From: a virus
DNA: 64,000 nt
Reading direction: 5' to 3' (one strand)
Virus record (IMG/VR): IMGVR_UViG_3300025687_000022
This document shows, one piece after another, positions 1 to 64,000 of the stretch. Under the pieces are notes generated by a model. It ran no database searches. It was not told the origin of the DNA and worked only from the letters and a program-made list of their open reading frames with translations. Position 1 is the stretch's first letter. Each line of letters starts with the position of its first letter. The translations under genes were made by a program, and so were the position numbers.

Positions 1-200
1 CTGGTATGTTATAAGTAGTGCCTTCTTTTAATAAAACAGGTAGTTCGTTATCCATCTGTAAAAACCAATTGTTTGATTCTAAAACTTTTATTTTTCTATT
101 TTCACGATCTTGGTGCCAAATTAGCTCTTCAGAGTTTGTAGTTTCTTTAAATTCTCGTAAAAATAGTTGATTACCAACTTTTTGTTCTGTAAATGGATAA

Positions 201-1337
201 TCAGACATTTTGTTTTCCACTCATGTTAAATGGTCTTTCTAAATCTACAATGTTTATCTCTGCGGGCTCATCAGTTAGTTTAAATTTTCTAAAAATGAAA
301 TCTAAATATGTCACAAATCTTGAAATCTCAGTTTCAACTATTTGTTTCATTTCTTGCTCTAACGCCTCTTCGGCTTCTAAGATGGCTATATCGTAATCCT
401 CATTTTCTTCTATATCTTCATCAGAATCAACATCAATCAATTTTTTATAATATTCAAATACTTTTGGTGCTAAAGACTCTCTCATTCTTTGAATGTAATA
501 TTGTCTCTGTATAATATAAATTGGCATTAAAATTTCAGAGATAATCTCTCTTTTTATATTTTCTTTATTGTTGATGTAATTTTCAACTGATTTAATTTTT
601 GTATAAAATGCATTCCTAATTTGGCGGAAAAAAGAATCTGAATTTATTTTGTCATTCTGTATTGTATAGATACTTTTCATATCTTCTGTAAATTTTTGCG
701 AGTCTTCTAGAAAATTATTAAAATTGGTGCTTTTAATTGATAAAGTTTCTCCAAATCCAACAAGAATAAAATCTGAATTTTTATACCCGACTAAGACAGA
801 GCCGTCTTTCCTGCCTGTGAAAACTAATCCATGTATTTTTTGTTTTTCACTTGCATTGTTTTCTAAATATGTTGAAAATGCAAGAGCTTGTTCGCTTGTG
901 AATGGCTTATCTGTTCTGTTGAGCAAACTTGTTTCGTTACAAATCATTTCTAACTCTTCGTCTATAAATAAATCATTTTGTTCTAATTGCTGTTTTAAAT
1001 TATGATTTCTTCCATATACTTTTTTTGCCTCTTTATAATCAAAAATCGCATATTTATTTAAATTTTTAACTTCAAATTTAAAAACAAAATCACCATATTC
1101 ATATAAGAGATCATTTGAATTTCTAACGGTATAAATACCACGACCATAAAGGTCGCCCTCGCCTGGAATAAACCCTTTTTCTCTTAACGTTTCTATTCTA
1201 TTTAAAATTTCGTTTTTTTGAAGACTTTCATTTCCTCTAGAGCCTTTACCGAAAGCATGATAAACAATAGCTTTATTTTCAAATGGTATAATCTCTTCAG
1301 AGATAAACTGTCGCCAATTTTCAAATAGAAGCTTCAT
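201..1337 (-). CDS. Leader-bearing protein with possible ADP-ribosyltransferase (PARP-like H-Y) N-terminal domain
   Basis: 378 aa; starts MKLLFENWRQFISEE; VYHAF...KGF...GDLYGRGIYT resembles the H...G-x-x-Y-G-x-G-I-Y motif of PARP/ART folds. Confidence 0.45.
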   Translation of the reverse strand: MKLLFENWRQFISEEIIPFENKAIVYHAFGKGSRGNESLQKNEILNRIETLREKGFIPGEGDLYGRGIYTVRNSNDLLYEYGDFVFKFEVKNLNKYAIFDYKEAKKVYGRNHNLKQQLEQNDLFIDEELEMICNETSLLNRTDKPFTSEQALAFSTYLENNASEKQKIHGLVFTGRKDGSVLVGYKNSDFILVGFGETLSIKSTNFNNFLEDSQKFTEDMKSIYTIQNDKINSDSFFRQIRNAFYTKIKSVENYINNKENIKREIISEILMPIYIIQRQYYIQRMRESLAPKVFEYYKKLIDVDSDEDIEENEDYDIAILEAEEALEQEMKQIVETEISRFVTYLDFIFRKFKLTDEPAEINIVDLERPFNMSGKQNV

Positions 1338-1348
1338 TGTGTCATACC

Positions 1349-1930
1349 TTACCAGAATCTACCGGGGACATTTGTACCAAAGTCTTTATGAGCCCTGCAA
1401 GCCCAATAACCGGGTTTTGTTTTATCTTTTTTCTGATCGCACTTGTGCCTTGCAGCAAAACTTTTACGAGCTTCTGGGTCGTTCCAGTTGCCTTTTAGAC
1501 CACCTTTTGCGTCACCATAAGTAACTTTCTTGACATTACCTGTTTTTGGATCGCGAACATAAACTTTATATTTCTTTCCTGAACCAGTATTTTTGGTTGG
1601 CTTGTTTAGTGGCGGGTCTTTTTTCTTGGACTCTTCTTCTAAAACTTCATCGTACATTGGAAAATCAAGCGGGACTCTTTCACCTTCAAATATCGCCCAC
1701 TCACCTAAATCGGTATGCTTGAGGGTATGAAGATCAATTAACTGAGGATTAATTTCTTTATTCTCGTACATCTTTCTTGCTTCGTGAATAACACGAAAAT
1801 AGTTATCAGACCCAATACGATAAATATTTCTTGAAAAAGGAATCTTATTTTCAAGATGGTAGTCTACCATTTCAATAGCTTCGGTTTCTTCTTTAATTAT
1901 TTGCTTTAATTTAGCTTCTGTTATTTTCAT
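1349..1930 (-). CDS. Conserved large-phage hypothetical protein (DUF6321-like C-terminus) with MKIT leader
   Basis: KKYKVYVRDPKTGNVKKVTYGD...RKSFAARHKC...PGYWAC motif; MKITEAKLKQIIKEE start. Confidence 0.6.
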   Translation of the reverse strand: MKITEAKLKQIIKEETEAIEMVDYHLENKIPFSRNIYRIGSDNYFRVIHEARKMYENKEINPQLIDLHTLKHTDLGEWAIFEGERVPLDFPMYDEVLEEESKKKDPPLNKPTKNTGSGKKYKVYVRDPKTGNVKKVTYGDAKGGLKGNWNDPEARKSFAARHKCDQKKDKTKPGYWACRAHKDFGTNVPGRFW

Positions 1931-2952
1931 GGTTGGTTTCCTTTGGATACGTTTAAAACTTCCATAAAATGTTCGTATGCTGTGCCGTAGTATTCAGAAG
2001 ATTGAAACAATCTTCGTAGTACTCGTGGCAGCGACTCACAGAAGGTGAGATCAAGGCTCGTCAGGTTCGTACAGCCCGCCAGACCGTCTACGTTCTCCAG
2101 CGACGTGCACCAGTAAGCGTCGAGGGTCGTCAGATTCGTACAGCCCGCCAGACCGTCTACGTTCTGCAGTGACCTACACCGGCTGAGGTCGAGGTCCGTC
2201 AGGTTCGTAAGCCCCTGGAGCCCGTCTACGTTCTGAAGCGACTTGCAATTGCTGAGGTCGAGACTCGTCAGGTTCGTAAACCCCTGGAGTGCATCTACGT
2301 TCTGAAGCGACTTGTTCCCGGTGAGGAAGAGGCTCGTCAAGTTCGTAAGCCCCTGGAGCCCGTCTACGTTCTGCAGCGACGAGCACCTTTCGAGGTTGAG
2401 GTCCGTCAGGTTCGTAAGCCCCTGGAGCCCATTTACGTTCTGCAGCGACGAGCACCATCCGAGGTCGAGGCTCGTCAGGCTCGTGCAGCCCTTTAGCCCG
2501 TCTACGTTCTCCAGCGAATAGCAATGGTTGATGTCGAGGCTCGTCAGGCTCGTAAGCCCCTGGAGTCCGTCCACATTACGCAGCGAATTGCAATAGCTGA
2601 GGTCTATTTTTGTTGTAACGTTTAGTTCACGTAAGCCTGACAAGAAATTAACATTTTCTTCTTCTATATCTGACTCTGCAAACTGATCAATTACTTCTAG
2701 CTTTTTTAAGATTTCGCTATTTCCTGCTGGATCGCTGGCTTTAATTACGTCTTTGTACAGTAAATAAACCTCTACTCCTTGTGCAAACTCCCAAGGATCA
2801 TTTGAAGATAGAAGTCTTATTATTTTTTGTGCCGGCGTAAGTTCTTCCTCTTCTTCATAATCATAATCATCATCATATTCGTCTTCTTCAATAAGAAGCT
2901 TAACAACTTCTTCTTTGATGATCTGATTCAATTTTGATTTAGTTATTTTCAT
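1927..2952 (-). CDS. Leucine-rich repeat protein (LRR-1, ~9 modules, cap type A)
   Basis: 23-aa repeats LTxLxLxxCxSLQNVDGLxGxTN; MKIT leader; acidic linker. Confidence 0.9.
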   Translation of the reverse strand: MKITKSKLNQIIKEEVVKLLIEEDEYDDDYDYEEEEELTPAQKIIRLLSSNDPWEFAQGVEVYLLYKDVIKASDPAGNSEILKKLEVIDQFAESDIEEENVNFLSGLRELNVTTKIDLSYCNSLRNVDGLQGLTSLTSLDINHCYSLENVDGLKGCTSLTSLDLGWCSSLQNVNGLQGLTNLTDLNLERCSSLQNVDGLQGLTNLTSLFLTGNKSLQNVDALQGFTNLTSLDLSNCKSLQNVDGLQGLTNLTDLDLSRCRSLQNVDGLAGCTNLTTLDAYWCTSLENVDGLAGCTNLTSLDLTFCESLPRVLRRLFQSSEYYGTAYEHFMEVLNVSKGNQP

Positions 2953-3806
2953 CCTTTTTTACCTGATTTTGATTTCTTGCCCCAATTTCCACGCTCTCCA
3001 CAAGCTGATGGTGTTGGTCTGCAAGAAGGATATTTAGATCTTTTTTCATCTCCAGACCTACCGCATGGAGAGCACTTCTTTTTGCCTGTCTTTTCGTCCT
3101 TTCTGCAAGTGTTGCAATCAACCCAGCCACCTTTCTTTCCAGGTGCTCCTTTACGACCAAACCAATCGCGAAGAGAAGTTTCAGATGATGGCTTCTTAGT
3201 TAGTTTTCTTTTTTTTTCATTTAGCTCTTTTTGTATTTCTTCGTCAATAAGAGAACTAAGAAAATCTGCCTGAGAGCCATGCTTTTTAACAGAATCTTCA
3301 AGTTGACCAATAATTTCTTTTATTTTCTTAATATCTTGGTCGGACATTTCTTTGCTTTCAAAAACTTTATTTATTTCTTCATCAATTATTTGATCGAGAT
3401 GCTCAAAATCAATAGATTCTTTTTTGGAATTGCCCCAATTTTTAGCACCTACTTTACGACATTTAACAAGTGCCCCTGAAGCGTATGCAGATGGCCAAAC
3501 TTTATAACGAGATTTAACTTTATGATAACAAGCATCTTTCTTTCCTGAAGAATTCTTTTTCTTTTTTCTATCAGCTACCTTGCGAGCACGTTTCTTGCCC
3601 TTTTGTTGCTTTTTCTTTTTCTCGTTTATTTCTTCTTCCTCAAGAGTGGCGGTGCCTCCTGCTTTTTTATAAAGTTGAGATGCTTCTTCTTTTGAGATCA
3701 TGCCAAGTCGAAGCATTTTTTTAATAGCTTCTCTTTGCCTTTGTTTTCTTTCCTCGTTAGAACGAGTAATTTCTTCTTCGTTAATATCACCATATAAATC
3801 TTGCAT
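2949..3806 (-). CDS. Conserved phage hypothetical protein (basic, Cys-containing)
   Basis: DACYHKVKSRYKVWPSAYASGALVKCRK and LRDWFG...GGWVDC...KYPSCRP motifs I recognise from large marine phages. Confidence 0.6.
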   Translation of the reverse strand: MQDLYGDINEEEITRSNEERKQRQREAIKKMLRLGMISKEEASQLYKKAGGTATLEEEEINEKKKKQQKGKKRARKVADRKKKKNSSGKKDACYHKVKSRYKVWPSAYASGALVKCRKVGAKNWGNSKKESIDFEHLDQIIDEEINKVFESKEMSDQDIKKIKEIIGQLEDSVKKHGSQADFLSSLIDEEIQKELNEKKRKLTKKPSSETSLRDWFGRKGAPGKKGGWVDCNTCRKDEKTGKKKCSPCGRSGDEKRSKYPSCRPTPSACGERGNWGKKSKSGKKG

Positions 3807-3862
3807 AGTTTTGGTATCCTTGCTTTAAATAGTTAGCAGTCAAAGGACAATACAAAAAAATA

Positions 3863-4795
3863 TTATCCTTTTAAAACTTCCATAAACTGCTCGTATGCTG
3901 TGCCACTGCTATCAGATTCAAACCTTTCTTGTAATTCTGGTGGTAGCGATGAGCACTCTATGAGGGAGAGGCTCGTCAGGTTCGTGCAGCCCTTCAACCC
4001 ATCTACGTTCTGCAGCGAATTGCAGAAGCCGAGGTTGAGGTACATCAGGTTCGTGCATTCCTTTAGCCCGTCTACGTTCTCCAGCGACTCGCAGAAGCTG
4101 AGGTAGAGGTACATCAGGTTCGTGCATTCCTTTAGCCCGTCCACGTTCTGCAGCGACTTGCACCTGTTGAGGTTGAGCCAATTCAAGTTCGTACAGCCCG
4201 CCAGCCCGTCTACGTTCTGCAGCAACTCGCATTTGTAGAGGTTGAGGTCCGTCAGGTTCGTGAGTCCTTGGAGCCCGTCTACGTTCTCCAGCGACGTGCA
4301 CCCGTTGAGTTTGAGGCTCGTCAGGTTCTTGCAAAACCTTAAAAAATCAACGTTTGTGATAAAATCATTTGCAATATTAAGTCTCTCAATCTGATCAAGC
4401 ATATTTTTAACACGATCAGATTTTTCAGCAAAATAGTTTAAAATCATCCCAAGTTGTTGCGGAACAATTTCTTGCGGAAGATCAAATCCTTGTGTAGTTA
4501 TTGAATTACTTTTTGAGTCGAAAACGAAATGACTTGCAATTGTATCGATGAGTTGTTGATATTCGAGTTGTGAAAATCCAGGTTGTGGATCTTCAAGGGC
4601 GTCAAGAATTGAAAGACCTTGCTGTACATTAGCAGAATCATCTGAAATTAGAAGCTTGATTATTTTTTGTGCGTAAGTAAGTTCTTCTTCTTCGTAATCA
4701 TAATCATCATAATCATCATATTCGTCTTGTTCAACAAGAAGCTTAACAACTTCTTCTTTGATTATTTGCTTTAGTTTAGTTTTGGTGATTTTCAT
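3863..4795 (-). CDS. LRR protein (LRR-2, ~6 modules, cap type B)
   Basis: 23-aa LRR modules; MKIT leader. Confidence 0.9.
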   Translation of the reverse strand: MKITKTKLKQIIKEEVVKLLVEQDEYDDYDDYDYEEEELTYAQKIIKLLISDDSANVQQGLSILDALEDPQPGFSQLEYQQLIDTIASHFVFDSKSNSITTQGFDLPQEIVPQQLGMILNYFAEKSDRVKNMLDQIERLNIANDFITNVDFLRFCKNLTSLKLNGCTSLENVDGLQGLTNLTDLNLYKCELLQNVDGLAGCTNLNWLNLNRCKSLQNVDGLKECTNLMYLYLSFCESLENVDGLKECTNLMYLNLGFCNSLQNVDGLKGCTNLTSLSLIECSSLPPELQERFESDSSGTAYEQFMEVLKG

Positions 4796-5742
4796 GGTTG
4801 GTTTCCTTTAGATGCATTTAAAGCTTTCATAAACTGTTCGTATGCTGTGCCGCTGCTATCAGTTCCAAAATATTTTTGCAATTTTATTGGCAGCGACTTG
4901 CACCCTTCGAGGCTGAGGCTTATCAGATTCGTGCAGTCCTCCAGACCGTCTACGTTCTGCAACGACTCGCACCTGTAGAGGTCGAGTTCCGTCAGGTTCG
5001 TGCATTCCTTTAACCCGTCTACGTTCTCCAGCGACTCGCACCCTTCGAGGGTGAGGTGCGTCAGGTTCGTGCATTCCTTTAGCCCGTCTACGTTCTGCAG
5101 CGACTTGCACCCTTGGAGGTCGAGGGTCGTCAGACTCGCACAGCCCCCCAGCCCATCTACGTTCTGCAGCTTATCGCACCCGTTGAGATAGAGGGTCGTC
5201 AGGTTCGAGCAGCCCTTCAGCGCGTCTACGTTCTCCAGCGACTTACATTCACTGAGGTCGAGCCACGTCAGGTTCGTAAGCCCCTCCAGCCCGTCTACGT
5301 TCTCCAGCGAGTTGCAGAAGCCGAGGTCGAGCCTCCACAGGTTCGTAAGCCCCTGGAGTCCGTCCACGTTCTGCAGTGATTTGCACCCTTCGAGGATGAT
5401 TTTTTCTGTAACGTTTAGAACACTTAAGCCCGACAAGAAATTAACGTTTTGTATGTCTGGCGACCTTGCAAACTGATCAATCACTCTTAATTTTTCTAAG
5501 ATCTGATTATTTCCTGCTGGATCGCTGGCTTCAATATCGTCTTTGAAAAGTAAATAAACCTCTAATCCTTGTGCAAAAGTGCCAGGATCAGGTGAAGATA
5601 GAAGTCTGATTATTTTTTGTGCGTAAGTAAGTTCTTCTTCCTCTTCTTCGTAATCATAATCATCATATTCGTCTTGTTCAATAAGAAGCTTAACTACTTC
5701 TTCTTTGATGATTTGCTTTAAAGTTGCTTTAGTGATTTTCAT
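4792..5742 (-). CDS. LRR protein (LRR-3, ~8 modules, cap type A)
   Basis: 23-aa LRR modules; ATGA overlaps with both neighbours. Confidence 0.9.
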   Translation of the reverse strand: MKITKATLKQIIKEEVVKLLIEQDEYDDYDYEEEEEELTYAQKIIRLLSSPDPGTFAQGLEVYLLFKDDIEASDPAGNNQILEKLRVIDQFARSPDIQNVNFLSGLSVLNVTEKIILEGCKSLQNVDGLQGLTNLWRLDLGFCNSLENVDGLEGLTNLTWLDLSECKSLENVDALKGCSNLTTLYLNGCDKLQNVDGLGGCASLTTLDLQGCKSLQNVDGLKECTNLTHLTLEGCESLENVDGLKECTNLTELDLYRCESLQNVDGLEDCTNLISLSLEGCKSLPIKLQKYFGTDSSGTAYEQFMKALNASKGNQP

Positions 5743-6638
5743 GGTTGGTTTCCTTTGGATGCATTTAAAGCTTTCATAAACTGTTCGTATGCTGTGCCGA
5801 TGTGCTCAAAAGAATGAAAAGATCTTTGCAGTGCTCGCGGCAGCGACTCGCACCCGTTGAGGAAGAGGCTCGTCAGATTCGTGCAGCCCTTCAGCGCGTC
5901 TACGTTCTGCAGCGACGTGCACCCGCTAAGGTCGAGGCTTTTCAGGTTCGTAAGCCCCTGGAGCCCGCCTACGTTCTGCAGCGACTCGCATCTGTTGAGG
6001 TAGAGGGACGCCAGATTCGTACAGCCCTCCAGCCCGTCTATGTTCTGTAGCGACGTGCACCAGCTGAGGTCGAGTTCCGTCAGGTTCGTGCATTCTTTTA
6101 GCCCGTCTACGTTCTGCAGCGACTCGCACCCGCTGAGGTGGAGCCAATCCAGATTCATAAGCCCCTGGAGCCCGTCTACGTTCTGCAGCGAATCGCACCT
6201 GCTGAGGTCGAGTTCCGTCAGGTTCGTGAGCCTTTGGGGCTCGTCTACGTTCTGGAACCCGTCTACGTTCTTCAGCGACTCGCACCCGCTGAGGTCTATT
6301 TCTTCTGTGACGTTTAGATCACTTAAGACTGACAAGGAACCAACGTCTGGTATATCTGACCCTGCAAACTGATCAATCACTCTTAGCTTTTCTAAGATTT
6401 GGCTATTTTCTGTTTGAGCGTTAGCTTCAATATCGTCTTTGACCAAAGAATAAATCTCTACTCCTTGTGCAAAAGTGTCAGGATCTTTTGAAGATAGAAA
6501 TCTGATTATTTTTTGTGCCGGCGTAAGTTCTTCTTCTTCGTAATCATAATCATCATAATCATATTCGTCTTGCTCAACAAGAAGCTTAACAACTTCTTCT
6601 TTGATTATTTGCTTTAAAGTTGATTTGGTTATTTTCAT
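5739..6638 (-). CDS. LRR protein (LRR-4, ~7 modules, cap type A)
   Basis: 23-aa LRR modules. Confidence 0.9.
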   Translation of the reverse strand: MKITKSTLKQIIKEEVVKLLVEQDEYDYDDYDYEEEELTPAQKIIRFLSSKDPDTFAQGVEIYSLVKDDIEANAQTENSQILEKLRVIDQFAGSDIPDVGSLSVLSDLNVTEEIDLSGCESLKNVDGFQNVDEPQRLTNLTELDLSRCDSLQNVDGLQGLMNLDWLHLSGCESLQNVDGLKECTNLTELDLSWCTSLQNIDGLEGCTNLASLYLNRCESLQNVGGLQGLTNLKSLDLSGCTSLQNVDALKGCTNLTSLFLNGCESLPRALQRSFHSFEHIGTAYEQFMKALNASKGNQP

Positions 6639-7687
6639 AATGAGTTCCTTTTAGATGCTTTTAGGGCTTCCATAAACTTCTCGTGTGCTGTGCCACTGCT
6701 ATCAGTTGCAAAATATTCTTGCAATTCTGGTGGCAGCGACGAACACCAGCTGAGTTCGAGAATCGTGAGCTTTGTAAGCCCCTGGAGTGCATCTACGTTC
6801 TGCAGCGACTCGCAACCGGCGAGGTTCAGGGTCGTCAGGTTCGTAAGCCCTTGGAGCCCGTCTACGTTCTGCAGCGACGAGCACATGTTGAGGTAGAGGG
6901 TCGTCAGGTTCGTAAGCCCCTGGAGCCCATCCACGTTCTGCAGCGACTTGCACCCTTGGAGGTCGAGGGTCGTCAGGTTCGTAAGCCCCTGGAGCCCATT
7001 TATGTTCTGCAGTGACTTGCACCCTCTGAGGTAGAGGGTCGCCAGGTTCATAAGCCCCTGGAGTGAATCTACGTTCTGCAGCGACGTGCACCCGCTGAGG
7101 TCGAGGGTCGTCAGGTTCGTGCAGCCCTCCAGCCCGTCTACGTTCTGCAGCGACGTGCACTCGTAGAGGTTGAGGGTCGTCAGGTTCGTGCAGCCCTTCA
7201 GCCCATTTACGTTCTGCAGCGACTCGCACCAGCCGAGGTTGAGGCGCGTCAGGTTCGTGCAAAACCTTAAAAAATCAACGTTTGTGATAAAATCATTAAG
7301 ATAGAACACCAGATTCTCAATCTGAGCAAGCATATCTTTAAAATGATCAGATTTTTCAGCAAAATAGTTTAAAATCATCTCAAGGGTTTCATTTGGGATC
7401 TTAAATCTTCGAATAGTTATTCTGCCGCCTGATCTAAAATCGATATAACTTGCAATTGTATCGATGAGTTGTTGATCTTCAAGAGCGTCAAGAATTGTAA
7501 GACCTTGTTCTACATTAGCAGAATCATCTGAAGATAGAAGCTTGATTATTTTTTGTGCCGGTGTAAGTTCTTCTTCTTCTTCTTCATAATCATCATCATA
7601 ATAATCATCATATTCGTCTTGCTCAACAAGAAGCTTAACAACTTCTTCTTTGATTATTTGCTTTAACTTAGTTTTAGTGATTTTCAT
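6635..7687 (-). CDS. LRR protein (LRR-5, ~8 modules, cap type B)
   Basis: 23-aa LRR modules. Confidence 0.9.
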   Translation of the reverse strand: MKITKTKLKQIIKEEVVKLLVEQDEYDDYYDDDYEEEEEELTPAQKIIKLLSSDDSANVEQGLTILDALEDQQLIDTIASYIDFRSGGRITIRRFKIPNETLEMILNYFAEKSDHFKDMLAQIENLVFYLNDFITNVDFLRFCTNLTRLNLGWCESLQNVNGLKGCTNLTTLNLYECTSLQNVDGLEGCTNLTTLDLSGCTSLQNVDSLQGLMNLATLYLRGCKSLQNINGLQGLTNLTTLDLQGCKSLQNVDGLQGLTNLTTLYLNMCSSLQNVDGLQGLTNLTTLNLAGCESLQNVDALQGLTKLTILELSWCSSLPPELQEYFATDSSGTAHEKFMEALKASKRNSL

Positions 7688-8853
7688 GGTTGGTTTCCTT
7701 TGGATGCGTTCAAAGCTTTCATAAACTTCTCATGCGCTGTGCTACTGTTATCAGATTCAAACAATTTTTGTAATCCTAATGGCAGCGACCTGCACCTGTA
7801 GAGGTCGAGGCTTTTCAGGTTCGTGCAGCCCTTCAGCCCGTCTACGTTCTGCAGTGACCTGCAATAGCGGAGGTCGAGGCTCGTCAGGTTCGTGCAGCCC
7901 TCCAGACCGTCTACGTTCTGCAGAGACTCGCAGAAGCGGAGGTCGAGGGTCGTCAGGTTCGTGCAGCCCTTCAGCCCGTCTACGTTTTCCAGCGAACTGC
8001 AATAGCGGAGGTCGAGGCTCGTCAGGTTCGTGCATTCCTTTAGCCCGTCTACGTTCTCCAGCGACTTGCACTCGTAGAGGGTGAGGGTCGTCAGGTTCGT
8101 GCATTCCTTTAACCCGTCTACGTTCTGCAGCGACCTGCACCAGCTGAGGTCGAGGGTCGTCAGATTCGTGCAGCCCTCCAGCACATCTACGTTCTCCAGC
8201 GACGTGCACCTGTTGAGGTCGAGTTTCGTCAGGTTCGGTAGGGACTTCAAGACACCGAGCGCCCCAAGAGACTGCAGCGCCGTGAACGTGCCTCCGCCGA
8301 GGTAGAGGGTCGTCAGGTTCGTAAGCCCCTGGAGCCCGTCTACGTTCTGCAGCTTCTCACACCAGTAGAGGTCGAGTTCCGTCAGGTTCGTACAGCCCGC
8401 CAACCCGTTTACGTTCTCCAGCGAATCGCACTCGTAGAGGCGCAGGATCGCCAGACTCGCACAGCCCTTCAGCCCGTCTATGTTCTGCAGTGACTTGCAA
8501 GAGCTAAGGTCTATTTGCTCTGTAATATTTATCTCTTTTAAACCTGACAAGAAGTCCACGTTTTGTATATCTGACAATGCAAACTGATCAATTACTTGTA
8601 GCTTTGCTATAATCTCATCATTTTCTGTTGGAGCGTTAACTTCAATTTCGTCTTTGACCAATGAATAAATCTCTACTCCTTGTGCAAAAGTGTCAGGATC
8701 ATTTGAAGATAGAAATCTTATTATTTTTTGTGCGTAAGTAAGTTCTTCCTCATCATCATAATCATCATAATCATCATATTCGTCTTGTTCAATAAGAAGC
8801 TTAACAACTTCTTCTTTGATTATTTGCTTTAACTTAGTTTTAGTGATTTTCAT
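7684..8853 (-). CDS. LRR protein (LRR-6, ~11 modules, cap type A)
   Basis: 23-aa LRR modules plus one atypical longer module (GGGTFTALQSLGALGVLKSLPN). Confidence 0.9.
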   Translation of the reverse strand: MKITKTKLKQIIKEEVVKLLIEQDEYDDYDDYDDEEELTYAQKIIRFLSSNDPDTFAQGVEIYSLVKDEIEVNAPTENDEIIAKLQVIDQFALSDIQNVDFLSGLKEINITEQIDLSSCKSLQNIDGLKGCASLAILRLYECDSLENVNGLAGCTNLTELDLYWCEKLQNVDGLQGLTNLTTLYLGGGTFTALQSLGALGVLKSLPNLTKLDLNRCTSLENVDVLEGCTNLTTLDLSWCRSLQNVDGLKECTNLTTLTLYECKSLENVDGLKECTNLTSLDLRYCSSLENVDGLKGCTNLTTLDLRFCESLQNVDGLEGCTNLTSLDLRYCRSLQNVDGLKGCTNLKSLDLYRCRSLPLGLQKLFESDNSSTAHEKFMKALNASKGNQP

Positions 8854-9905
8854 GGTTGGTTTCCTTGCATAATAGCATTTCTTAGATCATTATTTATTGT
8901 TTTACACAGATACCTGCCTTTTAATCCAAGTCTTTGCCAATTTTGAAGCCAATAAGACTCTAACTCTTGAGGAATATATCCGCATCTTTCGCTAGCACCA
9001 GTTGTAGGATTAATTTCTTTATTTCCGTTTGTTGAATCAAGAATGCGAAGATACATATCATAAATATTTGCTTTTTCTTGTTCGGAAGTATTAGCTTCTA
9101 TCCAATCATAAAGGCTGTTGAAGTTGAGCAAATCTTCACGCGAAATAGGAGCCCCATAAATTTTTTGAAGCAGCTGTAGAGCCTCTGAAGGGCTGTGAGC
9201 GACCTTTTGACCTGTGCTTTTATCAAATACGCCCTCTACGTGGTTAAACGAATAGTTTTTGGCTCCAAACATAGACAAAACAAGCTGTGTTCTATGTAAG
9301 CCTTTTAACATTGGTTGTGTTTCAGAGGGAAAATCAGAAAAATAAGAAAAAGTAAGCCAATTTTTGTTTCCAAGCATCCAATCCATTTGAACACCGATAT
9401 CTTGTTGCTCTCCAGCTTCATTATGTTGAGGAAAAAGAGTGAACATGTTGCCAGGACGCACTTTTTTTAAATCACTAATGATTAAAGTAGAGTTCTCGCC
9501 AATATATTTGGCAAGTTCGTATAAAAATGCTCTTAACTCAACTTGTTCTGGCGTTGCTGTTCTTGCACGCTTAACAAATCTTTGATAAGTTGCTTTCCAG
9601 TCGTCTGGGTTTAAATTCCAGCTTTGTAGAGCCTCATCAGTAACCTTTTTATCTGGAAAAAGATCAGAAACATCAACAGCAAGGTCAATATCGCCTGATT
9701 TTGCTTTTTTGCCGACTGATCCAAGGGGCTCAAAAGTTTGAAATAAACTAGAATGCTGCGGAAACAGCCTTGATAGCTCTTCATAATACTTTTCAAGTGT
9801 TGGCTGAATATAACCAAGAGGAATTGGACCTACAGATTGGTCCTGAAAAACATTTCCACCTTCTGTAATCAAAAATCTCCTCCAATTTTCAAATAACTTT
9901 TGCAT
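8850..9905 (-). CDS. Pol-beta superfamily nucleotidyltransferase-like protein
   Basis: LGSVGKK..SGDIDLAVD (GS...DxD) motif; MQKLFENWRRFLITE leader. Confidence 0.65.
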   Translation of the reverse strand: MQKLFENWRRFLITEGGNVFQDQSVGPIPLGYIQPTLEKYYEELSRLFPQHSSLFQTFEPLGSVGKKAKSGDIDLAVDVSDLFPDKKVTDEALQSWNLNPDDWKATYQRFVKRARTATPEQVELRAFLYELAKYIGENSTLIISDLKKVRPGNMFTLFPQHNEAGEQQDIGVQMDWMLGNKNWLTFSYFSDFPSETQPMLKGLHRTQLVLSMFGAKNYSFNHVEGVFDKSTGQKVAHSPSEALQLLQKIYGAPISREDLLNFNSLYDWIEANTSEQEKANIYDMYLRILDSTNGNKEINPTTGASERCGYIPQELESYWLQNWQRLGLKGRYLCKTINNDLRNAIMQGNQP

Positions 9906-9947
9906 TTCTATAATAATCCTAAAATTAAATCAACCAAAGCTTCTACA

Positions 9948-10502
9948 TCATCTGGATTGGGCTTTATGTTCAATATTTTCTTGTAAATATTCATCATAAT
10001 CAGCAGAATCTTCAAAAGCTTCTGTTGCCGTCTTGATATTTTCTGGTTTTAAAGCTATTTTCCACTCTTTTCCATCTCTGCGAGCACCATACATAGCAGA
10101 ACTACCAGGAATTTCTGGATCTGAATAAAAAACAATCCCTGGTGGTATTTGCATATCACTTACAGACACTATTAGTAGATCGTACTCTTGTGGATCGCCA
10201 GAAGATATACCCCCTATGATCGCATCAATTTGTCCAGACCGCGAAAATGCTTGACCAAGTGCTTCGTTAAAGTCTTTAAAAAAATAAATACGATATTCTA
10301 TCTCGCCTTTTTCATTTCGATAGAATTTATCTTTATCTTTAGGCTTATTATAAGATTTTAAAGTGTCAGCACGCACTTTTGTAACGTGATAAATCGGGGA
10401 TCCGACCATATCTATATTACCAAGCCGTTCTCCAAAATTTGAGAACGGCTCTTCAACGCCTTCTTTTAAGAAAATTCTCCAAGAATCATAAATTTTTTTC
10501 AT
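9948..10502 (-). CDS. Leader-bearing hypothetical protein (possibly ART-like: IYHVT...RIYF)
   Basis: Probable start MKKIYDSWRIFLKE; weak YH-x-T / IYF motif. Confidence 0.4.
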   Translation of the reverse strand: MKKIYDSWRIFLKEGVEEPFSNFGERLGNIDMVGSPIYHVTKVRADTLKSYNKPKDKDKFYRNEKGEIEYRIYFFKDFNEALGQAFSRSGQIDAIIGGISSGDPQEYDLLIVSVSDMQIPPGIVFYSDPEIPGSSAMYGARRDGKEWKIALKPENIKTATEAFEDSADYDEYLQENIEHKAQSR

Positions 10503-10968
10503 TTTTAAGTCTCTCAAGTTCTTTTTCTAATAAATAGACATTAAAAGTTGTTTGGGAAAGACTTTTATCACTCTTTAATTGTTCTATTGAAGCCCATTTT
10601 GAATCGTTATGCTCAACAAAACCAGATTCTGGATTTTTCTTGAATTTTATTTGACCTGACCAATCGCGAGTAAAGTAATAATAACGAATATAATCTTTAA
10701 ATTCTTCTTTTGAAGCGTATGTTACGTTATTTTGATCGCATTTTAAGTTTGTTTCTTCTTTTAACTCACGAACAACGGCTTCCTCAAAAGAAGAATCGTC
10801 TAAATCTACGTGACCTCCTGGCAAATCCCAATAATTTTTCATTATTGGTGCCGTATTAGTTCGTTTTATGATCAAAATCTTGTCATTTTTGTCTAAACAA
10901 ACCAAGCTAACAACATCATCACGACCTTTTTTCATTTTGATCATGATTTTTATCATTTCAGACAACAT
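10486..10968 (-). CDS. NUDIX hydrolase
   Basis: Nudix box WDLPGGHVD...EAVVRELKEETNL. Confidence 0.9.
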   Translation of the reverse strand: MLSEMIKIMIKMKKGRDDVVSLVCLDKNDKILIIKRTNTAPIMKNYWDLPGGHVDLDDSSFEEAVVRELKEETNLKCDQNNVTYASKEEFKDYIRYYYFTRDWSGQIKFKKNPESGFVEHNDSKWASIEQLKSDKSLSQTTFNVYLLEKELERLKNEKNL

Positions 10969-10969
10969 T

Positions 10970-11713
10970 TTATCTGCAAACTCTCATTTTTAAATCTGTC
11001 ATTTGGCAAAAATCAACCAAAGCGTTGTCTAAATCAAGAACTTGTATTGGTTGAACCCAAATAATGTCCCCAACGACCTGTAAATTTGGTTGCCATTCGA
11101 CATCGACACCCCAAAGAATACCAACTAAGTCGCCATTATCGTCATAGACGACAGATCCAGACGATCCAAACCAGCCGTAACTATGCATAATTATCTGAAT
11201 TCCGGTATCCCCCGTCGTTTCATAGCCAGCAACACGACCTCTAAAGGTCATAATTTCGTGAGTTGAGGGAAAACCAGAGTAAGTTATTTCCTCTCCTACG
11301 TTCATTTGCTTTTTGCGTGGAGAATATCTAATCGGTTTTGCATTTTGCAAGTCAGCAACAGGATAAACAATAGCGATATCATAAACTGGATCTGCATAAA
11401 TAAGCACCCCAGGCATAGCTTCATTACCATGAGTGATCAAAAATAGTTTTCCGATCTCATTTCCAGTTACATGCTTTGCTGTTAAAATAAAATTTGAGCC
11501 TTTATACCTGATCAGGGAACCAGATCCGTGACCTTGCCCAATACTTAAGACTCTAACCGCAGCATTTCGCACTTGCATTTCAACTTTAGACGAAATTTCT
11601 GATACAGGAAAGACCCCTTCAATTAGATTTTCGTCAGAAAATGGCAACTGAAGGGGCTCAGAGTGAGCCTGAGTTCCAAAAAGCAAGCAAAAAGCAAAAA
11701 GTAATTTTTTCAT
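10970..11713 (-). CDS. Trypsin-like serine protease with signal peptide
   Basis: LTAKHV, DIAI and GSSGS catalytic triad motifs; MKKLLFAFCLL N-terminus. Confidence 0.85.
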   Translation of the reverse strand: MKKLLFAFCLLFGTQAHSEPLQLPFSDENLIEGVFPVSEISSKVEMQVRNAAVRVLSIGQGHGSGSLIRYKGSNFILTAKHVTGNEIGKLFLITHGNEAMPGVLIYADPVYDIAIVYPVADLQNAKPIRYSPRKKQMNVGEEITYSGFPSTHEIMTFRGRVAGYETTGDTGIQIIMHSYGWFGSSGSVVYDDNGDLVGILWGVDVEWQPNLQVVGDIIWVQPIQVLDLDNALVDFCQMTDLKMRVCR

Positions 11714-11739
11714 TTATTGTTTCTCCCACAATAAATAGA

Positions 11740-12210
11740 TTACAGGGCTCTTATTTGCGTTTCCATCCAAGCATTTGCCTGAGAATGTGTATCAAAAAGA
11801 GGGGAAAATCCAGATAGATACCTTAGAGTTGCCCCCTCTACCGCAGCCCATTGCCACTTCCAGCTACTCTCAGAACAAAATACAAGAGCAGAAGACACGG
11901 AAGACATTTTAGATGCTTTAATATTCATAGGCGAAGCATGCATTTGAAGAATCTGGTTGCACTTCTTAAGGTAAACAGGGTCTTGCTGCGGTGTATCCTG
12001 CTTATTTTCTTTAATTTCTTCTCTTTCTTGCGGAAGATCTGCGCGGATAATGGTATATTTTGAACGACGCTGTTTTGTAGTAAACTCTTGATAAACGTTA
12101 AGCTTAAAAAAAGTTTCTGCGTTATTATCATCTTCGATCTCAAAAGAAGTCATTGGTGACTTTGCGCGCTGCCCAGACTTAAAAATCTTGTATACGTTCC
12201 ATGTACTCAT
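11740..12210 (-). CDS. Hypothetical protein
   Basis: 156-aa ORF with GGAG RBS upstream. Confidence 0.55.
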   Translation of the reverse strand: MSTWNVYKIFKSGQRAKSPMTSFEIEDDNNAETFFKLNVYQEFTTKQRRSKYTIIRADLPQEREEIKENKQDTPQQDPVYLKKCNQILQMHASPMNIKASKMSSVSSALVFCSESSWKWQWAAVEGATLRYLSGFSPLFDTHSQANAWMETQIRAL

Positions 12211-12742
12211 TTTGCACTCCTTCGATTGATTGCCATTTTAATATACCAAGAATGATCGAAGTCTGCAAGTGTTTTTCTTCAATAAATCGATAAAAAGCAA
12301 AATTTGTTCGTTTTTCTAAGGGACCATACCAGATAATCTCCCAAAAAACATGATCTTCAAATTTCATGCTTTCTTTATGTTCGCATGACAAAAGAAGACC
12401 AATATTACCTCCGATTATATCAATAATAATATCTCCGTTTGACAGCTTTATTTTTTTTGCTTCTTTTTCTAGCGCTTCTCTTTCCAATTTTTTACAATAA
12501 TAACCATTGATTAGTAGAAATAGAATTGTAATATTTTTCAATGGAAATAAAATCTGTTTGTTCTTGGGCTGGCAGTTTTAAAGGAAGCGGTTGATTATCT
12601 CCAACAACAGTAGAAGGAATTAGTTTTTGATATTCTGTTCTTTCGTGGTTGTTGATTAACAATAAGTTGAAAAAGTAAAATAAAATACTCATTGTTATAA
12701 ATGTTGCTATAAATGTTCTCATTTTATATTTTCCTGCCTTGG

Positions 12743-14668
12743 CTAAACTTTGATCCTATCAATAATATATGGATGGTGATAAGATAGATCTTTATATAGT
12801 TTTTTCATTACTTTTTTAGTAATGTCACCAATTTCTTCTTTAGTTTCTTTGGAAGATAAAGATTTAGACAACTCATCTTTAAGAATTTTTTCAATTTCTT
12901 TTTTAAGAACTTTATCAAGTTCTTTTGCTATTAAATCTTTAATATCAGATTTGTCACTTCTTGTTAGTTCTTCGTTGATTTGTTTATTTTCTGTGGCTAG
13001 TCTTTGTAAGCGAGTAATATAATTTTGCTCTTCAATTTCATCAAGCGTCTCTTGAAATGATTCATTTCTTAAACTTTGTTTTATAATTTTTTGCTTTAAG
13101 TCGGGTACAGATTCAAATATTTCTCTTCTCATATATTCTTGGACACTGATATAGTTGACAAAATCTGTAACTAAATCTTCTGCGGTTAAATCAAAGTCAA
13201 AATCTGTAACCATTTTAAAAATCATGTCAGGTTTTGAATTTAAATATTGATTAGTTATCATTTTAGCCATTACATCTGGAATATAAGCTCTTTCTCTGCC
13301 ATTGTATTTTATTATCCAATGGCGTGCGTTCTCGTAGTGTTCTTCTTCCAAGGCTTTTTGCATCAGCTTCTCGATGTACATTTGTAAAATATATTCTAAC
13401 CAAGATTGTATTCTTATACGAGTTAGATCAATCATGAAGTTTTCTAAATTACCACCATGTTTAATAGCGATTATAACCTTGTATAATTCCTCAGCAATAG
13501 GATTGCTACTAATGTCTTCTGAAGGGGAATTTAAAAATTCTTGGACTTCGAAAACTGCACCGAGCATGAACTCCGCAGCTTCTATTTCATCTGCTGTGAT
13601 GTTCCCTGATTCTTCTAAGGGGGCAAAAACGTCGTTAATTGTTTGCTCTAAATGAGATAAGAACGCTTGTGGGTCGCTATTTTGTTTAGCAAATTCAACT
13701 AATTGGCTTATTTGATCGTACAAGTTTTCTCCTGATACCGAACTTATACTTGAGCCAGCCTCTTCGTATGATAATTTTATAAATTCTCCTATAATTTGTG
13801 GAAGTAGTTCTTCAATACTATTTCCAGTATAAGATTCTTTTATTAACTTTCTATGTTCGTATAATTCGTGGTTGTCGATAAAATATCGCAATTCTGCTTC
13901 CATACGAGTAATTCGATCGTTTGTTCTTGCGACTTCTTTCAATTGGGAAACAGTCACCCCTGGTTTAAAAAAGTCTTTTTCTGATAAAAATATAAAAAAT
14001 TCCTCTATAAAATTAGTTAACTCTTCTTGAGAGGGCTCAGTAATACCTTGCACAATATTGTAAGAAAATTGCGCACCATAATTTGGTGTTCGCATGTATT
14101 CTTTTATTAAAATGTGATATTCATCTTTAAATTCAGGTTTTACAATTTCATCATGATCTTCAAGACGCATACAAATAAGAAGAAGTTCCATACTAAAATT
14201 GTCCGATAGCTGTGTTATTACAAGATCCTGCTCATCTTTGTCTTTGATTGTATAAAGAAAAACCAAATTTTCAATTGGATGCTCACTATACTGAAGATCC
14301 ATCACACCTGTTTCTTCAAAGGCGGCTTTTTCGCCCATTCTTAAAGTAAGTTTGATGTTCTCAAGAAAGCGCCGGTTGGAACCTGTAGCTTCTGGGTAAT
14401 CAAAACGAGTATAAGGTGGGACTCCGAATTCAAAAGACACAACTGTATGTAACTCGTCTGACAAAGCTTCTTCCGCAAAGAATGCAACATCATATTTCAG
14501 GGTTTTAGAAAGAAAAGCGGGAATACGCCTGAATAGCTCTCTAACTATTGCTCGAATTTCTGCGGTAGTTTCTGGTATGTCTTTTAATAATTCTTGTTGG
14601 TATAAATGTTGTAGATTTCTTTTTATTTCTTCTACAATTTCAGGTTTTACAATTTCAGGTTTAGGCAT
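12743..14668 (-). CDS. Large acidic helical hypothetical protein
   Basis: 641-aa ORF; internal 10-aa repeat EIVKPE; no recognised domain. Confidence 0.7.
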   Translation of the reverse strand: MPKPEIVKPEIVEEIKRNLQHLYQQELLKDIPETTAEIRAIVRELFRRIPAFLSKTLKYDVAFFAEEALSDELHTVVSFEFGVPPYTRFDYPEATGSNRRFLENIKLTLRMGEKAAFEETGVMDLQYSEHPIENLVFLYTIKDKDEQDLVITQLSDNFSMELLLICMRLEDHDEIVKPEFKDEYHILIKEYMRTPNYGAQFSYNIVQGITEPSQEELTNFIEEFFIFLSEKDFFKPGVTVSQLKEVARTNDRITRMEAELRYFIDNHELYEHRKLIKESYTGNSIEELLPQIIGEFIKLSYEEAGSSISSVSGENLYDQISQLVEFAKQNSDPQAFLSHLEQTINDVFAPLEESGNITADEIEAAEFMLGAVFEVQEFLNSPSEDISSNPIAEELYKVIIAIKHGGNLENFMIDLTRIRIQSWLEYILQMYIEKLMQKALEEEHYENARHWIIKYNGRERAYIPDVMAKMITNQYLNSKPDMIFKMVTDFDFDLTAEDLVTDFVNYISVQEYMRREIFESVPDLKQKIIKQSLRNESFQETLDEIEEQNYITRLQRLATENKQINEELTRSDKSDIKDLIAKELDKVLKKEIEKILKDELSKSLSSKETKEEIGDITKKVMKKLYKDLSYHHPYIIDRIKV

Positions 14669-14699
14669 AAATTTATCCCTTTTTACAGTAGATAGTATC

Positions 14700-15464
14700 T
14701 TATCTTTTTGAAAGAGCTTTTTTTAGTCTTTCATTAATAACATTACGATGGTGCCAACGTGATTTTTTGGTTATGTTTTTCTTTAAGATTTTAGATACTC
14801 TTTCGTTCATTTCTTTGATAAGATCTGCGTGTTCAACCTCATCTAATTCTTCAGTTTCTTCAGTTTCTTCAGAATTATCAGGTTCAAATGGATATTCTGA
14901 GTCAAAGAAAGGAATAACAAATTTACGAGACAACCTTTGAACCGGAGGTCCAGCGCTGGGACCACCTTTTGGATAAGCCATAGTATACATTCTGGAACCC
15001 CCAGGCTCTTGTGAATAATAATCAGATCTAAAATCAGCTTTATCGCCAGTTAAAACAACATCTCTTCTCTGTATTGTTTCGCCGGTATCACAAAGAATAT
15101 ATTCGTATATCATTTTACCGTCTTGCATAGAACCCCAAATAACAGCTTCTTGTCCGAATTCTTTGCCAAATTGTAAAATCTCATCACGAGCAACATTTGG
15201 AATAATAAAAGATCTTTCTTCATTTCCAAATTTACCACGGATTCGCCTGTAGCCAATCTTCATACTTTTTAGCTTGTCTTCAAACTGCCTTAGAAGTGCG
15301 TCGTTCTCTTGTTTTGATAATTCTTCGGCATTTGGGTTTTCTGAGGTCATGATACCGACAGATTGTATGGTTGGTCTTTGCCCTGTTATAATTCTAATAA
15401 TGTCTCTAAATTGAGATTCTTCATTTAATAAAAACTTTTTCCATTCTGTTATTATTTTTTTCAC
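14700..15464 (-). CDS. Possible SAM lyase (T3 SAMase-like / DUF3293-like) with leader
   Basis: IMTSENP...N...L...GY....G.FG.EERSFII...FGQEAVIW pattern; MKKIITEWKKFLLNEE leader. Confidence 0.5.
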   Translation of the reverse strand: MKKIITEWKKFLLNEESQFRDIIRIITGQRPTIQSVGIMTSENPNAEELSKQENDALLRQFEDKLKSMKIGYRRIRGKFGNEERSFIIPNVARDEILQFGKEFGQEAVIWGSMQDGKMIYEYILCDTGETIQRRDVVLTGDKADFRSDYYSQEPGGSRMYTMAYPKGGPSAGPPVQRLSRKFVIPFFDSEYPFEPDNSEETEETEELDEVEHADLIKEMNERVSKILKKNITKKSRWHHRNVINERLKKALSKR

Positions 15465-15548
15465 ATCATGCTCCTTTTAAAATAATATAACTTTATTATA
15501 TCGCTGTGTCAATAAAATTTACTTTTCTATAAGTTCTTGAATTGAGCC

Positions 15549-16442
15549 TTAGTTTCCTTTGGATGCGTTTAAAGCTTTCATAAACTGTTCGTGTGCTGTG
15601 TCGTATTCATCAGATTTAAACAAATCTTGTAATCCTAATGGCAGTGACGCGCACCTGCGGAGGTCGAGGGTCGTCAGGTTCGTGCATTCCTTCAGTACGT
15701 CTACGTTCTGCAGCGACTTGCACCAGTTGAGCTTGAGCGTCTCCAGGTTTGTGCATTCCTTTAACCCGTCTACGTTCTGCAGCGACTCGCACCAGTAGAG
15801 GTAGAGGTACGTCAGGTTCGTACAGCCCTCCAACCCGTCTACGTTCTGCAGCGAATCGCACTCCCAGAGGTTGAGGGTCGTCAGGTTCGTACAGCCCTTC
15901 AGTCCGTCTACGTTCTGCAGCGACTCGCACCCCCAGAGTTCGAGGCTCGTCAGGTTCGTGCAAAACTTTAAAAAATCAACGTTTGTCATAAATTTATCTT
16001 TAATATTAAGACTCTCAATCTTAGCAAGCATATATTGAACACGAGAAGATTTTTCAGCAAAATAGTTTAAAATCATCCAAAATGTTACATTTGAGACTTC
16101 AAAACCTTGAATAGTTATTAAACTACTTTTTGAGTCGAAAGTGAAATGACTTGCAATTGTATTGATGAGTTGTTGATATTCGAGTTTGAGCCGTTGATAT
16201 TCGAGTTGTGAAACTCCAGGTTGTGGATTTTCAAGGGCGTCAAGAATTCCAAGACCTAGATTTACATATTCAGGATCAGGTGAAGATAGAAATCTGATTA
16301 TTTTTTGTGCTTCAGTAAGTTCTTCTTCTTCTTCTTCTTCTTCTTCTTCTTCTTCATCATAATCATCATATTCGTCTTGTTCAATAAGAAGCTTAACAAC
16401 TTCTTCTTTGATGATTTGCTTTTTAGTTTTAGTTATTTTCAT
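15549..16442 (-). CDS. LRR protein (LRR-7, ~5 modules, hybrid A/B cap, expanded poly-Glu)
   Basis: LRR modules; (TCT)n tract at ~16320-16353; leader lacks one Leu. Confidence 0.9.
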   Translation of the reverse strand: MKITKTKKQIIKEEVVKLLIEQDEYDDYDEEEEEEEEEEEELTEAQKIIRFLSSPDPEYVNLGLGILDALENPQPGVSQLEYQRLKLEYQQLINTIASHFTFDSKSSLITIQGFEVSNVTFWMILNYFAEKSSRVQYMLAKIESLNIKDKFMTNVDFLKFCTNLTSLELWGCESLQNVDGLKGCTNLTTLNLWECDSLQNVDGLEGCTNLTYLYLYWCESLQNVDGLKECTNLETLKLNWCKSLQNVDVLKECTNLTTLDLRRCASLPLGLQDLFKSDEYDTAHEQFMKALNASKGN

Positions 16443-17158
16443 GGTTGGCTTCTCTTAGATGCGTTCAAAGCTTCCATAAACTTCTCGTATGCTGTGCCAC
16501 TGCTATCAGTTTTAAACAATTGTTGTAATTTTATTGGCAGCGACCTGCACAGCCAGAGGCTGAGGCTCGTCAGGCTCGTAAGCCCCTGGAGCCCGTCTAC
16601 GTTCTGCAGCGAATAGCACCCGGCGAGGCTGAGGCTCGTCAGGCTCGTAAGCCCCTGGAGCCCGTCTACGTTCTGCAGCGACTTGCAGAAGCTGAGGTAG
16701 AGTCTCGTCAGGCTCGTGCATTCCTTTATCCCGTCTACGTTCTGCAGCGACTCGCAATCGCTGAGGTCGAGGGTCGTCAGGCTTGTAAGCCCCTGGAGCC
16801 CGTCTACGTTCTGCAGCGACGAGCACCAGCGGAGAACTATTTTTTCTGTAATATTTAGCTCACTTAAGCCTGACAAGAAGTCAACATCTTGTATTTTTGA
16901 CTCTGCAAACTGATCAATTACTTTTAGCTTTTCTAAGATCTGATCATTTTCTGTTGGAGCATTAACTTCAATATCTTCTTTCAATTGGGTATAAAAAGAT
17001 AATGCTTGTGCAAAGTAACCAGGATCATTGCCGCTTAAACGATCTAGAATTGTTAACGCATATTGTTTATATTCATTTTCTTGATCTTCATTTTCTGTTA
17101 AAAGTTTGGTTACTTCTTCTTTGATTATTTGCTTTAGTTTAGTTTTGGTTATTTTCAT
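16439..17158 (-). CDS. LRR protein (LRR-8, ~5 modules, divergent A cap)
   Basis: LRR modules; MKIT leader. Confidence 0.9.
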   Translation of the reverse strand: MKITKTKLKQIIKEEVTKLLTENEDQENEYKQYALTILDRLSGNDPGYFAQALSFYTQLKEDIEVNAPTENDQILEKLKVIDQFAESKIQDVDFLSGLSELNITEKIVLRWCSSLQNVDGLQGLTSLTTLDLSDCESLQNVDGIKECTSLTRLYLSFCKSLQNVDGLQGLTSLTSLSLAGCYSLQNVDGLQGLTSLTSLSLWLCRSLPIKLQQLFKTDSSGTAYEKFMEALNASKRSQP

Positions 17159-17161
17159 AAT

Positions 17162-17902
17162 TTATCTATCCCATACAGAATGATTTAGCCATCTATTTTT
17201 TATATCCTCAGCTTCATCTGATGTAACTATTCCGCTTTGGACTTGGTTATGTAAATAGTTTTGTATTAGCTCTTCGATACTTTTTTGTGATTTTGATGCC
17301 TCTGCTCTAAATCCTATTAAAAATGCAGGAGTCTCGCAAGCGCTTGTAAAATACTCATACATTGAATTATATTCTTTTGTTGGCAGATAAGTGCAATTTG
17401 GTCGCTGAAAAGGTCTACCATCTTGAGTAAAATGATGAAGCTCGTGCGCCACAACATTAAATAGCTCATTTTCAATTGAAGCGATGTTGGAACCAGATAA
17501 GAAAAGTCCCGGTCTAATAGTAAAATCAACAATAATCTTGCCACCATCCTCAGAATAGTCTGAAGCACCATCTATATTCCAGCCAACATGATTGCTGTCA
17601 AAATTGGTTGGAGTAAAAATAACTTCTACTTCAAATGCAGGTATAGCATCCTCATAGTTATCACTCCAGACTTCAACATCAACAGGATAATCCCAAGAAT
17701 AAAAGAAAGTTTTTTTATGTTTTGTTTTCTTTCCAGTTGCTGGTAGTATTTTTAAAATATCTTCAACGATTTTTTCTACTGTTTCTTTATAATAAAAATC
17801 AGCATCTTGTAATCTAAACTCTGGAAACTCCATATCAACCTCCAATAAGTTTAATATTTCTTCTTTGATTATTTGCTTTAAATTTGATTTGGTTATTTTC
17901 AT
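17162..17902 (-). CDS. MKIT-leader protein with HExxH zinc-metalloprotease-like motif
   Basis: VAHELHHFTQ followed by YFTSACETPAF. Confidence 0.55.
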   Translation of the reverse strand: MKITKSNLKQIIKEEILNLLEVDMEFPEFRLQDADFYYKETVEKIVEDILKILPATGKKTKHKKTFFYSWDYPVDVEVWSDNYEDAIPAFEVEVIFTPTNFDSNHVGWNIDGASDYSEDGGKIIVDFTIRPGLFLSGSNIASIENELFNVVAHELHHFTQDGRPFQRPNCTYLPTKEYNSMYEYFTSACETPAFLIGFRAEASKSQKSIEELIQNYLHNQVQSGIVTSDEAEDIKNRWLNHSVWDR

Positions 17903-18876
17903 GGTTGGCTTGTCTTAGATGCATTTAAAGCTTCCATAAACTTCTCGTGTGCTGTACCGCTGCTATCAGTTCCAAAATATTTTTGCAATTTTATTGGCAG
18001 CGACTTGCACTCTTCGAGGCTGAGGCTTATCAGATTCGTGCAGCCCTCCAGCCCGTCTACGTTCTGCAGCGACTCGCACTCGTAGAGGTCGAGGTTCGCC
18101 AGGTTAGTGCAACCCTCCAGCCCGTCTACGTTCTGCAGTGACTCGCACCCGAAGAGGCTGAGGCTCGTCAGGTTCGTGCAGCCCTTCAGCCCGTCTACGT
18201 TCACCAGCGACCTGCAATAGCTGAGGTCGAGGCTCGTCAGGTTTGTGCATTCCTTTAGCCCGTCTACGTTCTGTAGTGACTCACACCCGTTGAGGTCGAG
18301 GGTCGTCAGGTTCGTGCATTCCTTTAGCACGTCTACGTTCTTCAGCGATGAGCACCCGGTGAGGTAGAGGGTCGTCAGGTTTGTGCAGCCCTCCAGTCCA
18401 TCCACGTTCTGCAGCGACCCGCAATAGCTGAGGTCAAGCTTCGTCAGGCTCGTAAACCTCTGGAGTGCATCTACGTTCTCCGGCGATTTGAGTCCCTTCA
18501 GCCCGTCTACGTTCTTCAGTGATCTGCACCCTTTGAGGATGATTTTTTGTGTAACGTTTAGTTCACGTAAGCCTGACAAGAAATTAACATTTTTTTCTTT
18601 TATATCTGAATCTGCAAACTGATCAATTACTTCTAGCTTTTCTAAGATTTGGCTATTTTCTGTTGGAGCGTTAGCTTCAATATCGTCTTTGACCAAAGAA
18701 TAAATCTCTACTCCTTGTGCAAAAGTGTCAGGATCAGGTGAAGATAGAAATCTGATTATTTTTTGTGCCGGCGTAAGTTCTTCCTCTTCATAATCATCAT
18801 ATTCGTCTTGCTCAACAAGAAGCTTAACAACTTCTTCTTTGATTATTTGCTTTAAATCTGATTTAGTTATTTTCAT
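17899..18876 (-). CDS. LRR protein (LRR-9, ~8 modules, cap type A)
   Basis: LRR modules. Confidence 0.9.
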   Translation of the reverse strand: MKITKSDLKQIIKEEVVKLLVEQDEYDDYEEEELTPAQKIIRFLSSPDPDTFAQGVEIYSLVKDDIEANAPTENSQILEKLEVIDQFADSDIKEKNVNFLSGLRELNVTQKIILKGCRSLKNVDGLKGLKSPENVDALQRFTSLTKLDLSYCGSLQNVDGLEGCTNLTTLYLTGCSSLKNVDVLKECTNLTTLDLNGCESLQNVDGLKECTNLTSLDLSYCRSLVNVDGLKGCTNLTSLSLFGCESLQNVDGLEGCTNLANLDLYECESLQNVDGLEGCTNLISLSLEECKSLPIKLQKYFGTDSSGTAHEKFMEALNASKTSQP

Positions 18877-19640
18877 GGTCGGCTTCCTTTGGATGCATTT
18901 AAAGCTTTCATAAACTTCTCGTGTGCTGTGCCTCTGTTATCAGTTTTAAACCATCGTTGTAATTCTGATGGCAGCGAATAGCACATGCTGAGGTCGAGGG
19001 TCGTCAGGTTCGTGCAGCCCTCCAGCCCGTCTATGTTCTTCAGCGACGTGCACCAGCTGAGGTCGAGGCTTTTCAGGTTCGTGCAGCCCTTCAGTCCGTC
19101 TACGTTCTGCAGCGACTCGCACGCGCCGAGTTCAAGGTACGTCAGATTCGTGAGTCCCTGGAGCCCGTCTACGTTCTCCAGGGACGTGCACCAGTTGAGG
19201 TTGAGTCCCCTCAGGTTCATGCAAAAACTTAAAAAATCAACGTTTGTCATAAATTCATCTGTAATATCAAGATTCTCAATCTGAGCAAGCATATTTTTAA
19301 CATGAACAGATTTTTTAGCAAAATAATTTAAAATCATCCCAAGTTCTTGCGGAAGATCAAATCCTTGTGTAGTTATTGAAGCACTTGTTGGGTCGAAATC
19401 GATATAACTTGCAATTGTATCGATGAGTTGTTGATCTCCAAGGTCGTCAAGAATTCCAAGACCTAGCACTACATTAGCAGAATCATCTGAAGTTAGAAGC
19501 TTGATTATTTTTTGTGCGTAAGTAAGCTCTTCTTCTTCGTAATCATAATCATCATAATCATCATATTCGTCTTGCTCAACAAGAAGCTTAACAACTTCTT
19601 CTTTAATTATTTGCTTTAAAGTTGATTTGGTTATTTTCAT
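18873..19640 (-). CDS. LRR protein (LRR-10, ~4 modules, cap type B)
   Basis: LRR modules. Confidence 0.9.
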   Translation of the reverse strand: MKITKSTLKQIIKEEVVKLLVEQDEYDDYDDYDYEEEELTYAQKIIKLLTSDDSANVVLGLGILDDLGDQQLIDTIASYIDFDPTSASITTQGFDLPQELGMILNYFAKKSVHVKNMLAQIENLDITDEFMTNVDFLSFCMNLRGLNLNWCTSLENVDGLQGLTNLTYLELGACESLQNVDGLKGCTNLKSLDLSWCTSLKNIDGLEGCTNLTTLDLSMCYSLPSELQRWFKTDNRGTAHEKFMKALNASKGSRP

Positions 19641-19667
19641 AATAATTTTCCTTATTATAACACAACC

Positions 19668-19676
19668 TAAATAGTA
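19668..19676 (-). promoter_or_regulatory. Candidate late-promoter motif ACTATTTA
   Basis: CTATTTA-like motif ~20-35 bp upstream of starts at 3806, 11713, 19640, 51639 and 60487 (variant at 14668). Confidence 0.45.
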
Positions 19677-19785
19677 AAACAGGCACTAAAAAACACAAAT
19701 TTTGTTTTGTATTTTTTAGCACCATCCCAATACTCGTATTATTTTTTTCCGAGTCTTATAAAGCCTTTTAAACAATCGAGAGCAC

Positions 19786-19813
19786 AAAAAAAAGCGTACC
19801 TTATCGGTACGCT
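19786..19813 (-). terminator. Intrinsic terminator after thyX
   Basis: AGCGTACC-GATAA-GGTACGCT followed by a T-run on the minus strand. Confidence 0.8.
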
Positions 19814-19816
19814 AAA

Positions 19817-20521
19817 TCATTCTTCGTTCCTAATCCTACGATAAGCACCTACTGTTTCAGGGTATAAATCGGTCGCAATCTCCAAGCAGGCTTCAGCGAC
19901 TTTTACAATCTCCCATTGTGCCCCTTCGTGTGTGCGAAGGTCAATAAACTTCAAAAGGTTAGATAAATTGACTGTACCGTAGTATTCGGTGTAGAGGTTC
20001 TGTGGCAGAACTCCACGGGCTTGTTCTCGGCAAACGCCTGCTTCGATAAGATCATTGAAAAGCTGCAAACTAGTCTTATGATGGTGTTGAACAATCAGGC
20101 TAGCTCTTGGCAAAGCATACGGCATACCGCGAGGATCAATCAACTCTTCGGCATTACTTGCCTGTCGGTTGCTCTTGTGTTGTGTTCTGAATGCTTGAGG
20201 CTCATAGAACTGAATATTCACGTCAGTATACCTTCTACTAATTTCGTTATAAGACCATGTTCTATGACGATGGTGCTGAGAGCGTACAAATAAAGGAACA
20301 GTAAACCTGAAAGTAATAAGATTATGTTCCAGGGTAGATGTATGCTTATGGCGAATTAGATAATTGATAAGTCTTTTATCTCTTTCATCCAGTTCTTCTT
20401 TTTCCACTCCAAATGATACACGAGCGGAATTAACTATAGTTAAATCAGATCCCATATGTTCAACATAATCTACTTTACCAATGTTGTCGTTATAAAGTTG
20501 TATGCTTTTATTATATTTCAT
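19817..20521 (-). CDS. thyX: FAD-dependent thymidylate synthase
   Basis: H.S..EH, QHHRHRTWSYNEISRRY and AR..LP motifs. Confidence 0.95.
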   Translation of the reverse strand: MKYNKSIQLYNDNIGKVDYVEHMGSDLTIVNSARVSFGVEKEELDERDKRLINYLIRHKHTSTLEHNLITFRFTVPLFVRSQHHRHRTWSYNEISRRYTDVNIQFYEPQAFRTQHKSNRQASNAEELIDPRGMPYALPRASLIVQHHHKTSLQLFNDLIEAGVCREQARGVLPQNLYTEYYGTVNLSNLLKFIDLRTHEGAQWEIVKVAEACLEIATDLYPETVGAYRRIRNEE

Positions 20522-20787
20522 TCTTCGTTCTCCTCTACAATAATAAACTCACTATTACAACAATGTTCTCTTATTTCAACTTCGTCGCCTTCTTTGTAAC
20601 CTTTGCTATGCCAATAGGTATCGCAACCCTCGTTTGGTCCAATAACATAAGTTCCTCGGTAGATTGCTGACCCGTGTGAAATGCCGTTCTCATCAAATAG
20701 AGTTCCAACTGGAACCATTTCTTCTTCGTAGAATGCTTCGGTTCCTTCCTTGAACCAAGTGTCGGGTTTGGCGAAGTATCTTTTCAT
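20518..20787 (-). CDS. Hypothetical protein (ends ENEE)
   Basis: 89 aa, bounded by junction repeats. Confidence 0.65.
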   Translation of the reverse strand: MKRYFAKPDTWFKEGTEAFYEEEMVPVGTLFDENGISHGSAIYRGTYVIGPNEGCDTYWHSKGYKEGDEVEIREHCCNSEFIIVEENEE

Positions 20788-20993
20788 TCTTCGTTCTCTT
20801 TATTCATAATGATTACCACCAAAGACAAGGTTCAGTCCAAAATATTCTTCGTGTTCAGGGTTTTTGCGATAGAACTCTTGAGACTCAAGGATAATAGACC
20901 ATGGAATCATCACCTTAACTTTCATGCCGTGATCTTCAATCTCATAAATTGAATCTTTATTGTAATTGTCTACATCTTTAATTTTAGTAATCT

Positions 20994-21281
20994 TCATTCT
21001 TCGTTCTCCATAAGTTCCCAATATCCTTCTGCTGAGACATAGTGATGGTCATGCCCAACAAGTTCAGAATAGTTTCTATTCCATTCTCTTTCCATCTTTG
21101 CTATACCTCCAGAGTTATTCACAAAGCTTTCTGAATATTTTTCCCAAGTTTCAGTTTCAGAAAATCTATCCAGTTCTTTTTGCAAACCTTTATGATCTCC
21201 TACTCGGGTCTTCAATTTCATTCTATACTTTAAATCGGTTCCTGTCAAGCCAATTTCAAGATAATATCTTGGTGCGCTCAT
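20994..21281 (-). CDS. Hypothetical protein (ends ENEE)
   Basis: 95 aa, bounded by junction repeats. Confidence 0.65.
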   Translation of the reverse strand: MSAPRYYLEIGLTGTDLKYRMKLKTRVGDHKGLQKELDRFSETETWEKYSESFVNNSGGIAKMEREWNRNYSELVGHDHHYVSAEGYWELMENEE

Positions 21282-21478
21282 TCTTCGTTCTCCTTACCAA
21301 ACAAGCCTTCAACTTCAATGAATAGAACATTCCTGCCATCCTTCATCTTTTTCTTTTTAGCATTGAGGGTTGCCTTAACGCCATTCAGAAAGCCAGTCTC
21401 GTATTTCATATCAAAAGGTTGTGGCAACAATAGCCAGCCAATAGAAAGACCACCTAAGAAAAATAATGTCTCAATCAT
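21278..21478 (-). CDS. Small membrane-anchored protein (ends ENEE)
   Basis: Hydrophobic N-terminus; junction repeats. Confidence 0.6.
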   Translation of the reverse strand: MIETLFFLGGLSIGWLLLPQPFDMKYETGFLNGVKATLNAKKKKMKDGRNVLFIEVEGLFGKENEE

Positions 21479-21691
21479 TCTTCGCTCTCACAAGTACATT
21501 CTTGGTCTGGATAACCGGCGTCACAATGAGCGCAGTTATACCACTTTGAGGTGTCTTTTGCTCCGAGTGCTTCAAACAACTCTTCTTCAAGTCTGAACAT
21601 ATCCCCTCTGAAATGTAGGGCTCTTTCAAAAGAACGGTCGGTCTTCTTGGCTTTTTCAAACGCTTTTTTGAGTTTTTGCAATAGTTGATAG

Positions 21692-22177
21692 TTACTCATT
21701 CTCATTCACCTTTTGAATGTTTCTCCATTCAATTTCCAACCTTGTAGGCGCTGTCATAGGTTGTGATGTGACCATCTCGTCAGCAGACGGGACTCTATGA
21801 ACCTTTGCTGCTCTTGCTCTTCCCACTTCTTTGTGGGGACGATCATGTTTGATTGAATGAAATTCTTCGTGATATTGTTTCCGCAATTCCAAAACAACAG
21901 GATCGTTCCCAATGTAAGTATCCAACCATTGCTCAAGCCAGTCATTCTTTCTTGCCAGTTCGGTCTTGTGATGAATCCCGATATCAACAGCCGCTTTGAG
22001 ACAAGCAACCCTTGAAGGCAAACCTCCCCAATCTTCTCCTTCGATAATATCGTCAGAGCAGCCAATCGCTTTGTAGGTTTGGCGAATAATAGACTTTAGA
22101 GCGCCAAGTTGTTCTTTTAGATCACTAACCTCTTCTCTTAGTTCGTAAGATAGATCTTCAAAATAATCGTTCATCAT
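21692..22177 (-). CDS. Hypothetical protein
   Basis: 161 aa, translationally coupled. Confidence 0.55.
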   Translation of the reverse strand: MMNDYFEDLSYELREEVSDLKEQLGALKSIIRQTYKAIGCSDDIIEGEDWGGLPSRVACLKAAVDIGIHHKTELARKNDWLEQWLDTYIGNDPVVLELRKQYHEEFHSIKHDRPHKEVGRARAAKVHRVPSADEMVTSQPMTAPTRLEIEWRNIQKVNENE

Positions 22178-22962
22178 TTACTCTCAAAGTTTATCATTCT
22201 AAGAAGCTCTACTGCTTCTTCTGGGTTTCTGCTAACTTGTTCCCAAGCGTACCGAGAAAGATTTTCGATCTTTTCAAGCTTCTTGATTAATCGATCTCGT
22301 TCTTCGTTCAAGAAATTAACTTGATCTCTCAACTCCTCGATGGTTTTGCCTCTTCCGCGAAAAGTGTCTTTGTTGTTTTCTGGTCTAATATCCATTACTC
22401 TTCCCAACCTGCTGTAGTTGCTGCTCCGTCTCCGAATTCTTTCAGAGAATCTTCATAATCTTCTATGCCGTCCCTAAAGCCTTTCTCAAAAGCAACAATA
22501 TCAAGTGCCTCTGATACTGGTCTGCGAACATCAGCAATCCATTTAGTGAAAAGAATGTTGATTGGAATATCGTGGTATTCCGTGTTTAGACCTCTGTGGT
22601 ATCCGGCATTGTAGGAATTGACCTGCCACCACTCAACCACATCATCCACCTTTCCAATGCAGATTTCATTACAAGGATTCTTCATTCTTCTTCCTTATCG
22701 AGCACAATGCTTACTTTGATGTGGTCAAGTTCGAAGGGAGGGACGTACTCTATGGTGTACGAACCATCTTCGTTGAGATGAACTTTTCGAGGATCAATCC
22801 TCTTGCCATCCATCTCAAAGCTGTTGCCGTAAACTAGTCGATCTTTTGCGATGAGTAAGGTTAGTGCTTCAGCTTCTTTCTTTCTTTGCAGCGGGTTGTC
22901 AGGGTGCATTGCCAGCATCGCGCAGAAATAGCACTCCTTGATATTCGCTCCATGTTCGCACT

Positions 22963-23664
22963 TCACGGCGCAGCCTCCAGCGCAGCCACGAGGGCTTCGG
23001 CTTCGGTCGCGCCCTGGACGCTCTCTCCGTCAGCCCCCAAAACAAACACCTCTCCACGAGATCGACCGGACATCGCCACCCACCTCTCCCAATCCGCTCC
23101 GGGGAGTTTGGCTCGCCTGACGACGAGCGCAGGCAACCCGTGAGCCTCTCGCACCAACTGCAAGATGCATCCCAGTGTGGCGGGGTCTTCGAGGTCGGGC
23201 AGATAATCCCCGCTACCGATCCCCGTAGTCTCAGTCACTCGCAGCCGAGTTGGCTGCGCCAGCATCCCTGGCATCCATCGCCAGTGCGGCGATGCAACGG
23301 CGCGTCGGGATAGGTCGTCACTCATGGCTTCCTCGTTTGATTCAGCCATAGTATACCAGCCGCCAATCCGTCCGTCAAGTCTCGAAAGCAGATTCACAGA
23401 GGTATGAGTGTCATCTGGATCGGGCGAAATCTCTTGCAGTTTGTCATCAAGCATTTTAATCTCCTCTGCTGCTCTGCGACAAAGAGACTCAAGACGAAGA
23501 ATCTCAAGAAAATAAACTTGTTCATCCAAGCGTCCGTATTTGGTGAGCATACGCTTCATAACGGCAGTTGCAGCAGATTCAGGGAAATACTTTTTTGCAT
23601 TTTGGATGATTTCATCGTCAGACATTTTAGCGATTTCCTTTGCGATTTGCTCTTCGTTGCTCAT
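22963..23664 (-). CDS. Fused hypothetical protein: AT-rich N-half plus GC-rich C-half (PDLxDPATLGC...TEAEALVAALEAAP type)
   Basis: Abrupt GC rise at ~22900-23325; internal Met at 23325 after NEEA. Confidence 0.6.
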   Translation of the reverse strand: MSNEEQIAKEIAKMSDDEIIQNAKKYFPESAATAVMKRMLTKYGRLDEQVYFLEILRLESLCRRAAEEIKMLDDKLQEISPDPDDTHTSVNLLSRLDGRIGGWYTMAESNEEAMSDDLSRRAVASPHWRWMPGMLAQPTRLRVTETTGIGSGDYLPDLEDPATLGCILQLVREAHGLPALVVRRAKLPGADWERWVAMSGRSRGEVFVLGADGESVQGATEAEALVAALEAAP

Positions 23665-24129
23665 TTCATAACCTCCACATAGCCAAGGGGCTCTTTTGTT
23701 ATTTCACCATGTGACCACAAGATAGACAAACGGTCTTGAAAGTAATCGTTGTGGCGATAGAAGTCTTTTTCAATGTCTATTAAAATACCAATATCATGAT
23801 TTTTCTTTTTGAATTTTTCATCCCACTGACTTTTTGGTCTTACAAGATCACCGACTTTCATTCTTCGTTCTCCTTGACAATCCATGTATGCCGACTGTAA
23901 TCACATGACCTAATTTTCATCTTGTTCATTTTCAAAAGAAGAGCGAAGATCTCATCAAGACAATCGATAACAGAATCTTTGTTAAAAGTTTCACAGTCTC
24001 TTAGAGAGTTTATACTATTTTGCAGATGTTGCAAATCATTTGTTTCAATCATTCTTCGTTCTCCTTTTATATAATATAACTTGTTGATCAATTACAGTCA
24101 AGTTTTTTTTCCTTTTTTCCTTTTATACC

Positions 24130-24325
24130 TCGGGGGCAAATGGGGGGAAAATCGGGGGTATATGTATATCGCAAAATCTGGGAATTTTTCTGGGGGATTT
24201 TTTTGGAATATTCAATATTTGGGAATTTTTATCGGCGTATCGTGAGGGGGCTATGCCCGCCTCCAGCACCCTCCTATCTTGCCGGGGACATATATCCCGG
24301 GGGGAGGAGGGGGGGAGGGGGGTCA
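24130..24325. other. G-rich non-coding boundary element (possible G-quadruplex, origin or terminus)
   Basis: Many G4-G7 runs, e.g. GGGGGGAGGAGGGGGGGAGGGGGG; CCGGGG-ACATATAT-CCCGG hairpin. Confidence 0.5.
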
Positions 24326-24372
24326 GGTTAGCGCCGGTCAGGTTAGCGTTAATCAGGTAAGCGTCAATCAGT
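24322..24372 (-). pseudogene. Pentapeptide-repeat gene relic
   Basis: Reads LIDAY-LINAN-LTGAN-LT with the same GCT-NAC-CTG codons as the intact genes, but out of frame with the cassette ATG. Confidence 0.65.
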
Positions 24373-24435
24373 CATGCTGCTTTCTCCTTTTGGTACTACC
24401 AATATAACGCGGCAAGGTTATCTGTCAAGGGGATA

Positions 24436-24675
24436 TTACCTCTTAACGATCCGAACACCTTCATCTGCATCGAAGGCGCGCGTATCAGGGCTGAGGGCAT
24501 CACCGCTAAAAGGATCGGTGACTCGCAAAGTATAAACCAGCTTACCGTCAGGCAACTCGCGCACGCCGAAGATCTGGAAAGAGTGATGGTGCCCCTCGAA
24601 GCCGATCCGATCTCCAACCCGGACATCAGACGCGGGAACAATCTCCGTCTTCTTAGTGGTATCGTTATCAATCAT
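24436..24675 (-). CDS. Small cassette protein (SH3-like, VRVGDRI)
   Basis: Own promoter and RBS. Confidence 0.6.
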   Translation of the reverse strand: MIDNDTTKKTEIVPASDVRVGDRIGFEGHHHSFQIFGVRELPDGKLVYTLRVTDPFSGDALSPDTRAFDADEGVRIVKR

Positions 24676-24739
24676 GTTGCTCTCTCCTTTGGGGTATCTA
24701 CAATGTAACCTGTTAGTTTAATCTGTCAAGGAAACTTAG

Positions 24740-25000
24740 TTAAAAAGAGCCGGGATCCTTGCTATCGATATACTCCTCGATCTCCCGAAGCATAGCAACG
24801 TCATCGCTGCTAGAATAATCATCAAGGGAGTAGTTAAAGAGGACTCCATGTCCAGTAAGCCAGTCGCCCACCGCTGAGCGGATCGCAGTCAACAGATCGT
24901 AGCCCTCCCTATGAACGCGACCAAGAGCGATAGAGGAGATCGCGCCCTTCTCGCTGAGGTTAAAGAAAGGAGCGTTAGTGGTGGTATCGTTGTTAGTCAT
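24740..25000 (-). CDS. Small cassette hypothetical protein
   Basis: Start MTNND after the cassette RBS. Confidence 0.6.
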   Translation of the reverse strand: MTNNDTTTNAPFFNLSEKGAISSIALGRVHREGYDLLTAIRSAVGDWLTGHGVLFNYSLDDYSSSDDVAMLREIEEYIDSKDPGSF

Positions 25001-25859
25001 ACTCTTCTCTCCTTTGGGGTATCTACAATGTAACGTGGTGGAGCTATCTGTCAAGGGAGTTAGGCAAATTTATGGTTGGAGACTGACAGCACCTCGTTTC
25101 GAGAGTAGGCGTTGGAAGCGCGCCAAAGCATCTCAGAAAGAAAGCAAACCTTATACCATTGAGCGTCAAAGTAAGGGGGCTTCTCAATGTCGCCGTTGCG
25201 GATCGCAACGCGAAGACTGTTAAGAGTCTCCCACTCAGCGCGGATAGCCGCCGGATCAAGCGCTACAGGGATATGAGTCTCAGGGAAGTTCATGGTGCTC
25301 ATGTTGCTCTCTCCTTTTGGTACTACCAATATAACTCGATAAGGCTATCTGTCAAGCGTCAATCTTATAAACAGACTCAAAAACTTTAAGCACCTCGCGG
25401 ACCGTATCCTCGTGAATGGTGCGGCAGTCCATATCACCACACCACCAACCTTCATTAAGGTAACACCAATACCCGTCTTCATCACGCTCAAAAAGCTCGA
25501 CAGCAGGATGCTTCATCAGATCGGCTCTAGTGCGGGGCGCTTTCATGTTCTTCTCTCCTTTGGGGTACTACCAATATAACGCGGTGTGGCTATCTGTCAA
25601 GCAAATTTCTAAGGCTCTTGAAGTTCAGCGCCGTTTTCATCAGTTAGCATGCTGCAATCACTGCAGCGCAAGATCTGATAAAGGTAGACCTCTCCGTCAG
25701 ACGCGAGGATCCTACCGATCCCGTGATCCTTCACCGCGCCGCCGCAGTCCTGACAGATAATAAGCTTAGAAGCTTTCTGAGTCACGCTGATCTCCTTTGG
25801 GGGTACTGCCAATATAACTCGATGAAGCGACTTGTCAAGAAGATAGTGATATCTTTTTT

Positions 25860-25912
25860 AACCACTAAATATGGGGGTTTTTGGGGGATTTACCACTAAA
25901 TATGGGGGTTAA
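25860..25912. repeat. Direct repeat ACCACTAAATATGGGGGTT x2 in a non-coding cassette
   Basis: 19-bp exact copies at ~25862 and ~25892. Confidence 0.8.
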
Positions 25913-25986
25913 TTGGGTATACAGGGTGTTTATTTTTTTGGGTGGGCATTATCCCCCCACCATATAAGAGCCTATAACTACACAAT

Positions 25987-26021
25987 AAAAAGAAGCAAGG
26001 GAGAGCGGCTCCCCCTTGCTT
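25987..26021 (-). terminator. Intrinsic terminator
   Basis: AAGCAAGGG...CCCTTGCTT stem followed by CTTTTT. Confidence 0.7.
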
Positions 26022-26031
26022 TACTTAATAC

Positions 26032-26391
26032 TTACCAGCCCTTAAAAAGCATCAGCTTGAACTGAACCCAAGGGCTATCGCTATTATCGCTCATAAGCTC
26101 GTTAATCTCATTCTGAGCGATAATGCCGATAGCGTCAGGGTCAAGAAGAGTAGCGTTAGAAGCGGATCGAAGAATCATGCCAACGTGCTTAGAAGTGGTT
26201 TGAGAGATATACGTGCCCGAAGCGGTATAGTCAGCGACAACAACGTCGCCGTTAAAGTCGCGACAAGCGATAGGCTGAGAGTAAGAGTAAAGAATACCCT
26301 TGCTATGGTGAAGAGCGCCGTTAGGAGTAGTACCATCACGGTCACCGGAAAGAAAAGAAGCGATAAGAGAGTTGTTGTTGTACTTAGGCAT
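26032..26391 (-). CDS. Cassette hypothetical protein (LYSY..PIA...SQTTSKH type)
   Basis: Motif seen in small early phage proteins; own promoter. Confidence 0.6.
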   Translation of the reverse strand: MPKYNNNSLIASFLSGDRDGTTPNGALHHSKGILYSYSQPIACRDFNGDVVVADYTASGTYISQTTSKHVGMILRSASNATLLDPDAIGIIAQNEINELMSDNSDSPWVQFKLMLFKGW

Positions 26392-27811
26392 GTTGCTTTT
26401 CTCCTTTGGGGTATCTACAATATAACTCGATGAAGCTATCTGTCAAGAAGTTTTTTTAGTTAGTGCTCTCGACGGTAGAAGGCTCAGTAACAGTGACGGT
26501 AGTAACTTGGATATCAGCGTTAGGAGCGCGGTTAGCGATAATGTAAGTATCCTCACTAACCTTAATCGAATACTGCGACCGGTTAACAGACCGAGGGCGG
26601 AAAGTGCCGATAGGAGTCATACCAGCCGCCTTGATAGCAGCGCGGATCTGGTGCTTACCCTCTTTCCAAGTAACGTAAGTAAGACCAGCGGGGGCGACGA
26701 GCTTGCCAATAACTTTCATGTTCTTCTCTCCTTTAAGGTATCTACAATATAACTCGATGGTGCTATCTGTCAAGAACTTTTTTTATTTAGTGATCTCGCG
26801 GATCAGACTCAACAGGAAGCAGATCGGCAAGGGGGACGCGACGGGTAAGCGATCCGCGCCAACGGTTCCAACCCAAGCCAGCGCCGTCGATAACCCAGCG
26901 AAGATCGACATACTTATCACTAGTATCAGCGACCATACAGCGCTTGTTAGCGTAGACAACGATATCACCGATCTGAATCTTAGTCATACTCTTCTCCTTT
27001 TGGTACTACCAATGTAACTCGATGGGACGACTTGTCAAGAACTTTTTTTATTTAATGCTCTCAAGTGCTAAGTGGGGGAAAAAATAGGAGAAAATTTAGC
27101 CGCCGATCAGCGCTTCATACGCAAGCGCTTTAGAAAACCGGCGCTGCGCCCGGTTAAAACGGCGGCGCGCCCGCCCATAGCCGGGATCGCCACGGTAGCC
27201 GAGGCGGCGATCATCGCGCCAAAGGGAAACCTCGGAATAGTTGGAAGCAAGGGAACGCTCGTGCCGCTTCGACATGTTCTTATCTCCTTTTGGTACTGAC
27301 AATGTAACCTGATTATCTAGTCTGTCAAGAAGTTTTTTTAAATTCCCATGCGCCGCCGCCGATCCTGCATACGCTTGCGAGACTGATCATATAGGTCGCG
27401 ATCAACCACGTCCACACGCTCATAGTGCTGCCAGTGCGGGTGAATAATCGCCAGCGCCGCCAGCGCGCCGCGCCGATCTCCAGACTCAATATGCTCGCGA
27501 TACTTGTTAATGGCGGCGCTAACAGTCATGTTACCTTCTCCTTTGGGGTACTGACAATGTAACCGACTATGAGAATCTGTCAAGAACTTTTTTTAGTTCT
27601 TAACCCTGGAAGGACCGCGAAGCTCATAATCTTTAATGTATTCAAAGCCTTGCGCATCCAAATTATCGATCAGCCGCTCCTCGGCGTCCTCGGCATTATA
27701 ACCCCAAGCAACCACAGCGCTTTTGGGTTCACATTCGTCGGTTGAGATATAAGAAAAGCGATACAGGTAAAGAGTACCGTGCTTACCATTTTTGGTTTTA
27801 TACATGCTCTT

Positions 27812-27869
27812 CTCCTTTGGGGTACTGACAATGTAACCGACTATGAGAATCTGTCAAGAACTTTTTTTA
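27812..27869 (-). promoter_or_regulatory. Example sigma70-type early promoter with UP-like A-tract and RBS
   Basis: AAAAAAAGTTC TTGACA GATTCTCATAGTCGGT TACATT ... AAAGGAGAA; essentially identical to the copy at ~27540-27595. Confidence 0.85.
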
Positions 27870-27874
27870 AACTA

Positions 27875-27949
27875 CTAAACCAACCAGAAAACCATATACC
27901 AGCAGGCAAGAGTAAAAACAAGAGTCACAGCCGATAGAAAGTTGTCCAC
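27875..27949 (-). CDS. 24-aa hydrophobic peptide (not in ORF track)
   Basis: GTG start after RBS and promoter; MDNFLSAVTLVFTLACWYMVFWLV. Confidence 0.55.
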   Translation of the reverse strand: MDNFLSAVTLVFTLACWYMVFWLV

Positions 27950-28010
27950 GTTGTCTCCCTTTCTGGTGCTAACAATATAACCGGCTGGTTAAATCTGTCA
28001 AGAAGTTTTT

Positions 28011-28379
28011 TTAAGAAATGATCTCGCTCATGTGCTTAATCGCAAAATCGTAGCGATTTGCAGTAGATAGGACGCCGCCCCAGCCGTTCTGGGTAGCTAC
28101 GTCGCGCAAGCGCTGCTCTCGCTGGCGCTCTTCAGTAAGGAATTCGCTTATAAAATCGCGGACATACGACATTCCCTCTGGAGTGATCACATAACTTTCC
28201 CAAGAGCGGCTAGCAGGAGCGACAAGGTTTCGTCGATACAGCGCTCGAAGCGTCGAGATCGAAGCGACAGAGCTAACGCCAGACAAGTCAGGCGAGAAGG
28301 CTCCAGGGTTTGCAAGGCTAGCAAACTTCTGACGAACCAGACACCGGAGAGCGCGAGCTTGAGCAGAAGTGATATCCAT
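28011..28379 (-). CDS. Winged-helix-like cassette protein
   Basis: TLRALYRRNLV...YVITPEG pattern. Confidence 0.5.
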   Translation of the reverse strand: MDITSAQARALRCLVRQKFASLANPGAFSPDLSGVSSVASISTLRALYRRNLVAPASRSWESYVITPEGMSYVRDFISEFLTEERQREQRLRDVATQNGWGGVLSTANRYDFAIKHMSEIIS

Positions 28380-28440
28380 GTTTTCTCCCTTTTGGTACTG
28401 ACAATGTAACCTGATTATCTAGTCTGTCAAGAAGTTTTTT

Positions 28441-28515
28441 TCAGATACTCAAAACAAAAGCGAAAACCATGAGATAAGGAAGGCAGTAGAAGAGAACCGA
28501 AATAAAAAACCGCAT
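28441..28515 (-). CDS. 24-aa hydrophobic peptide (not in ORF track)
   Basis: MRFFISVLFYCLPYLMVFAFVLSI with own promoter and RBS. Confidence 0.55.
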   Translation of the reverse strand: MRFFISVLFYCLPYLMVFAFVLSI

Positions 28516-29884
28516 GCTTTCTCCTTTCTGGTGCTGGTAATGTAACCGACTATGAGAATCTGTCAAGAAGAAAAATCTTTTTTCATAGCTTCAGACCTCG
28601 CGTCAAACATAGCCTGAGTATTTTGGTATGGATAATGGCTAGCCCAAATCGTACCGGAAGCGGGGTTGCGACCAATCCAGCGAGATTTACGATTACTCCA
28701 CGCAAGCTGAATCCACTGCCCCGGACGGAGCTTAACCTCACCCGAATGAAGCTTTACGATTAGGTCGTTATCAACTAGAATGGTCTTGAAGTACATGCTC
28801 TTCTCCTTTCTGGTGCTGATAATGTAACCGACTATGAGAATCTGTCAAGAACTTTTTTTTGTGATTAAGATAATCCTGAAACTCAGCTTTGAAATGCTGC
28901 AAAAATCCTGTTTAAAACAAAGTTAAAAGTATCCCGATCTGTATCTTCTTGCGCGATCATTGCAAGAAGTCTGGCAATTTCTGATTTTGTCATTCTTCGT
29001 TCTCCTTTTCTTCTTCAGCTTTCTTAATCAGATCCATCAAAGTGCAGGCAGTATGCCACTTTTTATCAAAATCTTCTACAGTATGTTTCATTCCAAGAGC
29101 GCGTATATGTTCCAAAGCATGGAAGTTTCTACGGATCTCTCTGACATTTAGGGTGATAGTGATCTCGTCGTTGTTCATATTCTTCTCTCTTTAGCATAAA
29201 CAATATAACCCGCTGGTTAAATCTGTCAAGAAGTTTTTTTAGCTGTTCTCTTATTCTTCCCAACTTACGCAATAATGGTTAGCACCATAACTAGTGCGTA
29301 GCCCCTGCTCTCTCAGAAGAAAGAGCGCCTGATTTAGTGCATCATCAGCCCAAGCGGGAAGCTCTTCACATAAAATAGACTCCTCATCTTCTGGAAAGGC
29401 AGAAGCATACGCGCCTTTCAAACTAAAAACGATCTCCTCTTCACCGACACTAGCCGCATCACGGCAAAATTGCTCAATCTTGTCGTAAAAGGCTTGCACA
29501 TGCATACAAGAAGCGGTTTTAGCTGCGGCAGTTCGCTCACGAAGTTCTTGGGCAAGGTTCATAGTTTTTCTCCTTTGGGGTAATGACAATATAACCGACT
29601 ATGAGAATCTGTCAAGAAGTTTTTTTAGTCCTCTTCAAACACGTCAGGATCGATATATGCCGGGCTTACGTCGCCGGGGAGAATAAGCATTACCTCCTCC
29701 CAATCTTCAGCGAGGCGGCTCGCCTCGCGGTATGCGTCGTTAGGGCTAGACTGGCTATACAGGCATAGCGGGCGAGTGAAGGTCTTCGCGAAATTATCGA
29801 TCAAAATCGCAGTATAAGTCATGCTCTTCTCTCCTTTTGGTACTACCAATTTAACTTGCTATGAGAGTTTGTCAAGAAGTTTTT

Positions 29885-30112
29885 TTAGATTCGATCTCGC
29901 CAGCTATCGTCATCAGGGGATGAAGGAACATAATCATCCTGCCAATGTCCATAAATCCGCGTATGGTCCTCAACTTCAGGATCGGTAGAAGTGCGAGAAC
30001 TTGAATCTGGCGAACTGCAATGCTCCTGAGCTTCTTCCAGCGTCAATCCATCAGCGATAATGATATTGGAAACACTTGGAGCATCATAAAAGCGAACAAT
30101 CATATAGCTCAT
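29885..30112 (-). CDS. Small cassette protein, paralog of 41569-41766
   Basis: IVRFY...GLTLEEAQEHC..P..SSRT shared. Confidence 0.7.
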   Translation of the reverse strand: MSYMIVRFYDAPSVSNIIIADGLTLEEAQEHCSSPDSSSRTSTDPEVEDHTRIYGHWQDDYVPSSPDDDSWRDRI

Positions 30113-30174
30113 GTTCTTCTCTCCTTTTGGTACTGACAATATAACCTGATAGTTCAATGAGTCAAGAACTTTTT

Positions 30175-30678
30175 TTAGATTTTGATCATGCCAGCTTTAA
30201 TGGGATCAAAATCATCATCAAAAACAGTAGCTTCGTTGTATACAGCGTCGGTCAGGTTAGCGCATCTCAGGTCAGCGCGAAGGTCAGCGCTGGACAGGTT
30301 AGCGCCAGTCAGGTTGGCGTGGTACAAGATAGCGTTGGTCAGGTCAGCGCCGGTCAGGTCAGCGGTTCTCAGGTCAGCGCTGGTCAGAAAAGCGCAATAC
30401 AGGTCAGCGTCAATCAGGTTAGCGTCAATCAGGATAGCGCGGTACAGGTTAGCGGATCTCAGGTTAGCGCCGGTCAGGTTAGCGCATCTCAGGTCAGCGC
30501 GGGTCAGGTCAGCGCGGGTCAGGTCAGCGCGGGTCAGGTCAGCGCGTCTCAGGTTAGCGGATCTCAGGTTAGCGTTGGTCAGGTTAGCGCGGGTCAGGTC
30601 GCTATTTGAAAAGTCAACCTCTTTCAAGTCAGAGCCTTCAAAGTTAAATCTTTGAAACCAGCCGTTTGATAGATTCAT
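30175..30678 (-). CDS. Pentapeptide repeat protein (PRP-1)
   Basis: A[DN]Lxx repeats; constant MNLSNGWFQ start and FDPIKAGMIK end. Confidence 0.92.
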   Translation of the reverse strand: MNLSNGWFQRFNFEGSDLKEVDFSNSDLTRANLTNANLRSANLRRADLTRADLTRADLTRADLRCANLTGANLRSANLYRAILIDANLIDADLYCAFLTSADLRTADLTGADLTNAILYHANLTGANLSSADLRADLRCANLTDAVYNEATVFDDDFDPIKAGMIKI

Positions 30679-30738
30679 GACCTTTCCTTTGTGGTGTCAA
30701 CAATATAACCGACTGCACAAATCTGTCAAGAACTTTTT

Positions 30739-31200
30739 TTAGGTTTTGATCATACCAGCCTTAATGAGATCGAAATTATTAGGAAAAACAGTAGCTTCAC
30801 TGTATTTAGCGTATGTCAGGTCAGCGTATGTCAGGTTAGCGTGTTTCAGGTTAGCGTCAATCAGGATAGCGCCAAACAGGTTAGCGTGTTTCAGGTTAGC
30901 GTCAATCAGGATAGCGCGGTACAGGTTAGCGGATCTCAGGTTAGCGCCGGTCAGGTTAGCGCATCTCAGGTCAGCGCGGGTCAGGTCAGCGCGGGTCAGG
31001 TCAGCGCGGGTCAGGTCAGCGCTGATCAGGTTAGCGTAATACAGGTTAGCGTATCTCAGGTCAGCGCCAGACAAGCTAGCGGATCTCAGGTTAGCGGATC
31101 TCAGGTTAGCGCGGGTCAGGTCGCTATTTGAAAAGTCAGCTTCTTTCAAGTCAGAGCCTTCAAAGTTAAAGTTTTGAAACCAGCCGTTTGATAGATTCAT
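30739..31200 (-). CDS. Pentapeptide repeat protein (PRP-2)
   Basis: As PRP-1. Confidence 0.92.
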   Translation of the reverse strand: MNLSNGWFQNFNFEGSDLKEADFSNSDLTRANLRSANLRSASLSGADLRYANLYYANLISADLTRADLTRADLTRADLRCANLTGANLRSANLYRAILIDANLKHANLFGAILIDANLKHANLTYADLTYAKYSEATVFPNNFDLIKAGMIKT

Positions 31201-31819
31201 GACCTTTCCTTTATGGTGTCAACAATATAACCTGCTAGTGAGAACTGTCAACCTTTTTTCTACAAGCCTTCTTAGATTTTTCGGCTCGCTTGTTTTTAGC
31301 CGTATATGCACGCCGGTTATGAGCATGCACGGCGAGCCAGTTACGAGACTTAATCTTCTTCACTTTCTTCATTTTCTTCAACCTTTGCGAGATCATATCT
31401 CGCTTTTAGTAGAATATCAGGGATCCAGCTTTGTCTACCATTTTGAAAAATCAAGTATTCTACACGTCTTAGGGATTTCTTTTGCCACATTCCAGGCTTT
31501 TTACCGTAGATGGATTTATGCCGACGATTTACCCGGATCTCCAAAACAATCGCCGGTTCTCCTCCGTCTACTGGTATCAACAAATCTCCTGGCTTTGGAT
31601 TATTCATTTTTCTTCTCTCATGAGACTATATAACACTTCTTCAGAGAAGCGCAAGGTCTTTTTCTTTTTTTCAAAATAAACTTCGTAAGAACCTTTATGA
31701 TCGTTATTTGTAATATAGCCTACGCCAAGATGTTCAGATACTATAGCGCTCAAGCTTTTGTTGTAAACAACTAGCTCGCCTAAGAAAAACTTAGGCGAGC
31801 AACCCTCAACGCTCACAAG

Positions 31820-32884
31820 TTAGCTCTCAACCTTGATTAGCTTGACGATCTGGTCAGCGATCAGGGGGTGAATCGCCTTCACAAGTGAGATATTGTTAGC
31901 AGCGCCCATCACAGCCCAAAGCTTGAGAGCGACCTCAGAGGGAAGGGCGATGAAATACTCAGCGAGGTTAACGATCCGATCCTGACTCCAATCAGACTCC
32001 GAGAAGATGCCGGAAGCAGTAAGCTTTTCGACCATAGCGGAGTGATCGTTGATCCCCCAAGAGCTAGTACGGTCAATCTGTCCCCGGTCAATCAGATCTT
32101 CAACCGACACTTGATACTGATAGTTGTTGACAAAATCGCGAAGCTTGATAGCCGCTTCGAAGCCAACAAAACCCATAGCAAGGTTGAAGAGCACATTTAG
32201 ATCTGCGCCTTGCTTAAAGACGTTAGCACTAGTACCAACTCCATTGAAGCGAACCCAGGAGCGGCGAGAAGGGTAAACTTTGTTAGGCTCGTGCTCGCCG
32301 CCGTGCTCAAGGTGAGCACGCTCCGCGTTGATGAAATCCCAAAGGATAGGATCAACCTTGCCATTCGCCCAATTGAGCCAGTCTTCAACGGACGGCTCAA
32401 TATCATAGACTGTCCAGCGGTCAAGTTCAGCAGGGTCCATTTCACCAACCTGATACTGCGCTCCATTTTCACCACCATTGACAGCGGCGAGCACAAGGGT
32501 TCCTGGGTGAAGATGCCAGCCGTTGATCTTGCGAGAGTCAGTCAACTCGAAAAGCCCTTGTCGAACCTCCACAGTCGCGCGGTCAACTTCATCCAAGAAG
32601 AGAACAACCGGCTCAGTGCAAGCGGTGACAAGCCAATCGGGCGCATTCCACGTTGTAGCCTTGCGACCATCGGAGAGGTCGGCGGTGTCGGGAAGACCAA
32701 GCAGATCACCTTCTGTCATTTGAGAAGCGCGGCGCTCTACCACGTCGAGCCCACGTCGTGCAGCGGTCTGATAGACAACTTCAGACTTACCGACACCGTG
32801 GCGACCACGGATAAGGACCGGGAAACGAGCGTCAAGAACGTGGTCAATAAAACCAAGGAAGGTTGCAAAGTCGATGGTAGCCAT
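31820..32884 (-). CDS. MoxR-like AAA+ ATPase
   Basis: Walker A GRHGVGKS, Walker B LFLDEVDR, MDPAELDRW, PSRRSW. Confidence 0.9.
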   Translation of the reverse strand: MATIDFATFLGFIDHVLDARFPVLIRGRHGVGKSEVVYQTAARRGLDVVERRASQMTEGDLLGLPDTADLSDGRKATTWNAPDWLVTACTEPVVLFLDEVDRATVEVRQGLFELTDSRKINGWHLHPGTLVLAAVNGGENGAQYQVGEMDPAELDRWTVYDIEPSVEDWLNWANGKVDPILWDFINAERAHLEHGGEHEPNKVYPSRRSWVRFNGVGTSANVFKQGADLNVLFNLAMGFVGFEAAIKLRDFVNNYQYQVSVEDLIDRGQIDRTSSWGINDHSAMVEKLTASGIFSESDWSQDRIVNLAEYFIALPSEVALKLWAVMGAANNISLVKAIHPLIADQIVKLIKVES

Positions 32885-33336
32885 TTCTACTCTCCTCTTT
32901 AGTACATAGCTAATGTAGCTTGTTTGGGTTTGTCTGTCAAGAACTTTTTTATTTTTTTAAAGTTCTTCTCTCTCGTTCATTTACAATATAACCTGATAGT
33001 TCAATCTGTCAAGAAGTTTTTTTATTCTTCTGAAAAGTCAATCTCGTTGAAGGCTTCTCGCAATGCGTGCTCCCAACCATCTACAAAGTTTTGACTATTC
33101 GAGGTAGCCCAAGTTACTATAGTGCTTCGCCACCCGTTTTCAATAGAGAATCCGTATCTATCCCCTTCCTTGAAGAAGACAATGACATAGGAGCATCCAC
33201 CAGTTTCAACGTAAGTCTCAATATCGAAATAGTGTTTTGTAGCCGAAAGAACAGCATTAATCTCATCTTCAAACATTGATAACTCCTCTTGTCTACAACA
33301 ATATAACATGCCGTGGTAGGCTGTCAAGAACTTTTT

Positions 33337-33813
33337 TTAGACTTTGATCATGCGAGCCTTAATGGGATCAAAATTAATAGGAAAAACAGTAGCTTCACTG
33401 TATTTAGCGCGGGTCAGCTTAGTGCGGAAAAGGTCAGCACCTCTCAGGTAAGCGCCAATCAGGTAAGCGCCGGTCAGGCAAGTGTATGACAGATTAGCGT
33501 ATCTCAGGTTAGCGCTGGTCAGGTTAGCGCCGATCAGGTAAGCGCCGTGCAGGTTAGCGCCGGTCAGGTAAGCGTATCTCAGGTTAGCGCTGGTCAGGTT
33601 AGCGTTGGTCAGGTTAGCACCTCTCAGGTTAGCGCCAATCAGGTAAGCGCCGTGCAGGTAAGTGTATGACAGATTAGCGTTGGTCAGGTTAGCACCTCTC
33701 AGGTTAGCGCCAATCAGGTTAGCGTCGGTCAGGTCGCTATTTGAAAAGTCAACTTCTTTCAAGTCAGAGCCTTCAAAGTTAAAGTTTTGAAACCAACCGT
33801 TTGATAGATTCAT
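33337..33813 (-). CDS. Pentapeptide repeat protein (PRP-3)
   Basis: As PRP-1. Confidence 0.92.
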   Translation of the reverse strand: MNLSNGWFQNFNFEGSDLKEVDFSNSDLTDANLIGANLRGANLTNANLSYTYLHGAYLIGANLRGANLTNANLTSANLRYAYLTGANLHGAYLIGANLTSANLRYANLSYTCLTGAYLIGAYLRGADLFRTKLTRAKYSEATVFPINFDPIKARMIKV

Positions 33814-33872
33814 GACCTTTCCTTTTTGGTGCTAACAATGTAACGCGCTGCGAGAATAAGTCAAGAACTTTT

Positions 33873-35099
33873 TTAATTAATCGCGATCACCCGCTCATTT
33901 GTCTGGAAATACGGGCGGCTAGCTCCGTTCTGATCGGTTAGCCACATGCGCTGGCATCGACTGGCAACAGGCTTAGGAGCCATCATATCGGTCAGGATGA
34001 TGTGACCGTCAAAATTACGTTCATTGACATAGTTAGTTGGGGCGTTGAAGCAAGTGCCACCAGTCAAAACGCGCTCCCAAACACGACTTTCGCCGCGCTT
34101 CCAAGTGTAAACCTTGTCTTCAGCTACCTCAGTATCAAACGGGATCACAGTAAACTCCGCGATGGTCGCCAAATTGTTAAGTTCACTAAAGAAAGCAGCG
34201 AGCATAGCGTCAGATACAGAGCCAGACTGATCGATGCTGATAGCGATCTTAGCGTGTCGCCGCACGCGCTTACCGGGGTGAATCTTGGGGAAACGTCGAT
34301 TGATACGCCTGGGTGTAGAGCGCTTATCGGCGCGCTGAGAAGTCTTGACAAAGTATCTCAGGACAGAGCGCCAGTCAATATGAGTAGCGATTGAATCCAT
34401 GATACGCTTGCGCATCGACGCCGAGACAGAGCCCCAATTGTTAGACTTTGAAGCCTCTTCTGCTGCATCCCTCACAGCTTGCTTTAGACGCTCGGCAGCT
34501 ACAGCAGCGTCAGTCCCGGAAGCCTGCCCAAAACCCTCGTGAGAGTCCATAGAGTCTACGTCGCCAAGCCCGTCGCCGCCACCATCGCCGCCGCCGCTGT
34601 TCGGATCCTGTTCAAACTTTTCTTCAAGCATTTGCTTGTAATACTCATAAGACTTTTCGGAAGGGAAATCCGCGAACATTCCTTCGCCGGGGATACAGCC
34701 CCTCATAGGCTCGGAGGAGCCAGGAAGTACAGGACCGGGGCAAGACTCACCAGGGATCTTGTTACGCATTTCAGGCAGACCATTGATCGCAAGGTCCATA
34801 GCGATATTGTCAATCTTCTGAATACCCCCTTCTGGCTTACGGAGAAGAACATGCTCAAAGATAATGTGATAAAACTCATGCATTAGCACGCCAAGCTTGT
34901 GTTGCTCGCTCAGTTGCGCAAAAAACTCAGGGTTGTAAAGCAACTCAAACTGTTGACGATGCTCATTAAAGTGAACACCGGCAGTAGGCAGCGCCGTGCT
35001 AGCGGTCTTGTCAATACGCCGAGACAGAGCAGCAAAGAATGGCTCTTGTAGAAGCAGGCGCGCAGTATGCATGTTGAGGTCAAAGTTTTTGTTCTTCAT
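33873..35099 (-). CDS. Metallopeptidase-like plus VWA domain protein (DUF2201-like), MoxR partner
   Basis: HEFYH, NIAMDLAIN, MIDAS DQSGS, GGTCF, LTD. Confidence 0.88.
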   Translation of the reverse strand: MKNKNFDLNMHTARLLLQEPFFAALSRRIDKTASTALPTAGVHFNEHRQQFELLYNPEFFAQLSEQHKLGVLMHEFYHIIFEHVLLRKPEGGIQKIDNIAMDLAINGLPEMRNKIPGESCPGPVLPGSSEPMRGCIPGEGMFADFPSEKSYEYYKQMLEEKFEQDPNSGGGDGGGDGLGDVDSMDSHEGFGQASGTDAAVAAERLKQAVRDAAEEASKSNNWGSVSASMRKRIMDSIATHIDWRSVLRYFVKTSQRADKRSTPRRINRRFPKIHPGKRVRRHAKIAISIDQSGSVSDAMLAAFFSELNNLATIAEFTVIPFDTEVAEDKVYTWKRGESRVWERVLTGGTCFNAPTNYVNERNFDGHIILTDMMAPKPVASRCQRMWLTDQNGASRPYFQTNERVIAIN

Positions 35100-35160
35100 G
35101 CTCTTCTCCTTTTTGGTATTTACAATATAACCTGCTATGAGAATCTGTCAAGAACTTTTT

Positions 35161-35844
35161 TTAAGGTTTTCTAACTTCTTTCCAGAAGTCTAAGATCTGC
35201 CGATCTTCGCCGGAAAGCCAACCATCAGGAATGTCAAAATCACCTGGAATTGCAGAAATATTTTCATCAATGCTGGGGGTTCGAAGCAGATGCGATGATG
35301 TTCTCGCTGAAAGGCTATTAAGGTCCACAAAATTCCAGCATGCAAGTTTTGGATCCCACATGGGGAAAGTGCCATTTACTTGGGGCAGTCTAAAATACGA
35401 GACTGCTGTGCGACCAATATCATAAGATGGTCGAGTGAGAACATAAACAGCATGTCGGCTGTAGCTGCCACAATGGCAGGTGGTGAGCTTAAGAGAAATA
35501 GACTCAAGCAAATGCGGCATTCTAACAGACTTGCCATTATACCTTGTATATGCGAAGACCAGCGACCCAGGACCGATACCAGCCTCTTGAAAAATCTTAA
35601 TGATACCAGACCTATACTTTGCATTTTCGGCATAAGCCTTTTGCAAATCTTGGTTCAAAATAGGGCAATTTCTACGGTTATGGTCAAAACTACCGTCGAG
35701 CACGCCTTTCCAGTTACAGTAACTGCAACGCCGCTTATTGACGACGGTGACCTCGGTGGTGTCCGCTACACGGGTCTGAATACCCGAAGGACAAGTGCGT
35801 CGGTTATGTCCGGTGTTTCCACAGTATCCGCAGCGTCTAGCCAT
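35161..35844 (-). CDS. Zinc-knuckle (CCHC) protein
   Basis: CGYCGNTGHNRRTC and CSYC...HNRRNC. Confidence 0.75.
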   Translation of the reverse strand: MARRCGYCGNTGHNRRTCPSGIQTRVADTTEVTVVNKRRCSYCNWKGVLDGSFDHNRRNCPILNQDLQKAYAENAKYRSGIIKIFQEAGIGPGSLVFAYTRYNGKSVRMPHLLESISLKLTTCHCGSYSRHAVYVLTRPSYDIGRTAVSYFRLPQVNGTFPMWDPKLACWNFVDLNSLSARTSSHLLRTPSIDENISAIPGDFDIPDGWLSGEDRQILDFWKEVRKP

Positions 35845-35910
35845 TTTGAGGCTCCTTCTTTCTTGTTCTTTTGCAATATAACCGACTGCACAAATCTGTC
35901 AAGAACTTTT

Positions 35911-36552
35911 TTAAGGTTTTCTTGAATTTCTCCAAAGCTGAGAGATCGCAGGATTATATCCTGCCAACCATGAATCAGAAGCGTTAAAACTTCCTGCTGT
36001 CAAACATGCATTATGGTTGATATGCCTGTCAAGCGTATAATGGGATACAGTTTTGATCCATTGACTTGCATCTTCATCCCAAATCCAAGTTTCACCATTA
36101 ACAATCGGCATAAGGGCGTTGATTTGCCGGAATCGACCGATTTCGCTCAATGGGCTTGCTGTGAAAGCAGGAAGCCAGCTACCAACATGAGTTGAAAACG
36201 TATCCCAAGACAAAGAACGAATAATATAGGGTCTTTCGCAAGCTACGTATTTGTTGTCCGCAGACCAACCATATTCGCTCCTGACAATCAGCGAGCCAGG
36301 ACCAACACCATTTTCTGACAAAATTTCAATTGCGCCTTTGCGATAGATTGAGTTAATGCGGTACGCTTCTTGCAAGTCTGCCTTTAGGGTCGGGCAGTTT
36401 CTACGGTTATGGTCAGAGCTACCCTCATAAATGCCTTTCCAATTACAGTAACTGCAACGAGGCTTAGGATCTCTTTTTTTAGCTTCGTCTGAACGCCGAG
36501 GACAAGAGCGCCGGTTATGACCAGCACCGTAACACCATGAGCAGTTTGCCAT
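35911..36552 (-). CDS. Zinc-knuckle (CCHC) protein, tandem paralog
   Basis: CSWCYGAGHNRRSC and CSYC...HNRRNC; upstream element nearly identical to that of 35844. Confidence 0.75.
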   Translation of the reverse strand: MANCSWCYGAGHNRRSCPRRSDEAKKRDPKPRCSYCNWKGIYEGSSDHNRRNCPTLKADLQEAYRINSIYRKGAIEILSENGVGPGSLIVRSEYGWSADNKYVACERPYIIRSLSWDTFSTHVGSWLPAFTASPLSEIGRFRQINALMPIVNGETWIWDEDASQWIKTVSHYTLDRHINHNACLTAGSFNASDSWLAGYNPAISQLWRNSRKP

Positions 36553-36620
36553 TTTTTTAGGCTCCTTCTTTCTTGTTCTTTTGCAATATAACCGACTGCA
36601 CAAATCTGTCAAGAACTTTT

Positions 36621-37022
36621 TTAGGTTTTGATCATGTCAGCCTTAACAGGTCCAAAACCGCCAGGAAAAACAGTAGCTTCGTTGTATACAGCGTTGGTCA
36701 GGTTAGCGGATCTCAGGTTAGCGCCAGACAGGTTAGCGGATCTCAGGTTAGCGGATCTCAGGTCAGCGCCGGTCAGGTCAGCGCCGGTCAGGTCAGCGCC
36801 AAACAGGTTAGCAGATCTCAGGTCAGCGCCAGTCAGGTCAGCGCCAGACAAGCTAGTGCGGGTCAGGTTAGCGTCTCTCAGGTCAGCGTCTCTCAGGTCA
36901 GCGTCTCTCAGGTAAGCGCCATACAGGTTAGCCAATCTCAGATCGCTATTTGAGAAATTGACTTCTTTCAAGTCAGAGCCTTCAAAGTTAAAGTTTTGAA
37001 ACCAACCATTTGATAGATTCAT
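36621..37022 (-). CDS. Pentapeptide repeat protein (PRP-4)
   Basis: As PRP-1. Confidence 0.92.
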
Positions 37023-37090
37023 GACCTTTTCCTTTGTGGTGCTAACAATATAGCCGGATATGAAAACCTGTCAAGAAGAAAATAAAAAAA

Positions 37091-37239
37091 GTAGCTGAGA
37101 GGATAAGCCGCTGTTTTCGCCGCGTAACATCGCTATCCGCCCTTTAAATTTGCCTTTACGTAAAAACACACCTTACGATTGGCTTGGTTCGTTGACGGCT
37201 ATGAACCAAATAATAGCATATCTTTACCCTCTCAGCTAC
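37091..37239 (-). ncRNA. Candidate structured ncRNA (~150 nt)
   Basis: Perfect 12-bp terminal pairing GTAGCTGAGAGG/CCTCTCAGCTAC, internal hairpins, 3-prime T-run. Confidence 0.55.
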
Positions 37240-37245
37240 ATAAAT

Positions 37246-38067
37246 TTAACTTTTCTTTCTCTTGCGAGTGGCGTTCTTTAGGTAACGCTCCTCAATCTCA
37301 ACAGGAGCAACCCCGCCAATCGGCAACACTTCATACAATTTGTTACCAACGCATGCGTTTTGTGGAACGCGAGAATTAGAACGAATAACTAAACCTAAAT
37401 TTGTTGGAAAATGCTTGCTGGTTAGTCTCGGCGCAGTATCACGAAGGCTAACCATTTCGCCGCTTTGCCATTGAGGCTCGCTGTTCCAGCCCAAAAGAAT
37501 CTTGTTAGCGTATTTATTGTTACGAATACGCTCGTAGTCTCTCTGGCTCGGAACATGGTTTTCGGGATCTGCAAAGAATTCAGTTACTTGCTTAACGAAA
37601 TAGCTTTCTGGCAAACTATGATAGTAAGTCATAAGAACGCGCCAATCTTCGCGCAGACCATCGTTAAAGGTATCACGAAAATCGTGAAAAGACTGGATAG
37701 CTGTATCCGAATAACGATCTTTAATCTGCCCAAGAATCTCATTTTGACGATCTGAAAGTTGACGACCAGAAACAACCTGCTGAACAACACTAATTACAAA
37801 ACCCTGATCCCAGCTATTCGGATTAAAACTTTCAATTTTCCCTTGAAGAGCCTGAAGCTCACTGATTACGTCTTCAGAAGCGCTAGGTTCGGGACGAGTA
37901 GCATAGCGCTCTTCCATATTTACAAAAGCATTACGTCTACCAGCGGTTAGCGTTCCCTTACGCTGATAGTAGCTAAAAAGGCTCTCAGCAAAGTTCCGAT
38001 CTCGATCGGACAGGTAGTCTTTTGCAAGAAGAGCGGTAAAGCGGTCGTGATAAGTGATGCGAGGCAT
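37246..38067 (-). CDS. Cassette hypothetical protein with C-terminal SH3-like region
   Basis: 273 aa; own promoter and RBS. Confidence 0.7.
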   Translation of the reverse strand: MPRITYHDRFTALLAKDYLSDRDRNFAESLFSYYQRKGTLTAGRRNAFVNMEERYATRPEPSASEDVISELQALQGKIESFNPNSWDQGFVISVVQQVVSGRQLSDRQNEILGQIKDRYSDTAIQSFHDFRDTFNDGLREDWRVLMTYYHSLPESYFVKQVTEFFADPENHVPSQRDYERIRNNKYANKILLGWNSEPQWQSGEMVSLRDTAPRLTSKHFPTNLGLVIRSNSRVPQNACVGNKLYEVLPIGGVAPVEIEERYLKNATRKRKKS

Positions 38068-38130
38068 TGGTTTTCTCCTTTCCGTCTTTTATAATATAAC
38101 CTGATAATTCAATCTGTCAAGAACTTTTTT

Positions 38131-38622
38131 TTAGACTTTGATCATGCCAGTCTTAACAGGATCAAAATTAGTAGGAAAAACAGTAGCTTCACCGTATTTA
38201 GCGTATCTCAGGATAGCGTCATACAGGTTAGCGCCGGTCAGGTTAGCGCCGGTCAGGTTAGCGCCGGTCAAGTTAGCGTATCTCAGGTTAGCGTCTCTCA
38301 GGTAAGCGCCGTGCAGGTTAGCGCCATACAGGTAAGCACTACTCAGGTTAGCGCCAATCAGATTAGCGCCTCTCAGGTCAGCGCCTCTCAGGTTAGCGCT
38401 GGTCAAGTAAGCGTCGGTCAGGTCAGCGCCTCTCAGGTCAGCGTCGGTCAGGTTAGCGCTGGTCAAGTAAGCGCCATACAGGTCAGCGCCGTGCAGGTTA
38501 GCGCCAATCAGGTCAGCGTCAATCAGGTTAGCGTTGGTCAGGTCACTATTTGAAAAGTCAACTTCTCTTAAGTTAGCTTCTTGAAAGTTAAAGTTTTGAA
38601 ACCAACCGTTTGATAGATTCAT
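38131..38622 (-). CDS. Pentapeptide repeat protein (PRP-5)
   Basis: As PRP-1. Confidence 0.92.
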   Translation of the reverse strand: MNLSNGWFQNFNFQEANLREVDFSNSDLTNANLIDADLIGANLHGADLYGAYLTSANLTDADLRGADLTDAYLTSANLRGADLRGANLIGANLSSAYLYGANLHGAYLRDANLRYANLTGANLTGANLTGANLYDAILRYAKYGEATVFPTNFDPVKTGMIKV

Positions 38623-39384
38623 GACCTTTCCTTTTTAGTGCCAACAATATAACCAACTATGAGAATCTGTCAAGAACTTTTTAAGCAGAGGACACAACTT
38701 TTAACATCACAGATGGGATTTTCACTTTTGAACCATTCAACAGTAAGACAACCACATGAGGGTGGGCTGTATAAAATTTTATTTTCTCGTCAAGAATAAT
38801 TCCAAGATCACCGATACGAAATAAAACGCTATTATACTTGCATTCTACTAAATCACCCGGATTCATTTGTTTCTCCGCTTTGGTTTTACCAATTTAACCG
38901 ACTGCGATAAAATGTCAAGCACTTTTTTCTAAAGAAGAGATAATAGTTAAATGATTGATATAAAAGCAAATAATTTCACCGTTTGACCAGAGAATAGAAT
39001 ATGCGTCAATCTCTGGTGCTCCCAGCAATTCTTCTTTTTTTTGAACGATACCGACACCAAGTTTTAGTAGCTCTTGAGGAAACTTATCACTCACGCGAAC
39101 CAAATCACCAGCCTTCATTTACACTCCTTACCTTGATAGATAAAGGGATTAAAAAGGTAAACTTCTTCAATAGGATAAGCGAACATTTGTTCTCCAACGA
39201 GAACAAGCCAGCTTTCAGTAATAAATTCCGATTTTTGAACTAAAACCAACAGCTTTCCTCTTATGGAGGGATAGCTCCAAGGATCTGCAAAAGCAATATC
39301 GCCAGCTTTCCATTTATTCATGCTTAGAGTATAACCTGTCTTAGAGACTTGTCAAGGATTTTTTAGCATTTCTATTGTGGAAGT

Positions 39385-40095
39385 TCAAAAAACTGTTCCA
39401 AATTTTACAAAAGGTCCGTTAGTTGCACTTATATGAAAGTCTCTTGGCTCTGACTCTCCAGCTTGTCGATGCCTGTAAATTTCTTGAACTCCCGGTACAT
39501 ACCCCGCTTCAACATAGAAATGTTCATAAGATCCTTTTAACCCAAGTTCGAATCCGGCTTGTACAGAGTAATCTAGATACTCCTCATTGTAGAGGATTCT
39601 AGACACATGGTTTTTGAATCCAAAAAATGGTTGAAAAGAATATCCATAACGAAAAGCGAAAGGTATAGCCACTCCTATTGCAAGACTAGAGCCATGAATA
39701 GGATCAGATGTTTCATAATATTTCAAGCCGTAGTAATAACTGTAACCTAGATTAAAATAAAACGCCTGACCATAAAGTCCAATTCCTCCACTAATGTATG
39801 GGGCGTCTTTCCCGCCGTTTTGATAATCATTGTAGAATGCAATTGGCTCCACCCAAAAGGCAAACTTAAAGTAATCTGGATCGTGGAAGCGATCTGCACC
39901 ATAAAAGTCTTTTGGTGTTTCTTTAATCTTTCTTTCTTCGATTGCTATTGGCTCTTGCTTAGAAACTCCTTCATGATCCGCGCACAAAGCCTCTGATGGG
40001 ACTCCTGGTATCTTTTGAATGATTTCCCCATCATTGCATGTAACAGTATTATCGGCAGATACAATCGATGTAAAAAGTAAGAAGAATGTAATCAC
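39385..40095 (-). CDS. Exported, outer-membrane beta-barrel-like protein
   Basis: Signal peptide; alternating aromatic/Gly strands; C-terminal Phe (KFGTVF). Confidence 0.55.
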   Translation of the reverse strand: MITFFLLFTSIVSADNTVTCNDGEIIQKIPGVPSEALCADHEGVSKQEPIAIEERKIKETPKDFYGADRFHDPDYFKFAFWVEPIAFYNDYQNGGKDAPYISGGIGLYGQAFYFNLGYSYYYGLKYYETSDPIHGSSLAIGVAIPFAFRYGYSFQPFFGFKNHVSRILYNEEYLDYSVQAGFELGLKGSYEHFYVEAGYVPGVQEIYRHRQAGESEPRDFHISATNGPFVKFGTVF

Positions 40096-40880
40096 TTTAC
40101 TCTCCTAAGAAAGATAAGCCAAGAGTCTGAATCGAAATCAAGAAAAAGATGATTACCTTCAGAGTCTACAAAGTCTCTATTATAACCTATGTAGACCTCT
40201 TCATCGGAGGATACAATCAGCTTGCCTATAGCAATTTCTGGGAGGGCAAAGAAGCACTTTGTTCCAACATTGAAGGATGGTCCGTAACGGTCTTTGAAAA
40301 ATGTAGAATCATTGATGTAGTCAAGAACCATATCATCTGGAACTAAAACTGTTCTGCCATTAGAAACTGTATAATCCCAATAATAGCTGCTTGTGAGATA
40401 TGGATACGCCACTAATGGCTGGCAATTTTCTGTTCCCGCTTGGTACTCTCCAAAATCACCTATGGACTCACAGCCACCACTTACTAAATTTGTAGTTCTT
40501 GGATTTTCGTAAACAACTGTACCTCTATCTCCCTCAACCACTACAATCTGGTTGAGGCGGATCTCCCCATTGTCAGGAGGAATGATACACATGTCATATG
40601 TGCCAAGAAGCAAGTAGTCATTTGTTAGAATTCCCGTTGCCATAATCAAATCTGTTGATTCTTCGGGCTCTAAACTTCCATCAGCAGCCCGCTTTGTATT
40701 GTTGCAAAGCTGCTGCCATGATGTGCGAATCTCCCTAACAACAGGCTGAGGATTATTAACAAACTCAATAGATGGTCTTATAATTTCAGCATCTATTTCC
40801 AGAGCGTCAAATTCAATATCGGTAACTGGAGAATAAATAACTTCCTGCCCGAAAGCCATATTAGTAAAAAGAAGCCACAT
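40092..40880 (-). CDS. Exported protein with CglF/GltF-like N-terminal motif
   Basis: Short signal peptide then VIYSPVTDIEFDALEIDAEIIRP. Confidence 0.4.
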   Translation of the reverse strand: MWLLFTNMAFGQEVIYSPVTDIEFDALEIDAEIIRPSIEFVNNPQPVVREIRTSWQQLCNNTKRAADGSLEPEESTDLIMATGILTNDYLLLGTYDMCIIPPDNGEIRLNQIVVVEGDRGTVVYENPRTTNLVSGGCESIGDFGEYQAGTENCQPLVAYPYLTSSYYWDYTVSNGRTVLVPDDMVLDYINDSTFFKDRYGPSFNVGTKCFFALPEIAIGKLIVSSDEEVYIGYNRDFVDSEGNHLFLDFDSDSWLIFLRRVK

Positions 40881-41189
40881 TAATTTAACTCCTGTTTTAT
40901 AACCTGTCTTAGAGACTTGTCAAGAACATTTTTCTATATGTTTCCAAGAATTGTTCCAGATTGGCAGTATCTTACCATTCCATAGAACCATTCTTTCGTA
41001 TTTGCGCCATTTATTTTTCTTTTCCCCAAGGTAAAGAAAAAACCTTGGTCCCGCTGTCGTCGCGCACCAGATATCTAGTTTACCCCCCACAATCGCAAAC
41101 CAACGATCTTCTGTATCTTTTATTTGATAAAGACATCCGATTTCAAGTTCTTCCACTTTCATCTATTGCCTCAAGCAATACAACTTAAA

Positions 41190-41276
41190 TGGTAGGAGCG
41201 GCGGGACTCGAACCCGCACGCCATTACTGGCACCTGATTTTGAGTCAGGGTCGTCTACCGATTCCGACACGCTCCC
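41190..41276 (-). tRNA. tRNA-Leu(CAA)
   Basis: Cloverleaf, CCTGA-CTCAAAA-TCAGG arm, long variable arm, encoded CCA. Confidence 0.92.
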
Positions 41277-41326
41277 TTATGTCCTCTCTATTGTAACCCG
41301 ACGATCGCGGGCTGTCAAAAAAAAAG

Positions 41327-41399
41327 CGACTCAGGTAGGACTCGAACCTACAATCGTTCGGTTAACAGCCGAAAGCATTAACCATTATGCTACTGAGTC
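41327..41399 (-). tRNA. tRNA-Asn(GTT)
   Basis: TTCGG-CTGTTAA-CCGAA arm, GTTCGAGT T-loop. Confidence 0.9.
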
Positions 41400-41443
41400 A
41401 GAGTAACACACTTTAGCCGGTGTGCGAGCGGAAATTTGTAAAG

Positions 41444-41516
41444 TGAGCCCACCAGGAATCGAACCTGGAACCTGCGGATTAAGAGTCCGATGCTCTGCCA
41501 ATTGAGCTATGAGCCC
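41444..41516 (-). tRNA. tRNA-Lys(CTT)
   Basis: CGGA-CTCTTAA-TCCG arm. Confidence 0.9.
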
Positions 41517-41568
41517 TTCTCACTCTTTTATTATAACCGAAAGAGTAGCGGTTGTCAAGAACTTTTTT

Positions 41569-41766
41569 TTATTCTTCGCGGTAGCCGTCGAACCAGTCTC
41601 CTAACTGCCTTGTACGACGGCGACCAACAGCGTTAGTGCAAGTGCGAGAAGAAGTTTCGGGATTTTGACAATGCTCTTGGGCTTCCTCAAGCGTTAGACC
41701 AGCTTTAATCACACGAGAGCGGATACCAGCACTGCGATAAAATCTAACAATAGAATACTTAGCCAT
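41569..41766 (-). CDS. Small cassette protein, paralog of 29885-30112
   Basis: GLTLEEAQEHC motif. Confidence 0.7.
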   Translation of the reverse strand: MAKYSIVRFYRSAGIRSRVIKAGLTLEEAQEHCQNPETSSRTCTNAVGRRRTRQLGDWFDGYREE

Positions 41767-42276
41767 TTTCTTTTTCTCCCCGTGGTTACAATATAACACT
41801 GTTTTTATTTGTTGTCAAGAAAAAGTTTTACTTTGTGATCTTCAGCATGTTGCTTTCTTTAACGCTCTTAATCGGATCCCGCGTCCAGTGGCGGGCACCT
41901 GAAATATGAATTAGCCAGTGACCATCATATGTATAACCATTATCGGATAGAAACTTCTTTTCCTTATCGGTCAACTTCATACTCCCTCCAGCTTGCTCAA
42001 AGAGCCAATAATGTTTTTAGTATCCAAAGCATGAATCTTGTCTACACGATACCAGTCGCTATACTTATCATAGTGGCGTAGCTGTAGAACCATAGCTCTA
42101 TCTGCTTCAAACTTATGATCATCTACCCACTTGCAGCGGACATAGCGCCACCCGTTATCTTCTACACGCTCTTCAATAATCGTTCCAAACCTTAGCGTAC
42201 CACCAAAGGTCGCCCATACGTTAGTTCCAATGTCCTTCATCATTCCTCCTTTTGATGTTTATAATATAACATGTAT

Positions 42277-42999
42277 CTATGATCTGTCAAGCAAAAAAAG
42301 TTTCTTTAAAGTTTCGTCGTTTTCAAGATCCATAGTTGAACGCTGCAAACTAAACAAAGTAGGTGCAACAGTAAACGAATAAGTCGGGCGACCTCTCCGA
42401 TATCCACCATGATACTTGACGCGAAATTTAATACTTACTTGCGGCTGCGCGTCGGCAAAACCAATAGGAATACGGTTATTTAGACCATACAATCCGTAAC
42501 CATCGATTTGAATGCCGTCATTCCCAGCATAGTAAGTTTCAATCAAATCTACCGAAGAAAGACCAACCTCTGTTGCGTTCGCAAAAACAACATCAAATCC
42601 GCCATAACTATTTTGCGGGAAATAACTACCTAGCCATTGACGACGTAGAGAATTAGCAACAGAAAAGTTAAAAGTAGTGAAGTCAAAAGCATTTGGAAGT
42701 CGTGGTCTGATTGCATCCAAAATCTTTTGAGAAAGTTCTGCATTCTTACCGCTCTTAAAGCTCCAAGCGTTATTGGACCATTGAATCTGAAACTGTCCAA
42801 ATTCTCCACGCTCACCAATCGAATTCTTGACTTCAATACAAAGCGGCTGACCTTGTGTGTTAATACGGATATCCTTAGCATTCTTATCAGAGCCAGCGGG
42901 ATCCTCGCATTCAATATTAATGTTGTTTCGTGCAGCAAAAAGATTAATCATCGCCGCAAGCATTCGCTCGTAATGTCGCCCACCAGAGCCAGCCGCCAT
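42277..42999 (-). CDS. PD-(D/E)XK nuclease-like protein
   Basis: YE...KDIRI...CIEVKN motif. Confidence 0.55.
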   Translation of the reverse strand: MAAGSGGRHYERMLAAMINLFAARNNINIECEDPAGSDKNAKDIRINTQGQPLCIEVKNSIGERGEFGQFQIQWSNNAWSFKSGKNAELSQKILDAIRPRLPNAFDFTTFNFSVANSLRRQWLGSYFPQNSYGGFDVVFANATEVGLSSVDLIETYYAGNDGIQIDGYGLYGLNNRIPIGFADAQPQVSIKFRVKYHGGYRRGRPTYSFTVAPTLFSLQRSTMDLENDETLKKLFLLDRS

Positions 43000-43058
43000 G
43001 TTATCCTCCTTTTTGATACTACCAATATAACCTGATAGTCTAATCTGTCAAGAACTTT

Positions 43059-43181
43059 TTATTTATCGTTAAACCAAAAGATTCCCAAAGCGATACCAGC
43101 CATTCCGCCTATCGCAACTGAAAGCGGAGTTAGAAAAACTATTAAAAGCTGAATCAAAAAGAAAAGTTCTTCATACCTCAT
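43059..43181 (-). CDS. 40-aa membrane peptide (not in ORF track)
   Basis: MRYEELFFLIQLLIVFLTPLSVAIGGMAGIALGIFWFNDK with promoter and RBS. Confidence 0.55.
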   Translation of the reverse strand: MRYEELFFLIQLLIVFLTPLSVAIGGMAGIALGIFWFNDK

Positions 43182-44868
43182 GTTTTCTCCTCTCGCTGTT
43201 AATATAACAAGCTACAAGATTTTGTCAAGAAGAAAACTCTTCTTCCTCTAGCTTTTTTAGCTCTTTCTTGTTTAAGGGCTTAAATTTGCTTTGTTTTCGT
43301 TGGTTTTTCAACAAAGCCTTATAATGTTTTGGGTCGTATAAAGCAACGTAAAGATCTGGAATGCCTATGCTTTTAAGTCTTCTCATCGTGTTGAGCGTTA
43401 CGTTTTTTGAATCAGGCTTAGTAATCACAATCTCATTTACTGATAAGTCTTCTGAAATCGTAATTTTAGAAATGTAAAACTTCATGCTTCAACAACCTTT
43501 CCGCTCTTTCGAAGCTGCTCGCAATAAGTGATCAATAGTTCTTCTACGATTTCATCGTCAGACATTTCGCTCTTCTGGTCAAAAGGAAACATCGAGCTTA
43601 ATTGCTTTGAGTTTTGGATGCTTGATAGCAGAACAAAGCCACCAATAATTGCGGAACAAGTATTCTGAGAACGACTAATTGTAGTATCCATGTCAACTCC
43701 GTTGTTTAGTAGATTTTTATTCACCCGCTCACCCGCTCCAGGTTGTGCCAAAACATAGCAGTAATAACGTCGTCAAGAAAAACGTTAATGGTTCCATGAA
43801 CGTAATTTGGCTCTGAAACAACAACGCCCAACTTATCATAGCCGACTACACGAACATAATCTCCAATCTTCACATTGTTCACGTTACTCACTATTCACCT
43901 CCGAAATTACTTTTAGTGATTCTACATTATGATAATGATATCTGGCATCACCAAGTTGTTTTATCGGCGGAAACCAGACAACCTTAACCATTGAAAAGGC
44001 ATGCTCACCGACAACTATACCAAGCCTACCTTCCATTATTGGATCAAAGATTTTATAAACGACTAAAGAACCAATTTTTATCTCCTTTGTTTTCATGGCG
44101 AAGATAATGTAACCTTATAAAGATTCTTTGTCAAGGAAAAAATGCCTTCACGTATCCAACAGGAACCTTGATAAGCATATACCTCCAGCCAAGCCACTTA
44201 GACCTGTGAAGATCTGACCTCATCTGTGGAGTCAGAGGCTTCGAGGGCTGATCGACTTCGATGTAAAGACATACATGATTGCCCCCATCATCAGTCTCAA
44301 ACTGAACCGAGAAAGCACCGTCAAAATGGTCCACAACGTGGCTACTAAGAGTCTTTCTCACCTCTTCAGAGGTAGCCTTATCTCCAGCAAAAAATAGACT
44401 CGACATTATACTCTCCTTCTTTTTTTAGGGGTTCTTGATTCGCTGTTCAAGCAAATCATCTTTCATGTGGTTCATTAACTTAACTAACTCGTTTAGTTGT
44501 GTCAAGCTTAAAGTAAGAGAAAATCTTGTCCCGAAATGAATGGAGCAGGTATTATTTGGATTAATAACATAGCGAACGAATAAAGGTCGATAATGACCAA
44601 CATCAATGTTTAATGTTTTATCAGAAATAAACATGTGATTCTCCTTATAAAGTAGATATTAGTTCGGTATACTTCTCTATAAAGAAAGTACCAAAAGTAT
44701 CAATAGTTCCGTTATTCCAAATAACTTGGTAAATAGGCAATTCTTGCATGTCGTCGTTAATGCGCCCTAGTACAATAAAAAATGAAAATTCTTCATCTTT
44801 ATCTACGTGCGTTGGGCGATACATATAAAGCCCACCGATATGTATACTTCTTTCTTTCATAAGAATAA

Positions 44869-44954
44869 AGCTTGTGGTGGGATTCGAACCCACGACGCGG
44901 TTTTATCCATCCAGCTTACAAGGCTGGTGCCATCGACCACTAGGCGACACAAGC
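44869..44954 (-). tRNA. tRNA-Thr(TGT) with long variable arm
   Basis: CCAGC-CTTGTAA-GCTGG arm; 17-nt variable region. Confidence 0.8.
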
Positions 44955-45331
44955 ATGTTTGTTTTGTAGAACATATAATAAGTAGGATAATAAGGACAAG
45001 GGCAAGCAGTTGCTTTCTTTTTTATTCCAAAATTATTTATTTGGATTGACCAGCATTCACCTGAAAGCATCTTGTAAACTTGAAAGTTATAGTCTTCAAC
45101 CCAATAAGTTGTTGGAGGCTCGTATTCCCAAAAGATACCTTCATTTATTAGCGATACTTCTCCTTCTCCGTAAGAATAAATATAACAGCTTTCTTCTTCG
45201 CATTCAACTAGTTTTATGCATCTATCTGTAAAATACTTGTCAAGTACAACAAGATTATTAGAGAAATCATGCGTTTCTGAAGTATAATCTATCTCTTCAG
45301 CACAAGTGAATAAAAGAAGCAAAGCTAACAC
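44903..45331 (-). CDS. Putative lipoprotein
   Basis: MLALLLLFTC start; 3-prime end runs into tRNA-Thr. Confidence 0.45.
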   Translation of the reverse strand: MLALLLLFTCAEEIDYTSETHDFSNNLVVLDKYFTDRCIKLVECEEESCYIYSYGEGEVSLINEGIFWEYEPPTTYWVEDYNFQVYKMLSGECWSIQINNFGIKKKATACPCPYYPTYYMFYKTNMLVSPSGRWHQPCKLDG

Positions 45332-45559
45332 TACCCCATTCCACCTCGCTTGTCAAACATTCTTTCAACTGAACCAGTGAAATGATGCGGAATCATGTTC
45401 CTAAGAGATTCATAGTTACGCTTTGAAATAACAGTCACAGCATTAGCTTGACCGCATTCAAGACAAGTATCGTATCCAAGATGCTTACGACGAATGTTAT
45501 ACTCTTCACCGCACTCTACACAAGTTGCATTTTGCATTTCTATCTCCTGTTGTAAATAG

Positions 45560-45633
45560 TGCGTCGGGCGGGACTTGAACCCGCATATCTTCTGCTTATA
45601 AGACAGACGCCTTCACCATTTAGCTACCGACGC
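45560..45633 (-). tRNA. tRNA-Ile(TAT)
   Basis: TCTGT-CTTATAA-GCAGA arm; GCGTCGG/CCGACGC acceptor. Confidence 0.85.
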
Positions 45634-45637
45634 AAAG

Positions 45638-45711
45638 TACATCCAGCAGGACTCGAACCTGCGACCTAAAGGGTAGAAACCTTTTGCTCTAATCCACTGA
45701 GCTATGGATGC
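45638..45711 (-). tRNA. tRNA-Arg(TCT)
   Basis: AAAGG-TTTCTAC-CCTTT arm. Confidence 0.9.
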
Positions 45712-45766
45712 TTGTTGTTCTCACTTTCTTAATATAACCTGTTCTTAGATTTTGTCAAGAACTTTT

Positions 45767-46303
45767 TTAGATTTTGATCATGCCAGCCTTAACAGGATCA
45801 AAATTATAAGGAAAAACAGTAGCTTCACTGTATTTAGCGCCGGTCAGGTCAGCGCCGGTCAGGTCAGCGCCGGTCAGGTCAGCGCCAATCAGGTTAGCGT
45901 ATCCCAGGCTAGCGTCTCTCAGGTCAGCGTATCCCAGGCTAGCGTATCCCAGGTTGGCGCCTTTCAGGTCAGCGCCTTTCGGGTTAGCGTGGTTCAAGTA
46001 AGCGCCGGTCAGGTAAGCGTGGCTCAGGTTAGCGTGGCTCAGGTTAGCGTGGCTCAGGTTAGCGTGGCTCAGGTTAGCGTTGATCAGGTTAGCGGCGTAC
46101 AGATCAGCGCTGATCAGGTTAGCACCAATCAGGTCAGCGCCAGACAGGTTAGCGGCGTACAGGTTAGCACCAATCAGGTCAGCGCCAGACAGGTTAGCGC
46201 GGGTCAGGTTAGCGCGGGTCAGGTCGCTATTTGAAAAGTCAGCTTCTTTCAAGTCAGAGTCTTGAAAGTTAAAGTTTTGAAACCAACCGTTTGATAGATT
46301 CAT
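45767..46303 (-). CDS. Pentapeptide repeat protein (PRP-6)
   Basis: Start at MNLSNGWFQ after the cassette promoter. Confidence 0.92.
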   Translation of the reverse strand: MNLSNGWFQNFNFQDSDLKEADFSNSDLTRANLTRANLSGADLIGANLYAANLSGADLIGANLISADLYAANLINANLSHANLSHANLSHANLSHAYLTGAYLNHANPKGADLKGANLGYASLGYADLRDASLGYANLIGADLTGADLTGADLTGAKYSEATVFPYNFDPVKAGMIKI

Positions 46304-46322
46304 GACCTTTTCCTCTTTGATG

Positions 46323-46715
46323 CTAACAATGTAACCCGTTCTTAGAGATTTTGTCAAGAACTTTTTTTATTTTATCTACTGCGAGTTTCCAAGCTTCTTT
46401 ACTGTAAGGTTGCCCACGCAGATAATAAGATTCATAATCTCCATGAATAATTGCCGGTCCTTCAATGCGATGTAAATAATTATCTATCCACCATTCTTTA
46501 CGTCCAGTTTTTGTGTTTTCACGCGCTGGACCTTTTCTTGAGTGAATAAACCCATTTAAATATCTTATTATTGTTCCATCTTTTTGAACTTCAGACCAGA
46601 AATGGTATCTTTTACCATCAGTAGTGAATACTACATAATTATCTTCATCAACAAATTCAAAAATAATCCCCATGTTGAAATCGGGATCATCAGTTATCAA
46701 ATCGCCTATCTTCAT
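46323..46715 (-). CDS. Phage protein with LHRxxGPA repeats
   Basis: IHSRKGPA and LHRIEGPA; start MKIGD just after tRNA-Gln. Confidence 0.65.
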   Translation of the reverse strand: MKIGDLITDDPDFNMGIIFEFVDEDNYVVFTTDGKRYHFWSEVQKDGTIIRYLNGFIHSRKGPARENTKTGRKEWWIDNYLHRIEGPAIIHGDYESYYLRGQPYSKEAWKLAVDKIKKVLDKISKNGLHC

Positions 46716-46718
46716 AAG

Positions 46719-46791
46719 TTGGGGCAGCAGGACTCGAACCTGCAACATACGAAATCAAAACCCGTGGTTCTGCCAATTGAACTATGCCCCA
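46719..46791 (-). tRNA. tRNA-Gln(TTG)
   Basis: ACGGG-TTTTGAT-TTCGT arm; TGGGGCA acceptor. Confidence 0.85.
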
Positions 46792-46797
46792 ATAAAG

Positions 46798-46881
46798 TAG
46801 TCGAGGCGGGACTCGAACCCGCACGCCATTACTGGCACCTGATTTTGAGTCAGGATCGTCTACCGATTCCGACACTCGACC
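46798..46881 (-). tRNA. tRNA-Leu(CAA), second copy
   Basis: Body nearly identical to the 41190 copy; different acceptor stem. Confidence 0.9.
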
Positions 46882-47848
46882 TTGTTTATTTAATTTATCC
46901 TATTCATTTTTATTTGTCAAGGACTTTTTTTGTTTTTTATTCTGTAGATGGGTGATAAATCAAATGCTCACCTTTTATAACCGCAGCAATGTTATAAAAC
47001 CAACCAGAAGCATGATACCTAGGCTTAGGCAGGAGCGATACAGCATGTTCGTAAGCTTCACGCGGGAATAAAGGTCCATCAAAAGCAAAAGAGTGGCTAA
47101 ATTCGCCCCCACGAGCCGATACAACAATCGCAGTCCAAGTCATGTGTCCTCCTTTTTACTTATTTAATTTATCCTATTCATTTTTGTTTGTCAAGGACTT
47201 TCTGTTAAAAAAGTTTTCGATGCGGGTTTCAAGATCACTTACCTTAAATCTAATCCAAAGATAAAAGCCAAACATAGCTACAGCATCAAGAAAAAAAGCA
47301 ACAGTTAAAACAATCAGTAATTCTCTCATTATTCTTTCTCCAAAGATGAAATAACTTCCCAATAAGGAGAAGATTCATAAAAAGCACGCGGTCCCCAATA
47401 CTGCTCTACAGAACCGGCGCAAGAGCCATTCATAGCGTACATTTTTTGATAAAGCTCGTTTTCAACAACGCCTTCTCCAAGATAAATATAATATATTTCC
47501 CCTCTTTGAAAAAAGGTTGTATATTTCAGCAAGTCGCCAATTTTAATCATTCTTTTCTCTTTATTCTTTTACATTATAACATGCTCATGGAATCTGTCAA
47601 GGCTTTTTTTCTATCGAACTCAAGATTTGCATCTCCCAGCAAGAAAAAGTCCTGATTACATTATCAAAACACTTTACATCATAAGCGGTAGATTTGTCAA
47701 ATAAAAATACATAATCTTTTCTGATCTCAATAATCAAGCCTATATGTACTTGTTGATATTTTTCAAGTTCATAAACTGGAAAATGCACAACTTCCATACT
47801 GTATTTGCATACGACCAAATCACCTATGTTAAAACTTGGGATTGCCAC

Positions 47849-48313
47849 TCAACATTGTTTCCTCAGCCAAGAAGAAGGATACCACACTTGTTTATCTCTA
47901 ATACTTTCAGCAGTATAACAAGAAGGACTTTGATACCAGTAAACAAGAGCGTAGTCTTTCTTTAGGTGTTTGCCAAGTGAATCAGACCACCAACTTAAAG
48001 AATAAGTTCCATTATTCATCATAATCTCAAATGCTAGATTTCTTGGTAACCCAGACGAAATAACAAAATAATCTCTTAGGTTTCCAGCGATAGTATAGCG
48101 CCGGCTCCCTAAAGCTGCGTAATTTGGCATTTCTTCTTCAAATGTTCTGTAAAGCGCTTCATTTTTTCGCAAAAGAGTTTCTTTTAATTCTTCAATATCT
48201 TCAATTAATCCTGGTCGGATATGATCTTTAGGCTTTTTAGTGTCCAGCACAATACCAAGCCCTGGCTTTCTACGTCGGTACAAATAAACTAAATCTGTTG
48301 TTACAACCTTCAT
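47849..48313 (-). CDS. Hypothetical protein (split KOW-like)
   Basis: 154-aa ORF. Confidence 0.55.
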   Translation of the reverse strand: MKVVTTDLVYLYRRRKPGLGIVLDTKKPKDHIRPGLIEDIEELKETLLRKNEALYRTFEEEMPNYAALGSRRYTIAGNLRDYFVISSGLPRNLAFEIMMNNGTYSLSWWSDSLGKHLKKDYALVYWYQSPSCYTAESIRDKQVWYPSSWLRKQC

Positions 48314-48828
48314 TTTATCTCCGTTGTTATTCTTTTAAAGTTGTTTTAATGATCTTTGCAACTTTGTTGCCAGATCGATAACGAACCATAACATCGCTCT
48401 TACCTCTGAAATGATTACGTAATTCGGTAAGAGAAGGTTTATCTAAGCCCATTGAAGATTCTAAATAAACACCAGAGTTGCCGCTGTTTGCAATTTTTAG
48501 TGCGTCTCTGTGGATAGCTTTAAGGGATGAGTATACGCCTCTAAAGATATCGTCACCATCAAATAAGCAATAAATATAAATGTTTGTCATTTCTTTTTAC
48601 AACCTCCGCAACCACGATTAACGACTTTCTGTCGTCGCTCTTCTTTATTAAGTTTGATCTTCTGGAAGTTCTCGATTCTATCTTCGATCAAAACACCATT
48701 GGAAAGCGCTTTAATCTTTCGCTCTTCTAATTTGAAAGCGCCACAAACAACGATCTGTCGAGAAGGAATGTGAAGCAAATACTCTCCTGGGTATGCGGTT
48801 ATATTATCTGCAAAATCATAAAACTCCA

Positions 48829-49725
48829 TTATTCCTCCTGTAAAGTCATTTTCTTATCATAAGCGTTTCGTTTTAAGTCGCTTAATTGTTTTAGTACATT
48901 GTCCCTACGAAGAATCTTAAATGCTATGTTCTCAGATGAAAACTCGGATTCTTCTGTTTCCAATCCAGCTTTGCGCATATCTCTAATTTTACTTTTAACA
49001 CGCTCAACTCGATCAATAGCTTTATCTAAATCTTTTCCTTTGCTGATCATCTGTGATATTTGATCAGCTTGCTGTTTGTAGTCCTCTGCTTTCTTGTTTG
49101 CAGTTTCAAAATCAATATTGATGTCGAGTTGTTGTGGCTCTACGATCCATTCATCATTAGTTATTGAATAAACACCTGTCGATTTGTGGTCCTCACCAGT
49201 GTTCTCAACATAAATCTCTACTTCAAAGTCGTGCAAAAGTATCCTGTGTTGGTCGTTCCAGCGCATTCTAGCCTCGTCAAAAAAAGCTTTGACTAACTGT
49301 GTATCTTTATTTATTTTCGAGAAGTCTACGACGATATGCAAATCAATATCAGAGAATCGTGACCAGTTATAGTTTGCCAAAGAACCAGTAAAACGAATGT
49401 CTTGAATTTCAAGATTGTCAACTTTTAAGCCGTCGATAAAATCATTTGCAATCTGTAGCAAGCGCTCGCGGACTTCTGAATCTAACTTTTTATCTTTCCA
49501 TAAATCGGGCTGAAGCTTGGTTTGTAACTGAAACTCTTCGGCTTCAGCTTCTTCTAATTGCTTATCAAACGTTACATGTTTTCCCATGCGCTTGGTGTAT
49601 GGAGCAGAGTTTTTCTGACCTCCTTTACCAAGTAACCTGTTGCGATCCGAGAGGTAACGTCGGATTCTTTTTTTATAAGTTCCTGTTTCCTCAATACTAT
49701 CCAAGTATTCTTTCCATTCATTCAT
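48829..49725 (-). CDS. Nucleotidyltransferase-like protein
   Basis: FTGSLANYNWSRFSDIDLHIVVD motif. Confidence 0.75.
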   Translation of the reverse strand: MNEWKEYLDSIEETGTYKKRIRRYLSDRNRLLGKGGQKNSAPYTKRMGKHVTFDKQLEEAEAEEFQLQTKLQPDLWKDKKLDSEVRERLLQIANDFIDGLKVDNLEIQDIRFTGSLANYNWSRFSDIDLHIVVDFSKINKDTQLVKAFFDEARMRWNDQHRILLHDFEVEIYVENTGEDHKSTGVYSITNDEWIVEPQQLDINIDFETANKKAEDYKQQADQISQMISKGKDLDKAIDRVERVKSKIRDMRKAGLETEESEFSSENIAFKILRRDNVLKQLSDLKRNAYDKKMTLQEE

Positions 49726-50063
49726 TGTTCTTGCCTACCATAAATAACTTGCTCACCATCTTCAAAAGTAATGATTGTTCCATTGCCAGGGTGAGGAGTG
49801 ACATGGATCTTTATAAAATCATCAAAAGCGTCGAAAAATGCAATAGAGCCTCTTGGTGCTGGAGTCAACCAATGAATGACAGTATGACCCGTAGCAAACA
49901 CGGCACCTTCAATAACAATACCTTCTCCACTAACACCAGACTCATCTGACTGTCGGCAAACCGTAAAAGTACGAATACCTTCTGGTGCTCGGTTAGAAGG
50001 CTTCTTTGGCTTTAACGCCTCTGGTTCTGTTGATGTTTCGTTGTTCATTAGGTTTCCTTCCAT
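49722..50063 (-). CDS. Conserved phage hypothetical protein
   Basis: DESGVSGEGIVIEG..F..G....HW motif. Confidence 0.6.
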   Translation of the reverse strand: MEGNLMNNETSTEPEALKPKKPSNRAPEGIRTFTVCRQSDESGVSGEGIVIEGAVFATGHTVIHWLTPAPRGSIAFFDAFDDFIKIHVTPHPGNGTIITFEDGEQVIYGRQEQ

Positions 50064-50103
50064 TTAATAAGTATTTCATTTTTTACACGCCTTGTCAACC
50101 GTT

Positions 50104-50850
50104 TTATTTTATTTCTTTCCAGTTGATTTTAAACGAGGGCACAACAACAACCATATCTTCAAGTGCTTGGACTCCGTACATTGTTTTTCCTACGTCAATC
50201 GCAAGAACCAATCCAACATAATTACCTTCATAATCAAAAACTCCAGCCCCTGATGCGCCAGACCAAGCATACGAGTGCATGTAAACATAATCTCCTCTTG
50301 CATAACCAGCAACTTTACCGCTGAAAGTTAAAGGACCAGCGGAGTTTGGAAAACCAGTATAATAAAGCGGCGAAAAAGTCGCAAAAGATTGCTTCCATTT
50401 TTGTCCGATAGGTATATTGGCAAGTTTGATAGGATTAATTCCCTTTAACTTATCAACCTCAAAAACAGCATAATCTATTTCATCATCTCTTGCGACTATG
50501 TTTCTGCATTTTGAAAAGTTAGTATCGCCATAGATTATGTACGTCGAGTCGCATGGTCCCAAAATACCATGACTCACAGTAACAATATAATGCTTGCCTT
50601 TGATTTTAAAATACGTTCCGCTGGAAGAAGCCAGCCCTTCATCATGCACTGACATTACGCGAACAACACTCTGTCTTGAGTTGCGAACCGCTCTTGATTC
50701 ATAATAACCAAGGTTGTTGCTTATGTTGTCTGCGTCCCTTAAGTCGCTAATTTCTGGTAACTGTACTGTTGTTTTTACTAAGCCGTAAGTGTAAGCAAAA
50801 GAAAGTATTGTCGCTAAAGCAAACATAAGGGAGCCGCGTAATATCTTCAT
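50104..50850 (-). CDS. Trypsin-like serine protease, membrane-anchored; paralog of 10970
   Basis: VTVSHG, DYAV, SGASGAG. Confidence 0.85.
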   Translation of the reverse strand: MKILRGSLMFALATILSFAYTYGLVKTTVQLPEISDLRDADNISNNLGYYESRAVRNSRQSVVRVMSVHDEGLASSSGTYFKIKGKHYIVTVSHGILGPCDSTYIIYGDTNFSKCRNIVARDDEIDYAVFEVDKLKGINPIKLANIPIGQKWKQSFATFSPLYYTGFPNSAGPLTFSGKVAGYARGDYVYMHSYAWSGASGAGVFDYEGNYVGLVLAIDVGKTMYGVQALEDMVVVVPSFKINWKEIK

Positions 50851-50859
50851 CTTATTTCC

Positions 50860-51639
50860 CTATACTTGAAGTTGGTAACTAAAAAATACTGGTAGCTCTT
50901 TAAGCCCTGATTTTTTAGCAAACCAAATAAGGTCTTCGTTGCCCGTGATCTTTACTCTCCCATTTTTGCCAATAGCAACGTATACAGGCATTTGTGCCCC
51001 ATTTTTAATGAAGTTTTTGTAACGACCATCAAAGTCGGTTGCTGTTCCTCTGTATTCTCGTGAGCAAAAATCCCAAAGCTCTTCTACTGGCATCATGACA
51101 TGGTATTGCATTTCATTTGTATTTGTTGGAAAATCATACAATTGAACGCCACCTTCAACCCAATCAGCGACAACGGCATTTAAAGAGCCTCTTGGTGTTT
51201 GCATTGTTGGCAAGTATGGGTCAACTGGAGGAGCAGCATATCCCAATCCGCCCCACTCAAGAAGAGCGGCTTCAACAGCCTTAACGGGACCACGATCAAC
51301 AACTTTAACGCCTTTAACATCTTTATTGACAGCCGGAACAAGAATATAATCTCTGTAAGTGTCTCTTGATTGTCTTCCGGTTAACTCAAATTTAATTGCG
51401 TACTCGCGATAAACAAGGTCTTCGCCTTTTCTTCTTTGGCGATCTGCGATGTGTTTAACCGTTGTTACTTCTCTGATTCCTCGGATTGAATTTTCAATTT
51501 GGTTATCTAGCCCTGAGATTCTTAAATCAACAAGAACGCCCAAAATAACTTCATAAAGTCGTAAGTCAATCGGATCGCGCTCTAAAAGTTTTTCAACTTC
51601 GTTGATGAATCGAAACCAACTATCTACAGCAATGCTCAT
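50860..51639 (-). CDS. Hypothetical protein with degenerate ParB/Srx-like C-terminus
   Basis: PVYV...VKITGNED...AKKSGLKELPV; DSWFRFINE leader. Confidence 0.45.
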   Translation of the reverse strand: MSIAVDSWFRFINEVEKLLERDPIDLRLYEVILGVLVDLRISGLDNQIENSIRGIREVTTVKHIADRQRRKGEDLVYREYAIKFELTGRQSRDTYRDYILVPAVNKDVKGVKVVDRGPVKAVEAALLEWGGLGYAAPPVDPYLPTMQTPRGSLNAVVADWVEGGVQLYDFPTNTNEMQYHVMMPVEELWDFCSREYRGTATDFDGRYKNFIKNGAQMPVYVAIGKNGRVKITGNEDLIWFAKKSGLKELPVFFSYQLQV

Positions 51640-51679
51640 ATAATGTCCCTCATTTCATAAATAGTCGCTATTTTATGTA

Positions 51680-52042
51680 TTAACGCGAATAATCGTCTTC
51701 AAGCCTGACCACATCATCCAACTCTGGCGTACTCACTTCAATTAACTCAACGTTGCACTCGTTCGCTCCAAAGCGATGAATCTGTCCAGGGGCTATGTGA
51801 ATTGTGTCGCCTGACACAAGCTTGGTGATTTTGTCTTCTTCGTCATAGTGATAAAGCGGACCTTTAAGAACAAAGATTGTTTCTTCTTTGACCTCGTGGT
51901 ATTGTTTTGAAAGTCGGTGCCCTGCTTTAATAAACAGCAATTTACCGCAATACTTATCTGTTAATGCCCAATGAATTTCAAAGCCCCACGGCTTTTCAAT
52001 TTTTTGAGCGTCTTCCCATTCTACAAAACCTTTGTACTTCAT
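51680..52042 (-). CDS. Cupin-domain (mannose-6-phosphate isomerase type II-like) protein
   Basis: KPWG, LSKQYH..KEET, HRF, IEVST..LDDVVRLEDDY. Confidence 0.85.
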   Translation of the reverse strand: MKYKGFVEWEDAQKIEKPWGFEIHWALTDKYCGKLLFIKAGHRLSKQYHEVKEETIFVLKGPLYHYDEEDKITKLVSGDTIHIAPGQIHRFGANECNVELIEVSTPELDDVVRLEDDYSR

Positions 52043-52043
52043 C

Positions 52044-52394
52044 TTACCTCCATAGTACCTGTATTAATACTATCACGAAAGAAAGCAAAACGCAAATAAT
52101 AGTTTTAGGAGTAAAAAAACTTTCACCCATGAAATGCCATGCTAAAAATGGAAAAACAAGATAAGAAAGAGCAAAGGCAAGGAAACGAACAGCCCAGAAC
52201 TCTCCTATCTGATTAAAAGCTATTTTGCCCCCATACCAAAAGAAAATACCCGCTGGCAAAGAAAAAATAATTAATGCAAGAATAGGCTTATCTTTCCACC
52301 ATTCCCAGATAAACTGAGAGTTCATGTGAAACCAACCTATCGCATGTCCTAAAGTTATTAAAAGGCATCCAAGTAATATTTTAGAAATTGACAA
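52044..52394 (-). CDS. Small multi-pass membrane protein
   Basis: Four hydrophobic segments. Confidence 0.65.
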   Translation of the reverse strand: MSISKILLGCLLITLGHAIGWFHMNSQFIWEWWKDKPILALIIFSLPAGIFFWYGGKIAFNQIGEFWAVRFLAFALSYLVFPFLAWHFMGESFFTPKTIICVLLSFVIVLIQVLWR

Positions 52395-53139
52395 TAGCTA
52401 ACTCCTCGCACTTTGCTTTATCTTTGGTTGGCTTACCGTAAGCGTCAAACATAAAGATTCTATTACGATTATACATAGTAAGAAGTGCGGGGTGGAACTT
52501 ATATAAAATGATCCATTTCTTATTTATTTGTTGCAATGTTCTGAACAGTTTCTTGTGATTAATTGAATACATTTCTGGTCCTTTGCTTTTACCTTGCTCA
52601 AAGAAGTTGAAACTATAATTACCAACTGGTAGTAAAATATAATCTGCGTCTTTTGCGCTGACTATCGCTTCAAAAGGATCGTCAACTTGGTCAAGGTAAG
52701 GATAAAAGTTTTTTATCTTAAAGTTCTTGACATAGCTCAAAGCAATAGGGTTGTAATGATCTTTATTGATCTTGCCACAAGAAACAAAACCACTATCAGA
52801 GCACCTATTGAGCAAGAAAAACAAAGCAGATCTATCAATAGGGTATTTAAATTCAGTCCAGCTTTCTTGCAAATAAGTTAGCTGTGCTGGTGCGAGCGTA
52901 GGAAATAATGCATCTGCCGTTTGAGCTAATACTTTTGGCTCTGTAAGTAAGTTTACCCAGAACTCGTAGATAAAAGGCTTGTTTGTATGTGAGATTACAA
53001 AATGTCCCGCTTCGGCTAAAGAAACTTCGGTTTGCCCATCGAACAACAAAAAAGAACTGATTTTGCTTGCAGGCTTAATCAGTTCTTTTAATTTTGCTGT
53101 GCTTTTAAAGGTCGTGTTACTCTTCAAAGGCACTTTCAT
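52381..53139 (-). CDS. Degenerate Dam-like (D12 class) methyltransferase paralog
   Basis: Collinear with Dam (LFFLLNR.S.SG) but lacks FxGxG and DPPY. Confidence 0.5.
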   Translation of the reverse strand: MKVPLKSNTTFKSTAKLKELIKPASKISSFLLFDGQTEVSLAEAGHFVISHTNKPFIYEFWVNLLTEPKVLAQTADALFPTLAPAQLTYLQESWTEFKYPIDRSALFFLLNRCSDSGFVSCGKINKDHYNPIALSYVKNFKIKNFYPYLDQVDDPFEAIVSAKDADYILLPVGNYSFNFFEQGKSKGPEMYSINHKKLFRTLQQINKKWIILYKFHPALLTMYNRNRIFMFDAYGKPTKDKAKCEELAIVNF

Positions 53140-53417
53140 TATGCATCCTTTGGGCTTGATGATAAGCGGCTTCTTGAGCTTTATAAGTTAAATAAGATTG
53201 AGTAATAGCTCCAATATCAGTGTATAAAGCATCCAACTTTGCTAACTCTTGTCTGGCGGCATCGATCTCCTCTAAGACACCAACCGTCAGTATTTCTCTG
53301 TCAATGTTAAAGTTTGATAAATGAGAATGAGCTTCTATGATTTTATTAAACAATCGTTTAACCTCTGGTTCCAGTTCATCTAACTCTATTGAATATTGGA
53401 TTTTAATTCTGCTCATC

Positions 53418-53675
53418 TTATCCTCTTAACAACTGCTTGCCAGAACGCTGAAGTGTTTCTTCAATCATAGCAGGAGAACCAACAACAATAACGTCGCTGT
53501 TGCCGTCCATAACTAATCGAGAAAACCTATGGTTCTTATCTAACCCTTCAGCTAATAGCCCGCTTTCATTTAATGACTTTGTTCTGTGATCTTCAAGAAT
53601 CATCACAACACGCTCAGGATTAACAAATACTTCTCGCAAGCTGTTGTTTTTTACTTCTGTCAATCTTATTAACAT
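53418..53675 (-). CDS. FlbD-like small protein
   Basis: MLIRLT...VNPERVVMI...VVGS pattern. Confidence 0.45.
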   Translation of the reverse strand: MLIRLTEVKNNSLREVFVNPERVVMILEDHRTKSLNESGLLAEGLDKNHRFSRLVMDGNSDVIVVGSPAMIEETLQRSGKQLLRG

Positions 53676-53945
53676 TATGCCCCTCCTAAAGAATAACAAT
53701 ATTTTTTAGCCACAAACCAATACTGATTATTTACAAATACTGTTGTAACCTGATCTTCTCTGTGACCATACGATAAAATGTTTTTAACAAATCTATCTGT
53801 AATAATGTTTTCTTTTTTACGATCTCCCATGTAAATAGCGATCATGGGACGTTCTGTTTTAAGAACATTACTTAACTTATCGCAAGAGTATAACCAAACA
53901 TTTTGTGGTATGTGCAATAAATCTCCATCCTTAAAGTTTTCCATT

Positions 53946-55535
53946 TTACTCTACCTGTATAATGCCGTAGTTAGTTGTGATTAGCGTACCAGCACAGCTA
54001 ACTGCGTTTAGTAAAGCCGTCTTTGAGACTTTTACTGGATCTATAATACCACTCTCAAGCATGTTTGACAAGCGATTTTGTTTAAAATCCCAACCTTCTT
54101 GATCAGAAGATTCAAGAACATCTTTAACTATAATATCTGGAGATAAACCAGAGTTTTCAGCCATTTTACGGATTGGAGCTTGACAAGCACGCTTAATAAT
54201 AGCGTGTGCTTCAGAGTCACCTTGTAGTCTCAAGCTTGCGCGTAGCAAAGCAGTTCCACCACCACCAACGATTCCTTCTTCTTGTGCTGATCTTACCGCT
54301 TCAAGCGCATCTTCAATTCTATGCTTTCTTTCTATCATTTCAACTTCTGTTGAGCCGCCAACTTTAATAACGGCAACACCAGACGACAGCCTTACAATGC
54401 GATCTTGTATTCTTTCGCAGAAAGATAAATCGCTGCTTTGCTCAATCAAAGCTTTAAACGTACCGATTTGTTCTTCAATACGCTCATAATCACCAGTTCC
54501 GCCAACAATAGTAATCTTTTCTATTGTGCTTTCAATTGACTTTGCGGATCCCAGGTGCTCTAGTTTAGCGTCTTTTAATTGCATACCACTTTCACGAGTA
54601 ATAAATGTCGCACCAACAGACAACGCTAAATCTTCCATTATTGCTCTGCGCTCTTCTCCATAACAAGAGATTTTAATTGCAGCAGCGCGAATACCTGCAT
54701 TTGTTTCTTTGCGCTTGACTGCGTTGTAAATTAAAGAAGCGAGCGCTTGACCTTCAATTTCTTCAGCAATAAAAATAATTGGTCGTCCAGTTCTATTCGC
54801 AACCTGAAGAATTGAAAGAATACTATTTGGATCTGCTTGAGATACACTTTCAAGCTTATGATCTGTAATTAAAAACAAAGGCTCTTCATAATACATAATA
54901 GCACGGCGCTCGTCATTAATAAAAGCTCCTGCTGCATACGAGCCTTCAAAGCGAAAGCCCTCAACAACATCTAAGCTTGTCTCAATAGATCTTGATTCTT
55001 CAATTGTAATCGCGCCGTCTTGACCCACTCGATCAACAGCAAGAGAAATCAAGTCACCAATCGCCTCGTCATTATTAGCAGAGATCGTAGCGATGTGCTT
55101 AATGTCTTCAATACTTTTGATTGGATAAGTAAGCTCTGAAAGGTTTGCTACAACTTCATTTGCAACTGTCTGTAAATCACGTTGCAGTTCAGTTGGAGAA
55201 GAGCCAGCAAGAATATATCTTTGCGATTCAACAAGAATAGAGCGAGCAAGAACTGTTGATGTTGTGGTTCCATCCCCAGCCGTTCCGTTTGTTTCTACTG
55301 CTGCTTGTTTAATTAACTGCGCGCCAGCGTTTTCAAATGGATCGTCTAAATGAACAAAGTGAGCAACGGTAATACCGTCTTTGCTAACAAAAGGAGTTTT
55401 ACCTTTTTCTTGTAGAAGAACTGTTCTTCCTCTCGGTCCCAGCGTTGAAGCAACATTATCAGCCAATATGTTGGCACCTTTAATAACTTTTTGTTGTAGT
55501 TTGTCTTCACTTGCGAAGACCATGTTATGACTCAT
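53946..55535 (-). CDS. groEL: Chaperonin GroEL
   Basis: TLGPRGR, KDGITVA, AGDGTTT, GGGTAL, GIIDP. Confidence 0.95.
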   Translation of the reverse strand: MSHNMVFASEDKLQQKVIKGANILADNVASTLGPRGRTVLLQEKGKTPFVSKDGITVAHFVHLDDPFENAGAQLIKQAAVETNGTAGDGTTTSTVLARSILVESQRYILAGSSPTELQRDLQTVANEVVANLSELTYPIKSIEDIKHIATISANNDEAIGDLISLAVDRVGQDGAITIEESRSIETSLDVVEGFRFEGSYAAGAFINDERRAIMYYEEPLFLITDHKLESVSQADPNSILSILQVANRTGRPIIFIAEEIEGQALASLIYNAVKRKETNAGIRAAAIKISCYGEERRAIMEDLALSVGATFITRESGMQLKDAKLEHLGSAKSIESTIEKITIVGGTGDYERIEEQIGTFKALIEQSSDLSFCERIQDRIVRLSSGVAVIKVGGSTEVEMIERKHRIEDALEAVRSAQEEGIVGGGGTALLRASLRLQGDSEAHAIIKRACQAPIRKMAENSGLSPDIIVKDVLESSDQEGWDFKQNRLSNMLESGIIDPVKVSKTALLNAVSCAGTLITTNYGIIQVE

Positions 55536-55536
55536 T

Positions 55537-56298
55537 TTAACCTCTTGAAATAATAAATAGTTCGCTTGATTGCTTTGATTTATTCATGCCATACGCCCAT
55601 TCGGCTTGCACTATTTCATAGTTTGAATATCGCTGACGAACATAATCGCAATCATTATAACATAATAACCAGTTTTTTCTACTTGTCAAGAGCGAATGCA
55701 ACAAATCATGATCAAAGTTTTCATGCATGTCTCCGTTCTTTCCGTATAGCTTGCTTTTGGCTTCTAAAAAATAAGGAGGGTCAAGATACAAGAAACTTTT
55801 TTCATGGTCTTTAATGCTCTCCTCAAAGCTTTTAAAGCCTACTTTTAAGTTAGGCGCGCTAAAGTCAGATAAGCGCTTAATGCTGTTTGCGTTAAACCGA
55901 CCATCAGCCGCTTGCTGTGAATAACCACCAGATAAAGTTGCTCCAGAGAAAGAAGAGCGATTAACTGCAAAATAAGCAGCAGCCATTTCAATTGACTTGC
56001 CGTCTTGTTTGTTGTAGTTCTTTAGTTTTTCTCTGAGAGCAGAAAAAAGTTGTTTGTTTATTGGATGATTTCTTGTAACAGCCTCTACAAGCTCTTGCTT
56101 GTTGTTCAGTAAACAATCCCAAAAGTTGTAAAGAGGATAAAACGCATCGTATCCCCATACTTTTCTTGTTTGAGATAACTTTAACTCTAATGAACCTCCA
56201 CCTAAAAATGGAGCGCAAATATCTTTATTTGGAATGTAAGGCAGTAAATGCTTTACTGCACGAGTTTTGCCACCTGGGTAGCGTAGTGGTGATTTCAA
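55537..56298 (-). CDS. dam: DNA adenine methyltransferase (D12 class)
   Basis: RYPGGK, PFLGGGS, YLDPPY. Confidence 0.9.
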   Translation of the reverse strand: MKSPLRYPGGKTRAVKHLLPYIPNKDICAPFLGGGSLELKLSQTRKVWGYDAFYPLYNFWDCLLNNKQELVEAVTRNHPINKQLFSALREKLKNYNKQDGKSIEMAAAYFAVNRSSFSGATLSGGYSQQAADGRFNANSIKRLSDFSAPNLKVGFKSFEESIKDHEKSFLYLDPPYFLEAKSKLYGKNGDMHENFDHDLLHSLLTSRKNWLLCYNDCDYVRQRYSNYEIVQAEWAYGMNKSKQSSELFIISRG

Positions 56299-58712
56299 GT
56301 TTCCTCCGTGTTATTCTGCTCTTGCTCCTCTTGCTCCTCTTGTTCGTCGTCTTTGACATCAACTTCTATTTCTTCGTCGTCTTTAGTACTTTTAACATCT
56401 TTTGGATCTAAAGCAACAACATTATCAGAAATTTCTGTCTCTGTATCTTGTTGAACTGGTGCTTCTGGTTTCCCAGGAGAGCCGAGCATTTCTTGAACCA
56501 TTGCTTGCAGAATTCTTTCTTGTTCTTCATCTGGATATCCGATTGTAACAGTATTAGACCCTGGATCTACTTCTTTTAATGAATAACCTATTGCAGTTAA
56601 TATAAATTCATTAATTTTTTCATATGGTATTTTTATGGATTCTTCTGAAGGAGCGGGCGACTGTAAATTATCTTCTACCATTTCTATTGCATTTTCTGGA
56701 TTATCAACAATGTTTTCTATATTATTAAAGACATTGGTGCCAACACTCAATACGAGTGCCAGCAATCCAGCTATAATCGCTTTTTTGCCTCGCGTTTCTC
56801 TTCCGAGCATGTCTTTGGTTTTTTGTGCTGTTTCTCTCGCAAGATCTTCTTTTGACTCACCAGTTTCTTTAGAGTTAATGCTATCAATGAATTTGGAAAA
56901 AAAGCTTTTGACCGTGTTAACATCTGATTGCTCTGATTCGGAGAGTATATTTAAAAAGTCTATAAGATCATTTGCGATTTCAAATGATCGATCATTTATT
57001 TCTTCATTTGATATTTCTGCATATTCTTGTAAGGAGGCTGTTCCCTGCTCTATTCCAAGCCCTACTGATCGACCTTGACCTCTACTTCTGGCTCTAAATG
57101 TTACGTTGTTGTAGTTTTTATTAACCCAATCGTTTATATCATAATAAGAACCTGCTCCGTTTTCGTCCCAAGATAATAATCTGTTAGCGATAGCTACGCT
57201 TCCAGAGGGAAACTTGTGGTTTCCGGTCATGGCTTCCAATAAGAAAGCTTTTTTGAAATCGATCTTTAGAGTATGAATATTTATATAATCATATATCTCA
57301 TTCAAAGCGTTTTTGCCCTTCGCCACGGATTCGGATCTCGGAGGCGGGATCCTCTGGGGTTGGGAACCCGCCGCCGCCCAGCGCCCCAAGGACGCCGATC
57401 TGGAGGGCGCCGATCTCAAAGACACCGACCTCCGACGCGCGAACCTCCGGGGCGGCGATTCAAGCGCATTTTTAACATTATTAAATAATGGATCATTTAA
57501 AAGCTGATTGTTCCGGGTAAACCCCAAAGCAATAGCCATAAAAGCTTTTGTTTCGGAGAACTCTGGACTTAAAAGTGAAGCTCCTTTCTTTTTAACTGAT
57601 ATTCTTAGAGTTTTATCATTATCATCACTTGCTATGTCTGTTTTTGGTGTTCTAGTAGCGGGAGCCCCTTCGCCTTTTGTAATTCCTTTATAAAATTTAT
57701 AAATGTCAGTTAGCTTGTCTGCAGTCCCTGGTTTATCGTATAGTTCATGATTAGCAAGTTCCGTGCCCAGACCCGATCCTGTGATATTTGCAATGACGTC
57801 ATTAGCAATGTTCTGCCACCCTGGATCCCCAATAAATATATCTATTAGTTGTCCCCTTTTGTTTTCCACTTGATAAATTCCAAGGTTTTCTGCTTGTGGC
57901 GGGAATGAGCTTGTGTGCCCATTAAGTGCTATGAGCAAGTTTCCTTCGAACAATTCAGATACATTGCTGTCGCTTGAACCTCCGCTAAATGTTATATTGA
58001 ATCTTTCGTTTATATCTTCAGTATCTGAAGAGACTGTTAAGACTCCTCCTACATTAAAATCTCCTTCGTCGGTCTTGATGTCGAGAAGACCATGATTAGG
58101 ATCTATTTTAAAGGTCCAGCCTTCATAGGTTACGCCGCCGTTTTTCATAAGATTATTAATAATAGCATTTCTTTTGGGGCGTGATCCCATGTTGCCTATT
58201 TTGATAAGATTGCCAATATGATTGGCATATCCCTTCGGCTTGATGTATTTTATTGGAAATATAATTCGGTGCCAGGTTGGCAGCTTCTTGATGTTATCTC
58301 GTGTGAACGGAACTTGTTGCGACCCGCTCTGAACCACTCTGCCCACAAATACAGCGTTTTCTCTTCCCGCGCCGATATCAAGGTTGGGGGGATCTGGAAC
58401 CTTCTTCAAATAATCCATAAAAGCGTTGAATGCTGCTTCACGCCTTTGCTCGTATTGTCCTCGTTGGGGGGGGCTGTAAGACGCCGTTTGTCTGACGACT
58501 TGACCGATTTGGGCGAGACGCGGCTGAGCGTCAATGGTTGATTCCTTAAAGTTGCCATCTGCAGTTACCGACGCTCGCACATCATCATTGGGACCGAATG
58601 TAAGTGATACTCGACTAGGAAGATCAGATACCACCTCGGTTAATAAGCCTTCTTGAGCATCCAATTGTTCGTTAATTAAACGCAACATCATTTCAAAAAG
58701 ATATCTATTCAT
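56295..58712 (-). CDS. Large protein with PD-(D/E)XK-like motif, a late TM segment and a GC-rich insertion
   Basis: PKTDI...RISVKK; AIIAGLLALVLSV; foreign segment at ~57316-57458. Confidence 0.6.
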   Translation of the reverse strand: MNRYLFEMMLRLINEQLDAQEGLLTEVVSDLPSRVSLTFGPNDDVRASVTADGNFKESTIDAQPRLAQIGQVVRQTASYSPPQRGQYEQRREAAFNAFMDYLKKVPDPPNLDIGAGRENAVFVGRVVQSGSQQVPFTRDNIKKLPTWHRIIFPIKYIKPKGYANHIGNLIKIGNMGSRPKRNAIINNLMKNGGVTYEGWTFKIDPNHGLLDIKTDEGDFNVGGVLTVSSDTEDINERFNITFSGGSSDSNVSELFEGNLLIALNGHTSSFPPQAENLGIYQVENKRGQLIDIFIGDPGWQNIANDVIANITGSGLGTELANHELYDKPGTADKLTDIYKFYKGITKGEGAPATRTPKTDIASDDNDKTLRISVKKKGASLLSPEFSETKAFMAIALGFTRNNQLLNDPLFNNVKNALESPPRRFARRRSVSLRSAPSRSASLGRWAAAGSQPQRIPPPRSESVAKGKNALNEIYDYINIHTLKIDFKKAFLLEAMTGNHKFPSGSVAIANRLLSWDENGAGSYYDINDWVNKNYNNVTFRARSRGQGRSVGLGIEQGTASLQEYAEISNEEINDRSFEIANDLIDFLNILSESEQSDVNTVKSFFSKFIDSINSKETGESKEDLARETAQKTKDMLGRETRGKKAIIAGLLALVLSVGTNVFNNIENIVDNPENAIEMVEDNLQSPAPSEESIKIPYEKINEFILTAIGYSLKEVDPGSNTVTIGYPDEEQERILQAMVQEMLGSPGKPEAPVQQDTETEISDNVVALDPKDVKSTKDDEEIEVDVKDDEQEEQEEQEQNNTEET

Positions 58713-58724
58713 TTACAAAGTTCC

Positions 58725-59342
58725 TTACACGATTATATCAGCAATCCCATATTCAACTGCTTGCTCTGCTGATAAATAGATGTTAACTTTTTGTTCTAGC
58801 AGTCTTTTTAGTTGTTTTTTGGTCATTTTTGTATCTTCAACAAGCCGATCAATATAAAGTTCTTGAAGGTCTTGAATAGCTTCCATTTCATTTACAAGAG
58901 AATGTAAAGATCCATGATTGCCAGCAATAACAGAATGTAACATAACTCTACAGTTGCGACCAATCTTTCGCTTGCCTTTTGTGCCGCCAGCTAAGATAAG
59001 AACTCCAGCAGACATAACCTTGCCCATGCCGATAGTGCTGATATCAGTATCTTGCTCGATTACTTTCATAATGTCATAAAGAGCAAACATATCGTCAGCG
59101 TTACCACCGTATGTTGAAATATAAAAATCAATATCTCTTTTTTCTTTTGATGCCTTGTTAACTTCATTCATGTAAATAAGACCTGTTACAATCTCTGATA
59201 CTTTCTCGTCAACTACATCTGAAAAAAGTCCCACTACTCTTAAGTCAGGCTCTTTTTCTCCAGGGTTGAACAACACGATTCTTTGATCGTTTTCGTTTAT
59301 TGATAGCAAGTTTTTGATTTTGCTTTTAACTTTGTTAATCAT
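58725..59342 (-). CDS. clpP: ATP-dependent Clp protease proteolytic subunit
   Basis: YISTYGG, VMSAG, MLH, YLSAEQAVEYGIAD. Confidence 0.9.
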   Translation of the reverse strand: MINKVKSKIKNLLSINENDQRIVLFNPGEKEPDLRVVGLFSDVVDEKVSEIVTGLIYMNEVNKASKEKRDIDFYISTYGGNADDMFALYDIMKVIEQDTDISTIGMGKVMSAGVLILAGGTKGKRKIGRNCRVMLHSVIAGNHGSLHSLVNEMEAIQDLQELYIDRLVEDTKMTKKQLKRLLEQKVNIYLSAEQAVEYGIADIIV

Positions 59343-59751
59343 TGTTCTCCTTAGTCATGAATTCAATGACGTTATCTTTTTTATCTTCAAGGTAAATCAT
59401 GGCTTCTTCCCAATTCTTGAACTCAACAAGATGAGAAAAGAATCCTCCATGTAAATCAATTATCTCACGAATGTACTTTGAAGTAAAGCTTTTAATTTCG
59501 GCTTCAAAGTGAGCATTATAAGCATCTTTGTTTTGTTCACTTGCGGTTGGACCAAGCAAAAAGATCCGATAATTATGAGCATAATGCATACTTTCTAATG
59601 CTTTTATAATAATAAGTAGTCCTACTGCTTGTGTCAGCTTTAAAATTTGAATACTTTTTTGTACTGCAACAAGAAAATAAAACACTTTGCAAGTATAGTA
59701 GCCAAATATAAAAAACAAAAAGTAAAATAACCAGGGATGTTCCAAGAGCAA
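59335..59751 (-). CDS. Membrane protein
   Basis: Hydrophobic N-terminus. Confidence 0.55.
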   Translation of the reverse strand: MLLEHPWLFYFLFFIFGYYTCKVFYFLVAVQKSIQILKLTQAVGLLIIIKALESMHYAHNYRIFLLGPTASEQNKDAYNAHFEAEIKSFTSKYIREIIDLHGGFFSHLVEFKNWEEAMIYLEDKKDNVIEFMTKENND

Positions 59752-59759
59752 TCACCTCA

Positions 59760-59793
59760 AAAAAATAACCACCAGAATCTCTTCTGGTGGTTA
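59760..59793 (-). terminator. Intrinsic terminator
   Basis: TAACCACCAGAA-GAGA-TTCTGGTGGTTA plus T-run. Confidence 0.75.
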
Positions 59794-59824
59794 TAATATA
59801 ACGGCTTTAAATTACTATGTCAAG

Positions 59825-60487
59825 TTATTTGGTGGTGAGTCTTGTAAAAATTCTCTCGGTTAAATCATTTGCCATTCTTTCTCTTTTCATTTTTGCTTTG
59901 ACTTTTCTCATTTTGCTTTCTTTAAGAGCATCGGCAGCTTTTCTTTCTGCTCTTAGACGGGCGCGAACACGTCTTGCAATTCTCTCAGCTAGCATGTCTT
60001 CCTCATCACCCATTTCTTCATCGTCCATTGGAGGCATCTCCGCTGATAGATCTTCAACATCACCCCCTTCTGGCGGTGCCCCCATCTCGTCGTCCATACC
60101 AATTTCTGAACTGACATCTTGTCCAGTAACGCTCTCTAAAGCATCTTCAAGTGCTGACATGAAATCGCTAATGGAAATCATGTCGCCTTCAGCGCCCATA
60201 CCCATATCCATGTCCATATCCATGTCCATTTCTTCATCGCCCATTGGCTCTTCTGGCATTTCGGCTGGAAGTTCATCGCCCATTGGCTCTTCCATATCCA
60301 TTTCCATATCCATCTCTTCTTCTTCCTGCTCCATCATGTCGCGCATAGCAGGCTCTTTTTCTTCCTCATCACGCGTGCCTGGGGCATCATACATTTCGCT
60401 TAGTCTTTTGTTGCCAACTGGCGCAACATTGGCAAGCTTCATAAATCTACGAATTTCAGATTCTGTTAGTAATTTTTTACGAGCCAT
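59825..60487 (-). CDS. Acidic Met/Glu-rich protein, scaffold or prohead-core-like
   Basis: LLTESEIRRFMKLAN start, low-complexity acidic middle, late-type motif upstream. Confidence 0.5.
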   Translation of the reverse strand: MARKKLLTESEIRRFMKLANVAPVGNKRLSEMYDAPGTRDEEEKEPAMRDMMEQEEEEMDMEMDMEEPMGDELPAEMPEEPMGDEEMDMDMDMDMGMGAEGDMISISDFMSALEDALESVTGQDVSSEIGMDDEMGAPPEGGDVEDLSAEMPPMDDEEMGDEEDMLAERIARRVRARLRAERKAADALKESKMRKVKAKMKRERMANDLTERIFTRLTTK

Positions 60488-60549
60488 TATATTTCTCCTT
60501 AAAACATGAACTCAACATTAAATAGTCCTCAAATTTCATAAATGTTTTT

Positions 60550-60789
60550 TTAAATAAACTTTTTTATTTTATCTATTGCTTGAGACTCTATTTGCTTAAC
60601 TCTTGCGAATGAAATACCTAATCTTTCTGCAACTTCGCGTAAAGTCATACTTCCGTTAAGATAAATAGACACTAAAGAACAATTTTGCTCTTTTTTATAA
60701 TTAATCCAATAACGACACCCGTTTAATTCACAAGAAGAGCCATTATCCAAACAAAGCTTTGCACACGATGGAAGATGTGATTTTCTCAT
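60550..60789 (-). CDS. Sigma-70 region 4-like HTH protein
   Basis: MTLREVAERLGISFARVKQIESQA. Confidence 0.8.
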   Translation of the reverse strand: MRKSHLPSCAKLCLDNGSSCELNGCRYWINYKKEQNCSLVSIYLNGSMTLREVAERLGISFARVKQIESQAIDKIKKFI

Positions 60790-61112
60790 AAGTCAGGGTA
60801 CTCCCCTTCTAGCATGTCAAAGATATCATCAATATCTTCTTCTGATAATGCAAAGTCTGATAGTTTTTGTTGTCCTTTTTGCCGTAGTTTTGCTTTGTCT
60901 GCTTTTCTTGTTTTTGCAACTTTTGATATCTCTTCTACATAGCTCAGTATGCGCTCTTCATCTTCTATCAGACCTGTAATAATGTGTCTAAAAAAATCAG
61001 ATTGTCTAATCTTCATGTTCTTTAGTTTTAAAACCAACTGAGCATGTCTATGATCATTTTCTGTAAATACGATTCTTCGCGTAAGTTTACCATAATCTAT
61101 CTCTGACGACAT
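60786..61112 (-). CDS. Hypothetical protein
   Basis: Start MSSEID after GGAGG. Confidence 0.6.
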   Translation of the reverse strand: MSSEIDYGKLTRRIVFTENDHRHAQLVLKLKNMKIRQSDFFRHIITGLIEDEERILSYVEEISKVAKTRKADKAKLRQKGQQKLSDFALSEEDIDDIFDMLEGEYPDL

Positions 61113-61113
61113 T

Positions 61114-62154
61114 TTACCACCTCCTATTAAGAATGTGGGTTCTACTTTCAGAAGCTCCAGCGCTTGTCTGACGAATAAATTTAGCACGCGATTGAAGCTG
61201 TGCCAAGTCTCTAGCACCAGAATAGCTAAAGCCACTAGTGATTCCTCTACGTAGATCTTCTAGAATGTCTATTACCGCGCCACGGAAAGGAACACGAGTA
61301 GAAATACCTTCTAATGAGTTGTAGCTTCCTTTCCAGTCGCGTTGAGCTTCTTTGGAAGCCATACCTCTATATTCTTTCCAACGACCGTCTGTGTCGTGGA
61401 TAGTGCGACCTGGGGTTTCTCTTGTTCCAGATAGAAGAGAGCCGCACATAACAGCATCAGCACCAGCAGCTAAAGCTTTTACAATATCTCCGCTTGTTTT
61501 AATGCCACCGTCAGCAATTAGTTTTGCTGGGCGCTGTGAATGCGAGCAGTCTAAAATAGATTGAAAAGTTGGGACACCATGACCAGTTTGAATTCTAGTG
61601 GAACAAATTGAGCCCCCGCCGATTCCAACTCGAATAGAATCTGCTCCCCAATCAGACAAATCATCAAATGCCTCTAACGTGGCAACGTTTCCAGCCATAA
61701 TGTGAACTGAGTCCCCAACGTGCAACCTAATTTGTCGAAGCGCTGTTCTAACTTTTGTATGGTGACCATGAGCTACATCAATACAAATAAGATTGGCACC
61801 AGCGCGAACGCTTTCTTTTGAGCGCTCTAGAAAATCTCCAGATACTCCTACGGCAACTCCAATATTTCTTTTAATATAAGAGCTATGCACTTTGGAAAGT
61901 TGGCAAGCAATATTTACTTGTCTTACTTGCTCTTCGATAGAATTATAACGGTGAATAATGCCACAGCCGCCAAAATCTGACAATGCGGCACCCATCGCAC
62001 CTTCGGTAATTGTATCCATAGGTGCAGAGAAAATAGGCACGTTTAAACTTACGCCAAGATCAAGATCTGATGAAATATCAACTTCTGATCTTGAATCAAT
62101 ATCAGATCTGCCAGGAACCAGTAGCACGTCGTCAAATGCCAGTGCTTCTCTCAT
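61114..62154 (-). CDS. guaB: IMP dehydrogenase / GMP reductase family (no CBS domain)
   Basis: FDDVLLVP, SAPMDT, DVAHGH, GIGGGSICSTR, ADGG, YRGMAS. Confidence 0.88.
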   Translation of the reverse strand: MREALAFDDVLLVPGRSDIDSRSEVDISSDLDLGVSLNVPIFSAPMDTITEGAMGAALSDFGGCGIIHRYNSIEEQVRQVNIACQLSKVHSSYIKRNIGVAVGVSGDFLERSKESVRAGANLICIDVAHGHHTKVRTALRQIRLHVGDSVHIMAGNVATLEAFDDLSDWGADSIRVGIGGGSICSTRIQTGHGVPTFQSILDCSHSQRPAKLIADGGIKTSGDIVKALAAGADAVMCGSLLSGTRETPGRTIHDTDGRWKEYRGMASKEAQRDWKGSYNSLEGISTRVPFRGAVIDILEDLRRGITSGFSYSGARDLAQLQSRAKFIRQTSAGASESRTHILNRRW

Positions 62155-62507
62155 TGCTCACCTCCAATAAAGATTCTAATATCATCTCTGGTATACCAAG
62201 TTGTTTTGTGTGGATTTTCGGGCTCTGGAATCACTTTGATTCTTGGACGTGTACCTCCAACTTCCATCTTACAGATTGTGGGCACACCTTCAAAATTTAG
62301 AATTTTGGATGCGTCTTGGTAATCTTCAATATTAAACGCAAAGAAAAGAACATCAGGAAATTCTTCTGATACATATTCATAATCTTGCTTTAGCGCATGA
62401 CAATAATGACAGCTATTGCTATAGAACTTAACAACAATCGTTGCAGGCTCTTTTACTTTGCCACTCATCATTTTCTGTAAAGCACTCTTACTCAATCGCT
62501 CTACCAT
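62151..62507 (-). CDS. Thioredoxin-like protein
   Basis: KFYSNSCHYC (CxxC), GVPT. Confidence 0.85.
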   Translation of the reverse strand: MVERLSKSALQKMMSGKVKEPATIVVKFYSNSCHYCHALKQDYEYVSEEFPDVLFFAFNIEDYQDASKILNFEGVPTICKMEVGGTRPRIKVIPEPENPHKTTWYTRDDIRIFIGGEQ

Positions 62508-62738
62508 TTAAAACCTCTTTTGTTTTGTTAATGCAGTCAGGGCAGAAAAGCGAAACATTATCGCTTTTCACCACAACACTCCATGACATTACCATTTCTT
62601 TATTGCTCTTGTCAAATGTTTTTTGGCAAGATAAACAATGATCTGGTAGTTTTCCAAAAAGATGAATTTGATCTGCCATGATCTGATTTGGGTCATTCTT
62701 TTTGCGGAGCTTTTCTGCTTCTCTGCGTTGTTTTCTGT

Positions 62739-63218
62739 TCATCGTGCTTCCATGACACCAATCTTTGGAAAGTTATGATTTGTACTGCGAAAAACAACAA
62801 CAGCAGAAGGAAAAGGAGCAGAGTTCTCGCCATTTCCAAATTTAAGCCGACCACGGATAAAATAAATAGCATCAGATTTCATTACATAGTCATGCCAGTA
62901 TCGTGTGTCGGTTCTTGCTGGGATAAGAGCAACAACTGTTGTATCATTTTTCTGCCCTTCTTCATAAGCTTTCTTAATCCAATCTTTAATCGCCCTGCCA
63001 TATGGAGGGTTCATAAAAACTTTATTACCGCTCCAATCTTTGTTTAAGCCATCATCTTTTTCTGTATAGTGATTTCGCACTTTATAGTTTGATTCGTTTG
63101 AACAAGGATCGAGAGTGAATGGACCAAACTTATCTTCCAAGTAATCAAAAAAGTGCTGTGGAGTAGCCCAATCATTAGATTTTGAGCTAAACATCACATC
63201 TGTTGTATTTTTATCCAC
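62739..63218 (-). CDS. Phage N6-adenine DNA methyltransferase
   Basis: WATP, LDPC, FMNPPY, PARTDT, GRLKF; GTG start with RBS. Confidence 0.9.
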   Translation of the reverse strand: MDKNTTDVMFSSKSNDWATPQHFFDYLEDKFGPFTLDPCSNESNYKVRNHYTEKDDGLNKDWSGNKVFMNPPYGRAIKDWIKKAYEEGQKNDTTVVALIPARTDTRYWHDYVMKSDAIYFIRGRLKFGNGENSAPFPSAVVVFRSTNHNFPKIGVMEAR

Positions 63219-63669
63219 CTGTACTCCCAAAGGCTCCATCGCCTCGTTTAGAAATTGACATTGGATGTTTATAAAGCACATCTTCACTTTGTTCCACTGG
63301 TCTAAAAGTCACAACAGGAATCAATACAACCTGTGCAATTTTCATTCCAGCGTGAATATACTGAGGAGAGTTACCAACGTTGTGTAAGTTAACAAACACT
63401 TCTCCATCATAACCTGAATCAACTACGCACGCGCCAACCAAAAGCGAGCGCTTGGCAGCGTTTCCAGAACGATTCTTAACCTCAAGCATATAACCATGAG
63501 GCACGCCAAACTTTAGACCTGTTGCAAAAACTCCAGATTCTCCAGGCTGTAGAGTGACGCCAGATGTATAAGGATCGGGACAGTAAAAAATATCTAGACC
63601 AGCATCCGATGGATTAGCCCGAACTGGACTAATCGCATCTGGTCTGGTGCGATAAAACTCGATAATCAT
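63211..63669 (-). CDS. dut: dUTPase (trimeric)
   Basis: AGLD, RSG, VVDSGYDGE, IAQ, RGDGAFGSTG. Confidence 0.95.
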   Translation of the reverse strand: MIIEFYRTRPDAISPVRANPSDAGLDIFYCPDPYTSGVTLQPGESGVFATGLKFGVPHGYMLEVKNRSGNAAKRSLLVGACVVDSGYDGEVFVNLHNVGNSPQYIHAGMKIAQVVLIPVVTFRPVEQSEDVLYKHPMSISKRGDGAFGSTGG

Positions 63670-63959
63670 TCATCATCCTCATTGTCAAGATGTCCGAACA
63701 GCAGCTGAAAGTTGTTATAAACAGCATCAATGTCGAACTTGCCTTTGAATAGACGGTAAGCTTTTACAGCAGACCGAATCTCATCGGTGTCAAGCCAGCC
63801 CTGCTCTCGGTACTCTGCACGAAGCTCTCGCTTCTGCTCCTTATACGGCTCCATAGCTTCTTCAATAGCACGCAGGGATCGAATGTACTCCTGCACAAGA
63901 CGCTTCTTCTCTTCGCTGTTAGCCATGATTTCCTCCTTTTGGCTATTATAATTTAACAA
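63666..63959 (-). CDS. Small coiled-coil protein (possible DsbA/GapR-like DNA binder)
   Basis: 97-aa ORF with promoter upstream. Confidence 0.4.
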   Translation of the reverse strand: MLNYNSQKEEIMANSEEKKRLVQEYIRSLRAIEEAMEPYKEQKRELRAEYREQGWLDTDEIRSAVKAYRLFKGKFDIDAVYNNFQLLFGHLDNEDDE

Positions 63960-64000
63960 GATGCAGTCGATCTGTCAAATGGTTTTTGGTGATTCTGAAA

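Follow-up and report, generated by a model that had tools for sequence, protein, structure and literature searches.

Two short N-terminal leaders on unrelated phage proteins are probable T4-type head-addressing propeptides

In the 64,000-nucleotide stretch of DNA from a large aquatic phage analysed here (IMG/VR record IMGVR_UViG_3300025687_000022; hereafter the window), 16 genes for several unrelated kinds of protein open with one or the other of two short, dissimilar leader peptides. Our main reading, to which we give a probability of about 0.6 from the sequences at hand, is that both leaders are N-terminal propeptides that address proteins to the phage head in the manner of T4. A preliminary description of this DNA had proposed "portable packaging tags"; that proposal is supported in part, in that the tags are, by comparison of sequences, portable, interchangeable and phage-specific N-terminal modules that end in the motif of the T4 protease.

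Results

The first leader (class 1) has the consensus MKIT[KE]xxLKQIIKEE and forms the N-terminus of 12 genes, ten encoding leucine-rich-repeat (LRR) proteins and two (1349-1930 and 17162-17902) encoding unrelated products. This agrees, on inspection of the sequence, with what had been claimed for it. All of these genes lie on the minus strand, so each starts at its high-coordinate end:

1349..1930, minus strand: class 1 tag, then a basic protein of 193 aa (pI 9.2) that ends in a phrog_7595 domain; profile match
1927..2952, minus strand: LRR gene, class 1 tag and acidic linker; tag profile match, Pfam LRR models
3863..4795, minus strand: LRR gene, class 1 tag; tag profile match
4792..5742, minus strand: LRR gene, class 1 tag; tag profile match
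5739..6638, minus strand: LRR gene, class 1 tag; tag profile match
6635..7687, minus strand: LRR gene, class 1 tag; tag profile match
7684..8853, minus strand: LRR gene, class 1 tag; tag profile match
15549..16442, minus strand: LRR gene, class 1 tag minus one residue; sequence inspection
16439..17158, minus strand: LRR gene, class 1 tag and non-acidic linker; tag profile match
17162..17902, minus strand: class 1 tag and HExxH (zincin-like) domain; tag 22.8 bits
17899..18876, minus strand: LRR gene, class 1 tag; tag profile match
18873..19640, minus strand: LRR gene, class 1 tag, first of the LRR run; tag profile match

Tandem LRR units were recognised in gene 1927-2952 by Pfam LRR_4 (E 1.2e-24) and nine other LRR models. 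The fold match of the HExxH domain to zinc peptidases was weak, with Z up to 4.6. The mature LRR proteins are predicted to be very acidic (pI 4.1-4.4), and this acidity argues for caution on the head-loading reading. A terminator-like hairpin at 19793-19813 precedes the first LRR gene of the run.

The second leader (class 2) follows the pattern [FIY]-x-x-W-[RK]-x-F-[LI]-x(1,2)-E and opens four genes. The preliminary description had assigned a second leader type to the same four, under the names ART-like, NTase, 9948 and SAMase-like, and all four starts were recovered:

201..1337, minus strand: class 2 tag (codons 1-15, at 1293-1337), ART-fold domain (~residues 17-216) and helical C-terminal part; tag 25.8 bits, AF2
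8850..9905, minus strand: class 2 tag and nucleotidyltransferase-like protein; tag 28.7 bits
9948..10502, minus strand: class 2 tag and 184-aa protein; tag 26.7 bits
14700..15464, minus strand: class 2 tag, GTG start, and DUF3293 domain; tag 15.8 bits, PF11697 E 2.2e-12

The names given to the cargo fared differently. The AF2 model of the 201-1337 product (pLDDT 89), in which the tag is a separate low-confidence helix of residues 2-12, matched NatT, MbcT, PARP (PARP-1) and ParT with VIA Z 5.0-6.6 over 103-128 aligned residues, and its top Foldseek match was 6kyf ("Crystal structure of an anti-CRISPR protein"; E 0.05, prob 0.93). We found 334 relatives of this protein; across 78 sequences, H27 on the first strand and Y69 in the G-x-G-x-Y strand are invariant. 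The model supports an ART fold of the H-Y-E clade at modest Z values, with two of the three catalytic residues assigned, and the "ART-like" label holds at the level of fold. The "NTase" label for 8850-9905 is plausible. A search for family matches of the 9948-10502 protein returned none; its true start is the ATG at 10502 and not the TTG at 10517. "SAMase-like" lacks support for 14700-15464, which Pfam places in DUF3293. A DUF3293 domain is also found within a 3694-aa "structural protein" of the Flavobacterium podophage elemo. Because a strong sigma-70-like promoter (11/12 matches) lies upstream of 14700-15464, the DUF3293 gene, at least, may be transcribed early, which is another reason for caution.

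Two further starts had been described as similar, and they proved to be much weaker:

48829..49725, minus strand: possible divergent class 2-like start (weak); <7 bits, N-terminus kept in the G025 orthologue
50860..51639, minus strand: possible divergent class 2-like start (weak); <7 bits, followed by a domain that is C-terminal in a longer protein of G025

Both nevertheless have like N-termini in their counterparts in G025, the closest complete relative. Gene 50860-51639 consists of a similar tag and the last quarter, at the C-terminal end, of a G025 protein of 1132 aa, which itself carries the same kind of tag at its start.

Profile HMMs of both tags were scanned across all open frames of at least 40 aa in the six frames of the window. 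All 15 matches of at least 15 bits (11 + 4) fell on the start codons of long ORFs and none was internal. In the genomes of two relatives, such scans gave nine matches at or above 16 bits (G001) and 12 at or above 11 bits (G025), each of them again on the start codon of a long ORF. The cargo folds behind the tags are unrelated to one another. No tag was found in the window on ThyX, the chaperonin, the IMPDH/GMP-reductase-like protein, the D12 methylase, AAA_5, NUDIX or the trypsin-like proteases. An equal presence of the leader on metabolic enzymes, named earlier as an observation that would speak against packaging, is not what the window shows; its recognised metabolic and housekeeping enzymes are untagged.

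Such a shared start could in principle be a feature of the DNA, namely a recombination handle and a junction for translational coupling through which cassettes spread, with no function for the peptide. The class 1 copies in the window are indeed nearly identical in DNA, as is the case in T4, where the 30-nt sequence coding for the capsid-targeting sequence (CTS) is present twice in identical form (ipII and ipIII; NC_000866). A conserved junction, in which the upstream stop overlaps the ATG, also precedes the class 1 copies, and the unrelated NTase-like gene 8850-9905 carries this LRR-cassette junction at its 3' end (GNQP, stop overlapping the next ATG). However, pairwise comparison of codons at the 11 conserved positions of class 1 gives 135 synonymous differences and not one that is nonsynonymous, all amino-acid changes are confined to four positions, and the peptide pattern is kept in distant genomes with different codons. 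The class 2 copies have only 23-27 of 45 nt in common (51-60% DNA identity). The tags are not DNA repeats; the codon comparison indicates that they are peptides under peptide-level selection. An explanation by DNA alone is accordingly hardly probable at all, and recombination at the junction probably occurs on top of the peptide function.

The portability of the tags is evident from what stands in their place elsewhere. In the ART-fold family, the same domain is found behind either class of tag or behind a third one related to them. The NTase homologue of Flavobacterium phage immuto begins exactly where the tag ends, with stop codons upstream, and 8/11 HExxH homologues have a DUF192 domain in the tag's place. 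Among ~45 metagenomic phage LRRs the tag stands ahead of three different linkers, and bacterial LRR homologues have membrane anchors instead of it.

In 16/16 tagged genes [IL]xE ends at residue 13-15; for comparison, 24 of 91 other minus-strand ORFs (26%) have this low-information motif anywhere in residues 8-20. Of 134 representatives of the ART family, 106 have a Glu at the position 11 residues ahead of the catalytic-site His, and in 87 the residue two positions before that Glu is aliphatic or aromatic. A Sec-type signal peptide was considered and rejected, as the tags are charged and amphipathic and lack a hydrophobic core of roughly 7 to 15 residues behind a basic N-terminus. The trypsin-like protease encoded at 10970-11713 offers a genuine signal peptide for comparison in the same window.

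The gp21-like protease that the preliminary description had advised looking for was found in relatives. G025 (194 kb) is syntenic with window positions 10970-63959; G025, G026 and G027 all encode Peptidase_S77, as does immuto, and the chaperonins of the first three are 50-60% identical to that of the window. In two complete 140-kb phage genomes with a truncated ART relative, a search for S77 gave no match, which counts against the head-loading reading. The relatives with Peptidase_S77 support the presence of a gp21-type (S77) protease in this phage's clade.

In G025 the head genes include a T4-type portal, protease and capsid (Portal_T4, S77 and Gp23). Between this portal and the protease stands a 192-aa gene with a class 2 tag, the next two genes beyond the protease have tag-like starts, and there are six further tagged small genes within 12 kb. 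In immuto, the best non-seed match to the tag family of that phage, first among 210 ORFs, is a 73-aa basic protein in the slot between portal and protease (the gp67/gp68 slot). A point against head loading is that scaffold N-termini resemble the tags only moderately (ranks 15 of 210 and 23 of 256).

These gene orders bear on two other readings. In one, the tag would be an amphipathic or coiled-coil helix for oligomerisation or mutual docking in the cytoplasm, with neither packaging nor cleavage. The tags are predicted to be helical and detached from the cargo fold, with hydrophobic residues at i, i+3/4 and i+7, as this reading would have it. However, it leaves unexplained the near-invariant Glu at the tag end across diverged families, the tagged genes next to the protease, and the interchange of two dissimilar tags within a single cargo family, and we regard it as quite improbable.

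In the other, which seems unlikely, the tag would be a handle for a different shared partner and would load nothing into heads, the partner being a chaperonin, a protease with control over stability or, as for a RiPP-type leader, a modifying enzyme. A chaperonin of its own is encoded by each of three phages (the window phage, G001 and immuto), and the gp23 N-terminus is known to direct fusion proteins to GroEL (PMC3012670). Yet G022, which is 96% complete, lacks a chaperonin although it has a tag family and an S77 protease, the ~30 window ORFs scanned against Pfam included neither a radical-SAM enzyme nor one similar to it, and the tagged genes of G025 and immuto lie within head-gene clusters.

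Head addressing, the reading we prefer, also fits the turnover of the cargo. The tagged cargo of window 201-19640 has no orthologue in G001 or G025, and both genomes still hold tagged arrays, that of G025 at the syntenic place. Between relatives the tags are thus kept although the cargo is replaced completely, much as in the internal proteins of T4.

Discussion

We infer packaging, core binding, cleavage and ejection of the tagged proteins as follows. The amphipathic helix of 13-15 residues would bind the scaffold core of the prohead and carry the attached protein inside. The gp21-type (S77) prohead protease would then cut behind the terminal [IL]-x-E of the tag, and the freed cargo would remain in the head with the DNA and could exit with it at infection. 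The proposed cargo comprises the ten LRR binders, the ART-fold enzyme, the NTase-like enzyme, the HExxH domain, the DUF3293 protein and two unknowns.

A wider proposal is possible, though doubtful: a multi-tag addressing system may be common to aquatic phages that have T4-type heads and range in size from about 150 kb up to an estimated 0.5 Mb, with swappable short leaders loading arrays of 10-20 rapidly exchanged effectors into the capsid. The payload of the phage studied here would then include ten diversified LRR binders, which would enter the host preformed and inhibit its defence proteins. In that case the set of proteins that uncultured phages inject would be readable from sequence alone. 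If the tags are head-loading signals, they would yield such a list of capsid-carried, delivered proteins for uncultured aquatic phages, proteins otherwise found solely through virion proteomics of cultured phages. The CTS principle of T4 would be extended to distant lineages, with new tag sequences and more than one tag per genome; LRR binders and ART-fold, NTase-like, zincin-like, DUF3293 and TseH-like proteins would be new cargo classes, and natural packaging tags would become available for engineering non-coli phages. We found no paper describing the window tags in the literature searched.

Among known systems, the CTS of T4 IPI, IPII and IPIII is one of the closest. The T4 prohead protease gp21 cuts by an L/I-x-E rule and the first 10 residues of the CTS are enough for packaging (PMC9026906); the internal proteins are diverse except for the CTS (PMC3012670). 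The T4 record and the former paper bear out what had been said earlier of the CTS and of cutting after [IL]-x-E. In both systems a short N-terminal peptide with an aliphatic-x-Glu end stands on unrelated, fast-evolving proteins, copies in one genome can match in DNA, the lineage has a gp21-type S77 protease, and the cargo varies while the tag stays. Compared by eye, the T4 CTS and the window tags show no sequence homology and are alike only in beginning with Met-Lys, having a hydrophobic core and ending in aliphatic-x-Glu; by this design the tags would work like the CTS, and they are not members of it in sequence. They also differ in length (13-15 residues versus 10), in that the window genome has at least two unlike tag classes, swappable on one cargo family, and in that at least 16 genes are tagged here, much of their cargo is acidic and its packaging is predicted from sequence.

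T4 Alt, a head-packaged ADP-ribosyltransferase with propeptides cut by gp21 (PMC9026906), resembles the product of 201-1337, an ART-fold enzyme whose N-terminal extension ends in the protease motif. The two are not sequence relatives, their C-terminal parts differ, and the fold support is modest (Z as given above); a tblastn search of 50,697 phage records with the 201-1337 protein returned nothing. With the T4 prohead core proteins gp67 and gp68 the likeness is one of build and place: the LRR N-termini form a helix with [IL]-x-E sites and an acidic run, like gp67, and the tagged small genes of immuto and G025 occupy the slot between portal and protease. Unlike gp67 and gp68, to which no homology is detectable, the window proteins have large folded cargo after the acidic run. 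The ejection proteins of the giant phages phiKZ, 201phi2-1 and SPN3US are likewise numerous and packaged in the head, and their N-terminal propeptides have redundant sites at which gp21-like proteases cut after Glu (PMC9026906), but there the motif is S/A-x-E and the propeptides are long and have no common short tag, whereas the tags described here are short and shared.

Two classes of N-terminal tag in the window

The window covers one arm of a large phage genome and has nearly all of its genes on the minus strand. It encodes ThyX, a Cpn60-type chaperonin, an IMPDH/GMP-reductase-like gene, a D12 methylase, eight tRNAs and seven pentapeptide-repeat paralogues. Within 201-19640, 16 genes start with one of two short peptides that are candidate head-loading signals. 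The preliminary description had placed one leader on the ten leucine-rich-repeat (LRR) proteins and two unrelated proteins, and a second leader type on the ART-like, NTase, 9948 and 'SAMase-like' proteins; both assignments held. The class 1 tag, MKIT[KE]xxLKQIIKEE, was found on 12 genes, including 10/10 LRR genes, and the class 2 tag, approximately a Met-Lys/Gln start and then [FIY]-x-x-W-[RK]-x-F-[LI]-x(1,2)-E, on four. The name 'SAMase-like' for 14700-15464 was dropped, as Pfam assigns DUF3293 to this protein instead.

Tagged genes of the window outside the LRR family
1349-1930, minus strand, class 1, basic 193-aa protein
17162-17902, minus strand, class 1, HExxH protein
201-1337, minus strand, class 2, ART-like protein
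8850-9905, minus strand, class 2, NTase-like protein
9948-10502, minus strand, class 2
14700-15464, minus strand, class 2, DUF3293 gene

One profile HMM per tag class was scanned across the open frames in all six frames. The window gave 11 class 1 and 4 class 2 matches at ≥15 bits, and all of them begin at the ATG or GTG heading a long ORF, with no internal match; the class 1 copy at 16442 lacks one residue and scores lower with the profile. A Sec signal was ruled out because the tags have no hydrophobic core. Megablast of 48000-64000 against 50,697 phage records returned zero matches, an exact 40-mer from the window was absent from IMG/VR and the JGI metagenomes, and literature searches on the tag strings and on DUF3293 found no paper.

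Other N-termini were also seen in the window. The seven pentapeptide-repeat paralogues (30175-46357; Pfam Pentapeptide E 1.4e-38 for 30175-30678) have a common N-terminus of ~28 residues unrelated to either tag. Two trypsin-like serine protease genes (Trypsin_2; 10970-11713 and 50104-50850), both with orthologues in the closest complete relative, G025, carry a classical signal peptide on one and a hydrophobic N-terminal helix on the other.

Proteins behind the tags

In the AF2 model of the ART-like protein (pLDDT 89), the tag forms a helix at residues 2-12 that is detached and of low confidence; that the tag is a plain oligomerisation helix seems to us quite improbable. Residues 17-216 match the ART-fold proteins NatT, MbcT, PARP-1 and ParT (Z 5.0-6.6), Foldseek ranks PDB 6kyf first ('Crystal structure of an anti-CRISPR protein' by its title; E 0.05, probability 0.93), and His27 and Tyr69 are invariant in an alignment of 78 relatives. 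The helical C-terminal part, residues ~226-338, weakly resembles sigma-factor region 4 in structure (Z ~5), a hint that this part may have a DNA- or RNA-polymerase-directed activity.

The language-model neighbours of the NTase-like protein are viral clusters named nucleotidyltransferase, in one of which a third of the members carry PF01909, and we take the assignment as a lead only. For the HExxH protein, every one of the best structural matches is a zinc peptidase, at weak scores (Z up to 4.6). DUF3293 also lies inside a 3694-aa 'structural protein' of the Flavobacterium podophage elemo, so the domain is found elsewhere in a virion-annotated giant protein. The LRR proteins minus their tag would be very acidic (pI 4.1-4.4).

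The tags are portable between proteins and phages

The single homologue of the NTase-like protein among isolated phages, in Flavobacterium phage immuto (37.5% identity), begins precisely one residue past the window tag and has in-frame stop codons upstream. The HExxH domain has 11 metagenomic homologues, and in 8/11 of them DUF192 (PF02643) and a linker replace the tag; when the word index was searched with residues 1-40 of this protein alone, nothing but the query itself came back, the tag by itself having too few words in common with other sequences. In all of the ~45 metagenomic phage-like LRR sequences the class 1 tag comes first and one of three linker types second, and their bacterial homologues (e.g., in Chthoniobacter) start with a membrane anchor or directly with the LRR cap. 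A 161-kb contig is reported to carry the LRR protein cluster.

The ART-like family comprises 334 representatives (E ≤0.001) among 1.84 billion clusters. Its members P0024, P0035, P0038 and P0148 carry the class 1 tag and P0016, P0017, P0042, P0099 and P0144 the class 2 tag, and in some members a third related tag, MxFKxW[LF]xxE, precedes the ART-like domain. Since the same domain bears class 1 or class 2, the two classes appear, as judged from sequence, to be functionally interchangeable. The 74-kb IMG/VR contig G001 is colinear with the window (identity 53% for the chaperonin and 66% for ThyX) and carries nine tagged genes, three of class 1 and six of class 2, whose cargo, including one TseH-like hydrolase domain and one DUF7178, is entirely unlike that of the window.

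In tblastn against isolated phages, no match was obtained for the ART-like, HExxH or 805-aa proteins or for a giant-phage ART relative, and when metagenomes were scanned a second time with the ART-like protein as query, only short contigs bearing distant relatives came up. Six patterns of eight residues were taken from the ART-like protein, one being the opening residues of its class 2 tag, and pooled they had at least 598 matching stretches in JGI metagenomes.

Two further window proteins were compared with G025. At 65% identity, the last 54 residues of an untagged 641-aa window protein (12743-14668) correspond to residues 41-90 of a G025 protein of 90 aa (93356-93628) that begins with a class 1-like tag; therefore, this small domain occurs either tagged alone or ending a long protein. 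The 259-aa product of window 50860-51639 consists of a weak class 2-like start and the equivalent of the C-terminal quarter, residues 890-1132, of a 1132-aa G025 protein (117467-120865), whose own start is similar, and it looks like an internal deletion that would have retained the N-terminal tag.

Selection acts on the peptide

The class 1 copies in the window are close to each other at the DNA level, as are the CTS (capsid targeting sequence) coding sequences of T4 ipII and ipIII, which are identical over 30 nt. In pairwise comparison of the window copies, 135 synonymous and 0 nonsynonymous codon differences were counted at the 11 conserved positions, and amino-acid changes are confined to positions 5, 6, 7 and 9, a pattern of selection acting on the peptide. 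The four class 2 copies have just 23-27/45 nt in common, so a DNA-level repeat cannot explain class 2, and that reading was dropped.

A conserved junction does precede the LRR genes.
8850-8870 and the 5' flank of each LRR gene (e.g., 4796-4815): ribosome-binding site, last four codons GNQP of the upstream gene, its stop overlapping the next ATG

The NTase-like gene, unrelated to the LRR genes, has the same GNQP junction at its end. The retention of the junction even there suggests cassette insertion by recombination, which is therefore likely to occur besides the function of the peptide. It is very unlikely that the tag is a cassette junction at the DNA level and nothing else, as this is contradicted by both the codon differences and the class 2 divergence.

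Candidate cleavage motif and promoters

T4 gp21, the prohead protease, cleaves after L/I-x-E, and the first ten residues of the internal protein IPIII are enough for packaging (PMC9026906). In 16/16 tagged genes, [IL]-x-E ends the tag at residue 13-15; the motif has a low information content and occurs somewhere in residues 8-20 of 24/91 other minus-strand ORFs. Across the ART-like family, the median position of the conserved His is residue 24, a Glu stands 11 residues N-terminal to it in 106/134 representatives, and L, I, F or V is found two residues ahead of that Glu in 87/134.

The late-promoter motif TATAAATA occurs once on the window coding strand and nowhere near the tagged genes. The best sigma-70-like match within the first 20 kb (TTGACA, 17 nt, TATATT; 11/12 matches; 15484-15512, minus strand) is just upstream of the DUF3293 gene, and early transcription of at least this gene is suggested.

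Tagged genes lie beside T4-type head genes in relatives

Head genes were compared in relatives reached via the chaperonin, and the three large ones, G025, G026 and G027, all encode Peptidase_S77 (S77). The 194-kb G025, which CheckV rates as 100% complete, shares synteny with window 10970-63959 (protein identity 33-69%) and has a T4-type terminase, Portal_T4 (E 1.6e-76), S77 (E 4e-29) and Gp23 (E 4.4e-71). The tag profiles gave 13 N-terminal matches at ≥9 bits in this genome. A 192-aa gene with a class 2 tag sits between the portal and protease genes, both genes next after the protease have tag-like starts, six small tagged genes lie ≤12 kb away on the terminase side, and four class 2 genes at 83-88 kb occupy the position syntenic with the window's array. 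Pfam at E 0.01 gave no family for 9/10 tagged G025 proteins scanned, and the tenth had a sub-threshold TipAS match.

Phage immuto (host LMO8) also has portal, protease and capsid genes of T4 type, and its tagged genes include those at 102294, 102880 and 113188. In a ranking of its 210 ORFs by similarity to the immuto tag family, a basic protein in the same interval came first.
NC_055915 123355-123576: 73-aa protein between portal and protease

In a mimicry test of scaffold N-termini against the tags, the ranks were 15/210 and 23/256, a moderate likeness that is suggestive only. By eye, the N-terminal propeptide of Gp23-type capsid proteins (W-x-K ... L-L-E-G) is like class 2 W-[RK]-x-F-L-x-x-E, which is often followed by G, at a sub-threshold profile score.
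G025 169619-171538, immuto 126896-128506 and T4 gene 23 (L011 8946-10511): Gp23-type propeptide motif

A fragment of a much larger phage (G009; 181 kb, 38% complete by CheckV) has the third-tag start on 14 consecutive genes within 16 kb; for a phage estimated at some 0.5 Mb, they would form a very large array of tagged genes.
IMGVR_UViG_3300021963_009993, 38507-59154 (L020), locus coordinates 426-16499: 14-gene MxFKxW[LF]xxE array on the 181-kb contig with S77 protease

G020 and G023, two complete phages of 140 kb in which a truncated ART relative occurs, gave no S77 match; their head genes had no useful Pfam family either, and the negative is uninformative.

Some other partner could use the tag as its handle, which we regard as unlikely: no radical-SAM or similar modifying enzyme was found among the window ORFs scanned, and a chaperonin as the partner is opposed by the compared genome G022, which has tags but no phage chaperonin.

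Head loading compared with phage T4

By analogy with T4, we hold at a probability of about 0.6 that the tags are head-loading signals, the limits being the low-information motif, the acidic LRR proteins, the sigma-70-like promoter, the moderate scaffold likeness and a difference from T4, namely that the window tags have no sequence homology to the CTS. In this reading, the tag would attach to the scaffold core and its cargo would enter the prohead with it; cleavage by the S77 protease after the tag's final Glu would follow, and the freed cargo would remain with the DNA. The further proposal, in which the cargo is injected and is the first to act, is less probable than head loading.

In T-even phages the CTS principle is established, and its possible generality in T4-like phages has already been suggested by a review (PMC9026906); we found no paper that describes the window tag sequences. 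What appears to be new is the presence of two unlike, apparently interchangeable tag classes within one genome, the spread of putative tags over distant aquatic phages with T4-type heads, very large ones included, and the kinds of cargo, foremost the ten-member LRR family, head loading itself being predicted.

Several features of T4 run parallel to those of the window. The T4 internal proteins are diverse except for their common N-terminal CTS (PMC3012670), as the cargo behind the window tags is unlike. T4 Alt is an ADP-ribosyltransferase whose propeptides are cut by gp21 (PMC9026906), a parallel to the tagged ART-like protein, and T4 gp67 has a helix joined to an acidic tail, a layout similar to that of the LRR N-termini.

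Follow-up and report, generated by a model that had tools for sequence, protein, structure and literature searches.

Ten mosaic leucine-rich repeat genes in a T4-like estuarine phage: a diversified binder family with leaders that probably address the phage head

Introduction

Why would a phage keep ten related genes for leucine-rich repeat (LRR) proteins, how did these genes come to differ from one another and what might their products do? These questions are raised by a 64,000-nt window (IMGVR_UViG_3300025687_000022) from a T4-like estuarine phage, here called the window, which contains ten complete ORFs (LRR1–LRR10), all on the minus strand between positions 1927 and 19640 (Table 1). A first-pass annotation had read them as a repertoire similar to lamprey VLRs, assembled from shuffled modules. 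Here, we describe the layout, variation and context of this family, and weigh the roles that its proteins may have.

A paralogous family with a common layout

Pfam LRR_4 was matched by all ten proteins with E values of 1e-12 to 4e-29, at scores of 48–100 bits against a curated cut-off of 27. The architecture noticed initially, consisting of a leader, a linker, one of two caps, a run of modules and a tail, was found in all ten ORFs. Each protein starts with MKITK..LKQIIKEE and closes with GTA[YH]E[QKH]FM. An acidic D/E/Y linker, which had been ascribed to the whole family, follows the leader in nine proteins, that of LRR8 being divergent. Cap A is found in six proteins (LRR1, 3, 4, 6, 8 and 9) and cap B in four (LRR2, 5, 7 and 10); both kinds are helical and free of Cys clusters. 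Between cap and tail, the proteins contain 60 canonical modules, three to nine per gene, whose anchors are spaced by exactly 23 residues, and one degenerate cap-proximal module per gene brings the total to about 70, the number originally given. The unit can be written LQNVDGLxGCTNLTxLxLxxCxS, with Leu invariant or nearly so at positions 1, 13, 16 and 18, and Cys likewise at position 21. Judged by these sequences, the ten genes are a true paralogous family of predicted binders belonging to the phage. By direct reading, TATAATAA lies 13 nt 5' of the start codon of LRR10, and this motif is too rare and ambiguous across the window for a promoter class to be assigned.

Table 1. LRR genes, leader-bearing genes and other features of the locus, in window coordinates.
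Feature	Coordinates	Strand	Product (aa)	Cap	Canonical modules	Remarks
g378	201..1337	-				Non-LRR; class B leader MKLLFENWRQFISEE
g193	1349..1930	-				Non-LRR; class A leader MKITEAKLKQIIKEE
LRR1	1927..2952	-	341	A	8	One additional cap-proximal module; LRR_4 E 1.2e-24
g285	2949..3806	-				Basic protein without leader, between LRR1 and LRR2
LRR2	3863..4795	-	310	B	5	
LRR3	4792..5742	-	316	A	7	Structure modelled
LRR4	5739..6638	-	299	A	6	Partial 6-residue duplication
LRR5	6635..7687	-	350	B	7	
LRR6	7684..8853	-	389	A	9	Irregular 28-residue unit
g351	8850..9905	-				Non-LRR; class B leader MQKLFENWRRFLITE
g189	9948..10502	-				Non-LRR; class B leader MKKIYDSWRIFLKEG
DUF3293 gene	14700..15464	-				Class B-like leader MKKIITEWKKFLLNEE
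LRR7	15549..16442	-	297	Hybrid	4	A-like start, B body
LRR8	16439..17158	-	239	A, divergent	4	Linker divergent and shorter
g246	17162..17902	-				Non-LRR; class A leader; HELHH motif
LRR9	17899..18876	-	325	A	7	Partial 12-residue duplication
LRR10	18873..19640	-	255	B	3	Leads its array
Intergenic, 5' of LRR10	19641..19816	-				After thyX: hairpin, then T-run, then TATAATAA

Predicted fold and variable positions

LRR3 was modelled with AlphaFold2 (mean pLDDT 90.2). The model contains a leader helix (residues 5–24), a disordered linker (26–35), a helical cap, one strand every 23 residues, placed at module positions 15–17, and a C-terminal helix. In Foldseek searches, the top matches were LRR structures, the best of them internalins (E 1e-11). 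The predicted fold is an internalin-like curved solenoid, in which a short strand from each repeat would form part of a concave sheet.

Six module positions (14, 15, 17, 19, 20 and 22) are variable, with 9–13 residue types each. Their pN/pS values range from 1.4 to 2.5 and reach 2.02 when pooled over these six positions, which lie in and around the beta-strand, versus 0.36 in the framework, all of these being pairwise counts over recombining repeats and not the output of a tree-based model. Among modules that differ between strains, the variable positions carry 36 replacements and no silent change, against 17 replacements and 23 silent changes in the framework (Fisher p = 5e-9). The replacement excess on the strand face is seen among the paralogs as well as among near-identical strains. 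As the first-pass annotation had proposed, the variation is located where a concave binding face is expected. Its companion claim, that the framework is nearly fixed even at synonymous sites, holds for some codons (CTG at module positions 1 and 13, CTC at 16 and 18) and fails for the framework as a whole, whose pooled pS of 0.32 is not below that of the caps or the leader.

Chimeric origin of the LRR core

GC3 is 0.83 in the modules versus 0.21–0.26 in the ends of the same genes, with sharp boundaries that the first-pass annotation does not mention. A Chthoniobacter genome encodes tandem LRR genes with the same position-specific Leu codons at positions 1, 13, 16 and 18, and the consensus modules of phage and bacterium agree at 47 of 69 nt. 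From their composition, each phage gene is a chimera, with phage-like ends on either side of a GC-rich core that has its relatives in a high-GC family of bacterial LRR proteins. These tandem, membrane-anchored genes of Verrucomicrobiota share with the phage genes the 23-residue unit LQNVD[GA]LxGLxxLxxLxLxxCxx, the high GC3 and the tandem order, but their N-terminus is transmembrane and their C-terminus differs. No close bacterial donor of the core was found, the best cellular matches being about 50% identical; at this level of identity, the Chthoniobacter genes represent a related family rather than the source of the core.

Mosaicism and strain variation

The paralogs are mosaic. Both DNA blocks that had been reported to recur in different genes are exact repeats, one of 44 nt (5090 and 6933) and the other of 54 nt (4850 and 17957). 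The hybrid cap attributed to LRR7 was likewise borne out, since 41 nt (16270/18728) match the A-cap gene LRR9 exactly before the B cap begins. LRR4 has an exact block of 70 nt in common with LRR9, and the leader DNAs of LRR4 and LRR10, a B-cap gene, are 98% identical. The longest exact repeat in the window measures 73 bp, and the longest exact repeats between genes (60–73 bp) are those of the 5' leader DNA. No two modules are identical, and closest neighbours agree at 55–65 of 69 nt.

Contigs from eight other samples are 100% identical to the window over the parts covered; one of them covers the whole six-gene cluster (13.8 kb) and another extends from LRR4 to LRR1. Between strains, differences amount to 8.7 per kb in LRR genes versus 1.4 per kb outside, an approximately six-fold excess that stems in part from alignment across module indels. 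Some variants are clean in-frame deletions of 69 or 138 bp; in others, a module is replaced, two genes are fused, a gene is added or the cluster has collapsed. LRR1 also occurs with one module less (318 aa), with two less (295 aa) and, in contig L018, as a patchwork allele, and an exact 69-bp deletion yields an LRR10 variant of 232 aa (contig L003). In LRR2, a 5-nt patch in module 2.3 changes MY to TS in contigs L012 and L018, each altered base lying within a 21-mer present in other modules. The last module of LRR8 is replaced in contig L007, and all eight altered bases lie in 21-mers present elsewhere in the window. The linker of LRR7 differs in length among strains (proteins of 297, 298 and 302 aa), and a near-identical LRR9 protein (P0001) occurs on 17 contigs.

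Whole genes are also gained and lost. In L012, the body of LRR5 is joined to the 5' end of LRR6, with the loss of one gene; L014 carries an extra LRR gene with unrelated modules ahead of LRR6, at the place of g351 in the window; and in L019 six LRR genes are reduced to one, g285 being lost along with five LRR genes. The breakpoints of the fusion and of the collapse both lie in leader DNA. Strains differ in how many LRR genes they carry and in the number and content of the modules, and the species-wide pool of LRR binders is larger than the ten genes of the window.

It is very improbable that the array or its variants are repeat-assembly artefacts of metagenomes. Many contigs do terminate inside LRR genes, and the collapsed L019 and the six-gene L014 both come from one sample. 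This reading is nevertheless at odds with the exact agreement of the contigs from eight samples, one spanning the 13.8-kb cluster, with exact repeats that do not exceed 73 bp when contig names indicate k = 141, and with deletions that are in frame and exact multiples of 69 bp. No misassembly is indicated.

How the diversity arises

The proposal of a VLR-like assembly of modules was not sustained. The ten genes are complete germline ORFs, the same in eight samples, and their modules are individually diverged rather than reused cassettes. The incomplete gene and cassette copying of lamprey VLR-type receptors were not found, nor were their Cys-knot LRRNT/LRRCT caps, the phage caps being of the helical kind described above. 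A diversity-generating retroelement was also considered and, on the module sequences, rejected, as there is no invariant template copy among them and the variable codons differ at all bases. We therefore give almost no weight to a dedicated hypermutation or programmed assembly, of retroelement or VLR type, acting per infection cycle or lineage. The confinement of variation to a few codons within a constant scaffold is what such a process would leave; set against it are sequences that are the same across eight samples, complete ORFs, changes that are not limited to adenines and the lack of any template/variable repeat pair, all 60 modules being different. Since the germline genes are the same across samples and the modules have diverged, the diversity looks like the product of ordinary processes of the kind seen in clusters of plant resistance genes, with unequal homologous recombination, point substitution and gene conversion acting under diversifying selection.

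Portable leaders and the head-assembly link

Leaders are not exclusive to LRR genes. Class A was found on 12 ORFs of the window, the ten LRR genes and two non-LRR genes; at least three other ORFs have a class B leader. In the related phage immuto, the orthologue of g193 (42% identity) begins past the leader position, where there is a stop codon, and that of g351 (37.5% identity) begins with MGGNVF, at the point where the window protein resumes after ...LITE. For the body of g246, the immuto match is the C-terminal part of a larger gene. From the two leaderless immuto orthologues (g351 and g193), we infer that the leader is a portable tag. Its pN/pS of 0.16 at a pS of 0.38 indicates strong purifying selection on the protein sequence while synonymous sites vary.

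Both leader classes are also present on small proteins of the head operon, beside the prohead protease, a link to head assembly that the first-pass annotation likewise leaves out. A contig of 86.9 kb (ERZ27275016:k141_150092) carries the LRR1–g193 end of the locus together with a head module encoding Portal_T4, Peptidase_S77, a scaffold and a Gp23 capsid protein, and the small proteins flanking the T4-type prohead protease start with MKITKSRLKEIILEE and MKLIMENWDKFLIQE. In sequence, the leader ends (IKE, L[IV]E, ITE, LKE, ISE and LNE) fit the hydrophobic-x-Glu type of site that prohead proteases cut. Leader A resembles the N-terminus of the scaffold, and leader B the capsid propeptide motif LLxKW..LLEG, although these are short helical motifs that may match by chance. 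Prohead proteases of the T4 family cut after Glu, and capsid-targeting sequences of 10–20 residues bring unrelated proteins into the head (PMC5694885, PMC3012670).

Possible roles of the LRR proteins

On this sequence evidence, the leader probably loads the LRR proteins into the phage head for injection, and the genes may thus constitute a phage-borne set of binders against host proteins. The N-terminal helix of 15–22 residues would act as a capsid-targeting propeptide, drawing the LRR protein into the scaffolding core of the prohead, where the T4-type protease would cut the leader off after Glu (IIKE/E or LL[IV]E). The mature protein would then be packed with the DNA, injected and bound to host proteins, with defence or takeover targets being the likeliest. 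We lean, with reservations, towards this reading as a whole, that is, at least ten germline-encoded LRR binders, diversified by recombination, targeted to the capsid by the leader, packaged, injected and binding host proteins. As head cargo, a set of ten proteins near 35 kDa each, of which nine have acidic linkers, would be unusual. A bolder version is possible but doubtful: a strain-specific, 'antibody-like' set would be packed into the head and injected with the DNA, each member neutralising a different defence or takeover target of the host and the set being renewed as modules and genes recombine, with the two portable leaders as a general address for loading any cargo into heads.

Alternatively, the LRR proteins could be ordinarily expressed, act only inside the cell and never be packaged, the helix serving oligomerisation, localisation, translation efficiency or recombination homology. 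The last of these functions would suit leader DNA that is the longest repeat between genes and hosts the breakpoints of fusion and collapse, and the presence of the LRR proteins in virions is something that we infer. We nevertheless consider this alternative rather unlikely, given that the leader is conserved as protein and not as DNA, that both leader classes occur on the small proteins flanking the prohead protease and that the immuto orthologues of tagged g351 and g193 lack it.

Exposure on the virion, as head decoration or fibre-associated adhesins that widen adsorption and whose variation tracks receptors, is still less likely. The nearest solved folds, internalins, are surface adhesins, strain variation typically peaks in host-range proteins and the immuto orthologues of neighbouring genes lie directly downstream of tail-fibre genes. 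In the window, however, no structural genes adjoin the LRR arrays, the LRR proteins lack any domain for attachment to a tail fibre or baseplate and the same leader is found on enzymes and other unrelated proteins. Each module also has one or two free Cys at the ladder position, which is a mark of cytosolic LRR types.

Comparison with known systems

The closest parallels to the proposed head loading are the internal proteins of T4. IPI, IPII, IPIII and Alt are unrelated proteins with a common short N-terminal propeptide ending in Glu, and T4-type prohead protease, scaffold and Gp23 occur in the same genome, as they do here. In T-even phages, the internal-protein locus also varies between close strains, and T4 IPI*, once injected, inhibits a restriction enzyme of the host (PMC3012670). 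The present phage differs in that the proposed cargo is a family of ten LRR proteins whose binding face varies, and in having two leader classes of other sequence, with a long acidic linker after the leader. In SPN3US, the diverged paralogs gp53 and gp54 have identical 15-residue N-terminal propeptides with protease motifs, and are packaged and ejected (PMC5694885); they are nonetheless unrelated proteins from another phage group and contain no repeats.

As binders, the phage proteins resemble lamprey VLRs in being modular, LRR-only proteins with a variable concave face. VLR genes, however, draw on cassette libraries for their somatic assembly, and their caps are Cys knots, whereas the phage genes are complete in the germline, encode helical caps and do not differ across samples. 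Listeria internalins share a helical N-cap, short LRRs, a concave binding face and a multigene family, but they are built of 22-residue repeats with Asn in the ladder, carry signal peptides and are anchored to the wall, in contrast to the 23-residue repeats, Cys ladder and lack of signal peptide in the phage. In their mode of change, the closest likeness is to the LRR clusters of plant NLR and resistance genes, in which unequal crossing-over and gene conversion reshape tandem paralogs, replacements are in excess at x positions within xxLxLxx and copy number varies between haplotypes (for example, PMC6771003). Those genes encode eukaryotic immune receptors with NB-ARC domains, whereas the present genes are carried by a virus and encode no signalling domain.

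An LRR gene family with a common layout

Ten complete ORFs of 239-389 aa, all on the minus strand and arranged in two arrays, encode LRR proteins (LRR1 to LRR10). All ten proteins matched the Pfam profile LRR_4 with 48-100 bits (cut-off 27), and among the groups compared they belong only to the LRR superfamily. Most neighbouring genes are joined by four-base overlaps of the ATGA type. In a motif scan, the NVDGL-type anchors were spaced at exactly 23 residues, giving 60 canonical modules of the form LQNVDGLxGCTNLTxLxLxxCxS; with one extra degenerate module adjacent to the cap in each gene, the total is ~70. We interpret the partial duplications in LRR4 (6 residues) and LRR9 (12 residues), and one irregular unit of 28 residues in LRR6, as traces left by slippage or by unequal exchange. 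The first-pass annotation had described a leader, a linker, cap A or B and a constant tail, and this layout proved right. The leader of the LRR genes follows the pattern MKITK..LKQIIKEEVVKLL[IV]E (class A), an acidic D/E/Y linker is present in nine of the ten genes, that of LRR8 being divergent, and six genes have cap A and the other four cap B, followed by the constant tail.

Long ORFs in alternative frames also cross the repeats, one of them 186 aa long and rich in P/R/E/A. Such ORFs arise as a side effect of the periodic GC-rich sequence; gene callers annotated them as genes in contig L012.

Coordinates of the features discussed
Feature	Sequence	Position (nt)	Strand	Remarks
LRR1	window	1927-2952	-	adjoined by the unrelated g285
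LRR2 to LRR6	window	3863-8853	-	ORFs
Alternative-frame ORFs (examples)	window	6702-7262; 7757-8209	-	cross repeats
Trypsin-like serine protease	window	10970-11713	-	Pfam Trypsin_2
LRR7, LRR8, LRR9, LRR10	window	15549-19640	-	ORFs, interrupted by g246
g246	window	17162-17902	-	HELHH motif, leader-tagged
Second compositional island	window	24000-36000		GC 0.45-0.48
ORF-poor part	window	24000-30000		few ORFs >100 aa
CobS-like AAA gene	window	31820-32884		GC3 ~0.54
VWA/metallopeptidase gene	window	33873-35099		GC3 ~0.54
Eight tRNA genes	window	41190-46881	-	
Part of gene annotated NadR	immuto (L027)	~18230-18640		matched by g246
ORFs with leader-A-like helices	immuto (L029-L037)	81524; 102879; 113187		three unrelated ORFs
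Chthoniobacter LRR genes	L039	450-6831		at least six
558-aa protein	L043	7254-8930		ends RMKILAGIK
bS21 gene	L043	9343-9588		Pfam Ribosomal_S21
Scaffold	L043	10569-11591		ends RMRRLAGIK

Assembly and variation among strains

Contigs from eight other samples matched the window at 100% over the parts covered. One of them covers the full 13.8 kb from LRR1 to LRR6, another reaches from LRR4 to LRR1, and two more cluster-bearing contigs are 99.6-99.9% identical to the window. The window may itself stem from one of these records; the others are independent. Exact repeats within 1900-19700 reach at most 73 bp, which is shorter than the k of 141 given by the contig names. On the strength of these exact matches and this repeat length, misassembly was rejected.

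In fifteen distinct contigs with 97-99.9% identity to the window, LRR genes show 8.7 differences per kb versus 1.4 per kb elsewhere, an excess that comes partly from aligning across module changes. In several contigs, all differences are confined to the LRR genes. In contig L017, 44 differences fall in 1.0 kb of LRR sequence and none in 2.5 kb of flank; in L003 the numbers are 25 in LRR sequence and none over 8.3 kb of flank. Structural variants were read from a module-by-module map of the contigs. LRR1 has one module fewer in L019 (318 aa) and two fewer in L017 (295 aa), has lost another module in L022, and in L018 is a patchwork of identical and replaced modules beside a g285 without differences. 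LRR10 carries an exact 69-bp deletion in L003 (232 aa), and the last module of LRR8 is replaced in L007. Gene number varies as well: LRR6 and LRR5 are fused through their shared 5' ends in L012, leaving one gene fewer; L014 has an additional LRR gene with unrelated modules upstream of LRR6; and between g351 and g193, the 113-kb contig L019 has one LRR1-type gene versus the six LRR genes plus g285 of the window. Linker length differs among strains, and on L038 four tandem LRR genes of the family show two linker types and are accompanied by a non-LRR gene with a leader. Of the multi-base patches in variant modules, some match 21-mers of other modules, which is what gene conversion would produce, and others are new. 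Recombination drives this turnover of LRR genes among strains.

Mosaicism and mode of diversification

Different segments of the ten genes are related in incongruent ways. The leader of LRR4 (cap A) is 98% identical to that of LRR10 (cap B), and the adjacent LRR5 (B) and LRR6 (A) have leaders with 97% identity. By their tails, LRR3 goes with LRR9 and LRR6 with LRR7. LRR7 has an LRR9-like start followed by a B cap. Our claim of mosaicism relies on this incongruence and on the strain variants rather than on a run-length test, in which the longest identical runs exceeded those of shuffled columns (p < 0.01) in 6 of 66 pairs, a count inflated by leader conservation; the test backs exchange only modestly. 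Two DNA blocks named in the first-pass annotation as recurring in different genes are exact repeats of 44 nt and 54 nt.

All 60 modules differ from one another. A module has 55-65 of 69 nt in common with its nearest neighbour, which for 54 of them belongs to a different gene. Concerted evolution of modules was rejected as the main force, as framework pS within subtypes (0.26) is no lower than in the caps. Retroelement mutagenesis was also rejected, as the modules include no invariant template copy and the variable codons differ at all bases. Assembly of the kind seen in VLRs was rejected as well; its defining features are lacking here, since the modules are all distinct and the sequences identical across samples. 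The same two observations argue for slow germline turnover through ordinary recombination, and not for programmed assembly or hypermutation.

Variable positions and predicted fold

Across the 60 modules, positions 14, 15, 17, 19, 20 and 22 each hold 9-13 residue types with pN/pS of 1.4-2.5; at the framework positions (Leu, Asn and Cys), pN/pS is 0-0.4. Modules that differ by 1-9 nt from their window counterpart show 36 replacement and no silent changes in variable-position codons, versus 17 replacement and 23 silent in the framework (Fisher p = 5e-9).

GC3, pN/pS and pS by gene part
Part	GC3	pN/pS	pS
LRR modules	0.83		
Variable positions (pooled)		2.02	0.25
Module framework (pooled)		0.36	0.32
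Leader	0.26	0.16	0.38
Linker plus cap	0.21		
Cap A		0.64	0.29
Cap B		1.33	0.13
Other genes near LRR arrays	0.21-0.34		

The AlphaFold2 model of LRR3 (mean pLDDT 90.2, pTM 0.85) predicts a helix at the N-terminus (5-24), then a disordered acidic linker (26-35) and a helical cap, followed by eight short strands 23 residues apart and a closing helix. In known LRR structures, the x residues of LxxLxLxx line the concave face. Because the strands of the model coincide with module positions 15-17, these x residues would be positions 15, 17, 19 and 20, a mapping of the variable positions to the concave face that rests on the secondary-structure register of the LRR3 model. Foldseek with this model retrieved Listeria internalins at the top (E ~1e-11), then Roco and FBXL2 LRR domains. 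The gene family looks expressed, and its diversifying change falls on strand-face positions. We are highly confident that this family of LRR binders is real and evolves under diversifying selection with population turnover.

In cap B (LRR2, LRR5, LRR7 and LRR10), protein change outpaces silent change, so this cap may also touch a ligand or partner. A structure search of the Atlas with cap B retrieved weak HEAT-like helical-repeat neighbours (TM ~0.5), and a HEAT-like fold is a lead only.

Chimeric origin of the LRR genes

In sliding windows, GC3 rises from ~0.2 to ~0.9 at the first full repeat in all six genes profiled (LRR1, 3, 5, 7, 8 and 10), and drops again in the same six at the SLP closing the last repeat. 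The donor of the repeat core was not found, the best cellular matches being ~50% identical over the repeats. These relatives include a Chthoniobacter genome (GC 0.70) with tandem membrane-anchored LRR genes, whose modules have a GC3 of 0.86. Phage and Chthoniobacter modules have position-specific Leu codons in common (CTG at 1 and 13, CTC at 16 and 18), and their consensus modules share 47 of 69 nt. At least six Chthoniobacter LRR genes of the same repeat type lie in one 6-kb stretch; the bacterial family is therefore itself a tandem multigene family. From composition and codon use, we conclude that the repeat core derives from a high-GC bacterial LRR family; the sharp composition break makes a clear case of a phage setting such a core between delivery and capping parts of its own. 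The lasting high GC3 of the modules may reflect recent transfer, biased gene conversion or selection.

The phage and its relatives

Eight tRNA genes lie in the window, among them two for tRNA-Leu(CAA) and one for tRNA-Ile (anticodon TAT). The window also encodes ThyX (read from the translation; Pfam Thy1 in contig gene tables), GroEL, a GMP-reductase-like enzyme and a CobS/CobT-like pair. Among cultured phages, the 160-kb Flavobacterium myovirus immuto is closest to the window's phage, with 37-42% identity for the leader-tagged g351 and g193 and 39% for GroEL. LRR genes of the window's type were not found in immuto, and a scan of viral_contigs with LRR3 retrieved no relative. In the cultured-phage collection there were at most weak LRR matches on Listeria-phage records, so the family is absent from the cultured phages of that collection. 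A full-text literature search found no report of a phage-encoded LRR multigene family.

The sequence TATAATAA, a candidate promoter motif, precedes LRR10, the DUF3293 gene and a tRNA cluster, lying 12 nt upstream of the first tRNA cluster; it has only 10 copies in the window, which holds no structural genes for comparison. The second compositional island stands out against a GC of ~0.38 elsewhere.

Leader tags and the head module

The class A leader opens all ten LRR genes and the unrelated g193 and g246. A second leader (class B, M..L.[EDS].W..F[LI]..E) is found on g378, g351 and g189, with a looser form on the DUF3293 gene. The immuto orthologue of g351 begins with MGGNVF, the exact point where the window protein resumes after MQKLFENWRRFLITE, and that of g193 begins past the leader position, where there is a stop codon. 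As the immuto orthologues are without them, the leaders are portable additions; they are strongly conserved and also used in the head operon.

The protein of g246 matches the C-terminal part of a 908-aa immuto gene annotated NadR, so this domain is fused in immuto and a separate tagged protein in the window's phage. Leader-A-like helices (MKLDLLKKLIKEAV, MKKSQLREIIRKEL and MKKSQLRQIIKEAL) open three unrelated immuto ORFs, and immuto may therefore use a similar tag. A trypsin-like protease gene lies among the leader-tagged genes, adjoining a NUDIX hydrolase, and its product has an N-terminus that looks like a classical signal peptide (MKKLLFAFCLLFGTQAHS).

With the immuto prohead protease as query, immuto-like sequences dominated the matches and the window's phage was not reached. 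A DNA pattern back-translated from the scaffold C-terminus matched three contigs, which carry bS21, the scaffold and a Gp23-family capsid protein (Pfam E = 2.6e-72). An exact-protein look-up placed this head module on ERZ27275016:k141_150092 (86,866 bp), the other end of which carries LRR1, g193 and g378. The gene order is terminase, T4-type portal, five small genes, Peptidase_S77 prohead protease, a 558-aa protein, a 139-aa protein, bS21, two small genes, scaffold and capsid protein; the bS21 gene thus sits between protease and scaffold in the head operon. Four proteins near the protease carry leaders: a 101-aa protein of class A (MKITKSRLKEIILEE), a 152-aa protein of class B (MSKHMKLIMENWDKFLIQE), the 558-aa protein, class B-like (...VDKWRSFLQE), and the 139-aa protein, class A-like (MKKNELKSLIKPLVKECIQEVLIEE). 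In T4, the position next to the protease is occupied by prohead core proteins.

The N-termini of the scaffold (MSSLLKEAIIDAK) and the immuto scaffold (MSNKDLLKQAIAEAK) are loosely leader-A-like, and the capsid propeptide has a loosely leader-B-like ALLKKWERTGLLEG and a KELLRE followed by SSS, a plausible cleavage site, all short helical motifs of a kind that can match by chance. These resemblances point the same way as the leader classes beside the protease, more weakly. The 558-aa protein and the scaffold end alike, perhaps in a common C-terminal address that is distinct from the N-terminal leaders.

Proposed role and comparison with known systems

T4-family prohead proteases cut after Glu, N-terminal capsid-targeting sequences of 10-20 residues load unrelated proteins into the head, and the internal proteins of T-even phages, diverse and quick to change, include a restriction inhibitor that is injected (PMC5694885, PMC3012670). 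In the mechanism that we propose, the leader would dock LRR proteins to the scaffolding core and be removed by the prohead protease, and the LRR bodies, carried along with the DNA, would enter the next host and bind proteins of that host. A cytosolic site of action fits the Cys ladder and the absence of signal peptides. In the main rival, the LRR proteins act inside the infected cell without packaging; given the leader classes at the prohead protease, we consider it rather unlikely. The full chain, from binder family through leader docking, protease removal and injection to host-protein binding, seems to us somewhat better than an even bet.

If the proposed mechanism holds, the locus would supply compact cytosolic binders as a natural library, a pair of short candidate tags for head loading that can be tested in immuto, and a marker for phage-host arms races in estuarine metagenomes. 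It would parallel the use of LRRs by plants and jawless fish, but on the attacker's side. The injected anti-defence proteins of T-even phages are single small proteins of diverse folds; one repeat scaffold giving at least ten binders, varied only on the binding face and turning over from strain to strain, would be a different design. The proposed delivery logic is like that of the T-even internal-protein system. In evolutionary mode the family resembles plant resistance-gene clusters, and in fold it is closest to the Listeria internalins.
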